From: Raillietiella orientalis | Lineage: Eukaryota | Direction: 5' to 3' | DNA: 64,000 nt | Assembly (NCBI GenBank): GCA_036172245.1 | Contig: JAYWIR010000076.1 | Span: 186,001 to 250,000 of the forward strand | Part shown: positions 1-64,000 of the stretch, piece after piece | Position numbering within the stretch: position 1 is the first letter of the stretch | Layout: each line of letters starts with the position of its first letter | Notes under the pieces: model-generated | What the model was told of the DNA's origin: nothing | The model's input: only the letters and a program-made list of their open reading frames with translations | Database searches by the model: none | Made by a program: the position numbers and the translations under genes

Positions 1-1046
1 CTAAATATTATGTAAATAACAGTCCACAAACTTCCCTGCATTTACAGCCTTTGCCGACCGTAACAAAAACCACCTTTATGGACGAGGAACGGCGGTTCAG
101 CCACTTTTTCGATTTTCTTGGGACCGAATTTCATCCCAAAGTTCATGAAATTCATGAAGTTGCATGCTCTTGATTTGCTTTTTTTGTTTTTGTTTTCACT
201 TTAGCTTTGATCTTCACTAAACAACAAAAGGGCTTTACACGTAAGTCATTCAGCTAGAAGAACGAATCGAAAAAAAAATGTGTTCAAAATGATTTAAAAG
301 ATAAACATCTTTTAAATCATTCATACAGGATGAAGAAATAAATGTGGCTTCTCTGAAGAGTTCACTCTTATTTCTTATTTCTTTGATAGACTACACAGCA
401 CATACGAAAAAGGTGGTGTCGATTGAAAATGGCAAAATCATTCGTAAAGAGCGACTTATTTTTTAAAAGTTGATAATATTACGTTACTTATTACTGAAAG
501 TCGACCAATAAAATGAATAGATAATAGGAAATTAACCTATATAATATTTCGATTCAGTGAAGGCAAGAATCGTTGAAAATTTTCCACCTCTTCGAAAACA
601 AAGGTTCATCTCTTTGTTATTCAAATCCGATGCACATTCTCCATTATTATGTTATGATATCAGCGTATTATTCGTTAAACACTGTTTTTGTACATATTAT
701 TTTTTGGTGTCATCCTCAATACTAATCTGATCATCTGAATGGGCAACTTCTTCAATTGAAATGTAACCCAAGCTGAAACCAATATAAGGATCTCGTATTC
801 ATATGTGAACTCCAAGGGGATTTATGTAAATAAAATGAAATATTCGATAAACTAGTAAATAGCCTTTAAAATCCCGTTAAAATCTTGAAACTCAAAAAAA
901 AGAATTAGGTTCTCCAGCTGACACATTTTAAAATTCGCTGCTTGGAAGTTGCGGATTATGCATAGTATGAATACATGGTGGCAGTGTACAATTATTGGAA
1001 CTATCGGTATTAGGAAACAGTCCGTATTCATGGAGTCTTCCCCGAA

Positions 1047-2396
1047 TTGGCTTTCCAATGTTGTCCCTCTTGTCCATTTTACAATAAGGTGTCCTGGACT
1101 CCCACCCCTCCCCATAACTGCAAAACCTTCCAATTCACTTCTGTTCTTCCCCTTCCTATTGATTCCCTAAACCACAAATGTTCAGAATGTTTAGTAAGTT
1201 TCGACAGAATACATCTATTAAAGACACATAAAGACATGATGCATTCTGGATCCACAAAAAAATCTATTCTTCTAGTACATCTTGATGAGTGTCATGATGA
1301 ACAATCCCCTAAAACAATCCCAGAAGTTTCTGATTTTAATACTGTATCACCCGAAATCTCCTTACAAATTCATGAAAAGCACAATACATCCCCGGAATTC
1401 CTTGAGGCTATTGCAAATTTTGAACGTAACAAGGAGGCCTCCCAACCTCTTCCAGACGAAATTAGTCGGTTGCCTCCGCAAGCTGACGTTGGTGAAATCC
1501 CTGTCGGAGTCCTCCCTTCCCCTGCAAGTTGTCCTTTTTCGTCTAGCGCTCCTTCCCCTTCGGTGGCTGTCTCATATGCAGACATTTTAAAGAAAATTCC
1601 TGTGGTGAAGATCAGCAAGCTTCCCGCTTCTCCTTCCTTGTTTCGTTCCCTCGATGTCCGCCGCAATGGCTCCCCCATCAAGCCTTTGCTGTCCATCACT
1701 CGCAAGGTCTCATCTAGCGTAGACCTGTCCTGCGCCATGAAAAAGACCTTCTTGTCTTTCCCCAAAAAGGTCTCCCCGACTTCCTCCAGCTCCTCGTCAT
1801 TCTTACCGATGCCTGTCCAAGAAAACTTTGTTTCTCCGCCCACTAGTTCTGCAATCCCTGTAGTATCTCTGTCGCCTTCGGGGAAGCCATCTCACCATGT
1901 TGTGTCGCGTCCTCAAATCATTCAACAGCCTCTCTTGCACTCTCCTAAATTAAACCCATTTTACGTACCTAAACCCACAAGTTTGAATGCTCCTTTAGTA
2001 AGATCCAAACCTCTTAAGCAGGTACGCTTTTCTGATCCGATTAGTAACATCTGTGGACATTCCTTTCTTCGTTCCTCTAACGGAGATTCTAAATCGGCGT
2101 TCCACGCTCCTTCGACTCATGCTTCCACGTTGTCTAGATGTAATGTGGTAACACCTACCTTAAGTTTTGTGCGATTGGCTCCCATTTTTAATAATGACGT
2201 GGCTTCTAACCAGGAACCACTATCTCGATTTCCTGTTGCTCCCGAGGTGAAATGTATCATCTCTTCCTGCCCTTTTGTCGTCAACGCAACTTTGAAAGCT
2301 ACTCCGGTCCAGAGCCTGAAGCAACAAATTTTATCGTGTCACAATCTGTTCTGTCGGAAGCACTTCCTCGTTTGCAGAAATTGCAATGAGAAATGA
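1047..2396 (+). CDS. Ser/Pro-rich ORF with a C2H2 zinc finger and Cys/His clusters; possibly the N-terminal part of a Zn-finger-bearing mobile element ORF or a host gene; start uncertain
   Basis: 449-codon ORF with HKCSECLVSFDRIHLLKTHKDMMH (C2H2), further Cys pairs at both ends and a KQVRF motif. The nearest ATG (1030) is out of frame. Confidence 0.4.
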   Translation: MAFQCCPSCPFYNKVSWTPTPPHNCKTFQFTSVLPLPIDSLNHKCSECLVSFDRIHLLKTHKDMMHSGSTKKSILLVHLDECHDEQSPKTIPEVSDFNTVSPEISLQIHEKHNTSPEFLEAIANFERNKEASQPLPDEISRLPPQADVGEIPVGVLPSPASCPFSSSAPSPSVAVSYADILKKIPVVKISKLPASPSLFRSLDVRRNGSPIKPLLSITRKVSSSVDLSCAMKKTFLSFPKKVSPTSSSSSSFLPMPVQENFVSPPTSSAIPVVSLSPSGKPSHHVVSRPQIIQQPLLHSPKLNPFYVPKPTSLNAPLVRSKPLKQVRFSDPISNICGHSFLRSSNGDSKSAFHAPSTHASTLSRCNVVTPTLSFVRLAPIFNNDVASNQEPLSRFPVAPEVKCIISSCPFVVNATLKATPVQSLKQQILSCHNLFCRKHFLVCRNCNEK

Positions 2397-2441
2397 TAAT
2401 TGCCAGCAATTGATATGTTTCCCTGAGAAAGTAAAAGGAAT

Positions 2442-3172
2442 TTACTTTTTAGGTGGTTGTAAGCGATTTTTTTTCTTCTGACTCGGAATATAAAAAGCTG
2501 ATTTTCCGTTATTTTCTCTAGAACGAAGGAAAGAGTGGTTACCGTTGATTGTACTGACGAATTCAGGAAATCTTACCCTTTTCGTGGGTCCAGATTTAAT
2601 TGTGGCAACTTTCACAATTTCAGAATGTGGAGTACAGAACGGGTTCACTTTTGTGCCAGAGGGTGTAGGTGATGGAGTTCTCGATTGTCTTATTGGGAGT
2701 CCATTGACAATTATGGGAGGAAAGAAAGAATTACCGACGATATCAGTAGTGGAAGGTAAAGCAGAGTCCTGACTTTCCAGATCTTCATATTCAGTAATGA
2801 CAATGTTTGGTGGAGATGCCGAGTGATATGCGACCGACTTTATTGGGATTGTAGAGAAAGCACTTTAACAGTTTTGAGAAGATATTTTAGGGGTGTCCAA
2901 AGGAAGTCTTTTCATCTCACATGAATATAGGAATTCGCAGATGTTGATCGCTTTATTGCAGAGGAAGGCATAATGGGTATACTATGGCGCATACTATACG
3001 GAGATATTTTGGGAAGATGGATTTTTGACAACTTTGGGATTTTTACAATAGGTGTTGTTTCTAGGATTTTGGAGTAGAAAACAGTTTGGAACGGTGTAGG
3101 AGTGTAAGATTGGGAAGGATGTGTCTCTAGCGAGCTTTCGCGTGTGGTCACACTAAACTCCTTTTTTCTCAA
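2442..3172 (-). pseudogene. Fragmented, diverged paralog of the 1047-2396 ORF in inverted orientation
   Basis: TKRVRFPEFVSTINGNHSFLRSRENNGKSAFYIPS matches LKQVRFSDPISNICGHSFLRSSNGDSKSAFHAPS; YSKILETTPIVKIPKL matches YADILKKIPVVKISKL. Confidence 0.6.
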
Positions 3173-3726
3173 AGTTTCTCATAATGACCCTCAGTGATTT
3201 TTCGTTCTGTGTTTTCCCTCGGCCCAGTGATCCTCCCCACCAACTTTTGTGGTAGTGTGGCCAACGGTGTACATACACTGGAGTTTCTTCGCCACCCAAG
3301 CGTCTGCTGTTATGGCGGCACCAGAAAGCAGGCCTGACGGAAAGGTAGAAGGGCTACTACTGGGTACATCTCTGGATTGGGACCTTGAAATCATTTGTTC
3401 GTGTTGTATAAAACTTACCACTATAACTCCCCAGCCAGTGCTCAAGGCTCTACAGGATCATCGCTGACTGTGGCATCGCCCTCACAAACTGACATGGAAT
3501 TTTTCGAACCTTCTCTGTTCCCACAGGAACGCAGCAGTGTCGCCCACATCACTGGTTGCTACCTCGGTACACCCGGCTCACGTACACTCAGGAGTGCGCG
3601 AAACCGAGCGTGGCAAACAAGCCCGAACGGTGATTCCGCGCTTGCAACGTACAGTTCAACCTCAAAGCGCGCGGCCAACTCGTACGCGAATCGCCTCGCC
3701 GAATATTAGACACCCCTCAGTTGCAA

Positions 3727-4040
3727 CAGGGAGGTGTGTCCAAAAGCAGCAGTGCGGGTGGTTTTCTAGAGAAACCTTAAAAAACGCGCCCGGCTGCTGC
3801 AGAAAAAGTTGGCGGCGAAAGCTTCCGCGAAGGCTGTGCCACCCGCGTCCAAGACTCAGGCCGCACCCGAGACCCCGGCGAACAACGCCGAAAAAGTCGA
3901 GGGAATCGGCCAGGAGCCTGGGTGGCAAGTGGCAACAGCCAAAAAATCGAAGAAAGAGGGAAGGTTAGAGAAGGAAATCGCCTATCAACAGAAGAAGAAA
4001 GAGTAGGGTAGCGCGATCATCAAAGAGTGCAGCGTCGGCG
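3727..4040 (+). mobile_element. Family G ORF1 fragment (G0); host of element H
   Basis: NNAEKVEGIGQEPGWQVATAKKSKK matches the G ORF1 at 37.3 kb and the one at 43.9-44.2 kb. It ends at the 3' end of H. Confidence 0.8.
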
Positions 4041-4245
4041 TTTATTACCCGGTTGCGCCGGGACATTTTTTAACAAAATCAAATCATCTGGGAACTAAGT
4101 TCCCAGGTAAGGGAAAGAGAAGATGGGGAGGAGGGTTCCCGACACGCAGGCCGGGCACACAGAGAGTTCGAAACGGGTGGGAGGGAACAATAAATAAATA
4201 AATAGGAAGGGAGGGCGGGAATAGGGGTCTGCAGATTCGCCGTTC

Positions 4246-6386
4246 CTAATCTCAGAACCGGTGGTGAATGCCGCCGATCTCCGTCCTCACTTCCGCTGCA
4301 AGATTTGGCTACCTGGCAGCCATTTGCAGGTTGAAGGCTGCAGTATCGGAGACCGATGTTGGTATCGCTTGCGTCTGCAATACGTGGCAGGCCCTGACAG
4401 TGGCGCGGACGCAGCAAATGATGGCGACGACCGCTCCTAGAGAAACGCCGGCACGCGTGAAGCAGCGGCGCATCCAATCCTTTGCGGTGTGTCGGGGATG
4501 CAAGAGCGCTGAAGACAGCCTCCGCCACATTTCCTGAAGGGCACCGCATTCAAATAGCAAATGCGGAAGCGATTCCACTGCTCCGCATCTTCCACAGTTC
4601 GGGGACGCAACTTCCCCGGAAACCAGGTGCGCGAGCCAGTTGCAGTACAATCCCCAATGCACCAGCAGAAAAGCGTCCTGTTTTTAACGAAGAAGGAAGA
4701 CAGTCGTGTCCAAGCACGCAGAAGGGACCACAAGTTCTCCAGCGGGCACCCCGAAGTGCTCGCTTCACCGGAAAAGTCCCTTGGCACGAAGGCGAGGCGT
4801 GGCAGCGTCTGTTACCTCGCAAGTCCTCCAGCCGCTCAGCAGTCGGGTTACGCCTGCGACTTCGCAGGCCACCTCCCACCTCGCCGGCAGGTCACTGTCG
4901 TCTCGCACCATCAGTGCACACAGTGCTTCGGCGAGTGGCGTAGCGGCTAGGCGTGTCCACTGGTCCTCGTCTTCCAGCACCTCCCCCACTGGACAGTATG
5001 GGGAAAGGTTCACGCAACGGAGTTCCAAACGGGACACATTCTGTTGCGCTGCCCAGGACGATAAGGCTTCCTGCCTCCAGGCGTTGAGTTTCGTTGGCCG
5101 GCAGGAAATCCACCAATGCTTTTCCAGAACCGAAGCAAGCTGCTTCAGAGGGAAGCCGGATCCTTTTAAAACGCGCTCCGTGCGCAGGTGCAACGAACGC
5201 AGTCCGTCGCCATCCGTGCAGCGCCGCAGCACCAGCCGCGCTGGAGCACACCAGGGAGTAGTATAGAGCTGGGCACAAAGTGCCAGCATGCGGAAGTGCA
5301 CTAGCATTCCGATCCGCTCCAGCGTCAGGATGAACAATTTTGCATCAAGCCGAGAAGCCGTCAAGTCTTTGAAGCGGAACGTGGAGCTCGCTTGTCCCCA
5401 GAAGGCGTTTCGCAACAGGCGTTGCGCCCGGCGCTTAGCCGAGTAGGGAGGGGGACAAACAAAAAAGAGGAAAGAAACAAACGCTTCTGCTAGACAGAAG
5501 GCGCCCAAGAGAACGCCAGGGTACTTCAAGCACCTGCCCGTGGAGATCCCCAGGCGGATTCAGGAGGACTGCCCCTCCCACGTAGAGCCAACCGGTACAA
5601 CGGCTGATTTCGTCCTGTTGACGCTCAGGCCCGCTCCCCGACGAATGAGCTCGAAGAAGTCCTCGAGCCTAACGCCGGGGTGGACATGGGCAGCAGCAGG
5701 AGAAGGTCGTCAGCATAGGCGGCCACGGCCGGTGTTCCCGGGCAGGAGCTCGGAAGGTTGGCCAGCGTCAGCCTGTACGCCCTCAGCACCAACTCAAAGA
5801 AGATGCTGAAGAGCAGGGATATTAAGCTGTCTCCCTGCCTGATACCCCACCGTATGGGAATGCCGTACACGTGGCTTTCGCTGAAAGAGATACAGCATAA
5901 CGCGTGGCGCCAGCAGGAGCGCAAGTAGGCGATGAGGTGCGTCGGGAGGCCTAGGCGTCCCAGAAGCTCCAGAAGGAGGTCCTGGTTCACGCTGTCGAAC
6001 GCTTTTCAGAGATCGACGCCGACCGCTAAGGCCATCGGCGTTACATCGTGCCCTGAACACCGCCGCTTACCTTTGGCAGCGGCGATTTCGGCTGCCTGTC
6101 TCTGCTGCACCACACGCTGCTGCAACTCGAACCATGTTCGCGCGAAGAAGAGATTCGCGTCCATGGACCGACCCGGAACAGCATACGTCTGCTCCGGACT
6201 TACCAAGGACTCTGCGATTCTCTCCAGGCCCGCGACCCATAGCTTGAAGAACAACTTGACGTCCGAATTCACCAAGGTGATCGGACGCCAGTTGCTTAGG
6301 TGGCGCAAATGACTGCCTTTCGGCAGGAGCCGCACCTTTGCTGAGCGGAAAAAAGCGGGAACATCTCCCGTCTCACGCATCAGCGA
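4246..6386 (-). pseudogene. H ORF2, RT and C-terminal part (frameshifted)
   Basis: NWRPITLVNSDVK, GIRQGDSL, AYADDLLL, CGRCGAVESLPHLLFEC. Confidence 0.9.
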
Positions 6387-6524
6387 CGGTCGCGTATGGA
6401 CGTGCTTTTGCGTCGCTTCGCGGTAGATTGGCTTTTGTGTGTTTTTGTTCTGCTGTGCTTCTGTGCTGCAATGGGAGCAAAGAAGAACATCAGCCGCAAG
6501 AAGTGAACGCCACCTGCTCCTGAG

Positions 6525-8550
6525 ATGGCTGCTCCGGCTGCTAGCAAGGAGCCTCTGTCCTCGCCGACGGCGAGGACTTTCGCCAAGGTCGCTGCCCTCG
6601 CGGCTACGACGGGACCTTCGCCCGACAGCCCTGAGCTTCAGGCGTATGTAGCAAATGGCTACACGCCTACACTCAGGTATAAGGTAAGTGTCCTTATGCC
6701 TGAGCGGGTTGGGCGCGAGTTTGGCCAGGAACTCCAACGGATTGGAGTTCAAAAAGGCCAACTGGAGTCCATCATGCCCACGAGGGGGTGCGGCTACTGG
6801 GAGGTATCCAGTAAGGAAGCTCTCCTTACGCAGCGTTTGCTGCACACGCCGCTGCTCATTCGTGGGCAGGAAATACTCCCTGTCACGACGGACTAGTCGT
6901 TCGTTGTCCGGCTCAGTGGAGTGTGTAAGGGCCTTTCGGAACGGCAGGTCGTGGAGGCCCTTGAAAAATTCGCTACCGTCCACGCGCTTTGGAGGCTGCC
7001 AAACCCTGCTGAAGGGTTCGAAGACCACCACAGCGGGCTCGCGCAAGTGCGAGTGACGATGACGGATCGCCGTGCAATGCCCACGCGACTGCAGGTGGAT
7101 GGAATGACCGTCCGCCTGTGGTTTGCCGGGCAAACGCGTGTATGCGCGGAATGCGGGCAGGAGGGTCACCGCCTCACGAAATGTCCCTCGGCCGCTTACG
7201 GTTACTGACACGAGCACGGGCACACTAAAGGAATGTGCCCGGAGCTCCTTTTAAAAAACGAAAAGTGCAGGAACGAATCGCGTTCCGCATCGCGGAATAA
7301 TCGCCGCGATTCGAGAGAAAGAAACAGCAAAGCTTCGAAAAGCGTTGCGAAAACCGCGACCACGCACGTGCAGAAAAGTGTTTCTCGCCCCCACAAAGAA
7401 GGGGTGAAAAACACAAAAAAACTCGTCGCGGCAAAGCCTCCGGCTATCGACCCGAAGGAAGCTCGCGAAGAATGCGACCTTTCTACGAGACCTCGCAGCC
7501 AATTGTTGAATGCAGGAGACATTCTGCCGAAGGTCAAAGAGCCTCGTACTGTCGGCATCACGACCGCGAAGCCTCGTACCAAGGCCTCGACGAGCGGCGC
7601 GGAATGCGGTCGTTCGCCCGATACGGGAAAAATGCGCCCTCGGGCAAAGAACACCGCGCCGTCTGAAGCTACCACGGCCAAGGTGCCCCAGGCGCCGAGT
7701 GCCGCGAAGAAACAGCCGGAAAACCCGCAGTCCTCGCGCGCGGACGCAGCGCCTACTGCGGCCAAGGAAGGAACTGCTAGGGCGAGCACAACCGCTACAG
7801 CAGTGCCGCCAACCGTCGCAAAGGCAACGCGCGAACCCTCCGATCTGGAAGAGGCAGCGCCTCTCGCGATCGCTAAAAGAGTTGCTTACGCCTGCGTGGA
7901 GGCAGCACTCCAACAGGCAGCCAAGGAAACGCCTCTTACATCCGTGGAAGCAGCGCCATCTCAGGATGGCAAAGATAACTGCGATGCGAAGGAAGACGGC
8001 TGGATGCAGGTGAGAAAGGAAATTGAAAAAAACCTTCAAGTTCCTCGCAAATCTGTGTGAAGGTGAGTGGACGCAAGAAACCCGCGAAACCATTCCCCAA
8101 AAAGATTGCGATCCCTTCCTCCTTTGCAGTCGTCCTCTCGCGGATGGAGCGGGAAGCTGCTGCTGCGGCTGAAAAAACGAAAGTCCCAGCCGCAGTTGCA
8201 GAAAGCGCTAGGAAACAGGGAGCGAACAATTCCCCTAATTCCGGGAAACAGCAGCAGCGCCTGGCAAGCCCTCGACTGTCGGATCCTAATCCAGAGTCCG
8301 ACAGAAAGAGCACACAGCGCGGCAACCGCCCGAAACCGCGCAATCGCCTCTTGAAGACCCGCAAGCGCGTGGTTGCCGAGGAGCAACTGTTGCTGGGGAG
8401 CAAAGAGGAGGATAAGGACCACACCTCTGAGCTACCGCAAAAAGCAGTGCGGCTTCGAATGGAGATGTCCAGTCTCCGAGATCGACCGCTCTGTCTCGTG
8501 ACCACTCTCCGGACAAGGCGAGAATTCTGTGCTCACCTTTCAAGCCTTAA
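6525..8550 (+). pseudogene. A ORF1 (gag-like, CCHC knuckles), with stops and frameshifts
   Basis: GYTPTLRYKVS motif, CAECGQEGHRLTKC, basic low-complexity tail. Confidence 0.85.
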
Positions 8551-11500
8551 TGCAGGAAGTCGCCTTTTTTCGTCGATTCAGCGTAGCCTGTTGGAACGTC
8601 AATGGGCTGCGCAGGGACGGAAAGAGGCGCGACGTGTCAGACACCCTGCGACATTTCGATTTGGCGATCCTTCAGGAGATGCATTACATCTCCGATGCGG
8701 AGGTTGCGGAAATCGAACAGCGCGCGGGTGGCACCCTGTACTGGCAAGAAGGTTCTGCACAATCGTGCGGAGTTTGTTTTCTCGTCAATAGTAGGATGGC
8801 GGGAGCGGTGCGCAGCGTTCGATTCGACCAGGAAGGGCGAATGGGCAAACTTGTACTCGATTCAATCGACCTCGTCGTAACGAACGTCTACGTGCCGAGC
8901 GGCTTTCATCTGCGTGTCGAAAGAATCGAGTTCTTTGACGTGCTGGAAAGCCAATGGCTCAGAAACTTTGAAGCCAGAGTGCCGCATCTCGTCGCAGGGT
9001 ACTTCAACGTCCACCTGCTCTCCAACGAGACGCGGTCCCTGGCGGAACGGTCGCGGGTGGAAGAGGCATGCGCGTCGGTGCACGCGCGTAACTTGGAAGC
9101 CGGCGAGCCTGGACTGGAAAGGTGCGTGGATCACCTCTATCTCGATAAACACCTACTCTCGCGAGTGGGAAGGAGAGGCAGGGTGTCGTCCACGTTATCG
9201 GACCATGATAGGCTGGAGTTCGAGCTACTCCTGTCGGGCAAGGGACCTCCAAACAATGTCTGGAGGATGCCAGCGGATTGCTGAGTCATCCGGAAGCGGC
9301 GGAGCATCTTCGTTAGTTCCTTCGCGGCTTTGCCATCCGGGAACTCGCAGACTGGGACCATCTTAAAAGATCGGTTCGCGAGTTTTGCGACCGGTTGCCT
9401 CTGCACCTGCTATCACGCGGCTTCAGGGAAGGCGTGGCCAATAGCAGAGCATTTCTGCAGGCGCGCACCTTCTGGAGACGTGCGGAAGTCCGGCAACTCG
9501 CAGAGTACAAGGCGAGGGCCGAGCGCCAGGTCTGGCAGTATGGAGCGGCTATTTTGCTCGACGACCAAGGCCGGGAATGCACGGCTCCTGCCGAAGTGCG
9601 GCGAGCACTAAAGCGCCACTTCTCCTTGCTCTACGCTAATTCCCCGACGGATAGAGTCCTCTCCGAACTACTTTTGCCGCGGGCTGCACATGGCATCGGC
9701 GAGGAGGAACGCGCTCGTCTCGACGAGCCCTTAACGGCGGAAGAAGTTTCTTCCGCCATCGCAGGACTCAAGAGACGGAAGACGCCAGGTGAGGACGGAC
9801 TGTCCGCAGAGTTCTATCAGAGCTTCGCGGCGGAACTGGCCCCACTGGTGCTTAGAATCTCGACGCTGATGAGGGTGACGGGCGATGTCCCTTCTTCCTT
9901 CCGCTCAGCGAGGGTGCGTTTCCTTCCGAAAGGAGGGGATCTGCGCCAACTCAACAACTTTCGTCCGATCACAGTAGTGAATACGGACGTCAAGTTGTTT
10001 CCGAAGCTGTGGGTCACGCGCTTAGGGGAAGTCGCGGAGTCCGTGGTAAGCCCGCAGCAGTCTTACGCTGTACTGGGTAGATCCATGGATGCAAACATTC
10101 TTTTCGCGCGCACCTGGTGGCAGCTTTAAGAGCTCGTTGCGGCGGATAGCCGAACAGCGGCAAGACTTTCTGCCGACTGCGTGCGCCAGTGCGGACGGAC
10201 GGGAGAAAGGCCGGGAGCCTTGGCACTAGCAGTAGATTTGCACAAAGCATTCGACTGCGGAAACCAGGAACTCATCTTCGAGCTCCTGGAGCGTCATGGG
10301 CTTCCGAATCATCTTCTCCTGTACTTGCGCTTTTGCTGGCGCCACGCGATTATCAACTTGTATTTCAGTGGCTCCCGCGTGTACGGAGTGGCCGTGCACA
10401 GAGGCATCAGACAGGGGGACAGCTTAAGCCCGTTGCTCTTCAGCATCTACTTTGAGTTGGTGCTAAAAGCGTACAGGCTGACGCTGGCCGTCCTGCCCAG
10501 CGCCTCTCCGTGCACTCCGTCCGCGGCAGCATAGGCAGACGACCTTCTGCTTCTGTTGCCCATGTCCACTCCGCCGGACTCGTTCCAAGACTTCTTCGAG
10601 CTGATCCGTCGTGGAGCGGTCATGAGCGTTAACAGGGCGAAGTGCTTTGTCGTGCCGGTGCGTGCGTCGTAAGAGGGACAGGCCGACTGGATCCGCCTGG
10701 GGATTCCCACGGTCAGGTACTTCAAGTACCTTGGCGTACCGTTCGGCGAATTCTGCTCGTCTGAATCGTGGTCGGCCTGTCTTCCAAAGGCAGAGATGGC
10801 TCTAGGCCCGTTCCTGGAAGGCAAGTTCGTCTTGCCGGAAAGGGCGTGCATATGGAACACTTTTCTTGCTTCCCTCCTCCGCCCCTTATTTTTTGTTTGT
10901 CCGCCTCCCTATGTGGTTAAACTCCAAGCGCAGCGTCTCCTACGTAAGGTCTTGTGAGGCGCTGCACGATCCAGGGTTCGACTTAAAGATTTGGTAGCGC
11001 CATGCCAGCACGCAGGCCTGGGCATCCTCACCATCCAGAAGAATGGACTGCAAGTGCAGTTCCGGCTTCTATCCCTATGTGGGAAATTGTGGTCTAGTCA
11101 CTGGTGTGCTCCGGCTCGCCATATTCTCCAGCGATGTGTCGGCAGTGCAGGATTGCTTTCGTTGCTGCCGCGCAACCTTCGCCGGAGAACTGGATTTGGC
11201 TACCCACAGAGGCATTTGTCCTCGTTGCTGTTAGCCCGTTCCTGGATTTCGTGCCGCCCCTTTAATTGGAATGCTTGGTAGCAGGAAGCTCTGGAGCACT
11301 GGACGTCCACTTTGGATGTACGCGAAGAGCAACTGCGACCCTCACAGGGCCTCTTACGCCAACCGCTAGGAGTGATCCTACAGGACTGGTCGCTTTGGTC
11401 CCGGATAGTCGTCTCACCCATCGCCGCAGCGCTGTCTGCTCTTAGGGCAAACAACGACAGTAGCCAACCGGCAAAGTGGTAGTTCTTCTGCAGCATTGCA

Positions 11501-12110
11501 GGAGTGGGAAGACTGCTGAGCGGCTGCAGAACGAGCGTGTTGGTAGACGCTGCCACTACTCGTTACCTGGCAAAGTGGCTTTTTCGTTGGAGTGAGATTC
11601 TTGAATTACTCCCCGAAGATCTCGTGGTCTTTTCCTTGAGTGTGGACAGCTCCGTGTTCCCGCTTCAATGGAAACAGGATGTTCTTTTTTTTGTGCACTG
11701 GGGATTGCAGTGCAATAAGCGCAGAAACTTGGTTACAGTGATAGTCGTCTCCACGAACTGCCTCAGGTGCGGGGCGATAGAATCGCTTACGCGCCTTCTC
11801 CTTGAGTGTAGTGACTTTCGGGAGTTATGACGGAGACTTGCTTCGGCACTTCGTCGTCCTCAGGAGACTGCCACAGACCTGCTTCGACGCTTCTTCAGCA
11901 AAGACGGACTGGATAAAGGCGCTGTTATTGCAACAATCTCTTACATCCGCGCCATCGTGATCGCCCGCCGTAAACTAGAAGGAAGCTCACAGCGAACGGA
12001 CGCCGCCAGAATCGCGGCGAACCTTATGAAAGCTGCTGTCAGGTGGCCTCATCTGCCCAGAGAAGTCTCCAGGGAAGTCGCCATTGTCAAACAGCGCTTC
12101 TAGAAAGATT
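8550..12110 (+). pseudogene. A ORF2 (APE endonuclease + RT), disrupted
   Basis: CWNVNGL, LQEMH, TNVYVP, SDHD, KTPGEDGL, NFRPITVVN, GIRQGDSLSP, A*ADDL, CLRCGAIE. Confidence 0.92.
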
Positions 12111-12638
12111 AGGAACGTTTACTACCAAAAATCCCTGACCCCACTCTTCACTGTTTTTTTGTTTGTTCTCTTATGTTTTGTTTATTTTGTATCCTTCTCC
12201 CTCCGTTCCTTTCTTTTGGGAGGCAACCTGCGTGCCGGTGATCTTTCTGAACTGAACTTTCTGTATGGGCGTTCCTTGTGTCTTGAAAAGATGAATTTGC
12301 CTTGAAGATTGTATTCGTTTTTACAAATAAACGTTCCGACGCAACCGGGTTCGATACGCATCAGCGAGGAAAGGCTTAGCACCAGGGGGACGAGCTTTGC
12401 CGCGAAGCACTGAAAGAACTCCGCGGGCAGGCCATCCTCCCCAGGCGCCTTACGCCTCTTCAGGCCCGGTATGGTGTAAGATACTTCTTCCGCCGTGAAG
12501 AGCAAATCCAATGTGACGCGTTCCTCCTCGTCGATAGCAGGGTTACCCGTCGGCAGAAGCAGCTTTAAGAGACTTGGTTCCGTCGGATTCCTAGCATACA
12601 ACGAGTAGTAGAAGCGCCTTCGGAGGCGGCAACGGCGG

Positions 12639-15600
12639 ACGCAATTGTTGTGCGCTCCGTGGAAAGGGAGTTTTTCTTTCCTGGTGTTTCGTGTGTGTTT
12701 CGCGGCCTTTGACAGGCAGAAATGCCTGTGGACGCCGCAGTTTCAGGTGAGGGAGGCGGGAAGACCGCGTCTCCCAAGCCAAAGGAGGTAGGATCACGCC
12801 CCACCACTACTTCTAAAGCCGCCACTACAGCGAGGACCTGGAGCGCGGTGGCAGCGGCGGAAACGCCCGATGTCGCCGCCGAAATACAATCTTCCATCCA
12901 GGAGGGCTACAATCCGGCCCTCCTGTACAAGGTAGGGAATTTATATTCCCCGTTAAGGACCCAAAAGTTCGGCAATGCCATCAAAAAGATAGGCATTGCC
13001 GAACATGAAATTCTTTGCCTGTCAATACGGAGCGGAGGGCAGTTGGCAGAGCTCATCTGCAAGGATGCAGCTCTTACCCTCAGGATGTTCTGCACGACCG
13101 TACAATTTGAGGGCAGGAATTTACTCTCACACACGGTGGACCACCCCATTGTGGTTCACCTAACTGGCACAACAGTGCGGATGGATGAGAACGCCATCCG
13201 CGCTTAAATGGAAAAATTCGCAAGCCTTTTTGCGATGTGGAGAAAGCCCAACACCTTCGGAGTGGATGGTACATTTAGTGGGCGAGTAGGCGCGCGCGTG
13301 ACGCTTCGAGAAAGCGTATAGCTTTCCCACAAGCTCCAGATTGGCGACGAGTTCGTCGACATTCGGTTTGTGGGGAAAACTAAATTTTGTGGAAATTGTA
13401 AGACGTTCGGGCATTTGAAAAAGCAGTGCCCGGACGCAGTTTGCCCAACGTGCGGCGCGAAGCGCCACACTAAAGTGGTGTGCCCGATAAACGTCGCTCC
13501 AACGCCGGAAATTCCGCAAAGAAAGGAATGGAAGGCAAAAATAGCAATAAACATTACAAAAGGGGATCAGACGTCGGCTCCGACAAAAGTCGCGCAGCAG
13601 CTCCCGGTACAGGAGCTCCCGGAAAAGACTGCCGACGAGGAAGGCTGGCTTCGTCCTTGACCTCTAGTTTGTGGGGAAGCCCTCTATCCTTCTTCACCGT
13701 CACACCCGCGGCGGCCTGCCCTCCGAAAAGGCTATCGTATCCATCAAAGATTGTGGCCTTTGGCCATAGCGCGTGTAATTCACCGTATTTTTTCAGCTGA
13801 TCACCAGCCGCATACCGCGTCATGCGGCTGGTGATCCCAGTCAGATGGACCACTACGGAGCGGTCCAACGTGAATGGCAGGATCTTGCGTCCGTCCACGT
13901 TCAGCAAGGTAGTAATCAAGCTTTGCGCAAAGGTGAGGTCCTTGCTGGCAACCTCTACGCACTGACCGCCTCTGAGCACGGATAGACCGTCAAGATCCTT
14001 CTCTAAAACGTTGGCGTTCTGCAGCACCTTAAAAAAAGCGCGTGCAGTTCGCTCGTCAAAGAGATTGCCTACCTGGTACACCAGGCTGGGCTTGCACCCA
14101 ATTGCCCGGAAGGCTGCCATCTCGGCCATGGCTTCCGCGCTAGGCGCGGCCACCATGGCGATCCAGCTCCTCGCCTTGGGCGGCAAGGGCGATTCCAAGG
14201 CGGACGCCCCTGATTCTGTAGGCTGTGGGGGTGGGCAAGCCTCCTCCACACCTAATACCATCGTGGTGCCTTCAGGCATCGCTGCCATCGGAAACCAACG
14301 ATGTTCCACAACAAAAAAAGCACAAAAAAAACCGCTTCCTGTCGACTTACTGGGGAGCGAAGGAAAAACACGTCCGCTCGAAACAGGTTTCGGCGACGGG
14401 CTGAGGAACGACCGGGCATACAGGACGCCCGTCTTTACTCTAGGACTTTCGACGTTCGACGCCTTGCGGAGTATAAAGCTGGGGCAGAGCGACAGACTTG
14501 TCAATGCCAGTCGGCCAGCTTGCTGGACGCCCAAGGCCAAGAATGCGAAGCTGCAACGAAAATAATCCGGATCCTGCGTGAATTTTACTCCTTCTTGTAC
14601 GAGCGTAGAACAACAGGGCGAGCCGTGGCGCAGCGCTTGCCATCTCAAGGCGCTCCCGCGCTAAAGGACGAGCAGAAACATCAACTGGAGGAACCTTTCT
14701 TAATAAAGGAGATCATCTCCGCCATAGGAAAGCTCAGAAAGAGGGAAGCACCAGGGAAGACGGTCTGCCCGCGGAGTTATATCAAGGCTTCGTGGCGGAG
14801 CTGGCCCTCCTGGTGCATCGGCTATGCATGCTGATCCGAGAACAAGGGGACGTCCCCAAATCGTTCCGGTCAGCTAGAGTACGTCTCTTGCCGAAAGGAA
14901 GAGACAATCTCAACGTAGGCAACTGGCGTCCTATCACAGTAGTGAATGCATATGCGAAGTTGCTTGCCAAGCTTTGGGCTCAGCGACTGGAACGTGTGGC
15001 GGAATCCGTGGTAAGTTCGGAGCAGACCTATGCTGTTCCAGGACGATCCATGTAGGCCAACACTTTCCTCGCCTGTACGTGGTGGCAGTTGCAACAAAAC
15101 GAAGACCAGGGAGGTCAAGAGAATCCTGGATTCTCCTCTGACCAGAGAAGGGAATCATTTTATGGAAGAGCCGCGCCCGGTGCTTTTGCGGTCGCAGTCG
15201 ATCTGCGTAAAGCTTCCGATTGCGTCGACCAAAAACTCCTTATGGAGCTCCTGGAACGCCTGGGATTTCCGGATGTCTTCCAAGCTTACCTGCGCTCCTG
15301 CTGGAGCTTGGCTCTAATAAACATCTCTTTTAGCGGCCAGCACGTGTACGGCGTGGCATAAGGCAGGGTGACAGTCTGAGGCCCTTGCTATTCAGCATCT
15401 ACTTCGATCTGGTGCTAAGGGCATACAGTGAGACTGTCACAACCCTGCCAAGCTCGTGTCCCGGCACGCCTGCCGTGTCGGCCTACGCCTACGACCTTCT
15501 GCTCCTGCTCCACGGGACTACCCCGGCGTCGGCGGTCCAAGATTTCTTTGAGTTGCTGAGCCGTGGGACGGGCCTCGAGGTGAACAGAGAGAAATCCACA

Positions 15601-17351
15601 ATCGTTCCTACATTACTACTGCTTTTTGAAAATACGGCGTGGGCCGGACGGTCGGACTGGATCCGCTTAGGGATGTTCACAGGCAGGTGCTCCGAGTACC
15701 TTGGCGTTCCGTAGGGGGAGTTCTGCGCTGCAGAAGCCTGGTCCGACCGTGTCCAAAAGGTGGAGTTGGCGATCGGCCAGTTCCGGAACGGCAAGTTTTA
15801 CTTGCAATAGCGGGCCACGGTGTGGAACGCGTTGGCGGCTTCCCTCCTTCGCTCCTTTCATTTTGTTTGCCCCGCCCCTCCCATCATACAGAGACGGATC
15901 AAAGCCCTCTTGTGGACTGCCCTTTGGGGCACAGCAAAGTCGCGTGTCCGACTGAAAGACTTCTGCGCTCCACGCAGGAATGGTGGCTTGGGCCTCCTTA
16001 CGTTATAGCGCATCCAACTACAAACAACACTTCGAGAGTTGGCCCTTGCGGCGAGATTATGGATGACGCCATGGTGCGATCCGGCAGGGCTCCTCGTCGG
16101 AAGAGCGACAGGCAGAGAAGGATTGTCCTCGATCCTCGTGGCCTACCAGCGAAGCCTCTCCAACTGTGGCACCCATTTGCGCCAGATGGTCGCCCTGATG
16201 AGGGAGAATACCTGGATCTTCTGCTTCCTTGCGAACTGCACTGCCTGGCTTCAGGAGTCAGCCTCCGCGTGGGCCAAGATCAACGGCACGTGCGAGGCGG
16301 AATACAACTGCCTACGACGAAGACCGTACGCTCGAAAGCCGCTGCAGGAGATTATCAACACGCCGCGGAAGTTTCTGTGAGCTGCTTTTAGCCCCCTTGC
16401 CCCCGTTCTGTCCTCCCTTAAAAACACTAGGAGCAGAAACGAGCGAGCATCGTGGGAAGTGTCCTGCCTTATCCGAGGCAGGAAAAAACTTTTAAAGGCG
16501 TGGACGACGCGAGAGCTCACGGACGCTGCCACCCCGAGCGTCCCGCCTCACGGACTTGCGCGCTGAGGAGTGCTGCTCGGAATACCTCCGGAAGAGGTGA
16601 AGTGGTCCCCATCGTGTTGGGATTGCGGCACACTTCCGTTGAAGTGGCAGGAAACTGCATTGCTATTTCTGCACTGGGGACTGTTAAGCAGAGCACGCCT
16701 GTGTCACTGGACACTGGGGAATGTGGATGCCCGCTGTGTCGAGTGAGGTCAAAGAGAAACCTTACCGCATCTCACCCTTGTGTGTGTCGCTCTGGAAATA
16801 CTCTGGAGTCGAATCGCCCCAATCCTCCATCTGCCAGTTAACGATCCTAAGGAAACTTACTGTCGCCTCTTTCTGCGTGACGGCCTGCGTTCCGCTGCGT
16901 CTGTAGCAGTACTCTGCTGCGTGCGCGGCATTGTGCAAAGGTGGCACGCCTGAAAAAGAGGCTCAAGATGCTGGGACGCCATCCACTGGACGACGAGCTC
17001 TTTGGAGACGGCGTCAAGGTGGCGTCTACCTTTCACAATAAAAACCGAACTTGACTGCATCCTCAACAGGATGCGGAGGACCGGACCAGGTGCACAGTGA
17101 CCCCTACTTTACCTCTCACCTCCCTATAGAAGAGTTGATCCTCTCCGTTCTTTCCTTTTTTTTTTTTGTTCTCCTTTTCTCCATCCCCAGCCCTTGTGGA
17201 GAGAACCTCGCCGGTCTATGGACCGAGTAGCGAGTACATTGTAGCGTGGGAGAACGCAGTGTTCCCCCACAGAAAACATATTTTAAAGACTTTATTATTT
17301 AATTTTTGTAACAAATTAGAATAATAAATGATTCGGCATATCCAGTTGAGA
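12639..17351 (+). mobile_element. Element B: ORF1 at 12722-13648 and 3' ORF2 at 14381-17100; interior replaced by inverted E1
   Basis: Imperfect TSD AACGGCGG (12631-12638) / AACGTCGG (17352-17359). ORF1 has GYNPALLYKVGNL and CGNCKTFGHLKKQC; RT has YAYD. Confidence 0.8.
13649..14380 (-). mobile_element. Family E 5' end/ORF1 fragment (E1)
   Basis: GCKPSLVYQVGNLFD...LPHKLEV; 5' motif GCGGACGTGTTT at 14377-14366; closely similar to 54748-55480. Confidence 0.85.
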
Positions 17352-19850
17352 AACGTCGGCCGCTCCCGAGTATTCCAGGCCCTGGCCGTCGAGTAGACAA
17401 GCCGCTCCTGACTGCCAGAACTGGCGCTCGGCCTTGGCTTTGTACTCCGCAAGGTATCGGACGTCCGGGCATTAGGAGAATCGTCTGGCCTGCAGAAACT
17501 CTCTGTTGTTGTCCACTCCTGTCCACAAGCCACGGAAAAGCAGGCGCAAAAGGAAACGGCAGCAGAACTCGCGGACCGATCTTTTCAGATCGTCCCAGTC
17601 CACGAGCGAGAGCGAACGGGTTTTTGTTTCGCTCTTTAGCGTGTGTGGTTTTATTTTATTTTTTTTTTCTTGGTGTGCCAGTGGATTCGGTGTTGGCTAG
17701 GCAGCAATGCCTGGCACCACCACCAATGTGGAAGAGGGGGCGACGTCTATGTCGCCTCCCGAATCAATGGATGTGGGGGCAACCGCTTCCACAGAAGCGA
17801 CTCCCTCGCTAGGGAGAAGCTGTAGTTCCGTGGCTGCTTTGCCAACGCAAGCGGCTGCGGCTGAATTGAAAGCCTACCTGGAAAAGGGGTACAATCCCCC
17901 TCTACTCTACAAGGAAGCTAACCTTTACTCCTTTGAGTGTACACGCGCTTTCTCGAAAGCGATGCACTCCCTCAAAGTACCCCAAGAGGAGCTCTTGGCG
18001 ATGACCATCAAAAGTGGTGGACAGTACGCTGAGGTGATTTGCAGAGAAGCAAGTCTTTCCCAGCGTCTGATTCGTACATTTGTTTCTTTGGGGAATCGCC
18101 GGCTCCTCCCCATCACGGAGGATAGATCTATCGTGATCCACCTCCTCGGAATCACCTTCCGGATGGCCGAAGAGGTTGTCCGAAAGGATTTAATTAAATT
18201 CGAAATTGTCCACGCGTTGTGGAAAAAGCCGACTTTGTTTTGAGAGTACGGTCTCCTGAATCCCGGTATGAATTCCGCGCGCATTACGTTCCTCGAGGGT
18301 TGCTCCATACCAAACAAGCTGGAGGTCAACGGCGAATCCGTTGACATCTGGTATGTTGGTAAGCCGCATTTCTGCGGGCATTGCAGCACTTCACGTCACC
18401 TGAAAAAAAGGTGCCCCCACTTGCAGTGCAACCAATGCAAGCAACCCGGGCACACTCTTCCAGTGTGCCCTCCAAATGAAGTCCGCTTCGCGTCCGCACG
18501 GAATGCGAAGAAGCGCGCGGCGAGAAAACGAAGAGTTCAGGCAGCCCTAAAGAGAGCCGCCGACAGAAACGCAACTATCTTGAACCAGGTGAAGGTCAGC
18601 TCCGAGATCTTGGAAAACTCGGACAAGGTCGAGGAGAACGGCCAGGAACCTGGATGGCAGGAAGTAGAATCCAAGAGGCAGAAAAGACTCAAGAAACCAA
18701 AGAAAATGTCGCAAACCTCAACCAAAAATTGCCGCGCCGCGAAAACATCAAACGCTGCTCTGTCGTCATCAAGTGCATTCCTGCGGTCCAAGAGAGCGTC
18801 AAAATTGCACTCGTGGCTGCCGACTCTCAGCCCTCCGGCAAATGAGTGACGGAGGCTATTTACCCGACGGTGGCGTCCGTCGTCGAACGCATGCTCGACG
18901 ACGGCGCCTTTGAGCGATGGGGGAAGGAGCTCGCTGCGTCCTTGCTGCGTCCCCTTAAATCCGCGAAAAAGGCCTTAAGGCGTCCGACCTCGATCAAGAA
19001 GTCGGAGATTCCGAACTCTGACGCAAAGGCGGAAAACACAGCCTGCGGCATCGCGCCCTCCCGCCCGAAGGCCAATCGCACGAAGAAGGCTACCCGCAAA
19101 ATTATCCCGTCCATGGAAAAGGGAGAGTTAATTGGAAGAAGAGAGCGTGCGAATTAAGTGGGGAACTCCGGGGACTCTCCTCGAGAGGTAACCTCACGCT
19201 GCGACCCTGGAGGGAGGGAAAGGGTAGAGTCTGTGCCCCAGTTGCTTCAAGTGCCTGAGATGGCCGCGGCGCCCTTAATTGCCCCTCCAACCTGTCCCTT
19301 GACAAGTGCTGCAACGCCACGTTCCCAGCCTTAATGCCGGGAATCGCCTCTTGCTGCCGTCTGCGAATTGCCTGTTGGAACGTCAACGGGCTAAGCGACG
19401 ACGGCAATAGACGAGACGTGGCCTACACCCTGGCGTCGTTCGACCTGGTGCTGCTGCAAGAGATCCACGTGATCTCCGCAGATGAAGCAACGGAGATTTC
19501 TCACCCGGTCATGCCGGGGCGTTTATTCCATATAACATAACGAAAAAAAGCAATTATACAAAATAAACCAGTTGGGAACCAAACTCCCAACCGACGACTG
19601 AACAAGAATGAAGAGAACATTGCTGACACGCAGGCCAGAGTAACAGTTTCTTGAACGGTGTGGGGGGGCGGGAAACACAAAGAAACCAAACTAAAATAAA
19701 AACAATGAATAAGGAGGACGGGATAAGAGTCTTTGGGATCGCTCTGGAAGACACGGGGATAAAAGCATGGGCACCGGAAATTTCACCGAGCGAACGGGGA
19801 CGAAGTATGGGTGAGCGAGAGGTCCCAGGGGTCACCGGATTACGCCGTTC

Positions 19851-22800
19851 TCAAAGGTCTGTAAACCGGCGATGTATGCCGGTGATGTCCTCATTCACCT
19901 TGTCACGAAGATGAGACCACCTTGAAGCCTTCTCCATGAATTGAGATGCAAGCAGGTGAGCCTCCCTTCGCTGCGATGACAACTCCAGGGCGTAGCGGGC
20001 CTTCACGATGGCGCGAACGCAACACATGGTTGCGACAATCGCGCCAACCGAAAGTCCATTTCTGCTGAAGAAGCGCCGCAGCACATCAATGGCAGTGCCT
20101 CCTTGTGGCATGATGGCCGAAGTGAGCCTTCGCCACAGTTCCCGGAGGTCACCGCAGTCCAGCAAAAGGTGCGAAAAAGACTCGATCTCTCCGCACCTTA
20201 AACAGTTTGGCAAAGCAGCTCCCCCGGAAAAGATGCTTCGCTGCCTATTACAGTGAAATGCACAATGTAAAAAGAGCAGCACATCTTGTTTCCACTTAAG
20301 GGGGAACACGGAGCTGTCCAAACAAACGGGGGGAACCACTATCTCTCCGGGGGGCACACTTAAATGTTCGCTCCACCGAAGCAGTCCCTTCGCCCGATTC
20401 CGAGGTGTGGCGGCTTGCACCAGCTCCTTCGTCGTCCAGCTGCCGAGGAGCTTACTGACTCAACCTATTTTGCAGGAGAACTCCCATTCCGCCGGTAGGC
20501 AACCGTCGTTGCTTGCCCTGAGGGCAGACAGCGCTGCGGCGAGTGGTGTGGCGGCCAGACGATCCGACAACTTCTTGTCCTGCATGACTTCGTCCATTTG
20601 ATGACTGAGGAGAAGTCGCAGGCGTCGAAGATCTTCCGGGCGCGTTCCTTCGGAAGCTGCCCACGATGAAAAAGATTCCTGCCGTCATGCATTAATGTTC
20701 ATGGGGCGGCAGGAGATCCAGCTTTGGGCTTCCAGCAGTGAGGACAGCTGCCTCAGCGGGAAGCCAAACCCTATTCTGGTGTGCCGATAGTGGGGTAGCA
20801 ACGAAAGCAGTCCCTCGCTTCCCGTGCAGCGCCTCAGTATAAGGCGTGCGGGTAAGCACCACGGCGTACACCACAGCTTGGCACAGAGCCGCAGCATGCG
20901 AAACTGCACCTGCAGTTCGATGCTGTTTAAGTCGAGGATGCCCAAGCCTGCATCCCGACGCGGCGCCACCAAGTCTTTAAGTCTAACACGGGATCTTGCA
21001 GCGCCCCACAACGCTTTGCGTAGAAGGCGCTGCGCCCAGACTTTGACTTCCTGGGGGGGTGGAGAAACAAAAAACAGGGGGCGGAGGAGGGGGACAACGA
21101 AGGTGTTCCAGATGCAGGCCCGTTCCGGCAAGACGAACTCGCCTCCTGAAAACGGGCCAAGTGCACGCTCTGCCTTCCGAAGGCAGTCCGACCACGCTTC
21201 TGAGATGCAGAAGTCGCCCAACGGCACGTCAAGGTACCTGAGGTACCTGCCCGTGAAGATCCCCAGGTCGATCCAGTCGGACTGCCCCTCCCACGTCGCA
21301 CCCACTGGAACAACCATACACTTACTCCTGTTACCGCTCACGCCTGCACCGGGACGAATCAACTCAAAGAAGTCTTCAAGCGATGTCGCCCGGGTGGACA
21401 TGGGCAACAGAAGAAGCAGGTCGTCGGCATAGGCTGCCACGGCAGGCGTACCTAGACAGGAGCTCGGCAGGTTGGCTAGCGTCAGCCTGTAAGCCTCCAG
21501 CACAAATTCAAAATAGATGCTGAAGAGCAGCGGGCTTAAGCTGGCACCCTGCCTAATTCCTCGTCGTACCGGCACGCCGTACACGCGACAGCCACTGAAA
21601 ACAATGGATGTAATCGCGTGGCGCCAGTAGGAGCGCAAGTACGCCAACACGGATGCCGGAAGACCCAGACGTTCCAAAAGCTCAAGAAGAAGCTTTTGGT
21701 TCACGCAATCGAAAGCTTTGTGCAGATCGACTGCAACCGCCAAGGCTCCCGGTGTCTCCCTTTGCGTCCGGCGCCTCCGTCGGTGAGAGATCGAAGGCGT
21801 CGCTTCCGCACGACGATCCACCGCCACACGATGCTGCAATTGCAGCCATGTGCGGATGAACAAGAGATTCGCGTCCATGGACCGCCCAGGAACAGCGTAC
21901 GTCTGCTCCGGACTTACCAAGGATTCCGCGATCCTACCCATCCGCGCCACCCAAAGTTTCGAGAACAGCTTGACGTCCGAATTCACTAATGTGATTGGAC
22001 GCCAGTTGTTCAGTTGGCACAAATCTCCGCCTTTCGGCAGTAGACGCACCTTCGCTGAGCGAAACGAAGCGGGGACATCGCCCGAGTCTCGCATCAGCGA
22101 CGAGAGTTGGAGCACCAGGAAGATGAGCTCCGCCGCAAAACACTGAAAGAATTTCGCGGAAAGCCCATCTTCGCCTGGCGCTTTTCGTCTCTTGAGCCCC
22201 GAGATGGCCGAGGAAATTTCCTCTGCCGTGAAGGGCTCATCAAGACGCGCGCGTTCCTCCTCGTCTACAACAGGTGCATCAATCGGCAGAAGCAGCCGGG
22301 AGAGGCTGCGTTCCGTCGGTGCCTCTGCATACAGAGAAGAGTAATAGCGCCTGACTATCCGTCGCACGTCGGCTGGAGCCGAGCATTCCCGGTCCTGGTC
22401 GTCGAGCAGAACTGTCGCCCCTGACTGCCAGACCTGGCGCTCGGCCTTGGCCTTGTACTCGGATAATCGACCAACGTCCGCGCACCTGGAAAAGGAGCGG
22501 GCCTGCAGAAAATCTCTGCTGTTGGCTACGCCCTCTCCGAAGCCGCGCGGAAGCTGGTGCAAGGGAAACCGGCAGCAGAACTCGCGGACCGATCTTTTCA
22601 GATCGTCCCAGTCCTCGAGCTCACTTATGGCAAAGCCGAGGAGGTACTGGCGAAGATGCTCAGCCGCCTCCGGGTGGCTTAGCCAGTCTGCCGGCATCCT
22701 CTAAAAACAGTTTGGAGGCCCCTTGCCTGGCGGGAGCAACTCAAACTCGAGCCTGTTGTGGTCTGAAAGCACGGACGGCACGGGACCTCTCCGACCCACT

Positions 22801-23423
22801 CGACAGAGCAAGTGTTCATCAAGGTATACGTGGTCCGGCGTTGCTGCCATAACAGGGTCGCTAGCGAACAAGTTGCACGTGTGCACGGACGCGCACATCT
22901 CTTCCGCTAGCAACTTTTCCCTTTCGTGGGATCTATTCTCGGAAAGCAGGTGGACGTTAAAGTCCCCCGCAATGAGATGGGCCACAGTAGGGCGGGATCG
23001 AGTGAGCCACTGGCTTTGAAGGGTACCGAAGAACTCAATCCTTTCGGCCCATCGTCCAGCACCGCTCGGCGCGTACACGTTGGTTACGACAAGGTCGATC
23101 GAGTCGGACCACTTGAGTACAAGCTGTCCCACTCGGCCTTCCGTGTCGAAACGAACGCTGCGCACCATTCCCGCCAAAGTTCCTCGCACGAGGGAAGCGA
23201 CGCCGCACGTACGTGCAACGCCGCACCTATAAAGTAGCGTTCCGCCCGCGCGCCGTTCGATTTCGGCAGCCTGCTCTCCGGAGATGCTCTGAATCTCCTG
23301 CAGGAGCGTCAAGTCGAAGGCGCGCAGAGCGTCAGCCACTAGTCGCCTCTTCTCCTCGTGTTGGAGCCCGTTGACGTTCCAAGACGTTACGGCAACACGA
23401 CGAGAAGACGCGATTGCCCCCAT
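19851..23423 (-). pseudogene. D1 ORF2 (endonuclease-RT-Cys motif), with a stop at 22701-22703 and frameshifts after ~20690
   Basis: SWNVNGL, LQEI, AGDFNV, SDHN; 670-aa RT segment with YADD; CLRCGEIESFSHLLLDC. Confidence 0.93.
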
Positions 23424-25327
23424 CACGGCTGGGAAAGCGAGGCCGTGGTGCTCGCCTCACCCGGCGAGCGGGCAGTAAGCAGCACGACGGGCTGGAGGGC
23501 GCGGTCGCCACCGGCCTCAACTGTGCTGCACGTAATCGGGTGCTCCTCCCCGGGTGCAGAACCTGTGGGTTTTGAAGTAAGCACTCGCCGTTCCGCGACG
23601 AGTATGTCACGCCTCAGGGCTTCAGCCCTGCGGGCGCTCGCTCCCGCGCGAGTTACGCGTCGTTCAGCTGCGTTATCGGACTTTTTTGCGGAGTCTGATG
23701 CTCGCACGATCGACGTGCGCTTGCATCCGTCCGATTGCACCGGAATGGTCTTCTCGGCGGTCACAGAAGCGGACTTGCACACGTTGAAGGCGCTGGCTTT
23801 TTCCTTGGAAGAGTCACAAGCCCCGCGTGTTTTCGTATTCCCGCGACTGCTTTTTCCTTTGGAAGAGCTCAGGGATGGAGGTTGCGTAGCTTTTTTTGGA
23901 GATTTTTCTTTCCTCCTCTCCACAACCTTCCATTCGCCTTCCCGATTTTCGGAGGCTTCCGCGACAGTAGTTGCGGAAACCTCCGGGATTTTCGCTGCGT
24001 TCTCTGGGGGCGTTGCTTTCGCTACGCCTTTAAAAAACGGCAACGGAGTCACCTTCTTGACAGTCGGGAGATTGCTCCTCTCGTGCCGAGTCGGCGATGG
24101 GGCGACTGCATGCAGCGTGCTTTTGCTCGTCGCGACGCTGCTTTTTACTGCTTTCGTAGCCTTTGCAGTGGGGCCTGCACTGCAGTGGGGCTGTCCGGAA
24201 CTCCGAAGGGACAACGGAACGGGGCAAGAAGTCTTCGCACTGTTGCGATTTTCCTGTTTTCCTACCTTTCCCTCCAGGGTGTTACGGAGATTTCCTGGTT
24301 CCAGGCTCGGAAAGGTGCCTGCGAGTTCGGCAGAGAGGGAAGGCACGGCACGCGTCAAACCCTCGCGCCCCTTTTTAATTGGCTTCCCCGCCGTGACTTT
24401 CCCCTTTCGGGGCGTTGCGGGCGGGGATGCTTTCTTTTTATCCGCCGATCGCTCGTGGTTTTTTTCGAGTTTTTGCGGACGACGTTTTTTATTTGCCGCT
24501 GCGGCTTTTCGTGCAGTGGTCTCTTGAACCCGACGAATTTCCGCTGCGGCTCTTTTTCTTGCAAGTACCGGGCACTTCTTGATTTCGTGCCCGGAATCTT
24601 TGCAATAGCGGCATCTTGGAGAGGGGCACTCTTTAATTCGGTGCCCATCCTTGCCGCACTGCTCGCACGCGCGACTCTGGCCTATGAACCACAGGTGAAC
24701 GACCGTGCCGTTCACCTGCAGCTGCTCAGGCACAACACGCCTGTTCGCGACGGTGATCCTCGCGGAGGCTTGTCCACTGTGGACAGAGGGGAAATCCTTT
24801 AGAGGATTTGGCCTCCTCCACAGAGCGTGCACGGTGGCGAACTTCGCCAGCACACTTACGACATCGCGGTCGGAGATTTCCGGTTCGATGTCGCACAATT
24901 GAACGACAAAAGAGTCGTCCATCGCGGTAGGTAGGACTTCCTTGCCATTGATGGTCAACGGCGTACGGAGAAGGCGCTGCACAAGTGCTGCGTTCTTGCA
25001 CCGAATCTTCGTATAATCCATCCTGCCAGCAGGCATTATGGCAAGGAGTTCCTCCTCGCGAACGCCTATCCGGACGAGCTCATCATTGAGCTCACGACCG
25101 ATTCTCCCGTTAAGTGGCCCACTGACCTTATAACGGAGTGCAGGCATGTATCCTGATGACACATATGCCTGGAACTCCGCATCGCAGGGTCCGGGTCTTT
25201 GGGAGGTAACGACGGCGTAACTCCTCACCGGGGGCGAGGAAACCATTACGGAGGATGCGGCCACTTCAAGTGCAGCTGAAGTGCATCCAGTGGCTTGCTC
25301 CTCCACACTATCCTGTGTACTGGCCAT
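23423..25327 (-). CDS. D1 ORF1, 634 aa gag-like nucleic-acid-binding protein with two CCHC knuckles
   Basis: Open from ATG to TGA; CEQCGKDGHRIKEC and CRYCKDSGHEIKKC; the TGA overlaps the ORF2 ATG. Confidence 0.88.
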   Translation of the reverse strand: MASTQDSVEEQATGCTSAALEVAASSVMVSSPPVRSYAVVTSQRPGPCDAEFQAYVSSGYMPALRYKVSGPLNGRIGRELNDELVRIGVREEELLAIMPAGRMDYTKIRCKNAALVQRLLRTPLTINGKEVLPTAMDDSFVVQLCDIEPEISDRDVVSVLAKFATVHALWRRPNPLKDFPSVHSGQASARITVANRRVVPEQLQVNGTVVHLWFIGQSRACEQCGKDGHRIKECPSPRCRYCKDSGHEIKKCPVLARKRAAAEIRRVQETTARKAAAANKKRRPQKLEKNHERSADKKKASPPATPRKGKVTAGKPIKKGREGLTRAVPSLSAELAGTFPSLEPGNLRNTLEGKVGKQENRNSAKTSCPVPLSLRSSGQPHCSAGPTAKATKAVKSSVATSKSTLHAVAPSPTRHERSNLPTVKKVTPLPFFKGVAKATPPENAAKIPEVSATTVAEASENREGEWKVVERRKEKSPKKATQPPSLSSSKGKSSRGNTKTRGACDSSKEKASAFNVCKSASVTAEKTIPVQSDGCKRTSIVRASDSAKKSDNAAERRVTRAGASARRAEALRRDILVAERRVLTSKPTGSAPGEEHPITCSTVEAGGDRALQPVVLLTARSPGEASTTASLSQP

Positions 25328-28300
25328 GTTGCACTATGCTACTTGGCAGATTGCACAGGAACACATAAGTGCGAGCAAAAACGCAGGCACAAAGTTGCCC
25401 GATCGTTGGCGCGGATAGACGCGGAAACACGTCTGCACAGTACGAGTGCAGGAGATCGAGCGTATCTCGGGTGGAAGGCTGCTGTGGCGTTGCTGCACCG
25501 TTAAATCTTGCGGTGACGCGTTCTTGCTTCGTCCAGCTGTAGAGGCTCCGGCAAAGGGCGTGGAGTTCGATAGTGCCGGTCGCGTCATGCAGTTGAACAT
25601 CAGGTGGTCCGACTCCATCCATCCGGTCCTTACCAACGTGTACGCCTGAAGCGGCAGCGACGCGCTAAGGGCAAAGGCGCGGAGAGATTTCTTCCTTACC
25701 CTGAGGCGTGAATATCTGGACGGAGCGGGAGTGCGCAAAGCGCACCTAGTCGCAGGTGACTTTAACCTGCACCTGCGGTCAGGTGCGTCCGACACTCTTC
25801 GGAATCGCGTGAACGTGCTGTGCGCAGAGATGCACACGCGCAACTTGTTCGCGGGAGATCAGGAAATCGCCGACTGCATAGATCACGTGTTCCTTGACCA
25901 GCACCTATGCTCACGCGTGGGCAGGCGCGGCAAGTTCCCTTCGAAACTGTCGGACCGTGACCGGATCGTACTCGAGGTGCGCCCACGCGATTAGGGAACC
26001 CCGTCATCTGCGTGGCGCTTAGTAAAAAGGCTTAGAAAAAAAATTCTACTCCTACCTGTACGCGCGCTTCACTGGAACAGGATGTCTCGCGACTTCTTCT
26101 TCCGGAAGGCGCTCCGGCGATCGGGGAGGAAGATAGAAAGTCCCTCGACGAGCCTTTGACGATGGGCAAGATCATCTCGGCCATCTGAAAGCTCAAGAGG
26201 CTAAAGGCTCCAGGGGAGGACGGCCTGCCAGCGGAATTTCTTTAATGTTTCGCGGAAGAGCTCACTACTCTTGTGAAGAAACTCACCTTGCTGATCCGCG
26301 AAACGGACGACGTCCAGGCCTCGTTTCGTTAAGCAAAGGTGCGTCTCTTCCCTAAGGGAGGAGACCTTCGGACCGTGAGCAACTGGCGGACTAATACCGT
26401 GATAAACGCGGACGCCGGGTTGCAGGCGAAATTGTAGGCTGAACGCCTGCGGCGGTTAGCGGAAAGCTTCATTAGCCCGGAGCAGACATATGCTGTTCCC
26501 GGGCAGAGCATGGACGCCAACCTGTTCCTCGCCAGCACCTTTCTGGCGCTACAACAGGAAAGGGTCAGGGTATGCAACCGGACTTCCGCAATGTCCGCCG
26601 CTAGTCAACGGGACGGTTGGTGAGGGGAGGGAGCCCTCGCAGTCGCAGTCCATTTGCATAAAGCATTCGACTGTGTCGACCAGAGGATCCTGCTGGAGCT
26701 CCTGGAACGCTTGGGCTGCCCGGTATCCTTGCTGACCTACCTGCGATCCTGCTGGCGCGACGCGCTCATCCACATCTTTTTCAGTGGACACACCGTGCAC
26801 GGCGTACCGGTGCGACACGGCATACACCAGGGAGACATCCTGAGTCCCTTGCTCTTCAGTACTTACTTCGAGTTGGTACTGAGAGCGTACAGGGAAACTC
26901 TAGCGCACCTGCCGAGCGAATATTTCGATGCGCTTGCGGTGTCAGGATATGCAGACGACCTACTGCTGCTGCTCCCTATGTGCACCCCGGCATCGGCGGT
27001 CGAGGAGTTCTTCCACCTGCTAAGTCGGGGAACCGGGATAGAGGTGAACAGGGCGAAGTCGTCCGTCATGGCAAACGGTGCGGCGTCGGCAGGGCAGCCG
27101 GACTGGCTCCGTTTGGTGATTTCCACGGTACGGTATTTGAAGTACCTCGGTGTACCCAAGGATAATTATCTCCTTTGGGATGCGTGGTCCAGCTGCCTTC
27201 AAAAGAGCTCGGTAGAGCGGCTGGAGCTCCAGCTCCAGTTTCGGTTATTCGCCCTAGTGGCGAAATATTGGAGAAGGAGCTGGTGCGATCCCGCACGTCT
27301 CCTTGTCGAAAAGGCTACAGGCAATGTAGGACTGTCATCCTTCCTTGCGCTCCGTCGTCGCCGCCAAGGCGGTCACTGCGGGTTGCATCTGCAGAGAGTG
27401 GCTCACTTGATGAGGTTGAACGCAGGATGGCTCTGCTGTCGCCCCGTTAACATACCTGCATTGCTGCACGAAACGGTTCAAACGTGGGCAAGGAGCAACC
27501 AGCAACGCACTCAAGAAGGGCAGAGACAATTCCTGGCCCGTAATGACCGCCTGGCGCTCCAAGAGTTCCTGGAGAACCTCCAAAAACAAGCGTGAGCAAG
27601 AAAAACTCCCCTCACTGCAATGCTGTTTTCGCTCGGGGAACATTTAAACGGCAACACTGCTGCGCAATAGGTTGTTTATGTAAAAATCTTTTGCACGGAG
27701 AAAATGATCGTGGAATGGAAAACGGGAATTCTCTGCGATACCGCGGCCTGGAGTACCACCCCTATTGGACTTTTGCGCTGAAGAGAGCTGCTAAATGTTA
27801 CGCGGGAACAATTATGATTGCCCCTGTAGCTGATGAACACCTCCACCCTCCTCTTAAAATGGCAGGAGGCGGCGCTATTCTTGCTGAATTGGGGACTTCC
27901 ATGAAACGCTTGTCGACACCATTGGAACTAGGGAGCGGTGAACCCTAATTGTGCGAGGTGTGGAGAACGGGAGTTCCTCACTTACCTCCTTTTGGATTGA
28001 GTGGCTTTTCGGTCCCTTTGGAACCGTTTTGTCGCGGCAATCGGTATCCCCTGTAGCAACCCCAGAGACGTAGTTAGATGCCTCTTCGTTTGCGACGCCC
28101 TTCTGCCATCGGCCTCGTTAGCAGCTCTGTGCTGCTATCGCAGGATCGTCGCTGCATGGAGCGAAGCAACGGGAGGACCTCGCGATAAGTGTGCCGTCCA
28201 GTGAGCAGGAGAATTTATGTGGACGGCGACAGGATGGACCCTTCTGGAATCAAACATCCAATAACAGCTTGCCGGCATCCTGCAATGGATGTAACGGCCC

Positions 28301-28539
28301 CACAGCAGACTGTGATCCCTTCCCGTGCCTTCCAGATCTTGATTTTATATATTTCTCTTTTCTGTTTTATTTTTTGTTATGTCGTTGGCCTCTCTGCTGT
28401 CGTGGTTAACCGTAACGGAATACGATCCGGTGACCCGGCTGGCTTAATTTTGTATACCAGTGCGTGGCCGGTCCACCTGGTCAGCACCAACGTTTGTGTT
28501 ATTCGAAAGAATAAACGCACCGGCGCAACCGGGTGAAAA

Positions 28540-29343
28540 ACGAGCTCTCGAACGGCCAAGGTTCGAAGATGCTGGCGGAGGTGCTCCGCAGCCACCGGAT
28601 TTCTCAACCAGTCGGCCGGCAACCTCCAGACGTGCGTCGGAGGGCCCTTGCCAGGCGGGAGTAATTCCAACTCCAGCCTGTGGTGGTCGGAAAGCTCTGA
28701 CGGCACGGGACCTATTCGACTTACCCGACAATGCAGGTGATCGTCGGGGAACACATGGTCCGGCAAAGCACGCATCACGAGATCGTCGGCTAGCAAATTC
28801 GACGCGTGCACGGACGTGCACACGTCGTTCATTATCCGTTTCTCCTGGCGACGGTGAGACTCCTCCGATAGCGCGTGGACGTTAAATTCCCCGGCTACGA
28901 CGTGAGTTACGTCGGTGCCGGAGTTGCTTAGCCAGCGGTCGCGCAGTCTCTCGAGAAACTCCTGTTTATCGGTGCGACGCGCGGAGCCGCTCGGCGCGTA
29001 CACGTTCGTGACGACAAGGTTGATCGATTCGTACCACTTGAGAACAAGTTTGCCCACACGACCTTCCTCGTCGAGACAAACGCTCCGCAGAGCTCCCGCC
29101 ACCCTACTCCGGACAAGGAATGCGACTCCGCAGGTATTCTGGGAGTTTGACCTCCAATGAAGCGTCCCGCCTGCGCGAACTTGCAGATCGGCCGCTTGCT
29201 GCTCGGAGAGTGAGAGAATCTTCTGCAGCAGGGCCAGATTGTAGTCGCGCAAGACGTTGGCAACCAATCCCTTCTTCTCTTTGTCCTGCAGCCCGTTGAC
29301 GTTCCAAGAGGCCACTCACGCGACGGGAAGCGAGACCGCGCAT
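28540..29343 (-). pseudogene. H ORF2 endonuclease domain
   Basis: ASWNVNGL, TNVYAPSG, AGEFNV, SDHH. Confidence 0.9.
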
Positions 29344-29348
29344 TGCTG

Positions 29349-30710
29349 CTACGGACATGGGAGTGCGTTCCTCGCCCCGTCCGGCGAGGCATCAGCCGGG
29401 AGCAGGTCGGATGAGGTCGCGCAAGCGCTTCCTGTCCCCGCCGCGCCGCTCGCGGCTGGCTCGATGGAGTCGAGGACCATTACCTCGGGCTCCGAGGAGT
29501 ATCGGGAACCGTTCCCGGCATCAGGCTCTTGCCTGGCAAGTTTTGGCTTGCGCGCAACAGTGGCCTTGGTCGGGGCTTGCCGAGCCTTAGCGCTGCCCTC
29601 CGACTCCACCTCGGGGTCCAAATTGCGCGCGCGCGGCGGGGGTTTCGCCTGTTTTTTTTTTTTGCTGGCAGATCGGAGCTGGTCCGGCACTCTTAGAGGG
29701 TGCCTTCGTCGCCGATCCCCCTTTCGGGTTCACGGCTTCGGCAGCTCCCCTCTCGCCGCGGGTTTTTGCGGCAACGCGCGCGGCGGCAGCAGAGGCTTTA
29801 TCTTGCGCCCTCCTTGGCGCGCGGGGCTGCCTCTTCACCCCGCCTACCTTTTTGATCGGGAAGTGGAAAGGATCGCGCGGTTTGCGCTATTTCTTCCTTC
29901 CCTCAACAAAGGTGCAGCCATCCTCGCCGCCTTCCGGTTTGCCTCGGTTGGGCGCGAGGGCTTCCAGGGTCCTTTGCATCCTTTCCAAGGCCTCGGATAC
30001 GGCGATGTAGGGCAGTGTCTCCTTCGCTAGGTCTGTTTTTTGCACCTCCTTGCCGGAATGTGCGGGCAGAGTGGCGGGATTCTCGGAGGTCGCGCGAGGC
30101 TTTTCAGCCTTTGCTGGCGTACGGCCCGCTGTGGCCGGCTTGCTTGTCGCGGACAAAGGGGCACGCGATTCGTTTTTCGCCGCTCCGGTGGACTTCCCGG
30201 GCGTGCTACCGCTATTTCTCTCCGGAGAGAGAGCGGACCGAATGGGTGGTTTTGCCACCTGCCCGATGTTATCGGCGGGCTGGGTCGCTCGGGGCTTTAC
30301 GGAAGCAGCTTGGAGAAGCTTCTTGTCCTTTCGCGCGGGTTTTTGTGGAGCATTGCTCCGAGACTCTCCTGAGCAAGCTGACTTTTCACTTCTCCGCCGC
30401 GAATTCTTGTTCGCGCCGGATTTCTTCCTCGACGACGGGGCGGATGGAGTCGACGCGGACGGCGATATTGCGGGGAGATTTCTCGCCCTTCTCTTTTGTT
30501 TTAGCTCGGCGCTCTCGTTAATCGAGTGGCCGAGCAGCTTACAGTATCGGCAACTGCGTGTTCGGCACTTCCGCGGACGGTGGCCCTCCTTCCCGCTGTC
30601 GCATCAAGCAGGGGTTTGCCCGGAAAACCGGAGATAGACGACGACGTCACCGAGGAGGATCTGCGAAGGCATGAGCCTCCGGTCGTATATGGTGACGCGC
30701 GCCGTGGCGA
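29349..30710 (-). pseudogene. H ORF1, 3' portion, disrupted
   Basis: ARVTIYDRRLMP...GQT, GKEGHRPRKC, CRYCKLLGHS, Lys/Ala-rich tail. Confidence 0.75.
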
Positions 30711-30975
30711 TTCACACCCGGATGTGCCGGGGCATTTATTTCTTTGAAATAAAAATGCATGAAATGTCGTGTGGCGAACCTGAAGGTTCACCACTCCAAA
30801 ACAGCTTGCTGGTTGTTGGCTCCATGCCGGAGAGGTCTTTCCGATGCGCGGGAATGGGAAATAACAAACAAAAAGAAACAGAAAGTTTAAATGTGGGGGG
30901 GGGAACAAATGTTTTAGGGGTGGGAGGGCAGGGAAGGGATCACGTTGCGCGTGGAAAGGTTCTCTAGATCCGATT
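30711..30975 (-). mobile_element. Short 3' end of a family J element (J1) abutting H ORF1
   Basis: Minus-strand AATAAATGCCCCGGCACATCCGGG at 30740-30717; 30865-30970 resembles 31155-31255. Confidence 0.7.
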
Positions 30976-30989
30976 TCGATGCGATTGTC

Positions 30990-32100
30990 GATTCGAAATC
31001 GTATTTGATATTCCTAGGAATTTATTTTTAACAAACAAAAGAACAAGGAATTTCCTTGTTGCTAGCCCGGAAGCTCACCATCCTAAGGCAGCTTGCTAGG
31101 AGCCGGTGCGGAACCGGCGAAGTCCATCCCACGCGCGTGGGTCGGGAAAGAAAAAACAACAGAAACAAAAAGTACAAACCTGGGTGGGCACAAATGTGTT
31201 AGGGATGGGAGGTCAGGGAAGTAATCACTGTGCGCAAGGAATTCTCTTGTAGATCCTCTTGAGGATACTCACAAGCTGAGTCCTATCTGCGTTCAAATGG
31301 CGCCAGTTGCACACTTCGCCCGAAAGTGCGAATCCAATGTAAGACGTTGCCGGTTGTTTAACGTCTTCTTCTGGTAGCGTTCCAAGCCGCCACGATCCCC
31401 CGAATGCAGCAGAGGATTGCTACACAGTTGGGCAAGGACAAGGCTCCGCGACAGAAGAGGCGCCTGAAAACGTCTTTAAGGCAGCATCCGAGCAAGTCCA
31501 AAATCGCCGCAAGACGATCCCAGGAAGTTCGGAGGGCACTCCACAAACTCAGAAGGTGGGGGAATGTCTCTTTCTTCCTGCACCAGTCGCACTGGGGATT
31601 CACAGCCCCCGTGTGGTATGATGCAGGCTTGCTTTAAAGGGTAAACTTCAATGTACAACAAGCAACGCCACCTCCTGCCATTTCAGGGGAAGGATTAACT
31701 GTTCCTGGACTCTGGGTCTACTTCATCTCCTCCGGAGATAGTCCGAGTAGCTCGCCCCAGCGCCTAATTCCGTTTGGCGGGACAATCGGCATCGCAGCGT
31801 CCGCTAGCCGCCGAGATGTCCACGCATTAATCGTTTGTGTCCTGCCTTCTTTGGTGCAGGACACGGTTCATTTCCCCTGCTCGCTACTGCCCCTGGCGTT
31901 TAGAAGGAAGGGCAGCACTGGGGCAAGGGGGGTTATCAGGGCCCACTTGAGCTTATCGTGGGACTGCACGATATCCTGCAGCTTCCATCGAGCGTGCCTT
32001 TGCAGTCAAGTGTTCGCAGCTTCCGCTAGCTGGGGAGATGTTCGCGCCTTGATTGATCGGTTCCTGACTTTAACGACGCAAGACGCTATTGATTTTCCTA
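30990..32100 (-). mobile_element. Decayed 3' portion of a second J element (J2): ORF2 C-terminus and 3'UTR
   Basis: NPQCDWCRKKETFPHLL...CCIRGIVAAW; AATAAA at 31026-31021. Confidence 0.7.
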
Positions 32101-33099
32101 GCTTGACGCTCATGGAACTTTTTCCTGAGGGCATGCATTTTTCCTCGATGCGTCAGATGTCTCCGAGGAGGAAGTCGTCGCTTCTGGATCTCTGTTCGTG
32201 CCCACCGAATTCAAATGGAAGTCCGTAGCCCTGCCAAGATCAAGTCGCATTTTGCGGAACGTGTGATGGCTTTGTTACAGGGTCCTTACTATTGAGGGCA
32301 CTGTCCTTACCTCCTTCTCCAAAGAGGTAGCAGAAGCATATCAACATCCCTCGTTGCTGTCGAGAGGCTTGTCAATACCGTTCTCCATATCTGTTATCAG
32401 GACACTTTCTTCAATAAAATTTGGTAATAAAGTCTATGAGTTTTCTAAAGCGAAACACGTGATTGCGCCTGCCTTGTAGCACTTGTCTTTACAGGGCTGC
32501 CGCATGGGATGAAAAGCCACAAAAAGACAAACAGGTGGGAGCAAAGGTCAATGTTCTCCGGGGAGGGAGAGAAGGGACAGCGGAACTCCGCGAGTAATCC
32601 TCTGCATCCCGTTTGAAATGCAAACGAGTAGAGATCTCAAAGTTTAAACCTGGAGCCCTCGGGAGGCATCCATCATGAAGATGACTGCCCGGTGTATGCC
32701 ATTCCGGCTATTGATGCCTCTACGCGATGCAGTCCACCTATCCGGGATTCTGTATGTCTGCAACAGAGAACTGCTGCACACATAGCTGGTGGCAAGGAGC
32801 CCCACATTAGTAGAGCATAGAAAATGCCCTGTAGCTCGTCAAACGGAATGCTAAAACTCGACGAAATTCAATTCCACATTGGATAGAAGGCGATACATTC
32901 GTTTAGCAGAGAAGGAAAGTTTTCCCTTACCCCTCAACCTAAACAATTGAAATGCAAACAACCTAATGTCCAGAGGGGAGAACGTGCTCTGCAAAGAAGT
33001 CCCCAATGCAACACTAGTAATGCATTTTTCTGATAATCCAGGGAGAAGGTGTCGTTGTACAACGCCTCCAGCATCCTCTGGATCACTCTACTTTCTCGG

Positions 33100-33560
33100 G
33101 AGAAATGCTTAGCAGCACACCCCAGCGCACCAGTCCTTTAGCTGGTATCCTGAGAGTATGCCCAACTACACCAGCGGTGTCGTCTTCTACCAACGATCTG
33201 CTGCTGCTTCACCCTATGTTCATCTCGGCAATGGCGCTTTTGAAAATTTCTTCGAGCTGCTACTCCGGAGGACAAGAATGGAGATAAACAGAACTAGTCA
33301 TTCATTTTACGTGCTCAGGACTGTAGGACTGTTTCCGATTAAAAATCTCCGCGATCCTGTTCTTCAAGTACCACGGTGTGCCGATGGAAAATCACTCAAC
33401 AGAGGAGGCGTGATCTAGCTGCCTCTAAAAGGTTGAAACGGCGATCCTTCCATTTCTAAATGTTCAACGATTTTTGTCGGAACATGCTGCGGTATAGATA
33501 ACTTTCGTGGCTCCGCTTTTGCATCTCTTGCTTTCTGTTTGTTTCTCAATCCAGAAAAGT
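33100..33560 (+). pseudogene. Highly decayed RT relic of the same L1 group
   Basis: CPTTPAVSSSTNDLLLLHPM and ENFFELLLRRTRMEINR match CPGTPAVSAYADDLLLLLPM and EDFFELL.RGTG.EVNR. Confidence 0.7.
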
Positions 33561-34936
33561 AAGAAAGAAAAGTAGAACTTCGAAGTGATCGATTTCTGGA
33601 ACAAAAAGAGTTAAGAAGCCCAATTCGAGGACATGGACTCACCGCAAAGGATGACATCCACGAACTTCCTATGTGGAATTAGCACAGCTTTAGCTCCAAA
33701 TAACGATTGCTGCTTTTGCTACAAAGTTTTCGAGCACAAGTGCTGCGTCCAAGCACGGCTCCACTTCCAGTTAGCTAGCGGAGACGCGGGCATTGCATTT
33801 TTAATCGCACTGCGTCGCCATCACATCGTCTACTGTAGATTGCAGCTTCCGAGGGCGAGAAACGTAAAAAAAAAAATTTTGAGATAAATCCACTACTATT
33901 CTAATAGCGATTGAGCCTAGATGGACGAGACCATTTGCTAGTGGGTCAGAAGCCATGCGAAAAACTTGGAACTGGTGCAACGGTTTTCGATCATGAGACA
34001 CAGCCGTTGCACGCTTTGGGAGTTCCTCAAACATCCCAGTGAAAGGGCGTGAGCAGTAAGAACATTTTTCGTAGTAGCTCTGTCATTACTCAAAGAATGC
34101 CTCAGCAGTAGCATAGCGGAGAAATGAGGAGTGAAGGTCATCACTGCCCACAGGCAGAAAGGACCAAGCGTGTGAAACCGGAGCAGCTCAATGACGCTAA
34201 AAGAACTCCCTGTGGAGAAGAAACCTGTTAAAACAATAAAAAAGACTAACAAAATCAGCCAGCAATTTTTTAATAATAGAGTTCTTCGGTAAAAGATGGA
34301 TTCACCGTGGCTGCTGTTCGGAGCGGTTCTTAAAACTAAAAGGGAGATTTCCTGTACCAATGGAGCAAACATCCGCACTACAACCAACACTCACAAAAGA
34401 AGCCCTCAAATAAGTGATGGGAAGGAAATGGCTCATGAAGGATGCTGATTGCTTTGAAAGACGTAAAACCACCAGGTCATCTTCAAGTAGATAATTTCGA
34501 AAAGTTGCGACAACGACTTCTTCCTTCAAGAGGAGAAACATATTCTACAACTCCTTTCATGAGTTCAATACCAAAGAAGTGAAGCAACATGGAGGTCAGT
34601 TCTTAAGTAAAACCAACGGTGCAGCTTTTTCGCAAACTTTCTGCGGAACCAAATTAACAGCAACAAAGCCAAATGTCGGCATAACAAAATAAAAAAAAGA
34701 ATGAGACAAGCAAAAATAAGAGCGAAGAGTCTTTTCTATGGCTAAAAGAAAAACAAATAAAAATGAATCATAACCTAGGAAACCAATTCAAAATACCTAA
34801 CTTTAGTTCTCCGTTTCATTCACATTACTCAGCTTCATCTTATTGACAATTTAAAATCAACCCCTCCAAAAATCTAAACAACTAAGTATGACATAAAGGC
34901 AACCATAAGAATTCTGAAATTGTGGGTTCAGCCTCC

Positions 34937-35323
34937 ATGGACGCAAATACTTTCGATTTGGATTATCATCAACAGTGGCAGGTCGTAACAGGACACATGA
35001 TACTGTCAGACTGGGTGAACAGAACCGAATATGAAGCCGTATTCCGCCACTGGATCTTTCGGCATCTCATCTCAACATATATCCATTCTGACGAAATTGA
35101 AAGAATACCAAACATTTCTGACTATATGATAACAAAACTTCAAAGAGCTCGAATCTACACTTTGGGAGATCTGTACATGCAACTCAGAAATAATTCTTAT
35201 GTACCTCGCCTATTTCTAAGGACAATGACGACCCTCATACGAGATCACCGACCGCAGATCCTGGATGAACTGAGATATCTCTTATTAGTCCTGTACACCT
35301 GGATTTTATTTAGAAACCAGTAA
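34937..35323 (+). CDS. 128-aa intronless ORF, divergent BAF-like / helix-hairpin-helix candidate
   Basis: Clean ATG-to-TAA ORF in AT-rich DNA. IERIPNISDYMITKL...Q...LF...LYTW follows the spacing of BAF VGSLAGIGEVLGKKL...Q...LF...LREW (BAF sequence recalled; aligned by eye). Confidence 0.45.
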   Translation: MDANTFDLDYHQQWQVVTGHMILSDWVNRTEYEAVFRHWIFRHLISTYIHSDEIERIPNISDYMITKLQRARIYTLGDLYMQLRNNSYVPRLFLRTMTTLIRDHRPQILDELRYLLLVLYTWILFRNQ

Positions 35324-35403
35324 GAGGGAAAAACTGCAAATAAAAGGAAAAACAAGAATTTTCAAAGGGTAAATCTACAATGCACAAAACTAAACCTAGT
35401 AAA

Positions 35404-35595
35404 GTTAGGTTAAGATAGGATAAGGTAGGTTAAGTTAGGTAATGTTCGGTCAGGTAAGGTTAGGTTAGGGTGGCTTAAAGTAGGTTTTTAGGTTAGGTTC
35501 GGTTAACATGGATGAAGTTCGGTAGGTTAGGGTGGGTTAAGTTTGGTAAGGTTAGGTTGGGGTAGGCAAGGATAAGTTCGGTTCGGTTCGGTTCA
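35404..35595 (+). repeat. Degenerate (TTAGG)n-like pentamer tract
   Basis: GTTAG/GTAAG/GTTCG/GATAG 5-bp periodicity over ~190 bp. Confidence 0.8.
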
Positions 35596-36185
35596 GCACC
35601 GTGCCTGGCCTTTTCGGAACGGGCCGATTGCCAGCATCACCTTTTCGAGACGGACAGACCAGACTTTCCCGGCCCAGAAGTCCCCCAACGGAGAGCCAAG
35701 GTGCTTAAAGTACCCGCTTGTGGAGATCCCTAAGCTGATCCAGTCCGAACGTGCTGCCCGCGACAGGTACATAAATAATGCTCACGACTTCATATTGTTG
35801 ACCTCCAGACATGTTCCGCGGCGTAGCAACTAGAAGAAATCCTCGACCGCCGATGCCGGGGTGGACCCGGGAAGCAGGAGCAGAAGATCGTCGGCATAGG
35901 CCGACACGGCAGGCGTGCCGGGACACGAGCTCGGCAGGGTTGCCAAAGTCTCCCTGTATGCTCTCAGCACCAACTCAAAGTAGATGGTGAAGAGCAAGGG
36001 GCTGAGGCTCTCACCCTGGAGGATTTTGCGTCTAGCCGGCACCCCGTACACGTGCCGGTCACTGAAAGTGATGTTGAGCAGAGCGAAGCGCGAGCCGAAG
36101 CGCAGGTAGGCCATGAAGACGGCTGGAAATCCCACGCGTTCCAGGAGACCCAAGAAAAGATCCTGGTCGACGCTTTACGCCCGTT
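35596..36185 (-). mobile_element. RT fragment, probably the downstream part of the B-like element B'
   Basis: LQGESLSPLLFTIYFELVLRAY...SAYADDLLL. Confidence 0.8.
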
Positions 36186-37667
36186 AGGATGGACGTGTTT
36201 CCTCAGTAGTTCTCGTGCCAGGAATCGTCCCTAGATGTAGGCTTCGTGTGTGTCGGTGGTCGATCAGGAAGCGATGCTTGACACGACCACCAGTACGTGT
36301 CAGGAAGAGGCAGGAAAGTCGCCTCCTGAGAAGATAAAGTGCCAAGGGTCGGCGGGAACGTCGCCTGCCGAGAAGATGGAGTTCCAGGTGGTGGACGCAA
36401 ATTCGCCACCAGAAAAGATGGAGTGCCAGAAAGCGGAGGCAACGTCGCCCTCAGTTTCGACGGAGGTGAGGGCATCCGCCCCCACACAATCGGTCCACGC
36501 TGCAGCGTGGGCGTGGAGCGTCGTTGTGGCAACGCCATCGCCTGCACCCGCGGCGAAATTGTCAGCCTACTTGGAGGAGGGGTATAACCCCTTATTGCTC
36601 TACAAGGTAGGCAATCCTTATAGTTCAGAGAGTGCGCGGGCCTTTTCGAAGGGGATGCGCGCTCTCGATGTTAAGGAAGAAAAATTCATCCGCAGTGGGG
36701 GTCAGTACGTGGAGTTCATCTGCAAACAAGAAGAGATGGTTCAACGACTGATCAAAACCTCCGTGGTGATGGAAACGCGCAGGCTCCTCCCCATTACGCG
36801 GACCGCAGAATGGTGGTCCACCTATTAGGTGTAACCGCGCGGATGCGGAAAGAGCTAGTTCGCGCGGTGTTAGAACAATTTGCAACCGTCCATGCACAGT
36901 GGTCAAAGCCCAGTCCTTTTGAGGACTACACGAGGCTGAAACACGGTTTCACGGCCGAACCCATAACCCTCCGGGAGAGCTGTTCTCTTCTCCACAAACT
37001 GCTGGTCGGAGGCGAAACCGTCGACATCTGGTATGTGGAGAAGCCCAAATACTGCGGCTTCTGCAATACGTCGGGCCACCTCGAAAAAAGGTGCCCCAAC
37101 GTGCAGTGCCAGGTGTGTGGGAAGATGGGCCACACGCAAGAGGTGTGCCCAACAGCAGCTCTGCTGCTGGTTTCCAAGAGAATCCTTAAGAAACGCGCCC
37201 GGCTGCTGAAGAGAAGGCTGGCGGCCAAAGCAGCCTTGAAGGCTGTGCCACTCGCGCCAAAGGCCCAGGCCGCAAACGAGACTCCGGGTGCGGCACGGCA
37301 TGAACAACGCCGAAAAAGTCGAGGGAAACGGCCAGGAACCTGGGTGGCAGGTGGCAACAGCCAAAAAATCAAAGAAGGCGAGAGGAATAGAGAAGAAAAT
37401 CGCCTACCATCTGAAGCAGAAAGAGCAGGGTAGCGCAATAATTGAAGAGTGCATCGTAGTAGTGGAACGCGTTGCCTATGTTGACGAACGCTGCCAGAAA
37501 AAACTCGCCGCTACCGACTAACGACCCTCTGTTGACTCTGTCAACAGCGAGGGGAGCGAGCCGGCAATGTAGTCCGTCATCGAGCTGACCATCGATGATA
37601 GAGCCTTCGTGCAAGCAGCGGAGGAGCTGGCTGCCTCGTTGAAGCCAGTGCCCTCCAAGGCAAGTTG
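36186..37667 (+). mobile_element. Family G 5' end and ORF1 (G1), disrupted
   Basis: 5' GGACGTGTTT at 36191; GYNPLLLYKVGN; CGFCNTSGHLEKRC; CQVCGKMGHTQEVC. Confidence 0.85.
36298..36450 (+). repeat. 42-bp (14-aa) coding tandem repeat, ~3.6 copies, in G1 ORF1
   Basis: CQEEAGKSPPEKIK / CQGSAGTSPAEKME / FQVVDANSPPEKME / CQKAEATSP. Confidence 0.8.
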
Positions 37668-38585
37668 GAGGAAGTGTTTTTCCTTCACTCCCCAAAGAGT
37701 AGTAGGGAAGCGTTTTTCATGTGTGTAGTGTTTTGTGTACATCGTCGGTGTCCAATGGCCACGACGCCAGAGTGCACCGTGATGAAGGTAGGAGTGCAGG
37801 AGGCTAGTTCGCCCCCACAGCCTGCTGGAGCAGGGACAGCCGCTCCGGAATCATCCCCGGCCACGCCGAGGACATGGAGCGCCATGGTGACTGCGCCCAG
37901 CGGGAAGCCATGGCGGAAAAGGCCGCATACAAGGCCTCCGGATACAAGCCTTCGCTTGTGTACCAGGTAGGCAACTTGTTCGACGGCCGGACAGCGCGCG
38001 CCTTAAGTAAAGCGCTGAAAGACGCGAACGTAATGGAGAAGGATCTGGACGGCCTCTCCGTCCTCAGCGGCGGGCAGCGGGTCGAGGTGGTCTGCAAAGA
38101 CGTCACCTTGGCTCACCGCCTAATCCATGCGTATCTGAACGTAGACGGCCGCAAGATCCTGCTAGTGTCAATGGACCGCTCCGTGGTGGTCCACATGACC
38201 GGCATCACCAGCCGCAAGACGCGGTCAGCGCTTGGTGAGGAACTACGTAAGTTCGGTGTAGTGCACGCACTGTGGCCGAAACCCACCATTTTCAAAGGAT
38301 TCGATAGCCTTTTTGGTGGTCAGGCTGCAGCACGGGTCACCGTAAAGGAGAATTGTGGGCTTCCCCACAAACTACAGGTGGCACAAGAAAACGTCGAACT
38401 GCGGTATGTAGGGAAGCTCCGGTATTGCGGGCATTGTGATACCGTGGGACACCTACGTAAAAGGTGTCTTGACATACAATGCCATTTGTGCGGGGAGCGG
38501 GGCCACGTTCGGCGCGTGTGCCCCAAACGCCCCACCCCGATTCCCCCTGCCGCGAAAAAAGCTCAGGGGAAACGCGCACCAAAGG
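37668..38585 (+). mobile_element. Family E 5' end and ORF1 (E2)
   Basis: 5'UTR matches 54748 onward; GYKPSLVYQVGNLFDG; CGHCDTVGHLRKRC; CHLCGERGHVRRVC. Confidence 0.85.
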
Positions 38586-41500
38586 TCTCTAGAACTCGAC
38601 TGGCGCGGATGCCATGCCAACGAAGGGATTAAAAGCCCTTCCGAAGGCAGCGTCCATGACGAGCGTGTCGGAGCCATCCAAAGTGCTCCCGTCCAAAGAC
38701 GCGGATGGCTTCTAAGATGGCAATGGAGCACAATCTCCATTTGCGGCGCCACGCGGAGTGAGGAACCGTAATGAAGTAAACAAGACTTCAGCAAAGGTCC
38801 CTCGTGCAACTGCGCGTAAGCGCGCTGAAAACGCGCGCGCCGGGAAAGCAGCCGTCACCAAAAGCGATGCTCTGGTGACGGAAAACGAAAACAGGACAGC
38901 TGTCAATCCAGCAGAACCTGTCACTGCTTCGCGGAAGGCCGAAACCCGATCGAACAAGCGCCGGTCGGACTCCGAAATGGATGCCGTTCCGATCACCAAG
39001 ACGAGGACAACTCGTTCAAAAGCGTGTGCGCGCCGATCAAAAGTAGGCAGCCAGGCAACGCTCGCCGCGAAGCAACGCGAAGTCTCCACGAAACCCGACG
39101 GGGTTCAGCCTGGCGTGGAGGCATTACATGCATGCAGCACGGCAGAGGACGGTGGCGACCGTCCCCTTCAGCCAGTCGTGCTGCTCGCCGTCCGCTCGCC
39201 GGATAAAGCGAGCAAAAAGCCGTCGCCTTCCCAGCAGTGATGCGGGGAATCGCGTCTTCTCGTCGTCTGTCCGTAACGTGTTAAAACGTTAACGGGCTAC
39301 AGAACGACGAGAAGAGGCGATTAGTAGCCAACGCCCTGCGCCCCTTCGACCTCGCGCTCCTGCAGGAGATTCACGTAATCTCCGACGAGCCGACAGCCGA
39401 AATCGAGAAGCGAGCAGACGGAACGCTACATTGGCGATGCGACGGCGCACACACGTGCAACGTTGCGTTCCTCGTAAGAGGAAAAATGGCGGAAGCGGTG
39501 CGTAGTGTTCGTTTCGACGACGACGGACGGGTAGGCCAGCTTGTCATCCAGTGGTCCGAGTCTATCGATCTCGTTGTTGCGAACGTCTACACGCCGAGTG
39601 GCTCTCGCTACATCGAAGCAAGAGTAGCTTTTTTTGGTGAGGTGCAGAGCCACTGGCTCAACAACTCCGGCTTCCAAGTGGCGCACCCCGTCGCTGGGGA
39701 CTTCAACGTCCGCCTGCTCTCCGACGATTGGAGCCGCCCGAGGGAGCGCGCGCTGCCCATCAAGATGTGCGCGTGCGAGCACGCCGCCAACTCAATGGTC
39801 AGCAATCCTGGAATGGAAAGATCGCTCGATCACGTTTTCCTCGATGAAAACCTGCATTCGCGTGTGGTTAGGAGAGGAAGATTGTTGACTAGGCTTTCTG
39901 ACCACCACAGGTTGGAGTTTGAGATCCTTCCGCAAGGCAGGGATCCGCTTGCTAAACTAGAGGATGCAGGCGGATTGGCTTAGCCAACCGGAGGCTGCGG
40001 AGCATCTACGTGGATACCTCCGAGGCTTTGCCATTCAAGAATTAGCGGACTAGGACGATCTCAAAAGATCTGTCCGCGAGTTCTGCTGCCAATTCCCCCT
40101 GCACCGGCTTCCACGCGGATTCGGAGAGAGCGTGGCCAACAGTAGAGAATTTCTGCAGGCCCGCACGTTTTCGAGACGCGCGGATGTCGGGCGTCTCGCA
40201 GAGTACAAGGCAAGGGCCGAGCGCCAGGTCTGGCAGTCCGGAGCAGCATGCCTGTTGGACGACAAGGGCCAGGAATGTTCGGAACCAGCCGTAATACGCC
40301 GCATTGTGAGACGCTACTACTCCTCTCTGTACGCGGAGTCCCCGACGGAGGATATTCTCTTTAAGATATTCCTGTCTCAAGATGCTCGTGTTGTCGGCGA
40401 GGAGAAACGCGAACGTCTCAACGAGCCCATCACGGCGGATGAATTTTCGTCCGCCATCGCTGGGCTGAAGAGACGAAAGGCGCCAGGCGAGGATGGGCTC
40501 CCTGCAGAGTTTTATCAGTGCTTTGCAGTGGAGCTCATTCCCTTGTTGCTGAAACTCGCGACGCTGATGAGTGAATCCGGGAATGTCCCGGATTCCTTCC
40601 GCTCAGCGAAGGTGCGTCTCCTGCCGAAAGGCGGAGACTTGCGCCAACTTAACAACTGGCTCCGATCACCTTGGTGAACACGGACGTCAAGTTGTTTTCC
40701 AAGCTGTGGGTAGCGTGGTTAGGAAGTATCGCGGAATCTGTGGTGAGCCCGGAACAATCCTACGCGGTTCCGGGAAGATCCATTTAGGCGAACATCCTTT
40801 TCGCGCGTACATGGATGCAGCTGCAGGAAGTTGTAAAGCAGCAAAGCCAGGCTGTTGCAAAAGTCACTGCCGCAGGCAAGAAGAACAGGCGCCGACGGCA
40901 GGAGGGAACGCCAGGTGCCTTGTCTGTCGCGGTCGATCTGCAGAAGGCGTTCGACTGCGTAAACCAGAAGCTGCTTTTGGAGCATATGGAACGCCTTGGA
41001 TTTTGGCGCAACTCCTGCTGTATTTGCGCGCGTGCTGGCGCCACACGCTAACCTGCATCACTTTCAGCGGCTGCCGTGTGTACGGTATTTCCGTGCGTAG
41101 GGGCATCCGACAGGGCGACAGGTTAAGCCCGTCGCTCTTCAGCATCTTCTTTGAGTTGGTGCTTAGAGCATACAGGCTGACGCTGTCTTACTTGCCGAGC
41201 TCCTGCCCGGGAACGCCTGCCGTGGCCGCCTACGCTGATGACCTGCTTCTTCCGCTCCCCATGTCCACCCCGGCGTCCAGTGTCGAGGATTTCTTCGACC
41301 TGATTCGTCGGGGAGCGAGCGTGAGTGTGAACAGAGAGAAGAGCGTGGTCGTTCGTGTGGGTACGTCGTGGGAGGGACAGTCCAACTGGATCCGCCTGGG
41401 GATCCCCACTGGCGGGTACTTTAAGTACCTTGGAGTTCCGTTGGGCGCTTTCGGCGCAGCCAAAGCGTGGGCGGACTGTCTTCAGAAAGCAGAGTTGGCC

Positions 41501-43142
41501 ATCAGCCCGTTCTTTAACGGCAAGTTAACCTTGGAGTAACGGGCGACTATTTGGAACACCTTTGTGGCCCCCCTCCTCCGTCCCCTGTTTTTTAATTCGG
41601 ACCCCCCCTATGAGGCGAAACAGCGGGCTAAGCGCCTGCTTAGGAACGCTCTCTGGGGTCCGGCGAGATCCAGGATCCACCTTAAAGATTTGTTAGCTCC
41701 GCGTCGGGATGCTGGTTTGGGTATCCTGACAATGGAGCGAATCGGACTGCAGGTGCAGTTCCGACTGCTGGCACTGTGTGCCCAGCTATGGACATGCCCC
41801 CTGTGTGTGCCAGCGCGCATTCTCCTGCGGAGATGCGCCGGCAGCGGAGGATTTCTCTCGCTTTTGCCGGGCACTCAATACAGGAAGCGGGGTTTCGGGT
41901 TTCCATTGCGGCAGTTGACCGCACTTCTGGAAGCACACTCGTGGATCTCCTGCCGCCCAATGAACTTTGAAGCTTGCGGCAGGAGTCTGTTGAATCCTGG
42001 GCAGCGTTCAATGGGCTGCGTCCTGGAGATCTTCGCTCACTGCGCCATCTTCTTCCGCGATCTTTGGAAGATGTACTGCAGGACGAGGTGAAGTTTTCTA
42101 CCCTGGCTGCCACGCCTCTTGCCGCAGCGCTGTCTGCCTTCAGTGCAAGGACCCACAGTTGCTAACCGGCGAGGTAAGAGGTTTTCTGCACGATAGCGGG
42201 AAAAACCAAACTCCTTGGCGCCTGGAAGACGAGTGAGTTGTCGGACGCCGCCACTCCTCGTGTTACTGCAAAGGGATTCCTCCGGTGGGCAGAAGAGCTT
42301 GCTGTCACCCCCTAAGAACTTATAGTTCCTTCACAGTGTGTTGACAGTTTGCTGCTCTCCCTTGCTTGTAAGAAAGCCGTGCTGCTTTTCGTCCACTGAG
42401 GTTTTCAGTGTAACGAGCGTTGACATCGAGACTCTGGGAGACTTGCATATGCCAACTGCGTTTGGTGCGGGTCGACGGAGTCGATCCCGTACCTACTTCT
42501 GGACTGCGTTGTCCTACAAGGACTGTAGCGTTGGCTGAGAACAGCACTAATGCATCCCGTGGACACCGCAAGAGACTTGCTGCGACGATTCTCCACGCCG
42601 AGCGGGCTGTCACTAAGCGCAAGGATTGCAACCATCGGTTGCATACGCGCGATAGTTTCCTACCGCCAGGCGTTAGTAATCAACGGACAGCACCAAGAGG
42701 TAATCAGCAAAGCATCCTTCTACATGGGAGCATCCGCTAGATGGCCTCATTTGACAGAGGAGACAAAAAGGAATCTCGCCGCAATACACCGCCGGTTTAC
42801 ACACCCTCAGCAGCGGCCAACCCGGTGATCATTGCCCTACCCTCCATAAACTAATTTTGTATTTTCTTTTTACACCCGCGTCCCCATAGGCTCCGGAACA
42901 TTTTAGGTGCTCATCGTTTAAATCCCCGTGAGTACGGAGTCTAACCGAAAACCCGTTACCCTTCCCTCCAGTTTTTGATTTTTGTTTGTTTCCCCTCATT
43001 CCTCCCACGCTGCGAGCGGTTTGTTTACCAAGCCTGCGTGCCGGTAAGTTTTCCATGTTCCCTGTAGTTCTGTTCGTTATGTAAATTGTCCCTGACCAGT
43101 TGATTATTATTAATAAACGCCCCGGCGTGACCGGGTGATAAA
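38586..43142 (+). mobile_element. Element F1 (D-related): ORF1 tail plus complete but disrupted ORF2 (39240-42828) and 3' end
   Basis: The ORF1 tail GGDRPLQPVVLL matches D1; TGATG at 39238; GDFN, SDHH, YADD; 3' hairpin at 43112-43136. Left boundary approximate. Confidence 0.85.
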
Positions 43143-43320
43143 CTTCAATCTCCGCCTACTGGCAGGTGCGCCAGAAACACAATAGAACGCGATGAACGAG
43201 TTGTGCGCCGCCATGCGTGCGCCAAACTTGTTCGCGGGTAAGAGAGGATTGGTTCGAGCATCGATCGCGTCTTCTTCGACGCTGACATGTGTTCACATGT
43301 CGGCAAACGGCGGAGGGTTG
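43143..43320 (+). pseudogene. Host endonuclease fragment resuming at (D)FN after F1
   Basis: FNLRLL...NELCAAMRAPNLFAG...IDRVFFD. Confidence 0.75.
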
Positions 43321-43344
43321 CGTCGAGGTTGTGGGACCATTCTT

Positions 43345-46300
43345 GGTGCCTATGTAGAAAAGGGGTATAACCCATTGCTATTCTACAAGGTAGGAAATTT
43401 GTATTCTTCTGAGAGTGCGCGCGCATTTTCGAAGGGGATGCGCGCTCCCGATGTTAAAGAGGAGGAGCTCTGCGCTATGACCATTCGTAGCGGGGGGCAG
43501 TACGTAGAGGTGATCTGCAAACATGCAGATCTGGCCCAACGTCTGCTTAAAACCCCCGTGGTAATGGAGACACGCTGGCTCCTTCCCGTTACGGCGGACC
43601 ACAGTATGGTAGTCCACCTTTTAGGAGTTACCGCGCGAATGCGGAAAGAACAGTTACGCGCCGCGTTGGGAAAAGAAGGCACGGTCCATGTAATATGGAC
43701 CAAGCCTAGTCCTTTCGAGGAGTATACCACAGTTCAGTGCGGACTCACGGCTGCCCGTGTAACCGTTCGGGAGGGCTCTACCCTTCCCCACAAACTGGTG
43801 GTTGGCGGAGATAGCGTCGACCTCTGGTACGTGGGGAAGCCCAAATACTGTGGCTTCTGCAACACGTCAGGACACCTGAAAAGGAGGTGCCCCAGCGTAT
43901 AGTGCCTGGTATGCGGGACAATGGGTCACACGAGGGAAGTGTGTCCACAAACCGCTGTGCGCGTCGTTTCCGCGAGGAACCTAAAAAAACGCGCGCGGCT
44001 GCTACAGAAAAGGCTGGCAACGAAGGCTGCCGCTGAAGCTGTGCCACCCACTCCCGTGGTCCAGGCGTCAGCCGACACCCCGGCAACGAATGCCGAAAAG
44101 ATCAACAAAAGCGATCAGGTGTCGTAATGGCAAGAAGCCAAAGCAAAAAAGGAAAAAAAGTCGAAGAAAGAAAGACGAATTAAAAAAAAGCTCGCCTATT
44201 AAAATAAGAAACAGCAGCTTAGCGAGAATTTAAAAGAATGCAGCGTCGTCGTGGAACGCATTCCCGCCGAACGCCGCAAGCTAGAAATCGCTGCAACCGA
44301 CGAGCAACCCACTGTTGAAAATGTCAACAGCGTGAGGAGCGAACCGGCGGAAACGTCCGTCATCGAGACCGTGATCGATGACGCCGCCTTCGAGCGTGCG
44401 GCTGAGGAGCTGGCTGCATCGTTGCAGCCAGACCCCTCCAAGGCTGGCAAAAAGGCAGTGAGGCGTCCGGCCTCCACCGAGGAGTCGGTAACTTCCGACC
44501 CCGATGCGCAGGCCGGAAACCAAGTCTCCATCTCCGCGGCACCCCGCCGGAAGGCTGGAAGGAAGTCCAGCAAACCCCGGAAAGCCCCTCTCCAGGTCGG
44601 AGGCGTGAAGATGACTTCCGACTGCGAGGGTGCCATGAGCGTGGGAGAATCCCTGGAATCGTCACCCGAGAGACCACCACGAACAGACACGGAGGAGATG
44701 GAGGGGGTTGAAGCCGGAAAGGTACCCAAGGTGCCTGAGGAGGCTGAAACCCTAATGGTCATTTCACCCGCCTCGGAAGAGGCGGGTTCCCCCACACCGT
44801 CATCTTGACGGCAGTAATGCTTGGAATCTCCTCCCGCCGTCGTCTGCGCATCGCTGTTTGGAACGTAAACGGGATGACAGACGCCGGCTGGAGACAAGAC
44901 ATGGCCGCCCTTCTTGAGTCCTACGACCTTGCGCTGCTGCAGGAGATCCACGTGATCTCTGCAAAACAAGCGCAGGAGATCGAACGCATCTACGGAGGGC
45001 GGCTGTGGTATCGGTGTGGAACATCGAGAAGTTGTGGTGTCGCCTACCTGCTTCGGCCCGCCGTCGAGACCGCCGCCCGTGGATTTCGGTTCGACGATCA
45101 CGGTCGTGTCGGCCAGCTGACTCTCAGCTGGTCCGACTCGATCGACCTGATCGTTACGAACGTTTACGCCTTGAGCGGAGCGGACCTCACGAACAGGAGG
45201 GCCAGGAAAGAATTTCTCCTCGCCCTTTATCGCGACTGGTTGACCAAGGCAGGCGTGCAGAATGCCCATCTGGTTGCAGGCGATTTTAACGTTCGTCTAA
45301 CACCGGATGGGCCGAATCACGAGCGTGACCTGGTCAACGAGGTGTGCGAGGAGGTGCACACTTGTAATTTGTTGGCCAGTGTACCAGGGATGGAGGACAA
45401 CATCGATCACGTGTTCCTTGACGAGCACCTGTGCACTCGTGTGGGCAGGCGCTGCAAGTTACCGTGCGAGTTGTCCGACCATCGACCAATCGTGATTGAA
45501 ATCCATCCGCGCGACAGGGGCCCCCCCTTGTCAGCGTGGCGTTTTCCAGGGGACTGGCTGAAGCTCCTGGACGCGACGGAACATCTCCGCACGTTTATAC
45601 GGAGCTTTAGGATGCAGACACTTCAGGATTGGGACCGCTTCAAACGGTCGGTCCAGGAGTTCTGCGACCAGTTCCCTCTGCACCGCCTACCTGCGGGATT
45701 TGGGGACGGAGTACGTAACGAACCAGCCTATCTGCAGGCTCGCCGTTACGCCAGGACCCCCGACATCCGCAGGCTGGCGGAATACAAAGCGGGAGCGGAG
45801 ACGCAAGCCTGGCAGTCAGGATCGGCCAGCTTGCTGGACGATCAGGGCCAGGAGCTTTCGGCACCCGCTCAGATCCGCGGTCTGCTGCGGCTTTTTTACT
45901 TCTCCCTGTACGCAAGAACGGCTCCCGAGCGGGATTTCTCACGAATCCTGCTTCTAAAAGGCGCTCCTGCGATCGGGGAAGAAAAGAGAAAGTACCTCGA
46001 CGAGACTTTCACGATGGGCGCGATCATCTCGGCCATTGGGAAGCTCAAGAGGCGAAAGGCACCAGGGGAGGACGGCCTGTCCGCGGAGTTTTATCAATCT
46101 TTCGCATCTGAGCTAACCCCCCTGGTACATCAACTCACCTTGCTGATACGCGAGACAGGTCACGTTCCCGCCTCGTTTCGTTCGGCAAAGGTACAGCTTC
46201 CTTCTAAGGGAGGAGATCTGAGGAGCATGAACAACTGTCGTCCCATCACAATAGTGAATGCGGATGCCAAGTTGATAGCTAAGGTTTCGGTTGAGCGCTT

Positions 46301-48622
46301 GGGACGGGTTGCAAACGCCTTCATCAGCCCGGAACAGACGTATGCTCTTCCGGGGCGAAGCATGGAGGCGAACCTGTTCCACGCTTCCACCTGGCTAGAG
46401 CTCCAACACGAAAGGGGCTTGATGCGCATTGGGAATTCCGGTAAGATCGTCAGTCATGCGACGGATGGTCGGATGAAGGAGGGAGCACTTGCGGTCGCTG
46501 TCGACTTGCGTAAAGCATTCGAAAGCGTCGACCAGAATCTCCTGCTGGAGCTTTTGGAACGCTTGGGCTTCCCGGCTTCATTATTGGACTATCTGCGCTC
46601 TAGCTGGCGCGATTCGCAAATCAATGTAACTTTCAGCGGGCATACTGTTCACGGCGTGCCGGTGCGACGTGGCATCCGGCAAGGAGACAGCCTGAGCCCC
46701 TTCCTCTTCAGTACGTACTTTGAGTTGGTACTGAGAGCGTACAGGGAGACTCTGGCGCACCTGCCGCATGAATGCGTCGGAACGCCTGTGGTTTCAGCAT
46801 ATGCGGACGACCTCCTGCTACTGCTCCCGATGTCCGCCCTGGCTTCGGCGGTCGAGAAGTTCTTCGACCTGCTGAATCGAGGAACCGGGCTTACGGTGAA
46901 CTGCGCGAAGTCGACTGTGATGCCAGCTGGAGCGACGTGGACAGGGCAGCAGGACTGGGTCCGTCTGGGGATCCCCACGGTGAGGTGCATCAAGTACATC
47001 GGAGTGCCGTTGTGGGACTACTCTCCTGCCGAAGCGTAGTCCAGCTGCCTCCAACAAGTCGAGACGGCGATCAGCTTGTTCCTGGAAGGCAAGTTTCACT
47101 TGCCGGTACGGGCCGCGGTTTGGAACGCCTTCGCGGCCATCATCCGCCGCCCCTTGCTTTTTGTTTGCCCCGCCCCCGTGGAATGAAATAAGCGAACGAA
47201 GGACCTCTTCCGCATAGCTCTTTGGGGCAAGGGGAGGGCCCGAATCCCTTTGAAGGACTTCTGCTCTCCGCGTCGGGAAGGCGTTCTCAGCATCCTGAAG
47301 CTGGAGCGCGTGGAAATCCAACTGCGATGGCGGACCCTCGTTATCGCAGCGAAGATGTGGAGCACCGCTTGGTGCATTCCGGCCCGCCTCCTGGCCAGGC
47401 GTGTGTCCCGCTGCGAAGGACTCGCATCGTTTCTTCTGTGCTTTGGCCGGATGATTCGAAGATGCGGTCTACTGCTCGGCCGAATGGCAACCCTGGCAAA
47501 GGAGAACTACTGGATGGTTTGTGGCCCTGCTAACTCCTCCGCTTGGCTGGAAGAGACTGCTGGCACCTAGGCCAAGCAGAACCAGAAGGGCGAAGACCGG
47601 ATGAAGTGCCTGCGAGTCGGCTTTTACGCCCGCCGAACTCTCCGTGAAATTCTTGAATTTCCACCGAGTTGCACGTGGGCGGAAGGCACACTCCTTGTTA
47701 CGGCGATGCCCTTCCTCCAAAGGGCGCTTCACGAAAGCCGGAAGCCAAGGTGGCAAGTCTGCTGCCGTATCGCAGTCAGAGAGAAGATGATGAGCGGCTG
47801 GACCATGGGAGAGTTGACAGATGCAACGACCCCTAGTCTCCATCCGCGTGGATTAAGAAGATGGGGCGAGCTGCTCGGCATTCGATTGGATGACCTGAAG
47901 TGGCCCCCGGTTCTACTTGGATCCAGGATTCTTCATCTGAAGTGGCAAGAATCGGCGCTTCTGTGGCTGCATTGGGGTCTACCCTTCAACGCGCGCCGCT
48001 TCCACTGGACGCGGGGAAGATTAAATCCTGCGTGTGCCAGGTGTGGGGAGCGGTAGTCGCTCCTCCACCTCTTAGTTGCATGCCCTGCCGTCCAGATTCT
48101 TTGGAATCGTCTTAAAACGGCCCTACGGATACGGGATGGTGGCAATGTTGGATGTGTCTTCAGTCTTGTCTTCGTGCGGGACGCCCTCAGTCCAGCCGCA
48201 GCCCTGGCAGCACTTTGCTGCATTCGTTGTATCGTGGCGGCCTGGAGTGATGCCGAAGATGAAGTCTGCATCGTGAGGGACGTCATCGAGTATGCTTTAC
48301 GCTTCCTGCAGAGAGCTACCCGATGGCCCCATCTAGGAAAACTGAAAATGGAACTAGAAGGCATCCTGCAAAGGATGGGCGCTCCCAGCGGTTTTAAGTG
48401 ATTCCTTCCCGGCCCTCCAAACTTTTTTTTGTGGTTTGTTTTTTTTTTTTATTTTACTTTTGTTTTCTCCCCCATCCCCCTCCACTGCCTAGTAGAGCCA
48501 CACCGGGCTGCGTCCCGGTGTCCCGGCAGTTCCGGTATTGCGTGGCCGTCAGTGGGGCCTTGTACCACGTTCTGTATTGACCGTCGAAATGTTTTTAATA
48601 AACGTCCCGGAGTATCCGGGTG
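43345..48622 (+). mobile_element. Element G2: 5'-truncated ORF1, ORF2 at 44817-48399 (first ~740 codons open), 3' hairpin
   Basis: VWNVNGM, LQEIH, AGDFNV, SDHR, GIRQGDSLSP, YADD, CARCGE; AATAAACGTCCCGGAGTATCCGGG at 48597-48620. Confidence 0.9.
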
Positions 48623-51165
48623 GCATTGCCGAAACCTGGAGGAAGTTGATGAAGGGGAAACTGGTCACAGAACTCTCGGACTGAGCGTTTTATTTTGTCT
48701 AAGTCAGCGAGAGTCTGCAGTTCACAACTACGCAGGAATGCGCGCAGATTTTCGCGCGTTACTGCGAGTCGCAACCAGTCCTCAGGCAGACGCCACGCTT
48801 CGGAGGGTGGACCTCTGTAGCGCGGATGAATGTTGATCACTAGCCGAGGATGATCGGACAGCTCCGACGCAATTGCCCCTCGAGTCCCCACCCGCGTACA
48901 CAAGTGGTTATCGAAGAACACGTGGTCGATTCTGCTTCTCACCCCGGCTTCATCGGCCAACAAGTTGCGTGTGTGCATAGCCGCACACAACTCGTTGACC
49001 AATTGTGCTCGTATGTCGGGCGCTTCCGACAACAGGCGGACGTTGAAGTCTCCCGCTATCGAATGCGACCGCCGCACGCCTGCTTCGGCCAGCCAGTCTC
49101 TCCGCAGGGCTTCGAAGAACGCAGTGCGTTCTGCGCGCCTGTGGCTGGTGCAGGGCGCGTACAGGTTCGTGACTACGAGGTCGATCGATTCGGACCACTT
49201 AAGGACAAGTTGTCCAAGTCGACCTTCCTCGTCGAACTGTGCACTGCGCACCGCATTGGCGACGGCTGGCTTCAGCAGGAAGGCCACTACGCGGGAGTGG
49301 TCTCCTCCACCACGCCAAAGTAGTCTTCCCTTGTGAGCCTCTCGATTTCCTGGACGTCCTCTGCTCTGAGGGCATGCACCTCTTGGAGAAGTGCCAGGTC
49401 CAAAGGTCGCAGGGTGTGGGCCACGATACGCCTCTTGCTTTCGCTACGCAGCCCGTTGACATTCCAACAGGCTATACGCAGCTGCCGGCAAGAGGCGATC
49501 CCACGCATCATACTAGTGACGGTGGTGGCGTGTGTATTGCCGCCTCCTGTTCGGGAGGCGGCTGGTCGCTGTCCATCTGCGGTGGTGGCGTTTCGGCAAC
49601 GACCGGAACATCTGCAGCCGGACTGCAGTCTATAGGGAGGACCGATCGGATGCTGTCGATAGAGGGATCCCGCGACCTCGCGGACATCGCCTCCTCGCTA
49701 TCCGAGCGCATCTCCTCCACCTCAGCCTGAGGGGGAGCGACGCGCATAGGGTTGCGCGACTTCCGGCCCGCCTTCCTCTTCGGAAGGACGACGGTGGGAG
49801 GGTTTCCGGCTTCCTCCTCGGACCCGGAAGTTTCCGGGCCCTTAACTTCCGCCGGACATCTGACGGCCTTCTTTGCAGCCTTAGGCGGCTGCATTAAGGT
49901 GGCCGCGAGTTCCTCCGCCGCCTTCGCGAAGTTTTTCTCGTCGCTGCTGCTCGCGTGTTTGTCGCAGGATTCCTGCGGCGGTTCCGCGGCGTTCGCGACG
50001 GTTGCGGGAGTCGCGTTCGCCGATCGACGCTCGATCGACGGAACGCGCTCGATTGTAACGCGGCATTCCTTTATGGATCCGCGCGGCGAAATTTTTGGTT
50101 TGCCGACCGCGGGCTTTTTCGGAACGCTCGCGTTCTGATTTTTTGAGTTTTTTGTGGGGATTTTTTTGTTTTGTTTTCAATTTGTTTGGGTTTTTTGCCG
50201 GAGACGATTTTCCAGCCTTCCTCGTCGGCATTTGGATCAGTAGTCTTTTTTTGAGGCTCCTGCTTCTTGTGCACGACTTCTTCTAAAGTTAGCTTTCCAT
50301 CGCTCTTTGCTTTAAATTCTGCCTTCTTCCCCTCGTTTGTCGAAGGGGCTGAAGGCGTTGTCGCGGCGTTTTTCGGGCACACAGCACTAGTATGGCCCTT
50401 CGCGCCGCAGGTTGGGCATGTGGCATCCGGGCATCTCTTTTTAAGATGCCCGAATGTGTTGCACAGTCCACATTATTGTTCCTTCCCCACGTACCAGAGG
50501 TCGACAAGCTCGTCGTTGACTTCAAGCTTGTGGGGAAGTTCTTTGTTTTCGCGAAGAGTTACGCGCGCGGCCACTCGCCCACTGAATGCGCCTCGATAAG
50601 TAAAGGCGTTGGGCTTTGACCACATCGCGTATATCTCCGCGAATTTGTTGATTTCAGTGCGGATGGCTTCATCGGTCATCCGCACCGTTGTACCCGTGAG
50701 GTGGATCACCATTGATTGATCCACCGTGTGTGGGAAAAGATTCCGCCATTCGAACGGAACGGGCGTGCAGAGCAGTTTGTGTGTGAGCGCCGCATCTTTG
50801 CAGATCAGCTCCGCGAACTGCCCGCCGCTCCGAATCGAGAAGCAAAGAATCTTCTCGTCAGAGATTCCCATCCTACGGATGGCGTTTCCAAATTTCCGCG
50901 TTGTAAGCGGTGAATAAAGATTTCCTACCTTGTAAAGGAGGACTGGGTTGTAGCCCTCCTTTATGTAGGCCTGCATTTCGGTGACCACTTCCGGCGGAGC
51001 CGCCGCGGCCACCTTGTTCCACGCCCTCGCCGGGGTGGCGGGGACTGATTTTCTGGTGGGGCATGACCCCACCTCCATAGGTTAGGGAGACGTGGACCTC
51101 ACGTCTCCCGTCGGAGGAACTGCGGCGTCTTCAGGCATTTCTGCCTTCCAACGGCCGCACTTCCG
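48623..51165 (-). mobile_element. B-like element B': ORF1 and endonuclease, truncated at LPPGFG by G2
   Basis: ORF1 GYNPVLLYKVGNLYSPL resembles 12722 onward; TGATG at 49510-49506; CWNVNGL, AGDFNV, SDHP. Confidence 0.85.
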
Positions 51166-51507
51166 ATTCGAGAAAGCGCGTGTACACTCAAGGTTGTTTA
51201 CCTTGTAGAGTAGAGGGGGATTGTACTTGTCCTCCAGGTAGGCTTTCCACTCATCCGCAGCCGCTTGCGTTGGCGCCGCAGCCACGGAACTTTAGCTGCT
51301 CCCTAACGAGGGAGTCGCTTCGGGGGGGGGTTTGCCCCCGCATCCATTGATTCGGGAGGCGACATAGACGTCGCCCCCTCTTCAACATTGGTGGTGGTCC
51401 CAGGCATTGCTACCTAGCCACCACCGAATCCACTGGCACACCAAGAAAGAAAAGAAAAATATAGAACCACAAACGCTCAAGAGCGAAAGAAAAACCCGTC
51501 CGCTCTC
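51166..51507 (-). mobile_element. Family C 5' end (C2)
   Basis: Inverted match to 17608-17960. Confidence 0.85.
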
Positions 51508-51763
51508 GCTCGTGGACTGGGACGATCTAAAAAGATCGGTCCGCGAGTTCTGCTGCCGGTTCCCCTTGCGGCTGCTTTTCCGTGGCGTGAGGGCAGGAGT
51601 GGACAACAACAGAGAGTTTCTGCAGGCCAGACGATTCTCCCGATGCCCGGACGTCTGGCACCTTGCGGACTACAAGGCCAAGGCTGAGCGCCAGGATTGA
51701 TAGTCAGGATCGGCTTGTCTGCTCGACGACCAGGGTCTGGAGTGCTCAAGCGCGGGCGACGTT
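51508..51763 (+). mobile_element. Family H ORF2 linker fragment (H2) between C2 and B2
   Basis: LVDWDDLKRSVREFCC...ECSSAGDV; inverted match to 17352-17607. Confidence 0.85.
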
Positions 51764-54747
51764 TGTTAGTCAAATATGCTGAGGCATTTATCAATTTTAT
51801 CCTCACAGAATTAGTTAGTAAAGTCTTTAAAAAGTTTGTTGTGGGGAAACACTTGATTTTACCACCTTGGTTGACGTCTTGGTTGCCGGTGCATAGAACG
51901 GTTAGGTGCATTCCTGAGGCGCATGAGAACGTAAAATTTAGAACAAAAAGAAACAAAAAGAGGAATAACGGAAAAAGAAACAGTAATATGAAAGAGAGTA
52001 TGGGGCAGAGAAGCGATCACTGGGCGCCTAGGTTGGTCCTCTGCATCGAGTTTAAAATGCAATCAAGTTCTGCTTTCACTATTGGAGGTAGACGCCACCT
52101 TGTGCCGTCTCTAAAAGGATCGTTGTACAGTTGATGGCGTCCCTGCATCTTGGTCCTCTTCTTCTGGCGTTACACCTTTGCACAATGCCGCGCACGCAGC
52201 AGAGGACTGCTAGAAACGCAGCGGGGCGCAGGCCGTCACGCAGAAAGAGGCGACGGTAAATGTCTATACGGTCGCCTACTGGAAAATGGACGATTGGGGC
52301 GATTCGACTCCAGAGTCTATCCAGGGCGACACACTGTAGGGTGAGATGCGAAAAGGTTTCTTTTTCACCGCATTCGACACAGCGGGCATCCACGTTCCTC
52401 AGTGTCCAGTGAGACAGGCGTGCTCTGCTTAACAGTCCCCAGTGCAGAAATAGCAACGGCGTCTCCTGCCACTTTAACGGAAGTGTGCCGCAATACCAAC
52501 ACGCTGGCGGTCACTTCACCACCTCCGGAGGCATCGCGAGCAGCTCTCCCCAGCGCGCAATTCCGTGAAGCGGGACGCTCGTTGTGGCAGCGTTTGTTAG
52601 CTCCCGAGTCGTCCACGCCCTTAAAGGTTTTTTCCTGCCTCGGATAAGGCAGAACACTTCCCACGATGCCCGCGCGTTTCTGCTCCTAGTGTTTTTTAGG
52701 GAGGACAGAACGGGGGCAAGGGGGCCATAAGCAGCCCACAGAAACTTTTGCGGCGTGTTGATAATCTCCTGCAGCGGCTGTCGAGCGTACGGTCCTCGTC
52801 ATAGGCAGTTGTATTCCGCCTCGCTCGTACCGTTGATCTTGGCCCACGCGGAGGCTGACTCCCGAAGCCAGGCAGTGCAGTTCGCAAGGAGGCCGAAGAT
52901 CCAGGTATTTTCCTTCTTCATAACGACCATCTGGCGCAAATGGGTGCCACAGTTGGAGGGGCTTCGCTGGTAGGTCACGATGATCGAGGACAAACCTTCT
53001 CTGCCGGTCGCTCTTCTGACGAGGAGCCGCGGCGGATCGCACCATGGCGTCATCTATAATCTAGCGAAGGGGCCAACTTTTGTAGTGTTGTTTGTACTTG
53101 GATGCGCTCCAACGTAAGGAGGCCCAAGCCACCATTCCTGCGTGGAGCGCAACAGTCTTTCAGTCAGACACGCGATCTCGCTGTGCCCCAAGGGCAGTCG
53201 ACAAGAAAGCTTTGGTCCGTCTCTGTATGATGGGAGGGGCGGGGCAAACAAAATGAAAGAGGCGAAGGAGGGGGGTTGTCAACGCGTTCCACACCGCGGC
53301 TTGCTCCTGCAAGTAAAACTTGCCGTTCCGAAACTGGCCGATCGCCAACTCCACCTTTTGGACACGGTCGGACCAGGCTTCTGCAGCGCAGAAGTCCCCC
53401 AACGGAACGCCAAGGTACTTGAAGCACCTGCCTGTGAACATCCCTAAGCGGATTCAATCCGACCGTCCGGTCCACGCCGTATTTTCAAAAAGCAGTGGTG
53501 ATGTAGGAACGATTGTGGATTTCTCTCTGTTCACCTCGAGGCCCGTCCCGCGGCGCAGCAACTCAAAGAAATCTTCGAGCGCCGACGCCAGGGTAGTTTT
53601 GTGGAGCAGGAGCAGAAGGTCGTAGGCGTAAGCCGACACGGCAGGCTTGCCGGGACACGAACTTGGCAGGGTTGCGAGAGTCTCACTGTATGCCCTCAGC
53701 ACCAGCTGGAAGTAGATGCTGAATAGCAAGGGCCTCAGACTGTCACCCTGCCTTATGCCACGCCGAGCCGGCACGCCGTACACGTGCTGGCCGCTAAAAG
53801 AGATGTTTATTAGAGCGAAGCTCCAGCAGGAGCGCAAGTAAGCTTGGAAGACATCCGGAAATCCCAAGCGTTTCCGGAGCTCCATAAGGAGTTTCTGGTC
53901 GACGCAATCGGAATCTTTACGCAGATCGACTGCAACCGCAAGGGCACCAAGGGCGGCTCTTCCATGAAGGGAGTCTTCTCTCTGGTCAGAGGAGAATCCA
54001 GGATTCTCTTGACCTCCCTGGTCTTCGCTTTGTTGCAACTGCCACCATGTACTGGCGAGGAACAGGTTGGCCTCCATGCTTCGTCCGGGAACAGCGTATG
54101 TCTGCTCCGGACTCACCACGGATTCCGCCACCCGTCCCAGTCGCTCAGCCCAAAGCTTGGCAAGCAACTTCGCATATGCATTCACTACTGTGATATGACG
54201 TCAGTTGCCTACGTTGAGATTGTCTCTTCCTTTCGGCAAGAGACGTACTCTAGCTGACCGGAACGATTTGGGGACGTCCCCTTGTTCTCGGATCAGCATG
54301 CAAAGCCGATGCACCAGGGGGGCCAGCTCCGCCACGATGCCTTGATATAACTCCGCGGGCAGACCGTCTTCCCTGGTGCTTACCTCTTTCTGAGCTCTCC
54401 TATGGCGAAGATGATCTCCGTTATTAAGAAAGGCTCCTCCAGTTGATGTTTCTGCTCGTCCTGTAGCGCGAGAGCGCCTTGGGGAAGCAGGCTCTGCGCC
54501 ACGGCGCGCTCTGTTGTCCTACGTGCGTACAAGAAGGAGTGAAAGTCATGCAGGATCCGGATTATTTTCGATGGAGCTTAGCATTCTTGCCCTTGGACGT
54601 TCAGCAAGCTGGCCAACTGGGATTGCCAACTCTGTCGCTCAGACCCAGCTGCATACTTTGCAATGCGTCGAACGTCGGGAGTCCTAGAGTAAAGACGGGC
54701 GTGATGGTATGCCCGGTCGTTCCTCAGCCCGTCGCCGACACCTGTTT
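51764..54747 (-). mobile_element. Family B 3' ORF2 and 3'UTR (B2), disrupted
   Basis: Inverted match to 14381-17351; RT has YAYD. Confidence 0.88.
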
Positions 54748-56767
54748 CGAGCGGACGTGTTTATCCTTCGCTCCCCAGTGAGTAGACAGGAAGCGGTTTT
54801 TTCTGTGCTGTTTTTGGTGTGGAACATCGTTGGTTTCCGATGGCAGAGATGCCTAAAGGCATTACGATGGAGGTAGGTGTAAGGGAGGCTTGCACACCCC
54901 CAAAGCCTACAGAATCAGAGGCGTCCGCCTTGGAATCGCCTTCGCCGCCCAAGGCGAGGAGCTGGAGCGCCATGGTGGCCGCGCCTAGCGCGGAAGCCAT
55001 GGCCGAGATGGCAGCCTAATGGGCAACTGGGTGCAAGCCCAGCCTGGTGTACCAGGTAGGCAATCTCTTTGACGGGCGTACTGCACGCGCTTTTTCGAAG
55101 GCGCTGCAGAACGTCAGCGTTTTAGAGAAGGATCTTGACGGTCTATCCGTGTTCAGCGGGGGTCAGCGCGTAGAGGTTGTCAGCAAGGACATCACCGTTG
55201 CGCAAAGCTTGATTACTACCCTGCTAAACGTGGACGGACGCAAGATCCTGCCATTCACGTTCGACCGCTCCGCAGTGGTCCATCTGACTGGGATCACCAG
55301 CCGCATGACGCGGTATGCGGTTGGTGATCAGCTGAAAAAATACGGCGAAGTACACGCGCTATGGCCAAAGGCCACAATCTTTGATGGCTACGATAGCCTT
55401 TTCGGAGGGCAGTCCGCCGCGCGTGTCACGGTGAAGAAGGATAGTGGGCTTCCCCACAAACAAGAGGTCAATGACGAAGTCGTAGACCTCTAGTACGTGG
55501 GAAAACCCCAATATTCTGGCTACTGCAATGCAGTAGGACACCTTCGTAAGAGGTGCCCTAACATTGTGTGCCACTTATGCGGAGAGAAGAGCCACGTGCG
55601 CAGCGTGTGCCCTAAACGCCCCACTCCGGTGCCACCTGCTGGAAAGAAAGCGCAGGCAAAACGCGGAAAATTGGTCAAAAGAGCAAAACGAGATACTGGC
55701 CGGCAACAGTCGCAAGCCCCCGTTCCTCCCACACTGGATCCGCTTCTTCGGAAGAAACACCTTCCGAAGAAGCGGGAGACCAGGACGGCTGGCAGCTGGT
55801 GATGGCCAGAAAAAAGAAAAAGGTGCCCCCCGCGGAACCCGCGAAAGCAGTGAAAAAGACAGCCGGCAAGGCAAAAAAACCTGGGCCGCGCTGCAATACC
55901 ATGCGGGAATGTATAGTGGCACTGGAACGCATAGCCGTTCCCGAGACTGCCACCCGGGGCGACTAGCCTTTCCTCGCCGTTTCCGCCGCGCCCTTGGTTC
56001 GCGAATGCGATCCCTCTGTTTACACAGAGGGTGAGCCGCGCGAAATAGTGAAGGTCGAAGCCGAGGATGCCGCGTTCGCGCAGACGGCGGAGAAGCTCGC
56101 GGCCACGCTGGCCGAGCGTGAGAACCCCTCGCGCAAGGCAGTGCGAAGGCCGGCTCAGCCTAAGAAGGCCCCCGAAGGTGAGATCGACCTGAGCCGGAAG
56201 TGCATCCTTCTCCTCGAAGGCAGCCCCCAGGAAGTCGGCACTTATTCCCACAAACCCAGGAGGCGCCTCCCGTCCACCAGCGAGGAGGAGAAGCAGGAAG
56301 GTAGCATGAGCGTGGGAAACCCGGAGGTAGAACTCCCACGCTCGGAAGCCGTCGAGCGGGCCACCTCCATGGAGGAAGGTTAGCAGGGGGCGAAATCCTC
56401 CCTGAAGTCGTCGAGCCTGAACAGGCCGCTTTCTTGGAGGAGGGCCAACAGCTAGGCGCGACCTCACCTGAGGGTGACCCTCTCGACGCGCCGTTACCCA
56501 TAGAGGAGGGGGACCAGGTGCACTCAGCTACTCACCCTCCGTCTCCACCTAGCGTGTCCCCTCAACAGGTGGCGGACGCCGCATCGCCATCTTTCCAGGA
56601 GTAACACCTAAGCTCACCCGTTGCCGTCGGATTCCCGCCGCCTGTTGCAACGTCAACGGGCTGCGTGACGACGGTAACAGGAGAAATACGGCCGACACCC
56701 TGCGTGAGCTCGACCTGGCTCTGCTGCAGGAAATCCACGTGATCACCGCGGCAGACGCCCAGGAGAT

Positions 56768-59700
56768 TTCTCACTCGGTCATGCCGGGGCGTTTATTCCA
56801 TATAACATAACCAAAAAAACCAATTATACAAAATAAAACAGTTGGGAACCAAACTCCCAACCGACGACTGAACAAGAATGAAGAGAATAGTGCTGGTACG
56901 CAGGCCAGGGTAACAGTTTTGCGAACGGTGTGGGGGAGCGGGGAACACAAAGAAACCAAAATAAAATAAAAAAAATGAATAAGAAGGACGGGATAAGGGT
57001 CTTTGGGATCGCTCTGGAAGACACGGGGATAAAAGCATAAGCACCGGAAATTTTAGCGAGCGAACGATGACGGGGTATGGGTGAGCGAGAGGTCGCAGGG
57101 GTCACCGGATTATGCCGTTCTCAAAGGTGTGTAAACCGGCGATGTATGCCGGTGATGTCTTCATTCACCTTGTCACGAAGATGAGACCACCTTGAAGTCT
57201 TCTCCATGAATAGAGCTGCAAGCAGGTGAGCCTCCCTCCGCTGCGCTGACAGTAAGCAGTTTGGCCACAGGGCCGGCGCTTGCCCAACGTATCGTTGATT
57301 CCGCTGCGGCTAAGTAGGACATCAAGTCCGAAACTGCCCGCAGCCGGAGGTGTGCTTCTTCTGCAAGAAACACGGACATGCCAAATGGAGCTGTCCGGAG
57401 TTTGCAAACTGCAGAAGGATTCGAGGTCTCTCTCCCGTAAGAGAGAGAAACACCAAGGAGGTGGAACAGGCTCCGAAGGCAGGATGGCCGAGGAAGGTGA
57501 AAGATGCCGTCCCGGTATCGGAAGACGGCTTCATACAGGTAATGAAGAAAGGAAAGAGGAGGATGCTCGTCAAGGAGCAAGAAGCTCTTCTTAGCCTGGA
57601 AGGTGAAGAGCAAGAAGGCGAGAAGATGGAGGTGGCGCAGGAAGGCGCGGAAGAAGAAATAGCCGAAGCCACTTGGTGTCGCAGGAGGCCCTGCAATCTA
57701 CTAACGAGCTGGCATCACTGGCTAATGAAGTCCTAGAGGTGCAGAGCGGTCCCCAACAAGAGAAAATCTTGCAGAAGTTCTGCAATGCACAGGAGAAGGT
57801 CAACCAGGCTGTGGAGGTCACCGAGCGCGAGAAGCTAGAGGAACAGCTTCTCGACGTAAAAGCGAACTTCTGCGCCGAGGTCGAGATAGAGACGCTATCT
57901 CGAAAACTGATCGGGTGGGCCGAACACTTGACGGAGGAGGCGGAAGTTACCAACCTCATCGGAACAGAGAGTGACGCCGGCAGCGAGAAGCCCGCTGCTT
58001 CTTCATTGTCTGGAAGAGCACGCTCTCTCAGACAGAAGAAGCTCAGGAAGGCCAAGAAATAGGTCTTCCTTTTTTATGGCCTCTTCACTATAGACCGCCA
58101 GAAGGCTGAACATCGCCTCCTGGAATGTAAACAGTGTGGTCGACCAGCGAAAAAGAAAAAGGACTGTGCGGACCATCGCACAAGACATAGCGTGCCTGCA
58201 GGAGACCCACAAGATGGGTCTCGAGATTAGTCAGCAAATGGAACGGCGACTCAACGGGCAGATGTTCTTAACGAAGGAGAACGCAACACGAAGGGTGTGG
58301 CGGTGCTAATAAAGAACCACTTAGCCCCCACTATTCTGGAAGTGTTCTGTCCTTAACCCGGACGAATCATCGGCGTGCGACTGGCCTGGTCCGCTACTGT
58401 TCACCTCATCCTGGTGAACGCGTACGGGCCGCACAGGCTGAAACATCGTAGTGCGGAGGCGCTGCATGCAGCACTCCGTGAAAAGCTTGCCCTTAAGGAC
58501 GTCGTGATTGTTGCTGGCGATCTCAACATATTGGATGTGATCACTCACTCCCTAGACGCCAGAGGAAGGACGGCGTATCGGCGGTTATCCGAAGAGTTCG
58601 GACTGGTGTGGCGAACTGGAAGTCACAAGCCGAGCGATCACGTCCTGCACAGCACCGAACTTGGGAATCGCATCTAGGGTTTTCGAGACATTATGACCAC
58701 GGTGTCCGATCAACCCCTGGTGCGGTTTTACTTCAGAACGGAGAATCCTCGGCAACGCAAGGCACCAGGGCGGCGCTCATCAGCATGCCCGCCTGGTTCG
58801 AAACCCATAACGGACATCAGGCTGTCCTAGAGACGATTCTGAAGGCAACAACAATCCGAAGAGTCGCCGACTGGGATAGCCTGAAACACAGGATACACCT
58901 GTTTGCAAACATTCGGTTCGGGAATAGGTGCTTCAAGCAGAAGGCGTACCGGTAGCTGAACATTCAAGATCGCTCACTCGCAAAGTACTTCGATCAGTAC
59001 GAGAGTCGGTACGACTTCAAGAACATAAAAGGGGAAGTCGGTGTGCTGGAGAAGAGAAATCTGGCAACAGATATCTTCTGCATCCAGTACGACGGTCAAA
59101 AGCAACAGTCGTCTGAGGACATCGTGGCTGCCTTTCACAGGCATTACACGAAACACTTCAGGCGACAACAGCTCTGTCGCTCTAGTCAACAGGCCTTTCT
59201 TAGCTACCTCGAGAAGAGGACCGACGATCTCCAGCGAAACAGATTGGAGGAGGAATTCTCCGAAAACGAGGTGAAGACTGCGTTTGGTCAACTGCGCAAG
59301 GACGTGGCAGCGGGCCCTGACAGCGTACCCATCACTCACTATCAGCGGTACCTGCATGCCTACCTGCGTTTGTTCCACCATTTGACCCTCTGCAAACGCG
59401 AAGAACGAAGACTTCCACAGTCTTTCTACAAGAGTCGGATGAGATTGTTGCTCAAAGGAGGCGACCTCACGCAGGTCGCTCAATGGAGGCCAATCTCGAT
59501 CCTGAACTCCGATGCCAAGTGGTTGGCGAAGATCTGGTCCAACCTCTTAGGCAAGGTCATGTCGAGGCTCATCTCTCCGGTACAAACGTGCGCAGTCCCT
59601 GGACGTCACATGTCGGACGATGTCAAGTGTGCCCAGGCCAGTGTCGGACTCGGCCGATACGTCGGCGAGAACCTGGCGCTAGTGTTCACTGACATGGAGA

Positions 59701-62700
59701 AGGCTTTAGACTCCATCGATTATGGGATGCTGCTGAAGGTTCTGGAGAAGCTAGGCCTTCCGGAACACTCCAGCAACTTCGTGAGCGTGGAACTCCAGAA
59801 CCAGTACTGCCGAATCAAAATCAACAACCAGGAGACGGCAGCAATCCGGATGGAACGGGGAGTTCGGCAGGGCGATTCGCTAATTCCGATGCTGTTCGTC
59901 ATCTACATGGAGGCGTTGTCGTCCTTTATCAAGAAGAGCGGACGACTGCAAGGCATAACAATTGATAGCCAGCGTCTTACCCATTTGGCATACGCTCATG
60001 ATCTACTCTTCTTTATCGAGGGAGAGAGCAATCAACGAGCGTTTCTGGATGTGGTAGACCTGATGGATCAAGGCCAGGGTCAAAAGATGAACGCCCAGAA
60101 AAGCCAGCTCTTGCCCGTTGGAATCCTCGATCTCTACGCCCTAGCGGGGAGAGCATTCCGAACGGTGGATAAGGCCAAGTACCTGAATGTCTGCATTGGC
60201 GACGTCTTACCGTCGAAGCTATTGTGGACCGAGATCCTAGAGAAAACGGCCAAGGAAGCAGCCAAGTACACCCGAACGGTGCTTAAAATGAAGCGAAAGG
60301 CCAGCATATAAACGGAGTACTCCTTCCGAAAGTGCTCTTCGGGGCGGCCATCGCGATGATGAACAAGGACACCACGAGGGATTTCGACAAGCTGCAGAGA
60401 AAAACACTGTGGGGCCACTATCGCCCAAGAGTCCGTCTAAAACTTCTGTGTCGTCCCAGGGAAGAAGGCGGTTCCGGGATGAAGTCGCTTGCACACTCCA
60501 TAGAAATCATGGATACGCGACACATCCTGGACATTGCCACTCACTGGGATGACTGGCCGTATGCCACGCACAGGGCCTACGCGTTGTTGTTGAACAACTC
60601 GAAAGGCCTGATGACTGCGCTGCTAGGCCGAGCAGGCGGATGGAAAAAAATCGTCCCAACCTGGACGAAGAAACAACGGCTCGTGCGAAAGTACAAAATC
60701 AAGATCGTGCCGAGAAGTAGGGAACTCTGACAGGACGAGTCCATCCTGGTGATCGCTTGGATGCTTCCTGTCCCGCTAAACACGAGAAGGTGGATCCACC
60801 AGCGGTCCAGAGTTACCCTTGAGCGAATCCAGAAGTGGAAACGAGGAGAGTACCTACATCACCCTCGTATACTTAGGTATATAGAGATGATGTTAGGAAG
60901 GTTTACCCACATGACTCGCGAAGTGTGGTTCAACCACAACGTCTTTGCGTGGTCAAGGGTAACCAAAACAAACCTCCGAAGACTAATTCAAGAAGAAGAC
61001 AGTGATATTAGTGCCCTCCAGGAAGCCGCTGATCGCTACGGGAGCTACCGGATCAACCTGTTAGCGATTGGCTCGACGCTCTGTAGGAGTGATCTTCCGC
61101 CGGGCACCCAGGATGACCTCCTGATGTTTTATCATGGAGGAATCCAGAGTGGGTCCCGATTGCAGCACTACACCGGAAGAAGGGAAGATCGAGACTGCAC
61201 AGCATGTGGAGACATCGACACGAGACTTCACGTCTTGACGTGTTCCACATTGCTGCATGACTGGCTGATCCTGAAAAGGATCATCGGTCTCACCACCAGG
61301 TCCGTAATGGAGATCCTCGCCGGGATGTTTCAGGGGGATGGTAATGTTCCCTGTTACAATCCCATGGTGAGGACTACCATCGCCCTCTTCATCACCGCCA
61401 TACTTTTGCGGTGGTGGAAAATGAGGAAAGCCAGAAGAGCCGCACCACCGATGGAGATCCTACAAGGGCTCTTGAAGAGGGAAATCGGCATTAGAAACTG
61501 TGGGAAAATCGAAGCCTGGACGTACCGATTCATCCTGAAGAGGATAGAAGACAACGCCCGGGACCAAACAGTAGGAAACCCACCATGAGTGCAGAACTTG
61601 TGAGAACCCAAGGACTTCATAGTGGTAAAAAAAGTGCTAATGGTATGGATGAGATTGTAGTGTGAATGTTTTTATAGAAAAATTTTAGAAAAATAAATTG
61701 ACGTCACCCCTCGTGGGACTTGGGGAAAACTGCCGAGTCGGCGATGGGGCCACTGCATGCAGCGTGCTTTTGCTCGTCGCGACGCTGCTTTTTACGGCTT
61801 TCGTAGCCTTTGCAGAGGGGACTGCGCTGCACTGGGGCTGTCCGGAACTCGGAAGGGACAAAGGAACGGGGCTAAAACTCTTCGTGCTATTGCGATCTTT
61901 TTGTTTTTCTACCTTTCCCTTCAGGGTGTTACGGAGATTTCCTGGTTCCTGGCTCGGAGAGTTGCCTGCGAGTTCTGCAGAGAGGGAAGGCACGGCACGC
62001 GTCAAACCCTCGGGCCCCTTTTTAATTGGCTTCCCCGCCGTGACTTTCCACTTTCGGGGCGTTGCGGGCGGGGATGCTTTCTTTTCATCCGCGGATCGCT
62101 CGTGGTTTTTTGCGAGTTTTTGCGGACGACGTTTTTTATTTGCCGCTGCGGCTTTTCGTGCAGTGGTCTCTTGAACCCGACGAATTTCTGCTGCGGCTCT
62201 TTTTCTTGCAAGTTCCGGGCACTTTTTGATTTCGTGCCCGGAATCTTTGCAATAGCGGCAACTTGGAGAAGGGCACACTTTAATTCGGTGCCCATCCTTG
62301 CCGCACTGCTCGCACGCGCGAGTCTGGCCTATGAACCACAGGTGAACGACCGTGCCGTTCACCTGCAGCTGCTCAGGCACTACACGCCTATTCGCGAAGG
62401 TGATCCGCGCGGAAACTTGTCCGATGTGGACAGAGGAGAAATCCTTCAAAGGGTTCGGCGTCCTCCAGAGGGCGTGCACGGTGGAGAACTTCGCCAGCAC
62501 ACTTACGACATCGCGGTCGGAGATTTCCGGTTCGATGTCGCACAATTGAACGACAAAAGAGTCGTCCATCGCGGTAGGTAGGACTTCCTTGCCATTGATG
62601 GTCAACGGAGTACGGAGAAGGCGCTGCACAAGTGCTGCGTTCTTGCACCGAATCTTCGTATATTCCATCCTGCCAGCAGGCATTATGGCAAGGAGTTCCT

Positions 62701-63095
62701 CCTCGAGAACGCCGATCCGGACGAGCTCATCATTGAGCTCACGACCGATTCTCCCGTTAAGGGGTCAACTGACCTTATAACGGAGTGCAGGCATGTATCC
62801 TGATGACACATATGCCTGGAACTCCGAATCGCAGGGTTCTGGTTTTTGGGAGGTAACCGCGGCGTAACTCCTCACCGGGGGCGAGGAAACCATTACGGAG
62901 GATGCGGCCGCTTCAAGTGCAGCTGAAGTGCATCCAGTGGCTTGCTCCTCCACACTATCCTGTGTACTGGCCATGTTGCACCATGCTACTTGGCAGATTG
63001 CACAGGAATACACAAGTGCTAGCAAAAACGCAGGCACAAAGTTGCCCGATCGTTGGCGCGGATAGACGCGGAAACACGTCTGCACTGTACGTGCG
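56768..63095 (-). mobile_element. Element D2: 3' end (56768-57251) and 5' end (61731-63095); interior replaced by X
   Basis: CAGGAGAT at 56760-56767 and 63096-63103; both ends closely match D1. Confidence 0.9.
57252..61730 (+). mobile_element. Divergent L1/Tx1-type element X: partial ORF1 and ORF2 at 58076-61588, disrupted
   Basis: CFFCKKHGHAKWSC; ASWNVNS, LQETH, AGDLN; QWRPISILNSDAK, GVRQGDSL, AYAHDL; CTACGDIDTRLHVLTC; AATAAA + CCCC..GGGG end. Confidence 0.9.
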
Positions 63096-63407
63096 CAGGA
63101 GATGGAGACGATCGCGGGTGGTCGGTTGTATTGGCGATGCGGCCTCCGCAACACCTGCGGGGTCGCGTTCTTCGTGAAGCCAGCGATAGACGCTGCCGTG
63201 AAGGGCGTGCGCTTCGATGACGACGGTCGGATCGGTCAGCTGATTCTCAGCTGGTCCGACTCGATCGACCTAATCGTCACAAACGTGTATGGCCATAGCG
63301 GCAAACAGGGGTACCGCGACCGCACCAGGCTGCTGGAAACCCTGAAACGCGACTGGCTGGCGGATACCAAAGTGCGAAAGGCTCACCTGATAGCGGAGAT
63401 TTCAATC

Positions 63408-64000
63408 GAGTGCGGACGTGTTTTTCTTCGCTCTCGTCTCCGTGCTTTCATCCGCTTCATCTTGGCGTCGTACATTTTGACGACGATGTCGACCCAACTT
63501 GAAGCTACTGAAGTTGGAGGAACAGCATCCGGATCTGCAATCGCGGAACCGACGGCCGCCTCCACTTCGTGTTGCTCGCCAATGGCGAGAAGTTTTGTTG
63601 ACGTTGCTGCCGCGGCAGCCCTCAAAGGGGTACCACCCAACAAGACGGAGGTGCAGGCCTACGTAGCCCAGGGCTACAATCCTGCACTCCGCAACCAGGT
63701 CAGTGGATTTGTTTCTGTTCGCGACGGTAATTAGTTGAACGATGAACTGACCCGTGTCGGCGTGCGGGAGGAAGACCTACTGGCCATTATGCCCGTCAAA
63801 AGTTTGGGATATTTCAAAGTGCGCTGCTAAGACGCGGCTGTTGTGCAACGCTTGCTGCGCACTCCTTTGTCCATCCGTGGTAAGAAGGTCTTCCCGTCTA
63901 TCATGGATGAGTCGTTCATGAGGGTGCTTTACGGCATCTAACCGGAAGCTTCCGACCGCGAATTGAGGACTGCATTAGCGAAATTCGCCACGGTCCATGC
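63408..64000 (+). mobile_element. 5' end/ORF1 of a D/F-type element (F2), runs off the window
   Basis: GCGGACGTGTTT at 63412; EVQAYVAQGYNPALRNQVSG is D-like; begins right after the host GA(T)TTCAAT (DFN). Confidence 0.8.

Follow-up and report, generated by a model that had tools for sequence, protein, structure and literature searches.

How do LINE-type retrotransposons come to lie one inside another, and does the sequence of the host element decide where the next one inserts? This question is raised by a 64,000-nt stretch of Raillietiella orientalis DNA (the window), in which about 60 kb hold at least 10 related lineages of LINE-type elements, one inside another. An initial annotation had read the locus as a community of L1-type elements that target each other's coding sequences. 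We consider it, with a probability of roughly 0.55, to be a Zepp-like island of at least 10 L1-superfamily lineages, in which at least the family D, and probably also the lineages R2 and E, choose their insertion sites by sequence.

An element map of the window was drawn by tblastn (Table 1). Positions 3728-64000 form a mosaic of L1-like non-LTR elements with APE and RT domains, interspersed with AT-richer DNA. The island has a GC content of about 0.52-0.59, compared with 0.39-0.47 where the DNA is AT-rich; element sequence makes up about 94% of the window. CpG decay as origin of the AT-rich parts was rejected, since the observed-to-expected ratio of CpG lies at 0.81-1.19 throughout. Rfam and tRNA scans of the window returned nothing, such that an RNA-gene target is not involved. 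The co-occurring lineages share 50-68% of the amino acids in their RTs. Full-length 5' ends were observed for 11 elements (A, B, C, D, D', E, K, G2, M, F and R2), next to two clear 5' truncations (G and J).

Table 1. Elements and fragments mapped in the window, with their TSDs and the positions of the 3' motif.
Feature	Positions	Strand	Description	TSD	3' motif
G	3728-4041	+	5'-truncated fragment, G/R2-type ORF1 C-terminal region; adjoins H 3' end		
H	4042-30710	-	old clade-I element; pieces 4042-6386, 12356-12642, 17352-17607, 28540-30710		4046-4071
A	6387-12355	+	full-length clade-I element, antisense in H RT (aa 201-204)	ACGCATCAGCGA, 12/12, at 6375-6386 and 12356-12367	
B unit	12643-17351	+	in H RT, ~aa 110	12 bp, AACGGCGGACGC/AACGTCGGCCGC, 10/12	
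B 5' part	12643-13648		first section of B unit		
Inverted E-type ORF1 fragment	13649-14376		inside B unit		
B RT to 3' end	14377-17351		last section of B unit		
C	17608-28539	+	full-length clade-II element, antisense in H APE-RT linker; carries D	ACGAGC	28510-28535
D	19498-25448	-	full-length clade-I element, 5951 bp, antisense in C endonuclease ORF, ~aa 64	GGAGAT at 19492-19497 and 25451-25456	
J	30711-32000	-	5'-truncated B-type 3' part; right boundary approximate		30715-30740
AT-rich RT-bearing remnant	32001-35598	+	44% GC, heavily decayed		
B-type RT fragment	35605-36297	-	RT aa 283-521; adjoined by G2 5' end		
G2	36300-37665	+	5' UTR and ORF1 of G/R2-type element, interrupted by K		
K	37666-43141	+	E-type ORF1 N-terminus, clade-I ORF2; 5' boundary good to ~5 bp		43112-43137
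R2	43142-48626	+	near full-length clade-II element, 763-aa open APE+RT frame		48597-48622
M	48627-51160	-	B-related element, 5' two-thirds (ORF1, APE, start of linker)		
Segmental duplicate of 13649-17957	51167-55479	-	holds C' 5' part, H' fragment, B' and first 727 bp of E		
E	54753-64000	+	full-length 5' end, antisense in B' ORF2, 'PG(F/V)G' site; runs past window end		
D'	56768-63095	-	second D-family copy, same endonuclease site, host E	(CA)GGAGAT at 56760-56767 and 63096-63103	
X	57252-61728	+	distant L1-like element in D'; RT 25-34% identical to others	not seen	
F	63400-64000	+	5' end and ORF1 start, D-related lineage; start good to ~10 bp		

The elements are built alike: in ORF1 an RRM-like domain is combined with two CCHC knuckles, and ORF2 carries an APE, an RT and a C-terminal CCHC. 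Of the 74 ORFs with a length of 150 aa or more, 11 contain Exo_endo_phos and/or RVT_1 according to Pfam. Both domains lie within a single 763-aa frame (44748-47036) and are found again in other copies. Regular-expression searches located two CX2CX4HX4C knuckles at aa 223 and 241 of ORF1 and the Cys-His motif CLRCGEIESFSHLLLDC at aa 1085 of ORF2, the Pfam zf-CCHC model reaching only E = 0.0018, under its cut-off. In a PDB search, the best solved relative of the RT was human L1 ORF2p (E = 3.4e-41), with R2 proteins at 3.7e-15 or weaker. Among solved structures, L1 ORF2p thus appears to be closer to the RT than proteins of other LINE groups are. Judged by an ORF2 that combines APE and RT, by the L1-like RT and by the Cys-His motifs, the elements appear to belong to the L1 superfamily (L1/Tx1 group).

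Instead of poly(A) the element ends carry a 3' stem-loop, AATAAAYGNNCCGGNNNNNCCGGGTG, and a tail of 3-5 nt. This motif has 8 matches in the window vs 0 in 100 shuffles; its 5-bp stem is intact in 6 of the 8 copies, and none of the five stem pairs showed covariation. A metagenome scan with the motif gave 15 loci, for none of which blastn or tblastn showed kinship with the window; these were dismissed as chance matches.

H is broken up by A, B and C, while its 5' part is cut by J. The pieces of H correspond by tblastn to RT aa 201-671, 119-204 and 7-115, followed by APE and ORF1 aa 189-266. A and B lie in the RT and C in the APE-RT linker, at ~aa 28 of the H RT numbering; TSDs and resumed H frames bear out the proposal that all three reside within H ORF2. 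As had been claimed for TSD-bounded inserts, the reading frame of the host picks up again across A, C, D and D'; across B the H frame resumes once a single G is restored that is present in an empty-site contig of the sequencing run X1. The TSDs and resumed host frames of A, B, C, D and D' show that the nested community of L1-type elements is real.

The X1 contig with the empty B site joins 12630 to 17352. The run contains 6% of the flank's words. Within 12300-31000, 242 of its contigs were placed, 20 of them at ≥99%, and among the contigs listed there is at least one empty B site plus some deletion variants. A very short contig of this run links 17604 with 12632 (side 38), perhaps because an H copy has the 5' end of a B-type element at its C site.

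The further nestings that had been put forward, namely of H in G ORF1, J in H ORF1, F in the E endonuclease, E and G2 in B-type ORF2 and X in D', are each seen at one junction, host resumption beyond it not being seen in the window. The 3' end of J adjoins H ORF1 at ~aa 188. E carries two insertions in its endonuclease ORF, D' and, at ~aa 163 (~63400), F. M starts with its 5' end in C' ORF1 (~aa 86) and is cut on its 3' side by R2, whose 5' end is directly adjoined by the 3' end of K. K may be a mosaic or two elements. A TSD search for K, R2, J and H found no partner copy, and the K/R2, G2/K and X/D' junctions have no TSDs. Kinship among the pieces was obtained from blastn: G is 80% identical to 37140-37457 and 70% to 43933-44252, G2 (36565-37661) aligns with 43348-44444 at 71.6%, and J is related to B through 31931-31714, which matches 16392-16609 at 71%. 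The ORF1 of F is 63% identical to that of D. Within the AT-rich remnant, 33138-33821 matches the D RT at 29% (tblastn); after the remnant comes a degenerate (TTAGG)n tract at 35404-35598, found by TRF and motif search.

Choice of a site by sequence would be expected to show as independent re-use of the same position, and this was found for family D. The ORF1 of D is open over 636 aa, whereas 3 internal stops interrupt the 1201 codons of its ORF2; in D' about 4.1 kb of the interior is replaced by X. The TSD GGAGAT and the resumed frames in each host confirm that D-family elements sit in the endonuclease of both C and E. The inserts D and D' are 92.7-94.8% identical (445/480 and 1282/1352) vs 62-76% for their hosts C and E (99/130, 174/279 and 180/289), and the change of identity falls exactly at the junction. 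The re-use is therefore independent, which supports that D and D' are separate insertions at one nucleotide of the endonuclease ORFs of two divergent relatives. For two insertions into a 5951-bp element to hit the same base in the same orientation, the chance is ~8e-5. The target, CAGGAGAT/CGA (slash at the insertion point), and the neighbouring stretch that codes for LLQEIHVI are conserved in C, in E and in the unoccupied R2, which has an intact target without a D insertion; the clade-I elements A and K differ at this position (GAAAT). A search with the 93-aa junction peptide, in which the N-terminus of the C endonuclease reads into the antisense 3' end of D, gave no match. Both D-family copies in the window (2/2) occupy the same base in different hosts, and they form one pair only. 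Within the window, a site preference of this one family is well supported.

A second re-use involves two different lineages. The 3' end of R2 sits antisense in M ORF2 at a 'PGFG' site, and its junction and that of E fall on the same ORF2 codons of M and B', which read PGFGN in M and PGVGD in B'. The 3' flank of R2 is TGCCGAAACCTG, and the host sequence ahead of the E 5' end is TCGCCGACACCTG. The junctions are ≤16 bp apart; since a 3' end is compared with a 5' end, the nick can be called identical only to within this distance. By sequence it is probable that R2 and E used the same ORF2 site of B/M-type hosts in independent events. For 14 insertion events, the probability of at least two coincident pairs within 16 bp and in the same orientation is 0.024.

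Recurrence of a junction may also come from duplication. Three recurring sites had been announced; we found five recurrent pairs, two of which (D/D' and R2/E) are independent. The other three, the junctions of E with B, B with H and H with C, are all inside a 4.3-kb inverted duplication (13649-17957 vs 55479-51167), which by blastn is 88% identical over 4332 columns. The identity is about 84-98% per 100 bp and uniform across the four element pieces, with the exception of the AT-rich B 3' UTR. B and B' furthermore have the same 1-nt frameshift, a GGGG>GGG deletion that breaks APGEDG. Because of this shared inactivating deletion and the uniform divergence the composite is best read as one duplication, and its three recurrences are therefore not independent.

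This bears on the rather unlikely case of a full mutual-targeting network, a self-sustaining web in which the endonuclease of each lineage would be tuned to one conserved motif in the ORF of another. The three junctions would speak for such a network if the composite were not a duplication, as do the two independent re-uses, the 11 full-length 5' ends and a tendency of hosts to be of another clade (clade I into II, 4/5; II-like into III, 3/4; III into I or II, 3/3). Antisense insertions are in the majority (10 of 14), but this excess falls short of significance (p = 0.18). Against the network, the 14 events use 12 distinct sites that are spread over ORF1, APE, linker and RT, and among the related clade-I elements A, D, H and K four sites are counted; the group as a whole clearly has no rigid choice of site. 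In the five targets that were reconstructed in full no long motif is shared, only S/A at the nick. With a single independent same-family pair in the window, the initial idea that each family is specialised on one motif has n = 1 behind it, together with one coincidence between families: re-use as such stands with D/D' and R2/E, its extension to every family is not supported. We likewise regard as unlikely a guild of a dozen lineages in which each recognises a coding motif of another in a roughly cyclic manner (I into II, II into III, III into I or II), with the island as a closed ecosystem in which site-specific parasites live on other parasites. In such a guild, the elements would be safe harbours for one another, made, disabled and recycled by the elements themselves.

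The opposite explanation, a purely regional accumulation of centrophilic, heterochromatin-seeking or subtelomeric LINEs that target no sequence, with recurrences due to chance or rearrangement, is improbable. This mode has been reported for Celine and suggested for ZeppL. It is helped by composition. Nearly every element end had been described as abutting an ORF of a relative, and 19 of 22 observed ends in the window (86%) indeed adjoin a host ORF. With 92% coding share in the full-length element D and ~94% element in the window this is not above chance and is what composition predicts. Most sites are moreover unique, the island contains the degenerate TTAGG tract, and LINE clusters of such kind are described in passages on Zepp/ZeppL (PMC8226300, PMC3446292, PMC9940879) and Celine (PMC11288735). 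Regional accumulation does not, however, account for D and D' at an identical base in divergent hosts, given the above chance, nor for R2/E as a second coincidence.

Homology-guided homing, in which read-through 3' host RNA would anneal to other host copies such that the same site recurs, is improbable: the re-used sites do fall within coding motifs that are conserved in multicopy hosts, the nicks share no long motif across families and the 3' ends have a tail of a few nucleotides in place of poly(A), but the D/D' flanks are identical for only 10 nt past GGGTG and diverge after that, with no transduced donor flank visible. In R1-type elements such an annealing role is given to the downstream target sequence.

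In the reading that we favour, the Zepp-like island with site choice by family D, rounds of target-primed reverse transcription would have put mostly full-length elements into older copies, leaving TSDs of 6-12 bp. Rearrangements, i.e. the inverted segmental duplication and deletions, would have followed. Composition would account for most of the impression that every end lies in an ORF of a relative, while at least family D, and probably the R2/E lineages, would select by sequence the one precise antisense position that they re-use in a conserved coding motif of another lineage. Recognition may be due to the endonuclease or the RNP of the inserting element. If a LINE family does home to one fixed codon within the endonuclease genes of other LINEs, this would offer a concrete sequence-level mechanism by which islands grow, and a case of transposon lineages in competition. 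It would also make available a naturally evolved APE endonuclease whose GC-rich target is defined, a property of interest for targeted-insertion tools. The exact predicted target sequences can be read from the window.

LINEs that insert at specific sites have been described in rRNA, snRNA and tRNA genes, in telomeric repeats and microsatellites, and in one DNA transposon. In the Tx1 group, whose members are APE-type LINEs, Tx1L inserts sequence-specifically into the DNA transposon Tx1D, while Keno, Kibi, Dewa and Mutsu have snRNA genes, microsatellites, tRNA genes and 5S genes as targets. Going by these descriptions, family D would fit this pattern of an APE-bearing L1-group element that uses one defined sequence in a multicopy target, even a transposon. 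It differs in that the target is the coding sequence of related LINEs, and site use across the group is loose, with 12 sites for 14 events. The 3' ends recall the 'stringent-type' LINEs such as eel UnaL2 (L2 clade), which require a 3' stem-loop. As far as sequence can tell, a conserved terminal stem-loop with a very short tail likewise replaces a long poly(A) here; unlike UnaL2, the elements of the window are L1-like and not of the L2 clade, with covariation in 0/5 stem pairs. Their stem-loop end also sets them apart from Zepp, which carries poly(A).

Self-nesting L1 clusters are known from Zepp and ZeppL; to our knowledge, a targeting rule behind them is not. Passages in PMC8226300, PMC3446292 and PMC9940879 describe nested, putatively centromeric L1 clusters of Zepp in Coccomyxa/'Chlorella' C-169 and of ZeppL in Chlamydomonas and relatives. 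Like the island, these are GC-rich, consist of L1-group LINEs, extend over tens to hundreds of kb and have grown by insertion into existing copies. Zepp arrays, as portrayed in part of PMC8226300, consist for the most part of 3' ends from 5'-truncated copies, which belong to a single family or to one or two families per species. Compared with this description, the window has at least 10 deeply diverged and mostly full-length lineages (11 full 5' ends vs 2 truncations), as well as two base-level site re-uses. For Celine, a centrophilic LINE of poplar, portions of PMC11288735 report a unique TSD per copy and attribute targeting to chromatin. It resembles the present elements as a TSD-bounded LINE that lies mostly within other retrotransposons, and is described as concentrated in one chromatin domain (PMC11288735). 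The hosts of Celine are LTR elements according to the same text, whereas those in the window are related LINEs. In contrast to Celine, two sites in the window are re-used at base level, one of them, D/D', being a solid case and the other, R2/E, a probable one.

An array of L1-like LINE elements fills positions 3728-64000, as found by tblastn with the D and R2 proteins and by self-blastn. Letters (and R2) denote single elements and primes second copies; ORF2 of such elements codes for an APE endonuclease and a reverse transcriptase (RT). The GC content is 0.39-0.47 at 1-3727 and around 32-35.6 kb and about 0.52-0.59 in the remainder of the window. Exo_endo_phos and/or RVT_1 domains were found in 11 of the 74 window ORFs of at least 150 aa, both together in a 763-aa frame (44748-47036). 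The closest solved structure was human L1 ORF2p (E = 3.4e-41), with proteins of the other LINE group called R2 at 3.7e-15 or weaker. In D, the most complete copy, ORF1 is open over 636 aa and codes for two CCHC knuckles and, N-terminally, an RRM-like domain. ORF2 spans 1201 codons, three of them internal stops, and has a CX2CX10HX4C motif on its C-terminal side. Amino acid identities over common segments (RT 50-68%, APE 36-62%, ORF1 24-73%, leaving out the same-family pairs D/D' at 94% and E/E-fragment at 87%) distinguish at least 10 lineages: D/D', A, H, K, C, R2, G/G2, B/B'/J, M, E and F, plus the distant X. These can loosely be grouped into clade I (D, A, H, K), clade II (R2 and C, probably also E and G) and clade III (B and an RT fragment at 35605, probably also M).

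Elements and insertion sites (window positions in nt; insertion sites in aa of the host domain)
Feature	Position	Strand	Remarks
Host H	4042-6386, 12356-12642, 17352-17607, 28540-30710	minus	four collinear pieces
A	6387-12355	plus	in H; perfect 12-bp TSD; start motif at 6387
B	12643-17351	plus	in H; TSD 10/12
C	17608-28539	plus	in H; TSD ACGAGC; start motif at 17608
D	19498-25448	minus	5951 bp
K	37666		5' end with start motif
R2	43142-48626	plus	clade II
E	54753		5' end with start motif
F	63400		5' end with start motif
ORF1 sites	~86; ~188		two more in G-type ORF1 tail, 200 bp apart
APE sites	~64; ~163		~64 used twice
Linker sites	~28; ~50		~50 used twice
RT sites	~110; ~203; ~283		further event: X in D'

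The pieces of host H are kept apart by three plus-strand insertions (A, B and C), and D lies antisense within the endonuclease ORF of C, bounded by the target-site duplication (TSD) GGAGAT. Local translations showed a continuous host frame through the A, C, D and D' sites. At the B site the H frame is one base out of register between the two sides; a contig from sequencing run X1 links 12630 to 17352 with one additional G, restoring the frame, and shows the B site unoccupied in a further copy of H type. Checked at base level, the nested insertions and TSDs were largely as the initial annotation had described them, including the host frames that resume over TSD-bounded inserts, seen here at A, C, D and D'. 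For H/G, J/H, F/E, E/B', G2/fragment and M/C' a single junction each is visible in the window. TSDs were not found at K/R2, G2/K and X/D', where deletions or rearrangements are present.

That nearly every element end abuts the ORF of a relative had been taken as a signal of targeting. In the window, 19 of 22 observed ends (86%) lie inside a host ORF. Given that coding sequence makes up 92% of D and elements about 94% of the window, this is not above chance. Orientation was antisense in 10 cases and sense in 4 (p = 0.18). Three recurrent junctions belong to an inverted match of 13649-17957 with 55479-51167 (88% over 4.3 kb), which joins four pieces: an E-type 5' end, B from its RT to its 3' end, an H fragment and the 5' part of C. 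Identity along this composite is even (0.84-0.98 per 100 bp), being lower solely in the AT-rich 3' UTR of B, and both B copies have the same 1-nt deletion in a G run, a frameshift that leaves APGKT in place of APGEDGLP. We read the composite as a single segmental duplication of an already dead unit, and its three junctions were therefore not counted as evidence of targeting. The two other recurrences, D/D' and R2/E, are independent.

D and D' lie antisense at the identical base, between codons for (T/Q)E(I/M) and E(R/T)I, about 10 codons past the LLQEIHVI motif. The inserts are identical at 445/480 and 1282/1352 positions, whereas their hosts C and E agree beside them at only 99/130, 174/279 and 180/289; the right host segment took in 13 nt of D and the 8-nt CAGGAGAT repeat, such that the host figure is if anything inflated. 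The switch in identity falls exactly at both junctions. Gene conversion does not fit, as its tract would need to stop precisely where the insert does, and neither does a duplicated composite, which predicts equal divergence of host and insert. An ORF1 stop is present in D' and absent from D. For a single a-priori pair, the chance of hitting the same base in the same orientation within a 5951-bp element is about 8e-5. Sequence-guided re-use of this site by D is well supported. The target CAGGAGAT/CGA and the conserved coding stretch upstream also occur, unoccupied, in R2, and the clade-I elements A and K differ at this position (GAAAT), which is compatible with specificity without proving it.

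For R2 and E, the host M sequence after the R2 3' end reads (GCAT)TGCCGAAACCTG and the host B' sequence before the E 5' end TCGCCGACACCTG. Both junctions hit the same codons of ORF2, read as PGFGN in M and PGVGD in B' (PRGFGE in D). The two are different lineages: their ORF1 regions gave no blastn match, and the ORF1 proteins are 42% identical. An old, since-decayed duplication is ruled out by the 763-aa open frame that R2 retains. With a 3' end at one junction and a 5' end at the other, the two nicks can be placed only to within 16 bp or less of each other. Sequence-guided re-use is probable here.

In a simulation of 14 independent events, at least two pairs of events agreed in orientation and, to within 16 bp, in position with P = 0.024, under a null that is generous because all hosts were treated as a single coordinate system. 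The 14 events nevertheless fall on 12 sites (see table), the clade-I elements A, D, H and K occupy four separate ones, and the five reconstructed targets have S/A at the nick in common and nothing more. This spread limits the targeting idea. Once sequence composition and the segmental duplication are allowed for, the case carries less statistical weight than had been claimed, and a network of specialist lineages is a hypothesis.

The 3' motif AATAAAYGNNCCGGNNNNNCCGGGTG stands with at most one mismatch at the ends of D, D', C, J, K and R2 and with two each at A and H (8 matches in the window, 0 in 100 shuffles); B and B' end in degenerate forms. A tail of 3-5 nt (AGAA, AAAA, ATAA and others) follows the motif in 8/8 ends, poly(A) in 0/8. 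The predicted fold is a 5-bp stem with a variable 5-nt loop. Covariation was seen in 0/5 pairs among eight copies, since the stem is nearly invariant. A, C, K, E and F, whose 5' ends are full length, have a loose start motif in common, G(A)GCGGACGTGTTTTTC...CGCTC; it suggests a 5' terminus or promoter conserved across lineages. The G2 5' region (36350-36449) holds a 42-bp tandem repeat (2.4 copies, 68% matches).

Several segments stand out from the mosaic. X (57252-61728) is a far more distant L1-like element (RT 25-34% identical to the others) that stands, without a TSD, in place of about 4.1 kb of D'; its 3' end is of its own type, with AATAAA, a hairpin-like sequence and an AAAAC tail. In K (37666-43141) the ORF1 N-terminal domain is E-type (73% aa identity to E), and the ORF1 tail and ORF2 are clade-I (APE 62% to D); either K is a recombinant lineage, or it comprises two elements whose junction, near 38600-38960, was not seen. 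Its 3' end is fused head to tail to the R2 5' end at 43137-43142, with neither host sequence nor a TSD between them, and G2 sequence resuming past K was not found. Simple nesting does not account for this arrangement. The segment 32001-35403 (44% GC) contains an RT in advanced decay (33138-33821; many stops, 29% identity to D), with residual motifs such as DDLLLL..PM that recall the GC-rich elements. With age, copies may drift toward the AT-rich background; CpG decay as the cause is ruled out by a CpG o/e of 0.81. Between this remnant and the next L1 fragment lies a degenerate (TTAGG)n-like tract (35404-35598; period 5, 38.6 copies, 60% matches) with 9 of the 10 TTAGGTTAGG-like matches of the window (shuffle mean 1.6). 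TTAGG is the arthropod-type telomere repeat. The source of the DNA may therefore be an arthropod, and the island may be subtelomeric or contain an interstitial telomeric tract. Among 242 run X1 contigs matched against 12300-31000, 20 reached at least 99% identity, with summed depth highest over D. The matches listed include a D variant lacking 943 bp (19527 joined to 20471), a B variant with 184 bp missing from the 3' UTR and a short contig linking 17604 to 12632.

Site-specific LINEs exist in the Tx1 group. A limited full-text literature search found no description of LINE families homing to fixed positions in the coding sequence of other LINEs. The L1 elements Zepp and ZeppL form GC-rich nested clusters, one per chromosome, built by insertion into existing copies (PMC8226300, PMC3446292, PMC9940879). 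The LINE Celine seeks out centromeres and inserts into other retrotransposons, its copies having unique TSDs (PMC11288735). The island described here is Zepp-like, while its site choice is Tx1-like but aimed at the ORFs of relatives.

Follow-up and report, generated by a model that had tools for sequence, protein, structure and literature searches.

Nested non-LTR retrotransposons in Raillietiella orientalis: a single LINE divided among 26.7 kb, and insertions that share a target site

Introduction

Several lineages of LINEs are sequence specific: R1/R2 insert into rDNA, TRAS/SART into telomeric repeats, and Tx1L inside another transposon. In such LINEs an endonuclease, of the AP type or another, picks a defined multicopy target, and the copies consequently share both site and orientation. 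LINE clusters are described for Zepp in green algae, for which the cited passage gives 61% GC versus 53% in the surrounding genome (PMC3446292). According to the relevant part of a second report, Zepp insertion targets existing copies, with head-to-tail arrays of 5'-truncated 3' ends (PMC8226300, citing Higashiyama 1997). Tandem dimers are the subject of McGurk and Barbash 2018 (PMC5932611), where, in the passages cited here, the same transposable element inserts twice at one site. For genome annotation, REANNOTATE is presented as a method for the "defragmentation" of nested transposons (PMC2672092).

Here, we describe a LINE cluster from R. orientalis, found in a 64,000-nucleotide stretch of contig JAYWIR010000076.1 (the window; all positions refer to it). 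The GC content of the cluster is 53-59% versus 39-47% in its surroundings. An earlier note, made from the sequence alone, had reconstructed it as a Russian doll, one element stretched over 26.7 kb with orientation alternating at each nesting level. The nest itself is ordinary, as nested LINE clusters are already known. The new result, which the earlier note did not contain, is that two pairs of insertions occupy the same sites: D with D2, and F with E/Z.

Results

Element class and domain composition

Judged by their domains and ends, the elements are AP-endonuclease-type non-LTR retrotransposons (LINEs) of one lineage. They share a common build: ORF1 carries a putative zinc-knuckle-like motif (zf-CCHC scores of 18.7 bits in D and 17.5 bits in M, under the 20.8-bit cut-off), and ORF2 combines an AP-type endonuclease with a reverse transcriptase (RT). 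The RVT_1 model (PF00078) was matched by D (E=2.7e-19), F (E=3e-22), and X (E=6.6e-21 and 8e-21), all four matches being above the cut-off of 29.6 bits; the Exo_endo_phos model (PF03372) was matched by F (E=2e-13), A (E=3e-11), and D (E=4.3e-10), all three above the cut-off of 24.5 bits. The best match in PDB, that is, the nearest solved structure, was human L1 ORF2p (E=3.4e-41). There are no LTRs, and target-site duplication (TSD) lengths of 12, 8, 6, and 6 bp fit a LINE. In place of a poly(A) tail, the 3' end is a conserved stem-loop (AATAAACG..CCCGG-loop-CCGGGT) followed by a few A-rich bases. The full-length copies (A, C, D, M, and F) measure 5.0-6.0 kb, while H, K, K2, and P' either retain the 3' end after 5' truncation or have just the 5' UTR clipped.

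The closest database protein, from a metagenome contig, is 59% identical, and the next best matches are at most 29% identical. In a protein atlas, the RT of D fell into generic RVT_1 clusters only, with mixed eukaryotes and giant viruses, which did not help its placement. A search of metagenomes with the 3' hairpin pattern returned 10 loci; these are chance matches, because none of the 10 matched the window elements (tblastn at E<=1e-5, blastn at E<=1e-8).

H is one element in four pieces

H is a 5'-truncated non-LTR retrotransposon on the minus strand, spread over positions 4042-30710 (26,669 bp) and interrupted by three plus-strand elements (A, B, and C), which leave it in four pieces. Piece 1 (28540..30710, minus strand) contains the truncated 5' start (ORF1 residues ~189-266), the endonuclease, and RT residues 1-28. 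Piece 2 (17352..17607, minus strand) covers RT residues ~32-112 and has copies of TSD B (17352-17359) and TSD C (17602-17607) at its edges, and piece 3 (12356..12638, minus strand) covers RT residues ~112-204 between TSD A (12356-12367) on one side and TSD B (12631-12638) on the other. Piece 4 (4042..6386, minus strand) carries, by tblastn, RT residues ~201-671, the 3' UTR, and the 3' hairpin end (CCCGGCGCAACCGGGT at 4047-4061), together with one copy of TSD A (6375-6386).

Removal of the inserts leaves 5,029 bp (minus strand: 28546-30710 + 17360-17607 + 12368-12638 + 4042-6386), with joints at rejoined positions 2165, 2413, and 2684. Rejoined H matched D in a single blastn HSP (H 1402-3590 / D 2067-4257, 72.7% identity) that crosses all three joints; the alignment is gapless at two of them, and at the third there is one 1-nt gap 7 nt away. 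It is likewise collinear across the joints with M (70.4%) and with A (69.3%). The nearest relatives of each piece belong to this same D/M/A copy group, and piece 4 is 75.2% identical to D by blastn. The excision and realignment that the earlier note had proposed as a check thus gave one collinear match, and its view of a single element stretched over 26.7 kb stands.

The four TSDs that had been quoted are all present at the junctions. TSD A (ACGCATCAGCGA at 6375 and 12356) is a perfect 12-bp repeat; TSD B (AACGGCGG at 12631 and AACGTCGG at 17352) is 8 bp long with one mismatch; TSD C (ACGAGC at 17602 and 28540) and TSD D (GGAGAT at 19492 and 25451) are 6 bp each. Among ~200,000 random position pairs, with a slack of +/-2 nt, exact repeats of at least 6 nt were found in 0.67% and of at least 12 nt in 0.0015%. 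Furthermore, complete 5' UTR starts and hairpin 3' ends are located exactly at the junctions of the nest-1 inserts. Pieces, junctions, and TSDs together confirm that H holds A, B, and C, all on the plus strand, and every strand listed in the earlier note is as it was given. Its statement that the three hits in H fall within about 550 bp of the endonuclease-RT linker also holds: the joints are confined to 519 bp between the endonuclease and the Pfam RT domain, and three random hits in 5,029 bp lay this close in 3.0% of trials.

Inserts of the first nest

A (6387..12355, plus strand) is a full-length element of 5,969 bp, with 5' UTR, ORF1, endonuclease, RT, 3' hairpin, and 12-bp TSD flanks; its RT reading frame contains five stops. 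The 5' part of B, termed P (12639..13648, plus strand), consists of the 5' UTR and ORF1 to about residue 285 and ends in a deletion scar. It is followed by E (13649..14383, minus strand), the 5' end of an element Z, which comprises a 5' UTR and ORF1 to residue ~207, with nothing past that residue, and lies antisense within B. The 3' part of B (14384..17351, plus strand) takes up the element at RT residue ~50 and continues to its 3' end; its first bases are CAGGTTTCGGCGAC, the target sequence that the Z insertion duplicated. Missing from B are the ORF1 C-terminus, the endonuclease, and RT residues 1-49. Of the earlier claim that B contains E on the minus strand, the strand and the 5' junction at 14383/14384 were recovered, whereas the other junction is gone through a later deletion. 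We also considered E and the 3' part of B as a twin-priming inversion of one element and rejected this reading: E is M-like (73% identity to the 5' part of M), the RT of B has only 52-56% protein identity to the D/M type, and a partner junction exists elsewhere.

C is split into a left part (17608..19497, plus strand; 5' UTR, ORF1, and endonuclease to residue ~66, ending in TSD D at 19492-19497) and a right part (25451..28539, plus strand; the endonuclease resumes at residue ~62, followed by an internally deleted RT and the 3' hairpin end). Between them lies D (19498..25450, minus strand), a full-length copy of 5,953 bp and the youngest element. After excision of D, rejoined C aligned to F as a single HSP through the D joint, which confirms that C contains D on the minus strand. 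D has an ORF1 of 636 codons with no stop and an ORF2 of 923 codons with one in-frame stop. Its longest open frames are 671, 636, and 251 codons, compared with maxima of 283, 411, and 323 codons in A, H, and C, respectively; that the innermost element is the most intact supports the age order.

Flanks of H

The outermost shell of the doll was not demonstrated. G (3728..4041, plus strand) is a fragment of 314 bp from an F/J-like ORF1 region; it adjoins the 3' end of H and is 80.5% identical to 37140-37457 and 70.0% identical to 43933-44252. The claim that G contains H was not borne out: neither sensitive blastn nor tblastn found a second half of G to the right of 30710, where the 3' hairpin end of the minus-strand element K lies instead. 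K (30711..31004, minus strand; 5' limit approximate) is a short 3'-end fragment with its hairpin at 30716-30730. Next to it is K2 (31005..32225, minus strand; limits approximate), a 5'-truncated fragment with the ORF2 C-terminus and 3' UTR, the ORFs of which match the ORF2 C-termini of B, B2, D, H, C, and F by tblastn. H is thus placed head-to-tail behind two short 3' fragments. In the 10 nt between the K 3' end and the first alignable bases of H, no TSD was established for H; the likeness of these bases to the 3' flank of H is only a loose one (CGCCACGGCG versus CGCCGACGC), and the alignment of the H 5' start with D or A is too weak to fix the boundary of H.

A degenerate telomere-like repeat adjoins a broken element at 35605. 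The ORF at 1014-2393 (460 codons), which belongs to the host, matched no Pfam family; in a separate comparison, 0 of 7,402 candidates reached E<=0.001 with it, and an Rfam search and a tRNA scan returned no matches.

The second nest contains an inverted duplicate of the first

Segment S1 (51167..55479, minus strand) is an inverted duplicate of 13649-17957, that is, of E, the 3' part of B, H piece 2, and the 5' end of C. The two are 88.0% identical over 4,332 columns, the alignment passes uninterrupted through the E/B, B/H, and H/C junctions, and each of the four parts is 86.6-90.6% identical to its counterpart in the first nest. The strand alternation had been said to repeat in nest 2. This is not an independent repeat: H2, B2, and E3 are the duplicated H, B, and E, and since their three junctions are shared with nest 1 by DNA duplication, their relations cannot be counted twice.

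In nest 2, Z (54753-56768 + 63098-63395, plus strand) extends past residue 207, through ORF1 into the endonuclease; the deletion in nest 1 would therefore be later than the duplication. Z is split within its endonuclease gene by D2 (56769..63097, minus strand), a second D-family copy, the middle 4.1 kb of which is replaced by X (57252-61730, plus strand). The deepest order, H2 > B2 > Z > D2 > X, has five levels. On the other side of S1 lies P' (B3; 48627..51160, minus strand), the 5' half of a B-family copy, which breaks off at RT residue ~50 where it meets the 3' end of F (43142-48626, plus strand). We assign P' to a third B copy, because P and P' (50354-51158) are 72.6% identical, compared with ~89% for the duplicated block. 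For the same reason, P' was rejected as the missing 5' half of B2 in one permuted event; also against that reading, E3 and F each have a 5' end of their own and are separate elements.

Two pairs of insertions share a site

D and D2 are 92.6-94.7% identical (448/484 and 1,294/1,367 columns), whereas their host flanks are only 76.9% (100/130) and 66.7% (134/201) identical, and identity drops precisely where the elements end. Host C is about as similar to F (75.6%) as to Z, the host of D2 (77.5%), and the ORF1 regions of C and Z do not align. When mapped onto F, both joints fall at position 44980/44981, antisense, which is the same nucleotide of the endonuclease gene in two hosts. GGAGAT occurs at that site in three endonuclease copies (C, Z, and F), two of which are occupied; A, D, and M have the variant GGAAAT. 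The origin of the pair by a single duplication or gene conversion was rejected in view of the identity drop of ~20 points at both element ends; that the host ORF1 regions are unrelated at the DNA level is a further point against such an origin.

In the second pair, E/Z lies in B and F lies in B3/P', both antisense at the same CAGGTTTCGGC(G/A)A at RT residue ~50; site identity is known only within ~11-13 nt here, because each event retains one junction. A shared site and orientation was thus found for D/D2 and, within ~13 nt, for F and E/Z; it was not found for A, H, M, or C. Five of the 11 insertion sites fall within the endonuclease-RT linker, which is ~660 bp long (binomial p=0.006, a post-hoc figure). 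The shared sites suggest insertion hot spots that would fix orientation.

Orientation of the insertions

Counting each event in the window once, we found eight antisense and three same-sense nestings (two-sided binomial p=0.23); with the one-sided H/G junction added, 9/12 are antisense (p=0.15). The rule of alternating orientation was thus not shown. The nests that keep both junctions (A, B, C, D, D2, and X) are antisense in 6/6 cases (p=0.03), and the same-sense cases (M after J, B3 in C2, and Y in Z) each have a one-sided junction, so that the tally of eight versus three may understate a real bias. From this window, an antisense bias is possible.

Discussion

We think it probable that the nest is a LINE pile-up built by successive insertion, duplication, and deletion, with orientation set by chance and a few preferred sites. 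Copies would have arrived serially by target-primed reverse transcription, each with a target duplication of 6-12 bp. From the nesting, we infer an order in which 5'-truncated H came first, beside K2 and K, 3' fragments already in place; A, B, and C would then have entered the 519-bp stretch of H at full length, followed by Z (of which E would be the remnant) into B and D into C. One later deletion of roughly 6-7 kb may have removed the middle of B and the 3' part of Z. A block of at least 13649-17957 was copied, inverted, to 51167-55479, and after this duplication D2, X, B3/P', F, and Y would have inserted at the copy. This history is limited by H, for which neither a TSD nor a second host half was identified, and by E in B, which has one junction. 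Under such a history, the mostly antisense orientation may need no rule beyond chance and a few preferred target sites. However, random target choice does not predict that two pairs of independent insertions share sites. A rival reading, to which we give a rather low probability, is one of site-directed nesting: some LINE families would recognize sequences in the ORF2 of other families and enter in one antisense orientation. A target sequence has polarity, so the orientation of entry would be fixed and strand alternation would be a by-product. The closely similar D and D2 in diverged hosts at one nucleotide, the two occupied GGAGAT copies out of three, and the E/Z and F insertions at one sequence in two separate B-family copies all agree with it. 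On the other hand, these are two site pairs in one window, the F/Z pair has a single junction per event, and three same-sense insertions exist. In addition, relatives of D (A, H, and M) and of F (C) occupy unrelated sites with unrelated TSDs, so specificity would not be family-wide. In its fullest form, which seems doubtful to us, the D type would home antisense to ...GGAGAT|CGA in the endonuclease gene and the F/Z type to CAGGTTTCGGCGA at RT residue ~50 of the B type; the elements would parasitize each other, the cluster would feed itself, and strand alternation would be the signature of targeting.

Alternatively, both orientations may enter, and same-sense inserts, which form direct repeats with a homologous host, may then be deleted or scrambled, so that intact two-sided nests would be mostly antisense. 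The downstream half of the host is indeed lost in all three same-sense cases, all six two-sided nests are antisense, and large deletions are present (B lost its middle and Z its 3' part, D2 lost 4.1 kb, and C has internal gaps). We nevertheless regard this explanation as improbable: the numbers are tiny, and with only 65-75% identity between them, host and insert would make a poor substrate for homologous deletion. Moreover, M has no sign of a chimera with its host J, the ORF2 of M being D-like and J being F-like. Inversions, other rearrangements, or mis-assembly of a repeat-rich region could also mimic a nest with no insertions at all; the inverted 4.3-kb duplicate, the several deletions, and the telomere-like repeat beside the broken element would be in keeping with that. 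Yet each nest-1 insert has a complete 5' UTR, a 3' hairpin, and a flanking host duplication, removal of the inserts restores the host alignment to the nucleotide, and inversions or assembly chimeras make no TSDs, which renders this the least credible of the alternatives by far.

The pile-up by successive insertion yields a clean relative chronology for several families within a LINE lineage that has been poorly sampled. DNA-level duplication accounts for some of the repetition apparent in the window, which matters whenever orientation or insertion events are counted. If the whole genome confirms the shared position, this would be a case of LINEs targeting other LINEs by sequence, and, if true, such targeting would offer a mechanism for the growth of GC-rich, possibly centromere-like or subtelomeric, LINE islands in an AT-richer genome.

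Compared with the systems introduced above, the present approach shares with REANNOTATE, as characterized in the cited part of that paper, the rejoining of collinear fragments after removal of younger inserts and the use of nesting order as relative age; REANNOTATE, unlike the present nest, is a method and not a biological system, and such nests are routine in repeat-rich genomes. Like the sequence-specific LINEs, D and D2 share site and orientation, but only two copies of one subfamily do so, and their relatives do not. The reuse of one target site by related elements (D/D2 and F/Z) and the head-to-tail neighbors (M-F and K2-K-H) resemble the tandem dimers of McGurk and Barbash as outlined in the passages cited; in contrast to those dimers, the repeated hits here are in two different host copies, as antisense nests. 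In overall appearance, the cluster is like Zepp/ZeppL of Coccomyxa, Chlorella, and Chlamydomonas, for which the cited sections describe LINEs within older copies over tens of kilobases with a localized GC peak, and K2-K-H is a head-to-tail array of that kind. Zepp arrays are mostly 3' ends in those descriptions, whereas most members of the present nest are full length (A, C, D, M, and F), and of the tandem arrays of mostly 5'-truncated copies by which Zepp is recognized there, K2-K-H is the only one that fits. What sets this locus apart from Zepp is that several diverged families are involved and that the elements end in a 3' stem-loop without poly(A).

Nesting of LINEs within H

H, a minus-strand LINE at 4042-30710, is one element, broken into four pieces by the plus-strand elements A (6387-12355), B (12639-17351) and C (17608-28539), the last of which holds the minus-strand D (19498-25450). 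We mapped the fragments in protein coordinates by tblastn, using as queries the proteins of D, the most intact copy, and of F, a plus-strand element farther to the right. Read from right to left on the minus strand, the four pieces are collinear: 30708-28542 covers ORF1 189-266, endonuclease 23-248 and RT 1-28; 17607-17352 covers RT ~32-112; 12638-12356 covers RT 112-204; and 6386-4042 covers RT 201-671 and the 3' UTR. The inserts have a complete 5' UTR that starts ~85-120 nt ahead of the ATG and a hairpin motif at the 3' terminus, and the target-site duplications (TSDs) named in the earlier note were located precisely at the joins. In a control with random position pairs, exact flanking repeats of at least 6 nt occurred in 0.67% of trials and of at least 12 nt in 0.0015%; chance does not account for four of them at junctions defined beforehand.

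Reassembly of nested fragments is routine in genome annotation (PMC2672092). In silico excision of A, B and C (with D), with one TSD copy retained per join, yielded an H of 5,029 bp, and its positions 1402-3590 align with D 2067-4257 in one HSP (72.7%; 30 of 2,205 columns gapped) that crosses all three joints, at H 2165, 2413 and 2684. Single HSPs likewise cross the joints in comparisons with M, another plus-strand element (70.4%), and A (69.3%), and the joint surroundings are free of gaps save for a single base that is lacking 7 nt away from the joint of B. All pieces of H have their best matches in the D/M/A group (69-78%, with F, B or C reaching at most 68% at comparable lengths), so the refuting condition of the earlier note, pieces that fall in different clades, does not arise. 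C, rejoined to 4,973 bp, also gives one HSP with F that spans the D joint. D has an open ORF1 and one stop in ORF2, and A, C and H carry many stops, which agrees with the inner elements being the younger ones. The A, B and C joints lie inside 519 bp of H (clustering p=0.03). The right part of C (25451-28539) lacks equivalents of RT ~2-126 (gap between 26021 and 26063) and RT ~511-593 (27208-27221); the first gap covers the linker stretch that received three insertions in H.

B itself is interrupted. Its plus-strand 5' part, with 5' UTR and ORF1, runs from 12639 to about 13582-13648, and its plus-strand 3' part (14384-17351) resumes from RT residue ~50. Between them, on the opposite strand to B, lies E (13649-14383), in which an M-like element is represented by its 5' UTR and its ORF1 up to residue ~207. 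Simple insertion of a LINE cannot produce a fragment that has its 5' end but not its 3' end. In a second nest at ~51-63 kb, the corresponding element Z (E3 in the earlier note) extends from 54753 via ORF1 into the endonuclease (56553-56768). On the simplest reading, we infer, Z would have entered B antisense, and one later deletion in nest 1 would have taken out the middle of B together with the 3' part of Z.

Outer boundary of the nest

The earlier note described a Russian doll whose outer shell was G, with H inserted in it. G is just 314 bp of F/J-like ORF1 region (3728-4041) adjoining the 3' end of H, and when the J and F sequence that follows this region was used in sensitive searches at both the DNA and the protein level, no continuation of G was found to the right of 30710. 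What begins there, at 30711, is K, a minus-strand element with a hairpin 3' end, and after it comes K2, a second 5'-truncated minus-strand element with a recognisable ORF2 C-terminus at 31361-32225. No TSD was definable at the ends of H. With K and K2 beyond 30710 and the continuation of G missing, H is not demonstrably inserted within G; instead it closes a head-to-tail row, K2-K-H. Apart from its outer shell, the Russian doll is real and well supported, and it is the ordinary outcome of target-primed insertions that followed one another in an island rich in LINEs.

Strand alternation and possible target preference

The segment 51167-55479, once reverse-complemented, aligns with 13649-17957 (88.0% over 4,332 columns), unbroken across the junction between the 5' end of E and B, and likewise across B 3' end, TSD and H piece, and across H piece, TSD and C 5' end. 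Four parts of this block have diverged alike (90.6, 89.4, 87.2 and 86.6% identity), and the block is sharp at both ends: one limit is the nest-1 deletion, the other is the B-family copy P'/B3 within the copy of C. Since the alignment with nest 1 passes unbroken through three junctions, the orientations H2(+), B2(-) and E3(+), taken earlier as a repetition of the strand alternation in nest 2, were inherited through DNA duplication and are not fresh observations.

When every nesting event in the window is entered once, eight are of opposite sense (A, B and C in H, D in C, Z in B, the second D-family copy D2 in Z, X in D2, and F in B3) and three of the same sense (M after J, B3 in the copy of C, and Y in Z at 63404), with a two-sided p=0.23. 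Inclusion of H in G gives 9/12 opposite (p=0.15), and collapsing same-site pairs to one each gives 6/9 (p=0.51). A rule of strand alternation is not demonstrated at p=0.23, and some of what looked like its replication is DNA duplication. The nests that keep both junctions are all antisense (6/6, p=0.03), and all three same-sense cases lack the far half of the host; this two-sided antisense pattern may be due to chance, to the polarity of the targets, or to same-sense nests decaying preferentially.

The ~660-bp endonuclease-RT linker holds 5 of 11 insertion sites, namely A, B and C plus two hits at RT residue ~50 (post-hoc p=0.006). At the 3' junctions 4041/4042, 12355/12356, 17351/17352, 28539/28540, 48626/48627 and 61730/61731, the targets that follow the 3' ends are CG-rich and frequently have ACG or TGCCGA first; the sequences are ACGCATCAGCGA, AACGTCGG, ACGAGC, (A)CGCCGACGC, TGCCGAAACC and TGCCGAGTCGG. 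Such motifs should be scarcer in the host DNA, which is AT-richer, than within elements rich in GC; if so, their abundance within elements could alone favour LINE-into-LINE insertion.

Repeated use of one site

D and D2 both lie antisense at the equivalent of F 44980/44981, following GGAGAT. They are 92.6% (448/484) and 94.7% (1,294/1,367) identical across the remaining parts of D2, and their host flanks are 76.9% (100/130) and 66.7% (134/201) identical. At the left end, the last 100 nt inside match at 95/101 and the first 100 nt outside at 75/102; at the right end, the values are 94/100 and 67/101. The hosts differ, C having its own ORF1 type and Z an M-like 5' part, and the endonuclease stretch of C is 75.6% identical to F and 77.5% to Z. 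Three of eight aligned endonuclease copies (C, Z and F) have GGAGAT at that site, and two of the three are occupied.

In the B family, the sequence immediately after the 5' end of E starts CAGGTTTCGGCGAC, and P' (48627-51160), the 5' half of a B-family copy, terminates in CAGGTTTCGGCAAT abutting the 3' end of F. Because P' is 72.6% identical to the 5' part of B, against ~89% for the duplicated block, and the matching B-family RT fragment (35605-36297) is only 74% identical to B and B2, P' is part of a third copy, B3. Z in B and F in B3 thus entered at one and the same stretch of 11-13 nt, each antisense to its host; each retains one junction, and the shared site is resolved only to that 11-13 nt overlap. 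No feature other than these repeated antisense hits at shared sites is unusual.

Composition, element identity and neighbouring DNA

GC content is 52-59% in two blocks, ~3.7-32.3 kb and 35.6-64 kb, both made up of non-LTR retrotransposon copies, and 39-47% in the AT-richer stretches at 1-4000 and 32001-36000. RVT_1 and Exo_endo_phos, found in long open frames, both exceed Pfam cut-offs, an ORF1 zinc-knuckle match is slightly under its cut-off, and human L1 ORF2p is the top solved-structure match for an ORF2 (E=3.4e-41). Among 8,000 candidates from a collection of 5.8 billion proteins, 21 proteins had E<=0.001; the closest, on a metagenome contig, is 59% identical and the others at most 29%. 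The conserved terminus is AATAAACG-(N)-CCCGG-loop-CCGGGT, then 4-6 mostly A-rich bases, and poly(A) is absent from the element 3' ends. The motif lies at 4042, 19498 and 30711 on the minus strand and at 12355 (stem slightly altered), 28539, ~43141 and ~48626 on the plus strand.

At 36400-48626, J, M and F stand head-to-tail on the plus strand: J is a 5' part ending at ~37661, the rest of which is absent from the whole window, and M (37662-43141) and F (43142-48626) are full length, the short 5' UTR of F directly abutting the 3' hairpin of M. X (57252-61730) is a divergent LINE with an RT protein ~27% identical to that of D and a 3' stem-loop of its own kind (ACCCC...GGGG AAAAC); its 3' flank, like that of F, opens with TGCCGA. 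It substitutes for 4.1 kb of D2 (equivalent to D 19982-24083), which goes beyond simple splitting and looks like an insertion with a large target deletion.

In the AT-richer spacer between the blocks, a weak RT remnant at 33138-33821 (+), 28.8% identical to D RT 408-640, may belong to an older, different LINE family. A degenerate array of ~38 GTTAG units (35404-35593; 60% matches), also in AT-richer DNA, stops 11 bp short of the B-family RT fragment broken at 35605. GTTAG is a cyclic permutation of TTAGG, the arthropod telomere repeat, and the array may be the trace of a former chromosome end, or of a break that healed, fused to the second LINE block. A 460-codon open frame at 1014-2393, in DNA of 39% GC, matches no Pfam family, and a search of 7,402 candidates gave no relative; the frame is either an orphan gene of the host or open by chance.

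Relation to known LINEs

R1, R2, TRAS/SART and Tx1L are sequence-specific LINEs, which the reuse of one site by D and D2 resembles, although two copies establish no family property. As described in PMC3446292 and PMC8226300, nested clusters of Zepp and Zepp-like LINEs in green algae are GC peaks in which new copies target old ones, and the arrays are mostly 5'-truncated 3' ends. Unlike the arrays so described, the members in the window are mostly full length, and the likeness is one of arrangement.

Follow-up and report, generated by a model that had tools for sequence, protein, structure and literature searches.

A LINE family inserted antisense at one endonuclease codon of other LINE families: a probable target-specific element of the L1 group

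Two copies of a LINE family, here called D, lie antisense at the same endonuclease (EN) codon of two other LINE families in the window (the whole 64,000-nt stretch of Raillietiella orientalis DNA that was analysed). The two copies, D1 in host family C and D2 in host family E, share the base of insertion, the orientation, and a flanking 6-bp duplication, GGAGAT, in hosts that are clearly diverged; three more junctions fall at the same codon, and the EN and reverse transcriptase (RT) motifs of D are intact. D is therefore best regarded as an APE-type LINE of the L1 group with probable target specificity. The likely target is a conserved coding motif in other LINE families, namely the Glu-Ile/Met codons that follow the catalytic LLQE motif of the host endonuclease at a distance of approximately 12 codons. 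True sequence specificity of D had been proposed in the initial annotation from the two in-window copies; it is now supported by five junctions at one codon, and it is on these five that the case for targeting rests.

The reconstructed copies of D differ in their completeness (Table 1). D1 is full-length and is enclosed in host C by the GGAGAT duplication, as annotated initially. D2, which had been taken for a full copy, matches D1 only in its 3′ 484 nt (449/484, 92.8% identity) and 5′ 1,367 nt (1294/1367, 94.7%), and an unrelated LINE on the plus strand, F (27% identical to D in ORF2), has taken the place of 4.1 kb in between. The 5′ start base is common to D1 and D2. The 6-bp duplication was found for both in-window copies, one side only being printed for the copies in contigs. 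An 8-mer, CAGGAGAT, had been read as duplicated around D2; the 6-bp GGAGAT part of it is indeed duplicated, whereas the CA is not. The right-hand CA is rather the 5′ terminus of D itself, since D1 too ends in ...GTGCA before GGAGAT and the left flank in host C has AC. The part of D that is missing from D2 is matched by contigs of a public run at 94–98% identity, so more D copies exist. Two other runs yielded 0 and 4 contigs, numbers that do not speak against the presence of D there. A scan of genome-contig and viral-contig collections for the D 3′ end gave no matches in either.

Table 1. Coordinates of family D copies, their hosts and homologous sites in the window (^, point of insertion)
Feature	Position	Strand	Basis
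D1, full-length family D LINE, 5,953 bp	19498..25450	-	GGAGAT duplication and alignment to D2
GGAGAT target-site duplication at D1 3′ end (host C codons GAG AT-)	19492..19497	.	
GGAGAT target-site duplication at D1 5′ end	25451..25456	.	
D1 3′ terminus, AATAAACG-CCCGG-N5-CCGGG-TGAGAA, no poly(A)	19498..19527	-	
D1 ORF1, 634 aa, putative CCHC knuckles and long basic tail	23423..25327	-	ORF list, sequence
D1 ORF2, single 1,190-codon frame: APE endonuclease, RT, putative C-terminal Cys/His region	19851..23423	-	
D1's own homologous site, GCC GAA AT^C GAA CGG, unoccupied	23253..23267	-	
D2 3′ part, 484 nt, 92.8% identity to D1	56768..57251	-	alignment
D2 5′ part, 1,367 nt, 94.7% identity to D1, 5′ terminus as in D1	61731..63097	-	
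GGAGAT, left duplication copy of D2 (host E)	56762..56767	.	
GGAGAT, right duplication copy of D2 (host E)	63098..63103	.	
F, distant LINE, 5′-truncated within ORF1, inside D2	57252..61730	+	
Host C left part: 5′ UTR, ORF1, first 55 EN codons	17608..19497	+	
Host C right part: remaining EN, RT, 3′ end ...CCGGGTGAAAA	25457..28539	+	
ACGAGC duplication around host C, itself antisense in an older LINE	17602-17607 and 28540-28545		
Host E, EN N-terminus as far as the D2 site	56604..56767	+	
Host E, EN continuation	63104..63401	+	
X6 empty homologous site, GCG CAG GAG AT^C GAA CGC	44970..44987	+	
X7 empty homologous site, CAG GAA AT^C GAG AGG	49338..49352	-	

D1 contains both ORFs of D, and the TGA stop of ORF1 overlaps the ATG of ORF2 (ATGA). 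ORF2 is interrupted by three in-frame stops only (TAG at 22703, TGA at 20687 and 20462). A variant genetic code was rejected as their cause, as the in-frame stops include TAG as well as TGA, and ORF1 and ORF2 are themselves terminated by TGA. Pfam models identify the endonuclease (Exo_endo_phos, PF03372, E 3.7e-10, 40.4 bits at a cut-off of 24.5) and the RT (RVT_1, PF00078, E 2.7e-19), whereas the matches to zf-CCHC in ORF1 (E 0.0018) and to zf-RVT (E 0.0088) both fall below the Pfam cut-offs. An EN alignment of four families shows no variation in WNVNG, LLQE, GDFN, and SDH, and all four keep the active-site N, E, D/N, and D/H motifs. The closest solved relative is human L1 ORF2p for both the RT (1.3e-38, compared with 1.4e-14 for R2) and the EN (5.2e-06). 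An AlphaFold model of the D EN, built from a four-sequence alignment, was too poor for a fold search (mean pLDDT 60.4). The protein search with the D RT returned nine matches, the best with 59% identity in a metagenome contig and the others with 28% or less, and none was an additional D copy. Judged from its sequence, D appears to be a slightly decayed APE-type LINE of the L1 group, an assignment made by the nearest solved RT; the names of the closest database proteins are uninformative as to clade. Neither copy seen is demonstrably active, D1 having three in-frame stops and D2 being gutted.

The 3′ terminus of D lacks a poly(A) or A-rich tail and ends in ...CCGGGTGAGAA immediately at the duplication. 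Its motif, composed of AATAAACG and a hairpin, terminates all families in the window, and a motif search gave four matches where none was expected by chance. Folding of the 60-nt 3′ ends of D1, D2, X5, and C yielded z-scores between -0.97 and -1.50, so the hairpin has no thermodynamic support beyond its sequence conservation. Seven metagenome loci with the same 3′ hairpin motif were discarded as chance matches, none of them being similar to D proteins by tblastn. Scans of the whole 64-kb window gave no Rfam families and no tRNA genes, and no 5′ ribozyme was detected.

In the EN sequence ...(T/Q)-E-I/M^E..., D1 and D2 split the Ile/Met codon between its second and third bases. Removal of D together with one GGAGAT restores an open host EN frame that aligns without gaps to the other families (LLQEIHVISADEATEIERISGG in C, LLQEIHVITAADAQEMETIAGG in E). 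The hosts themselves are only distantly related. To the left of the site C and E are identical at 21/30 (70%) and 95/129 (73.6%) positions, and to the right at 19/30 (63%) and 133/200 (66.5%); further upstream, at the end of ORF1, the identity drops to 135/282 (47.9%), and the ORF1 regions are essentially unalignable. Their EN N-termini share 52% protein identity, and the D EN is 46–52% identical to those of the hosts. The site CAGGAGAT^C also occurs, identical and empty, in X6. GGAGAT itself is found 65 times in the window, hence recognition must extend past the hexamer; the occupied hexamers, in turn, are GGAGAT (twice), AGAGAT, and CGAAAT. Given these variable hexamers, the frequency of GGAGAT, and the empty identical site in X6, no recognition motif can be defined yet.

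The additional junctions come from public-run contigs, where three D 3′ ends were present among the loose ends listed (6 of 88), each with 25–30 letters of sequence. All three fall at the same EN codon in the same orientation; unrelated flanks at other D junctions had been named in the initial annotation as evidence that would speak against its claim. In one contig the 25-nt flank, ...CAA GAG AT^D, differs by 2 of 25 positions from the X6 site at 44951; a copy of the X6 family elsewhere thus carries D, whereas the in-window X6 site is empty. The other two contigs have the flank P V V S Q Q T E N E I^D, which matches nothing in the window within seven substitutions and belongs to a host family that is not represented there. 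In total, 5/5 D 3′ junctions seen (2/2 in the window and 3/3 in the contigs listed) are antisense insertions at this codon; unrelated flanks could still occur among the D loose ends beyond the 6 of 88 listed.

The proposed life cycle of D would start with a bicistronic RNA, from which ORF1 and then, via the stop/start overlap, ORF2 would be translated. The ORF2 protein would bind D RNA at the conserved 3′ motif (AATAAACG, the CCCGG-N5-CCGGG hairpin, and TGAGAA), and its endonuclease would nick the sense strand of the host LINE after ...GA(G/A)AT. The freed 3′-OH may then serve as primer, with the terminal A of the RNA as the first base copied (target-primed reverse transcription), which would place D antisense to the host. 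A second nick 6 bp away would give rise to the GGAGAT duplication, and the copy would be completed up to the fixed 5′ end. From the sequences we infer both the reader of the site, presumably the endonuclease rather than another component of the particle, and the length of what it recognises.

Precise placement might also be achieved by homology, if read-through D transcripts or cDNA carrying a host-EN flank annealed to related EN sequences and no sequence-specific nick was made. Read-through into the downstream target sequence aids precise insertion of some site-specific LINEs, and a conserved stretch around the site is indeed common to all hosts, e.g., CACGTGATC, located 20 nt upstream of the site in C, E, and X6. 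We nevertheless consider homology-guided placement unlikely: the flanks of D1 and D2 diverge directly past the 6-bp duplication (21/30 identical positions on the left, 19/30 on the right), those in the contigs differ again, which shows that D brought no flank with it, and between the 3′ end of D RNA (GAGAA) and the primer end ...GAGAT there is no pairing beyond the terminal A:T. That gene conversion or ectopic recombination spread one ancestral insertion among the host families, or that the hosts are recombinants with a common junction, is very improbable, even though recombination did occur in the nest. Its trace is a 4.3-kb inverted segmental duplication (13649–17957 and 55479–51167, 88% identity) with ends inside LINE copies, through which X7 became chimeric and acquired a 5′ end resembling that of C. 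This duplication, the only one in the window, includes neither D junction, and C and E lie on its opposite arms. Conversion tracts would moreover have brought donor flanks along, whereas the flanks are 63–74% identical up to the junction (47.9% further upstream) and the D copies 92.8–94.7%, which makes a single ancestral junction or a recombinant host untenable and agrees with the initial claim that D1 and D2 are not one duplicated event. Each in-window copy also has its own matching 6-bp duplication, and the same host family includes empty sites (X6); LINEs are not known to excise.

Coincidence in a regional pile-up of LINEs without sequence preference is scarcely credible. The nest is deep, other families are inserted at many host positions (approximately aa 268, 357, and 443 in ORF2 of one old element), and many junctions were examined in the initial annotation. 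Nonetheless, the same base, strand, and duplication length recur in two hosts; by our own arithmetic, a second independent insertion that hits one given aligned base of a LINE of about 6 kb, in one given orientation, has a chance of approximately 1 in 12,000, and every further coincidence carries a similar cost. The contigs add three junctions at this codon, which are not copies of D1 or D2, since their flanks differ from both C and E, and which render chance negligible. A mis-assembly that placed D inside EN sequences by joining repeats incorrectly is extremely improbable as well: the region is highly repetitive and none of the contigs listed spans the whole stretch, yet the host frames close perfectly around the 6-bp duplications at two loci, and separately built public-run contigs reproduce D–EN junctions with other flanks.

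Target-specific LINEs of the APE type include R1Bm in 28S rDNA and Keno in U2 snRNA genes, and Tx1L inserts in the Tx1D transposon. A target-specific D would resemble the Tx1 and R1 clades in combining an APE endonuclease and RT with a single defined base of a multicopy sequence, a defined 3′ end, a constant short duplication, and a constant orientation. The differences concern the target, which for D is the protein-coding endonuclease of other autonomous LINEs, hit antisense, and is common to at least three to four families with 52–60% protein identity. A passage of PMC4640811 already lists transposons among LINE targets and names Tx1 and R1 as the target-specific clades that encode APE, and the abstract of PMC1919474 reports specific cleavage of both target strands by the R1Bm EN. 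Our literature search returned no described LINE aimed at the EN codon of another LINE. Nested LINE-in-LINE clusters forming G+C-rich islands, as here, are formed by Zepp and ZeppL of green algae and Cnl1 of Cryptococcus. The G+C content of the present nest is approximately 57%, with 41–46% in the flanks; that of Zepp, in a passage of PMC3446292, is 61%, with 53% in the genome. As described in passages on these LINEs, in which the target of Zepp or Cnl1 is not specified to the base, they target their own copies in tandem and leave mostly 5′-truncated 3′ ends. By contrast, D shows no such tandem insertion or truncation: it enters other families at a single codon, in antisense orientation, and neither copy is shortened at its 5′ end. 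Human LINE-1 ORF2p has the EN–RT–Cys-rich order that also appears in D. Human L1 combines a loose TTTT/AA preference with a poly(A) tail, whereas the site of D is fixed and its 3′ end carries a conserved hairpin motif and no poly(A).

The window as a whole includes at least 10 LINE families with less than 78% nucleotide identity to each other. One old element carries antisense insertions of three different families, and each of their sites starts with ACG (ACGCATCAGCGA, ACGTCGGC, and ACGAGC). The EN of host E was struck twice, by D2 and, near the GDFN codons, by Z, a LINE on the plus strand that continues beyond the window. The 40 nt after the 3′ end of X5 (43142–43180) were considered as an antisense EN fragment at a second GGAGAT; blastn-short revealed no similarity to EN, and the 5′ UTR of X6 would be the simpler reading. 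It is a tentative possibility, hinted at by the three ACG sites and the two hits on the EN of host E, that the families form a guild, in which several of them, not only D, each target a conserved coding motif of their own in the others, mostly antisense. If so, LINE-only G+C-rich islands, possibly centromere-like, would grow by cross-family hyperparasitism, not by Zepp-like self-targeting.

Site-specific LINEs are rare, and they provide models for DNA reading by APE endonucleases and leads for targeted gene insertion. Insertion of D would break the ORF2 of a competitor, harm no host gene, and help to build LINE-only nests. A LINE with a safe harbour in the constrained EN codons of its competitors would be a clear case of transposon-on-transposon parasitism, in which constraint on the host protein would preserve the target across families that are only 50–60% identical. 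Targeting by D would also give a concrete mechanism for the formation of LINE-only nests, as at some algal centromeres.

Both copies of LINE family D in the window, D1 and D2, lie antisense within the ORF2 APE endonuclease (EN) of another LINE, belonging to families C and E, respectively. The initial annotation had placed the two insertions at the same EN codon, and both the GGAGAT duplications and the host frames confirm this: once D and one GGAGAT are removed, C and E close gap-free against the other families. The restored hosts read LLQEIHVISADEATE-I-ERISGG (ACG GAG AT|C GAG) in C and LLQEIHVITAADAQE-M-ETIAGG (CAG GAG AT|G GAG) in E, with the site about 12 codons past the LLQE motif. The 8-mer CAGGAGAT reported initially consists of the 6-bp duplication and CA, and at the right-hand junction this CA belongs to the D terminus. 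The 5' base is identical in D1 and D2 (TGCAC.../TGCGC... in the D sense), and both 3' ends are ...CCG(G/A)GTGAGAA without poly(A). The distant LINE F inside D2 (27% identical to D ORF2) appears to have inserted with loss of a large part of its target, and its 3' end follows the same layout (AATAAA, CCCC...GGGG hairpin, AAAAC).

Coordinates of the elements, sites, and other features of the window
Feature	Position	Strand	Remarks
D1	19498-25450	minus	bounded by GGAGAT 19492-19497 and 25451-25456
D1 ORF2	19851-23423		
D2	between GGAGAT 56762-56767 and 63098-63103	minus	D sequence is the 3' 484 nt and 5' 1,367 nt only
F	57252-61730	plus	5'-truncated in own ORF1; replaces the 4.1-kb D2 interior
Z junction in host E	63396-63410	plus	
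X5 3' end/X6 5' end	43112-43200		
X6 ORF2	44817-48400		
X6 empty site	44970-44987		CAG GAG AT|C
X2 empty site			GCG GAA AT|C
X5 empty site			GCC GAA AT|C
X7 empty site			CAG GAA AT|C
X7	48604-51500	minus	
Segmental duplication	13649-17957 vs 55479-51167	inverted	4.3 kb, 88% identity
Old element	pieces ~4040 to 30700	minus	
Duplications/flanks of its inserts	6376-6387/12357-12368; 17353-17360; 17602-17607/28540-28545		
5' UTR motif	25420-25440; 63408-63425; 54745-54765; 6400-6415		
Lower-G+C stretches	1-3500; 31400-35600		G+C 0.41; 0.46
Candidate non-LINE ORF	1047-2396		449 codons

The two insertions are not one duplicated event, as had been argued from the different host ORF1s and flanks, and the C and E ORF1 regions indeed give no meaningful alignment. 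D1 and D2 are identical at 449/484 positions (92.8%) of the 3' part and 1294/1367 (94.7%) of the 5' part, whereas the hosts agree at 21/30 nt on the left and 19/30 nt on the right, and at 95/129 columns on the left, 135/282 columns next upstream, and 133/200 nt on the right over longer flanks. A shared ancestral junction would require flanks as alike as D and is therefore ruled against. Neither D junction falls inside the inverted segmental duplication, C and E being on opposite arms. Over the first ~150 EN residues, protein identity is 52% for C/E, 60% for C/X6, and 54% for E/X6 (X6 is another LINE family), and the EN of D shares 46-52% identity with these hosts as against 56-65% with its own relatives X1, X2, and X5.

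One public sequencing run contains the stretch (share 0.52). Its 139 contigs aligned to 19300-25650 comprise 14 at ≥99% identity, 24 at 95-99%, 41 at 90-95%, and 60 below 90%; more D copies exist, since pieces of 94-98% identity span the D interior missing from D2. At D's 3' boundary, the following rests on the 6 loose-end rows listed out of 88, with 25-30 letters of each flank visible. In one contig, the 25 letters running into GAGAT|D differ by 2/25 substitutions from the X6 site (44951), so this is a D copy whose host belongs to the X6 family. In two others (agreement 0.87), the flank translates as P-V-V-S-Q-Q-T-E-N-E-I|D and has no window match within 7 substitutions, pointing to a further host family with D at the same codon. 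Three more contigs end loosely ahead of 19370, where similarity to the host begins, and may or may not cross into D. Counting D1 and D2, all 5 of the D 3' junctions seen among the rows listed fall on this codon in antisense orientation, and they represent at least four host contexts. As separate observations in this run (run X1), one contig joins the terminal 30 nt of D straight to 20471 (19527/20471), omitting 943 nt, and could represent either a deletion derivative or a relative whose 3' region is shorter; two D-like contigs break at 21969, in the RT codons for RPITLVN, after ~126 unrelated letters, possibly marking a position where another family inserts into D-like copies.

The occupied hexamers are GGAGAT (C), GGAGAT (E), AGAGAT, and CGAAAT, homologous sites are empty in several families and in D itself (GCC GAA AT|C), and GGAGAT is present 41 + 24 times in the window; hence the hexamer is neither sufficient nor strictly necessary. 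The constant feature is the position within a conserved coding context, and no discriminating motif was derivable from the five sites. The EN of host E is cut again, at or adjoining its GDFN codons (GCGGAGATTTCAAT), by the D-related LINE Z (ORF1 50% identical to D's), which runs beyond the window and has a junction ambiguous within ~8 nt. The closest in-window relative of D, X5, carries D's last 27 nt; its 3' end abuts the X6 5' end head-to-tail, and the flank, with ATCTCC 6 nt further on, could be a candidate D-like target.

D1 ORF1 (634 aa, weak CCHC knuckle matches, long basic tail) ends in a TGA overlapping the ORF2 ATG. ORF2, a single 1,190-codon frame, encodes an APE domain (3.7e-10), an RT domain (2.7e-19), and a C-terminal Cys/His region whose zf-RVT match (E 0.0088) is below cut-off. 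It is interrupted only by TAG 22703, TGA 20687, and TGA 20462, without frameshift; X6 ORF2 likewise has four in-frame TAG/TGA stops and no frameshift, and contig-to-contig differences are mostly transitions. The RT is nearest to human L1 ORF2p (1.3e-38, vs 1.4e-14 for R2) and the EN to L1 EN (5.2e-06). The same final 27 nt (AATAAACG, CCCGG-N5-CCGGG, TGA) close the 3' ends of D1, D2, X5, and C (4 matches vs 0 expected), with looser versions in X1, X2, X6, and X9. Folding energies of the four 3' ends are not unusual (z -0.97 to -1.50), and the hairpin motif is backed by conservation, not thermodynamics.

The sequence at the junctions is consistent with target-primed reverse transcription. The host-sense strand would be nicked after ...GAGAT, priming would take place on the terminal A of ...GAGAA through the one base pair in common, the second nick would fall 6 bp off, and synthesis would run on to a fixed 5' terminus. 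The APE endonuclease is probably the specificity determinant of D, as an analogy with R1 and Tx1-clade elements suggests.

Related non-LTR retrotransposons form a dense nest in the window, most of which has a G+C of ~0.53-0.59, and tblastn with D proteins detects fragments of numerous elements on either strand. Only three repeats reach ≥78% nucleotide identity (D1/D2, the inverted duplication, and one 0.3-kb piece), so at least 10 different families are present. The duplication covers several nested pieces (an E-like 5' end, family X4, an old-element fragment, and a C-like 5' UTR) and shows that recombination occurs in the nest; because it ends inside LINE copies, X7 is chimeric, resembling C at its 5' end for the first ~340 nt only. 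Three different families lie antisense in one old element (ORF2 positions ~aa 443, 357, and 268), with duplications or flanks all starting ACG (ACGCATCAGCGA, 12 bp; ACGTCGGC; ACGAGC). Antisense orientation was observed for 8/10 insert/host pairs whose orientation could be read. The motif G(C/T)GGACGTG(T/C)TT, ~10-20 nt from the 5' end, is common to the 5' UTRs of several families and is a possible initiator or internal promoter element. The CpG observed/expected ratio is ~1.0 for the nest, compared with 0.76-0.79 for the low-G+C stretches; the sole candidate non-LINE gene seen is a Ser/Pro-rich ORF with a C2H2-like stretch, in a 39-41% G+C flank.

Several other origins of the D junctions were considered. 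Homology-guided insertion via read-through RNA is disfavoured, as the sites have no flank in common beyond the duplication. The contrast between D and flank identity, together with the empty X6 site, speaks against gene conversion or a recombinant origin. By our own arithmetic, each additional coincidence has a chance of ~1 in 12,000, which makes accidental agreement of the sites negligible. Misassembly placing D inside EN is unlikely, since the frames close exactly and D|EN junctions recur in separately built contigs. The sequence specificity proposed initially is thus supported, resting on few junctions.

Targets of sequence-specific LINEs are described as including transposons, and the APE-encoding target-specific clades are named as Tx1 and R1 (PMC4640811). 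Other sources describe Zepp/ZeppL nests as arising by insertion into existing copies, giving G+C-rich clusters (PMC8226300, PMC3446292), and Cnl1 as preferring to insert within itself, in tandem (PMC9942834). In contrast to these elements as there described, D targets other families, antisense, at one codon of their EN; our full-text literature searches found no case of a LINE aimed at another LINE's EN codon. The junctions support the view that D is a target-specific APE LINE, a known kind of element, with the EN codon of other LINEs as its target.

Follow-up and report, generated by a model that had tools for sequence, protein, structure and literature searches.

A conserved, hairpin-shaped 3' terminus of L1/Tx1-like LINEs in Raillietiella orientalis as a candidate recognition signal

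The LINE nest and the 3' end of element C

The window, by which we mean the whole analysed stretch of 64,000 nucleotides (G000:C76:186001-250000; assembly size 210 Mb), holds LINEs nested in one another, with frames that match the APE endonuclease (PF03372) and reverse transcriptase (RT; PF00078) families of Pfam. Element C lies antisense within the ORF2 of another LINE and is itself split by D1. Its terminal 30 bases (Table 1) deviate from the consensus described below by one change, which affects the outer stem pair (ACCGG/CCGGG), and base 28539 is the last of the element. This end is unambiguous, since the base preceding the 5' copy of the target-site duplication is C and not A. Among the eight copies of the terminus listed in a preliminary description of this DNA, D1, J1, F1 and G2 proved to be exact, while C and D2 each have one stem mismatch, A has two and H lacks the preceding AATAAA; in H, an AATAAA falls after the stem and is made of tail and target. 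The decayed versions said to end B and B2 were located as well. G2 appears to end at +4, as indicated by two of three duplications among copies that share its tail.

The best PDB match of the group's RT was human L1 ORF2p (E 3e-41). ORF2 frames that are open over 1170-1217 aa and have a C-terminal CxxC-H-C occur elsewhere in the genome, and a separate ORF1 of the group contains two CCHC knuckles when read by eye; the ORF1 in the window had no match in Pfam. A separate ORF1 bearing CCHC zinc knuckles is a Tx1-like trait. Insertions span 38 nt to 5.9 kb, as expected from 5' truncation, and are accompanied by target-site duplications. L1-type proteins and duplications are present and the 3' poly(A) tail is absent. 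Homologue and atlas searches returned no named close relative of the group's protein. Outside this genome one relative of ORF2 reached 70% identity (metagenome protein P0005) and the others at most 30%, for which reason we provisionally label the group L1/Tx1-like.

Several further features of the locus were recorded. The motif RGACGTGYT recurs a few bases inside the 5' end of full-length copies (6398(+), 14375(-), 25434(-), 36191(+), 54753(+), 63081(-) and 63414(+)) and resembles the downstream promoter element known from internal Pol II promoters. An open frame of 460 aa (1014-2396), which encodes a C2H2 zinc finger and had no match in Pfam, is similar to the N-terminus of an R2/NeSL-type element, and on the minus strand a degenerate CCTAA/CCTAAC-like repeat (35420-35600) adjoins a truncated RT piece. 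Members of one family stand head to tail, separated by nothing except the duplicated target, at G000:C76 129209/135150, 156133/159939 and 327961/329384.

Table 1. Positions of the 3' termini and associated features (window coordinates unless a locus is named)
Feature	Position	Strand	Details
H, 3' end	4042..4071	-	AAAAAA replaces AATAAA; exact stem; loop CGCAA; tail AATAA
A, target-site duplication	at 6375 and 12356		12 bp, ACGCATCAGCGA
A, 3' end	12326..12355	+	two stem mismatches; loop CGCAA; tail TCGAT
B, 3' end	17323..17352	+	decayed
C, 5' copy of target-site duplication	17602..17607	+	ACGAGC
C, decayed L1/Tx1-like LINE	17608..28539	+	RT frame 26624-27595; ORF2 end near 28306
C, upstream family-variable hairpin HP1	28460..28487	+	-14.2 kcal/mol; beats 20/20 shuffles
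C, predicted short helix	28499..28514	+	TTATTC-GAAA-GAATAA; would pair AATAAA with the preceding U-rich stretch
C, 3'-terminal 30-nt signal	28510..28539	+	AATAAA CGC ACCGG CGCAA CCGGG T GAAAA
C, 3' copy of target-site duplication	28540..28545	+	ACGAGC (6 bp)
D1, 3' end	19498..19527	-	exact; loop CATGA; tail GAGAA
D1, element	about 19498-25450	-	duplication ATCTCC
J1, 3' end	30711..30740	-	exact; loop CACAT; tail GTGAA
F1, 3' end	43112..43141	+	exact; loop CGTGA; tail GATAA
G2, 3' end	48597..48625	+	exact stem; loop AGTAT; tail GGCA
B2, 3' end	51763..51792	-	strongly decayed
D2, 3' end	56768..56797	-	one stem mismatch; loop CATGA; tail GAGAA
D2, target-site duplication	5' copy at 63103		ATCTCCTG.GC
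X, 3' end	61692..61729	+	AATAAA, C-run...GGGG, AAAA, then fixed target start
Insertions into sister LINEs	19498-25456, 17602-28545, 43142, 56767, 61730; L098; L103
Open ORF2, 1217 aa	L103:2626-6276	-	open frame
Open ORF2, 1203 aa	L088:1622-5230	-	open frame

Anatomy of the terminus and position of the element end

The consensus of 173 copies reads AATAAA-YGN-CCCGG-N5(6)-CCGGG-T-GNNAA, preceded by a U-rich stretch. The core of the formula given earlier was correct, but its end was not, as GNNAA adds five bases, and the loop, which was given as five bases, has this length in 155/173 copies and six bases in the remaining 18. The exact core occurs in 1,716 copies genome-wide and not once in the reversed sequence. 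With linker, stem and loop (16 bases) left free, the pattern gave 3,225 matches genome-wide compared to 87 in the reversed sequence, and by eye all except about four of the first 100 listed displayed the stem or a decayed form of it. The 264 kb of the contig contained 43 motif matches (none when reversed), and in the window the stem was matched ten times with 3.03 matches expected, a count that none of 100 shuffles reached. These numbers exclude chance. ORF2 ends that were picked independently of the motif carried it within 550 nt in 41 of 44 cases in the 264 kb, compared to 17 of 300 random windows; this is a recount without one misaligned seed, and the decayed B2 is among the three misses. 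The proposed conserved, hairpin-shaped terminus after AATAAA is thus real. An ORF2 was found at most 800 nt from 139 of the 173 copies, and 25 of the other 34 share their 3' UTR with such copies. By 3' UTR the 173 ends form 80 clusters, whose C-terminal peptides are approximately 35% identical at the median (a rough value from fragment alignment), and the motif is kept across all 80.

The description of this terminus as having almost no poly(A) was also borne out. The A-run from tail position 4 was two to three bases long in 145/173 copies and never exceeded five, while the longest A-run at most 25 nt from the stem was no longer than five bases in 171/173 and seven at the maximum. In regard to other occurrences of the motif, ten exact matches on metagenome contigs, none with similarity to LINE proteins, were read as chance. 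The histone 3' signal of the host was considered as a candidate and rejected, since all four histone loci examined have the canonical GGCCCTTTTCAGGGCC stem-loop and none has this motif after the stop; such stem-loops fit an animal host. No Rfam family matched the motif; the two miRNA matches in the window were weak and lay elsewhere. Literature searches covering mainly open-access papers yielded no paper describing this terminus.

The point at which the elements end was determined from their target-site duplications. An exact upstream repeat of at least 11 bases was present for 41 of the 173 copies (14/859 in a swapped-flank control). Five of these were offset-0 matches to neighbouring ends and were removed, leaving 36 duplications that started at +5 after the T in 19 cases, at +4 in eight, at +3 in three and at other positions in six. 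One family, whose copies partly overlap the set of 173, was studied more deeply: of its 187 pattern matches 91 were examined, 84 ended in GNNAA and 48 had a duplication (control 15/903), which in 41 of the 48 was compatible with an end exactly after GNNAA. Duplications in this family measured 10-17 bp, with a mode of 14 (22/42). The five-base end kept its length while the A-run differed (GGCAA, GTAAA and GAAAA), and two copies with 6-nt loops likewise ended at +5, so that the distance counts from the stem and not from AATAAA. The elements end five bases after the T, or four in some families, regardless of A-run or loop length.

Fifteen of the duplications began with C, G or T (ten at +5 and three at +4). 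Since poly(A) is unable to pair with such a first target base, priming does not need A:T pairing, and any of the four bases may stand first in the target. Decay of the tails would not explain the missing poly(A) either, as the duplications are often perfect. Tandem 3' repeats of the L2 type were absent, the duplication following directly after GNNAA. Copies just 38-110 nt long retained an intact end. In addition, insertions of 38-80 bases, which extend barely beyond the terminal signal and each have a duplication, were noted at L095:296-395(-), L067, L010, L028 and L182.

Terminal stem and upstream structures

The stem was invariant across family representatives while the loops differed, in agreement with the preliminary description. 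The covariation that it had named as its own check did not appear. None of the five stem pairs was changed on both sides in alignments of 32 and of 12 family representatives, and the genome-wide search returned 76 copies with double changes at a single pair (22, 7, 20, 19 and 8 by pair). The loops among these copies were mixed, so that no set of them looks like a family, and 40 of the 76 changes were complementary, with 40.1 expected under independent change (p 0.57). In the light of this lack of compensatory change among both the representatives and the genomic double changes, the stem is conserved at the level of its sequence. Pairing in the RNA is predicted from complementarity and folding, with a stem pairing probability above 0.5 in 39/57 representatives, and isolated 30-mers have only a slight folding advantage over shuffles (z -0.8 to -1.6). 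With the C before the stem the fold comprises 7 bp and one bulge. An extended lower stem with Y-G and G-U pairs around this bulge found no support across families, as those with A or T as first tail base still keep the C.

A variable hairpin lies within 70 nt 5' of AATAAA, with a mean of -9.3 kcal/mol compared to -5.7 for shuffles (p 5e-7), and is not uniquely placed, as it was no better than the next 70 nt upstream (-8.2, p 0.12). Covariation was observed for this hairpin in a hand-picked set of 12 out of 57 representatives, in which eight of ten pairs changed on both sides (0/500 shuffles). The alignment of 32 representatives yielded no consensus pairs for it, probably due to differing loop lengths. 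We regard the upstream hairpin as a more likely candidate for family-specific RNA recognition than the 5-nt loop. Furthermore, 30 of 56 representatives contain a 6-base complement of AATAAA upstream, while shuffles averaged 7.0 and 12.8 and reached 20 at most. This complement (TTTATT or TTTGTT) may hide AATAAA in a helix or may act as an antisense AATAAA, which could shorten transcripts of the LINE in which the element lands. At the base after AATAAA, G was found opposite C in 11/16 cases and opposite T in 2/14; the C/T by G/A pairing test among the representatives was not significant (p 0.14).

The distant family X, to which we assign the end at 61692-61729, has an RT 31% identical to that of the group. 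Its CCCC..GGGG end, previously called analogous, was confirmed as similar in layout and different in sequence; it is an analogue of the 30-base signal and not a homologue. This layout and a fixed target start were found in 21 copies, and the fold is weak (z 0.46). No target-site duplication was found for the X copy in the window. The family comprises at least 40 copies that are 94-98% alike, and by eye the two C-runs and two G-runs of its end could form a small pseudoknot.

Recognition, target choice and known systems

Taken together, we consider it moderately probable that the terminus is a stringent-type 3' signal of this L1/Tx1-like group, bound by ORF2p and measured from. The 30 bases would then constitute a cis-acting 3'-terminal RNA signal of one large group of LINEs. 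The RNA would fold into a 5-bp GC stem that ORF2p binds by sequence as well as shape, which may be the reason why the stem does not covary, and the bound stem would serve as a ruler, with reverse transcription beginning at a fixed distance 3' of it and without pairing of poly(A) to a T-tract. The endonuclease would pick the family-specific target, and family-specific RNA recognition would more likely come from the variable upstream hairpin or from cis preference than from the 5-nt loop. The last one or two A's may be encoded, or they may come from the start of a poly(A) tail that is added downstream of AAUAAA. Stringent 3' recognition had already been raised in the preliminary description, and a poly(A)-free, hairpin-shaped terminus is what it leads one to expect; covariation and a loop code are not in evidence. 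Several observations count against recognition by ORF2p. Pairing is deduced from complementarity and folding in a stem without covariation, the lower stem and bulge needed by L2 elements are unsupported here, and the distant X reproduces the layout with a different sequence that folds weakly. Moreover, precise 3' processing of the RNA combined with a non-selective RT would give a fixed end too, no SINE sharing the tail was recognised among the 173 copies (nine lacked a nearby LINE link and few were resolved), and one of the 48 copies in the deeply studied family (L181) may carry three extra A's. Families with different targets could mobilise each other's RNA if the stem serves all of them as a common handle.

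Target preferences bear on a second, doubtful possibility, namely that the RNA extends a few bases past GNNAA into the duplicated target of its donor and pairs with the nicked primer. The hairpin would set the register, the flank would help to pick the site and each insertion would regenerate the guide, which may add to recognition by ORF2p and not replace it. In the deeply studied family the target logo (42 sites with homologous targets retained; 6/48 with offsets outside 3-5 left out) gave ACARC in the five bases directly after the end. These hold 5.6 bits compared to 1.45 bits in the five bases before the nick, and the sole degenerate position is A/G, as an RNA G with wobble would allow. 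Each family has its own target start of 5-9 bases (ATCTCC, ATTTCAATC, TCGAA and more), and the upstream complement of AATAAA could weaken cleavage. The alignment of the endonuclease with human L1-EN stops at L1 residue 178, and 11 residues separate the equivalent of this position from the next catalytic Asp, where L1-EN has about 27; the group's endonuclease is approximately 16 residues short. The target-reading hairpin of L1-type endonucleases lies in that region (PMC1919474), and in R2Ol annealing of a read-through flank raises efficiency (PMC6530143).

On the other side of the argument, the C at -4 (29/42) lies beyond the nick, where an RNA flank could not supply it, and the L1 endonuclease likewise yields one-sided target information. 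Swaps of the endonuclease between SART1 and TRAS1 also shift target choice (PMC1919474). A combined scheme, which we again think unlikely, would have the shared invariant hairpin fix the cDNA start while about five read-through target bases pair with the primer, help to pick the next site and offset the missing endonuclease hairpin. If so, target choice would be partly RNA-inherited and reprogrammable by a few bases, and any family could mobilise one tail; a true guide would make for a compact, retargetable insertion system.

Several target sites lie antisense inside the ORF2 of sister LINEs. Antisense insertions at fixed codons of sister LINEs were noted for D (endonuclease 'QEI') and for another family (RT 'AFDCV'). 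F inserts at ATTTCAATC, and X inside a D-like ORF1.

Recognition by ORF2p has a further competitor, which we hold to be improbable, in a host processing signal. AAUAAA and the hairpin would direct the host to cut at one exact base, whether or not a tail is then added, and a non-selective RT would start there or at the junction of body and tail. AATAAA is approximately 99% conserved with a U-rich stretch 5' of it (the hexamer was part of the scan pattern), and the element end, 24 nt after AATAAA, is inside the usual cleavage range. In X, AATAAA, a C/G palindrome and a short end of A's are retained within a different sequence. A relaxed RT on polyadenylated RNA should, however, leave variable tails, and none were seen; in the two copies whose loop has 6 nt the end keeps its distance from the stem and not from the hexamer, the GC-rich flanks vary without a fixed downstream element, and the host's own histone genes use the canonical stem-loop and not this motif.

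The loop had been proposed as a family identity code, in which each ORF2p would read its own five bases on a common stem, as in ZfL2-1/ZfL2-2. The zebrafish L2 precedent (PMC4176376), the constraint to C-R-Y-R-H and the stability within families (CGCAC in 16/17 copies of family 1, CGCAA in 6/6 of the H family) speak for such a code. The distribution of the loops makes it quite improbable. CGTGA occurred in 15 of 58 clusters, CGCAC in seven and CGCAA in five, spread over the tree, and the clusters with CGTGA are unrelated and fall to either side of its deepest split; in the window A, C and H all have CGCAA. Loops were shared by 82% of pairs above 85% protein identity, by 45% at 70-85% and by a flat 6-7% below 70%, and the first of these values argues that the loop tracks recent descent. 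Much of the variation is also CpG-type decay (CGTGA/CATGA within D). The loop may nonetheless have a coarse role in specificity. Finally, the notion that CCCGG-N5-CCGGG is a DNA-level dyad, bound by a dimeric protein whose role is to terminate transcription or to mark the element, with no RNA hairpin involved, would account for invariant arms, a nearly fixed spacer and the lack of covariation, and is very improbable given the spacer of six bases in 18/173 copies, most of which gain a closing pair by it (GCGTAC, AGAAAT), a polarity and a distance to the start of the cDNA that are both fixed, and the covariation of neighbouring hairpins of the same UTR in the hand-picked set.

The nearest counterparts of a signal recognised by ORF2p are L1-type LINEs with a conserved hairpin-forming 3' end, namely the 'monocot 1a' lineage of maize and sorghum, for which this hairpin was proposed as an RT recognition signal, and L1-1_CR of Chlamydomonas (PMC3747384). 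In the monocot elements the stem is variable with compensatory changes while loop and 3' flank are conserved, the reverse of the situation here, and L1-1_CR has a poly(A) end and a SINE partner, neither of which was seen in our group. Whether stringent 3' recognition is ancestral in the L1 clade is left open in that report, and the present group bears on this question.

UnaL2, ZfL2-1 and ZfL2-2 share with the group a short 3' stem-loop, a 5-nt loop near the start of reverse transcription and a lack of poly(A). In zebrafish L2 elements recognition of the stem is general and that of the loop specific (PMC4176376), while UnaL2 requires a GGAUA loop and a bulge ahead of UGUAA repeats (PMC1636434). 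The L2 elements thus belong to another clade with terminal tandem repeats (UGUAA), a bulged stem and an element-specific loop. In contrast, our group has no terminal repeat, the bulge is unsupported, loops are common to distant families and the five-base end is fixed. On covariation, on the specificity of the loop and on terminal repeats the group does not qualify as L2-type.

Tx1, Keno, Kibi, Koshi and Tx1-Mar resemble the group in their APE-RT-CCHC ORF2, zinc-knuckle ORF1 and family-specific targets, and Tx1 elements target other repeats, some inside mobile elements (PMC4494074). The consulted sections of that study describe no such terminus for the Tx1 clade, and the SINEU elements mobilised by Tx1 have poly(A).

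R1Bm reportedly uses read-through priming. R2Ol has exact 3' junctions without poly(A), and its RNA flank may pair with the primer (PMC6530143). Both belong to other clades and target rDNA, and read-through in our group is a proposal. SART1 is stringent and yet needs poly(A) for accuracy (PMC7265360).

Conserved 3' hairpins are already well known in LINEs, which limits the surprise. The group would nevertheless represent a clean, natural animal example of L1-like elements that do without poly(A) priming. Its geometry is simple: the signal spans 30 bases, the end is fixed, the duplication measures 14 bp, and the genome contains ORF2 frames that are open. Human L1, an element of the relaxed type, shares RT kinship, duplications of approximately 14 bp, 5' truncation and an AATAAA near the end with the group, but primes its poly(A) at T-tracts and has long variable tails, neither of which was seen here (PMC5135761). 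A measured, poly(A)-free start is a known strategy of other LINE groups and unusual for relatives of L1.

Follow-up and report, generated by a model that had tools for sequence, protein, structure and literature searches.

Does a non-LTR retrotransposon insert repeatedly, and at the same nucleotide, into the codons of a catalytic motif in the endonuclease genes of its relatives? The question is raised by two places in the 64-kb window (the whole stretch of DNA analysed here) at which endonuclease coding sequence is broken at the GDFN codons and adjoins the end of another element, and which a sequence-only reading of this DNA had taken for a sense insertion lying exactly in that motif and seen twice. 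The evidence set out below makes a preference for the GDFN site plausible, not proven.

A nesting map, built from self-comparison of the window and from tblastn searches with the ORFs of two reference copies, resolved the DNA into a nest of related non-LTR retrotransposons (Table 1), with a GC content of ~55–59% and two AT-richer islands. Pfam domains of the Exo_endo_phos (APE) and RVT_1 types occur throughout the window and on both strands; PF03372 and PF00078 lie together in one 763-aa EN+RT frame of element G (44748-47036), and the same domains are found in A, B, H and F1. With APE and RVT_1 in their ORF2, the window elements are APE-type non-LTR retrotransposons (LINEs). The nest is hierarchical: H lies in four pieces with A, J-c and E1 inside it, E1 is split by B, and D (E3 in the sequence-only reading) is split by X3 and F2. 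The signature of TPRT, a TSD together with a defined 3' end, was found for A in H, for E1 in H (5-bp TSD CGAGC at 17603-17607 and 28541-28545) and for B in E1 (GGAGAT on both sides), but not for F1 or F2, and the TSDs of the complete nested insertions in the window measure 5, 6 and 12 bp. Several junctions are plain rearrangements, for example G/I and E2/G, the latter joining G to E2 right after the SDH codons. The window also holds a 4.3-kb inverted duplication at 88% identity, and an Rfam search returned zero families within it.

Table 1. Elements, element pieces and terminal motifs located in the 64-kb window.
Feature	Position	Strand	Description
H	29315 down to 4041	-	cut into four pieces by three plus-strand insertions
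A in H	6396-12355	+	12-bp TSD ACGCATCAGCGA at 6375 and 12356
J-c in H	12634-17353	+	
E1 in H	17610-28540 (17610-19497 and 25439-28540, split by B)	+	antisense to H
E1, 3' motif	28514-28536	+	same 3' motif as F1
B in E1	19497-25438	-	near-complete: 5'UTR, 636-aa ORF1, EN (23456-22704), RT, 3' stem-loop
B, 3' motif	19523-19501	-	same 3' motif as F1
G2	36523-37663	+	G-type ORF1 fragment, 5' flank of F1; ends at equivalent of G position 44444
F1	37664-43142	+	canonical 5' end ~37664; EN 39207-39947; ORF1 C-terminus, RT and 3'UTR B-like
F1, 3' terminus	43116-43142	+	stem-loop motif 43116-43138, then TAAA 43139-43142
E2	43143-43340	+	decayed endonuclease fragment, (D)FN to SDH; TTCAATC 43144-43150
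G	43341-48625	+	5'-truncated: ORF1 from ~aa 50, EN+RT open frame 763 aa; 3' stem-loop 48597-48622
D, left part	54749-56767	+	host; 5' terminal motif, ORF1, endonuclease N-terminus to 'AQEI'
X3 in D	56768-63085	-	B-lineage, antisense; 5' motif 63085-63072
X3, 3' motif	56793-56771	-	same 3' motif as F1
D, middle endonuclease	63086-63407	+	host; 63086-63097 = 12 nt of doubtful origin; GGAGAT ('AQEME') to GDFN
F2	63408-64000	+	full-length 5' end, 5'UTR, ORF1 N-terminus with three in-frame stops; runs past window edge

The elements of the window have both of their termini in common. The 5' terminus, GAGYGGACGTGTTT, was matched six times where 0.99 matches were expected, a number that none of 100 shuffles reached. 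The 3' terminus has the form AATAAACG-YCCGG-N5-CCGGGTGA-N-AAA, and the motif AACGCCCCGGCGTGACCGGGTGA, which stands at 43116-43138 at the end of F1, has 4 matches in the window when up to 3 mismatches are allowed, against 0 expected and 0/100 shuffles. What had been described as a hairpin at the 3' end of F1 consists of a short stem, CCGG/CCGG, that encloses a 5-nt loop, and its sequence is kept across lineages. The folding energy of the stem-loop was not clearly better than that of shuffles (z from -0.3 to -2.3 in five folds).

At the first of the two junctions, the DNA of F1 reads ...CCGGGTGATAAA up to position 43142, and E2 starts at 43143 with CTTCAATC..., read further as CTTCAATCTCC... and CTTCAATCTCCGCC... 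E2 corresponds to the C-terminal half of an APE endonuclease. From this first base onwards it aligns to the endonuclease of E1 (25759-25855; 72% over 97 nt), and its translation, (D)FNLRLL...NELCAAMRAPNLFAG...IDRVFFDADMCSHVGKRRRVASRLWDH, is interrupted by two frameshifts and one stop. When the endonucleases of E1 and I were used as tblastn queries against the 64-kb window, E2 was recovered at E values of 3e-10 and 1e-10, respectively, in alignments (~43141-43343) that begin at the D/FN position and finish at SDH, at ~43340. That the 3' end of F1 is followed by endonuclease from FN onwards, as first proposed, is therefore borne out both by the terminal motif, which extends to 43142, and by the tblastn matches (E ~1e-10).

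At the second junction the order is reversed, in that host sequence comes to its end and an element begins. GGAGATTTCAATC (GDFN), at 63395-63407, is the sole exact match in the window and ends the endonuclease piece of D; directly after it, at 63408-63423, stands GA followed by GTGCGGACGTGTTT, the shared 5'-terminal motif. An endonuclease that stops at GDFN and an element 5' end near 63407 had both been claimed before and are both confirmed, the first by an alignment of the host piece that runs from 'AQEME' to GDFN, the second by the canonical motif at this place. F2 did not enter a mere fragment: its host, element D, has a 5' terminus of its own at 54749 and is interrupted by X3 at 56767 and by F2 at GDFN. 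The ORF1 of D is 70% identical in aa to the ORF1a of F1, and its GGAGAT lies at 56762-56767. The middle of X3 has been replaced by other sequence, which includes an RT of a distant clade on the plus strand (58100-60508).

The motif at which both hosts are broken is conserved in the endonuclease alignment of the window copies, and by phmmer the endonuclease segment 'lvagdfnvrl' of the 44748 frame aligns with 'LIMGDFNTPL' of human L1, as expected if GDFN is the conserved APE motif that the sequence-only reading held it to be; its D and N, we assume, have a catalytic role in the APE endonuclease. The two breakpoints, both with the insert in sense orientation, fall at an identical nucleotide within the GDFN codons (GA^Y TTC AAT C), an exactness in host coordinates that presupposes a 7-8 bp duplication, (Y)TTCAATC. 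The heptamer TTCAATC is common to the two junctions (43144-43150 and 63401-63407) and occurs only six times in the window, both strands counted. It had been interpreted as an overlap of the size of a TSD, and its 7-8 bp are compatible with this, falling within the 5-12 bp range of the complete nested insertions. In each of the seven endonucleases without an interruption (G, A, B, F1, H, I and E1) the homologous position reads TTYAAC and then G or C, never TTCAATC, and G(D/Y/E)FN is kept there. The absence of TTCAATC from intact copies fits a sequence-dependent site; it contradicts the accompanying idea that GDFN is a target which the host cannot easily escape, since copies that retain G(D/Y/E)FN in a TTYAAC spelling show how easy a synonymous escape is.

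How much weight the agreement of the two breakpoints can bear depends on how it is counted. The evidence at GDFN consists of one 3' half-junction (43142/43143) and one 5' half-junction (63407/63408), which lie in different hosts. In a simple post hoc simulation, in which one 3' and one 5' junction had to fall in a 5.7-kb host in one orientation and at a TSD-compatible distance (0-15 nt), chance produced such a pair with a frequency of 0.0014 for a named pair, of 0.009-0.017 for 3x4 unpaired junctions and of 0.05-0.09 for 8x8 junctions. With a chance estimate of 0.01-0.09, the coincidence of the two breakpoints is suggestive, not decisive. Bona fide insertion junctions in endonuclease DNA fall at two sites in 4/4 cases, all of them in hosts of the G/E1/I/D type. 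Among the window copies at GDFN, none has endonuclease on both sides; the 3' end of F2 lies beyond the window. The claim of an insertion into GDFN seen twice is accordingly upheld as to the two half-junctions, which are real, in sense and at the same nucleotide, and stops short of a copy with both flanks.

What was inserted at the first junction is complicated by the composite make-up of F1. From 37664 to ~38600 it is D-like (72% nt to the 5' region of D and 67-70% aa in ORF1a), and from ~38960 it is B-like (53% aa in the ORF1 C-terminus, 60% in EN and 63-76% in RT); the ~400 nt between these parts had no match in the window comparison. The 5' flank of F1 is ORF1 of the G type and not endonuclease, so that F1 is without a TSD. 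Two readings of this arrangement may be considered. F1 may be a member of a mosaic family that inserted into a G2/E2 host with a loss of ~0.8 kb of target, which would fit the sequence. At least as likely is that a B-like element entered a D-family host at GDFN and that ~3 kb spanning the left junction were deleted afterwards; insertion followed by deletion would then mean that both hosts were D-family elements. The left junction of F1 is gone under both readings. The chimera of E2 and F1 had been explained before as an insertion followed by a deletion, and the passage of F1 from D-like to B-like sequence makes this a reasonable account. The 593 nt of F2 that lie in the window, its 5'UTR and ORF1 N-terminus, are B/A-like; the ORF1 N-terminus has 50% aa identity to B and 44% to A and gave no significant match to the ORF1 of F1; F2 (a 5' part) and the B-like part of F1 (a 3' part) share no comparable segment. 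Under the mosaic-family reading of F1, membership of F1 and F2 in one family is not supported by these sequences.

Reuse of a site in the same gene is seen in a related lineage. B and X3, which are 2/2 of the B-lineage copies in the window, are both antisense and occupy one and the same GGAGAT, in the 'A.EIE' codons. Their shared parts are 92.8% (449/484), 94.8% (1285/1355) and 96.3% (289/300) identical, the endonuclease flanks on either side of them 69.4% (left, 145/209) and 64.8% (right, 219/338), and their hosts differ in the type of ORF1, which is G-like in E1 and F1-like in D. B and X3 entered this one site independently. The 3' junction of both reads ...GGAGAT(TT)/CTCAC..., and 12 nt separate the 5' junction from this GGAGAT; the 12 nt beside the two 5' ends are alike at 9/12 positions and of doubtful origin. 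By simulation, the chance that two insertions share nucleotide and orientation in this way is ~3e-4. B-like elements spell their own motif GAAATCGA, without GGAGAT.

The B/X3 pair shows that reuse of a site in the endonuclease genes of sibling elements occurs in this group, and it thereby gives the GDFN case a higher prior. The pair is not directly transferable to that case, because both site and orientation are other ones and because A, E1, J-c, H and G target elsewhere, for which reason specificity here is at most limited to certain lineages. Element A, which has a B-like endonuclease, sits in the RT region of H, and the further insertions are without a common motif: A in H (ACGCATCAGCGA), E1 in H (CGAGC), J-c in H, H in G3 and G in I. 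An 18-bp TSD around B, taken from the left and right parts of E1, was rejected, only GGAGAT being shared (9/18), and a match resembling the B junction at 30474-30486 was taken as chance, as it lies inside an apparent minus-strand ORF1 and has no stem-loop. The word GGAGATT/AATCTCC adjoins the 3' ends of B, X3 and F1. As a general mark of the 3' flank of F/B-type elements it is no more than a lead, with 25 occurrences in the window (3x expected) and a 5-nt difference in offset; in the flank of F2 the word has the opposite orientation.

The explanation that we favour, if tentatively and with slightly less than even confidence, is a local, sequence-dependent target preference behind two separate, sense-oriented nested insertions. 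The inserted elements would come from the group that comprises A, B, X3, the 3' part of F1 and F2, and the hosts, E2 and D, from the G/E1/I/D endonuclease group. In a TPRT scheme, the APE nuclease of the element would nick the antisense strand of the host after GATTGAAR, the exposed 3' OH would prime cDNA synthesis on the short run of A that follows the 3' stem-loop, and the second strand would be cut 7-8 bp away, after TTCAATC, to leave a TTCAATC duplication. We infer that elements of one kind are behind both insertions at GDFN. The missing upstream flank of F1 would require an extra event, either an internal deletion or a deletion of target DNA at integration; the internal deletion would have comprised ~3 kb, from host ORF1b through GDFN together with the 5' part of the insert.

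The most serious competitor is coincidence in a transposon graveyard, where two unrelated insertions happened to break an endonuclease at the same codons, and we consider it unlikely without dismissing it. Nearly all of the window DNA is retrotransposon, so new insertions hit older elements, as the hierarchy of H in four pieces, B inside E1, and X3 and F2 inside D illustrates; a TSD-compatible pair arose in 5-9% of the simulations with 8x8 junctions, plain rearrangement junctions such as E2/G and G/I are present, and the sequences do not establish F1 and F2 as members of one family. Mere chance has to account, however, for an agreement to the nucleotide and in orientation, for the absence of TTCAATC from 7/7 intact copies, for the 4/4 bona fide endonuclease insertion junctions that fall at two sites, and for a relative, the B lineage, that clearly reuses a site in the same gene. 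The two junctions could also go back to one ancestral event, in which a D-family element that already bore a sense F insert multiplied together with it, through read-through retrotransposition or duplication. Co-transcription would demand the sense orientation seen here, both hosts could belong to the D family given that F1 begins D-like (72% nt) and turns B-like downstream, and identity by descent is possible where F2 and the B-like part of F1 do not overlap; these two parts stand at about the same distance from B (50-53% aa in ORF1). We nevertheless judge this history improbable: the 5' flanks differ (c' RT for D, G2 ORF1 for F1), so that this is no segmental duplication, a composite RNA of ~11 kb would be required, and at 28% divergence the 7/7 match in TTCAATC would be expected in only ~10% of cases.

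The remaining two accounts dispense with integration at GDFN altogether. Non-LTR reverse transcriptases make end-to-end template jumps, and chimeric cDNAs formed by template switching between element RNAs would agree with two junctions that run sense to sense and involve complete RNA ends (the 3' end of F1 and the 5' end of F2). The 7-8 nt overlap in the host fits staggered DNA nicks, though, and not a single RNA break, nothing in such a process provides a reason for breakage at GDFN in two host RNAs, and the complete nested insertions of this window have TSDs and so look like ordinary integration; we rate template switching as very improbable. Least probable of all, and in our view only faintly credible, is that an assembly error or a later rearrangement made one or both junctions. 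The region is highly repetitive, down to the 4.3-kb inverted duplication at 88%, but the junctions lie exactly at conserved element termini, unlike those expected of a misjoin or a random deletion.

A target preference at GDFN might be one instance of something broader, namely a guild of LINE lineages that home into short DNA words in the endonuclease gene of rival sibling LINEs, a proposal that we regard as possible but rather doubtful. The B lineage would insert antisense into the GGAGAT of 'A.EIE', the F lineages in sense into the GAYTTCAATC of GDFN, and the endonuclease genes of these lineages would themselves spell the two motifs differently, as GAAATCGA and TTYAACGTC. This would amount to retrotransposon hyperparasitism, in which each hit disables the nuclease of a competitor, uses a harmless landing pad and adds to a nested island.

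Comparison with known systems places the candidate among target-specific LINEs without giving it an exact counterpart. The best match among solved structures is human L1 ORF2p, with an E value of 3e-41 for the RT, a weak match for the endonuclease, GDFN placed on the GDFN of L1, and a clade assignment that this match does not settle. Human L1 ORF2p has the same APE and RT architecture as the window elements, which differ from L1 in ending with a conserved short 3' stem-loop and AAA; L1 has a poly(A) end and a loose nicking preference for TTTT/A. Among APE elements, target-specific groups are the R1 and Tx1 clades, and transposons are counted among the known targets in the relevant passages of Kojima and Jurka (2015; PMC4640811). 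LINEs of these clades (R1, TRAS, SART, Keno and others) share with the case described here the APE nuclease, precise 3' junctions and repeated insertion at a single nucleotide position of a multicopy target, but the sequences they enter are for the most part rRNA or snRNA genes, microsatellites and telomeric repeats, unlike the endonuclease ORF at issue here. Tx1L of Xenopus, which targets the DNA transposon Tx1D, is given as an example of a transposable element that prefers other transposable elements by Cosby et al. (2019; PMC6719617), and as presented there it resembles our candidate in being an APE LINE with another transposon as its preferred target. Here, unlike in Tx1L, the target would be the endonuclease coding region of sibling LINEs, and the likeness extends as far as two half-junctions carry it. 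Nested LTR retrotransposons of plants prefer specific regions of other elements, according to the summary of Jedlicka et al. (2019; PMC6911290), and 'double insertions' of transposable elements are described in the account of McGurk and Barbash (2018; PMC5932611). As outlined in these sources, such cases share non-random positions of nesting within transposable elements with the present locus; they mainly concern LTR elements or double insertions within one family, and an integrase where TPRT would be at work here.

A narrow full-text literature search, with subscription papers outside its range, turned up no published LINE with the endonuclease ORF of another LINE as its target. The known targets of site-specific LINEs comprise rRNA and snRNA genes, telomeric repeats, microsatellites and a single DNA transposon family; a LINE aimed at the endonuclease coding sequence of other LINEs would, if true, be a new kind of target and a concrete case of competition of transposon against transposon, and it would help to explain how nested retrotransposon islands grow without harm to host genes. 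Small APE nucleases with defined sites of 6-16 bp are natural models for changes in APE specificity. If the preference is not confirmed, what is left at GDFN is an ordinary coincidence of nested insertions.

Searches beyond the window brought up few relatives. A metagenome scan with the 3' stem-loop pattern gave 35 loci, of which 0/35 were homologous to the window by tblastn or blastn, so these loci are chance matches; the same pattern had 0 matches in viral contigs, and a comparison of ORF2 with contigs of prokaryote genomes yielded 14 pattern matches, none of them related. The junction-spanning frames 63066-63731 and 19301-19537 had no match in the protein database, and an Atlas look-up led to generic EN/RT clusters only. 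The protein search with ORF2 of G returned only 5 proteins at E <= 1e-10, the best of which, on a 2.9-kb contig, is 69% identical. One sequencing run contains 15% of the words sampled.

Both elements of the B lineage, B and X3, were found in antisense orientation in the APE endonuclease (EN) genes of two different host elements (E1 and D, respectively), inserted at the same GGAGAT within the codons of the 'A.EIE' motif. As the inserts are near-identical (93-96%) and the flanking host endonuclease sequences have diverged to 65-69% identity, while the GGAGAT is the same in both, we conclude that one endonuclease site has been used twice, independently, by the B lineage. In the genes of the B-like elements themselves, GGAGAT is absent at the 'A.EIE' position. 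Not every such site is occupied: in the 5'-truncated element G, the endonuclease is uninterrupted despite the presence of the target word (GCGCAGGAGATCGAA, 44815-44830).

Between GGAGAT and the 5' motif of each B-lineage element lies a 12-nt stretch, the two stretches being alike at 9 of 12 positions, and a small inverted repeat (GCAC...GTGC) is possible between this stretch and the element's first bases. The stretch does not duplicate the left flank.

Antisense orientation to the host prevails among the nested insertions in the window (H in G3; A, J-c and E1 in H; B in E1; D in c'; X3 in D; G in I), and probably also applies to the distant-clade EN/RT element that occupies the place of the expected X3 ORF2 and shares ∼27% amino acid identity with the window's other elements. 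The only sense-oriented nested insertions are F1 and F2, the plus-strand elements that break endonuclease genes at GDFN. The antisense excess (8/10) is not significant on its own.

The 5' region of F1 (37664-39200) is D-like up to ∼38600 and B-like from ∼38960, and the ∼400 nt in between matched nothing; F1 is either a mosaic family or a host and an insert fused by deletion. E2, the endonuclease fragment 3' of F1, ends on its right at the SDH codons (43336-43345), where G is joined, and therefore extends exactly from the GD/FN break to the end of SDH. The E2/G junction looks like a rearrangement, because G is flanked at its 3' end by another element (I, minus strand). Most element copies in the window are decayed, with long open frames kept in B and G. 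F2 ORF1 (63483-64000) contains three in-frame TAA/TAG stops in 170 codons.

Coordinates of features in the nest
Feature	Positions	Note
B-lineage site junctions, host E1	19492-19500, 25439-25456	antisense insert
B-lineage site junctions, host D	56762-56770, 63086-63103	antisense insert
12-nt stretch, B	25439-25450	
12-nt stretch, X3	63086-63097	
Distant-clade EN/RT element	58100-60508	plus; inside X3
Inverted duplication	13649-17957 and 55479-51167	4.3 kb, 88% identity
AT-richer stretches	1-3400 and 31900-35600	39-47% GC

Within the first of the AT-richer stretches, positions 1014-2393 form an open frame of 460 aa that had no Pfam match. The inverted duplication comprises parts of four different elements (the 5' parts of D and of E1/I, together with c and an H fragment), and its identity stops ∼250 bp into E1/I.
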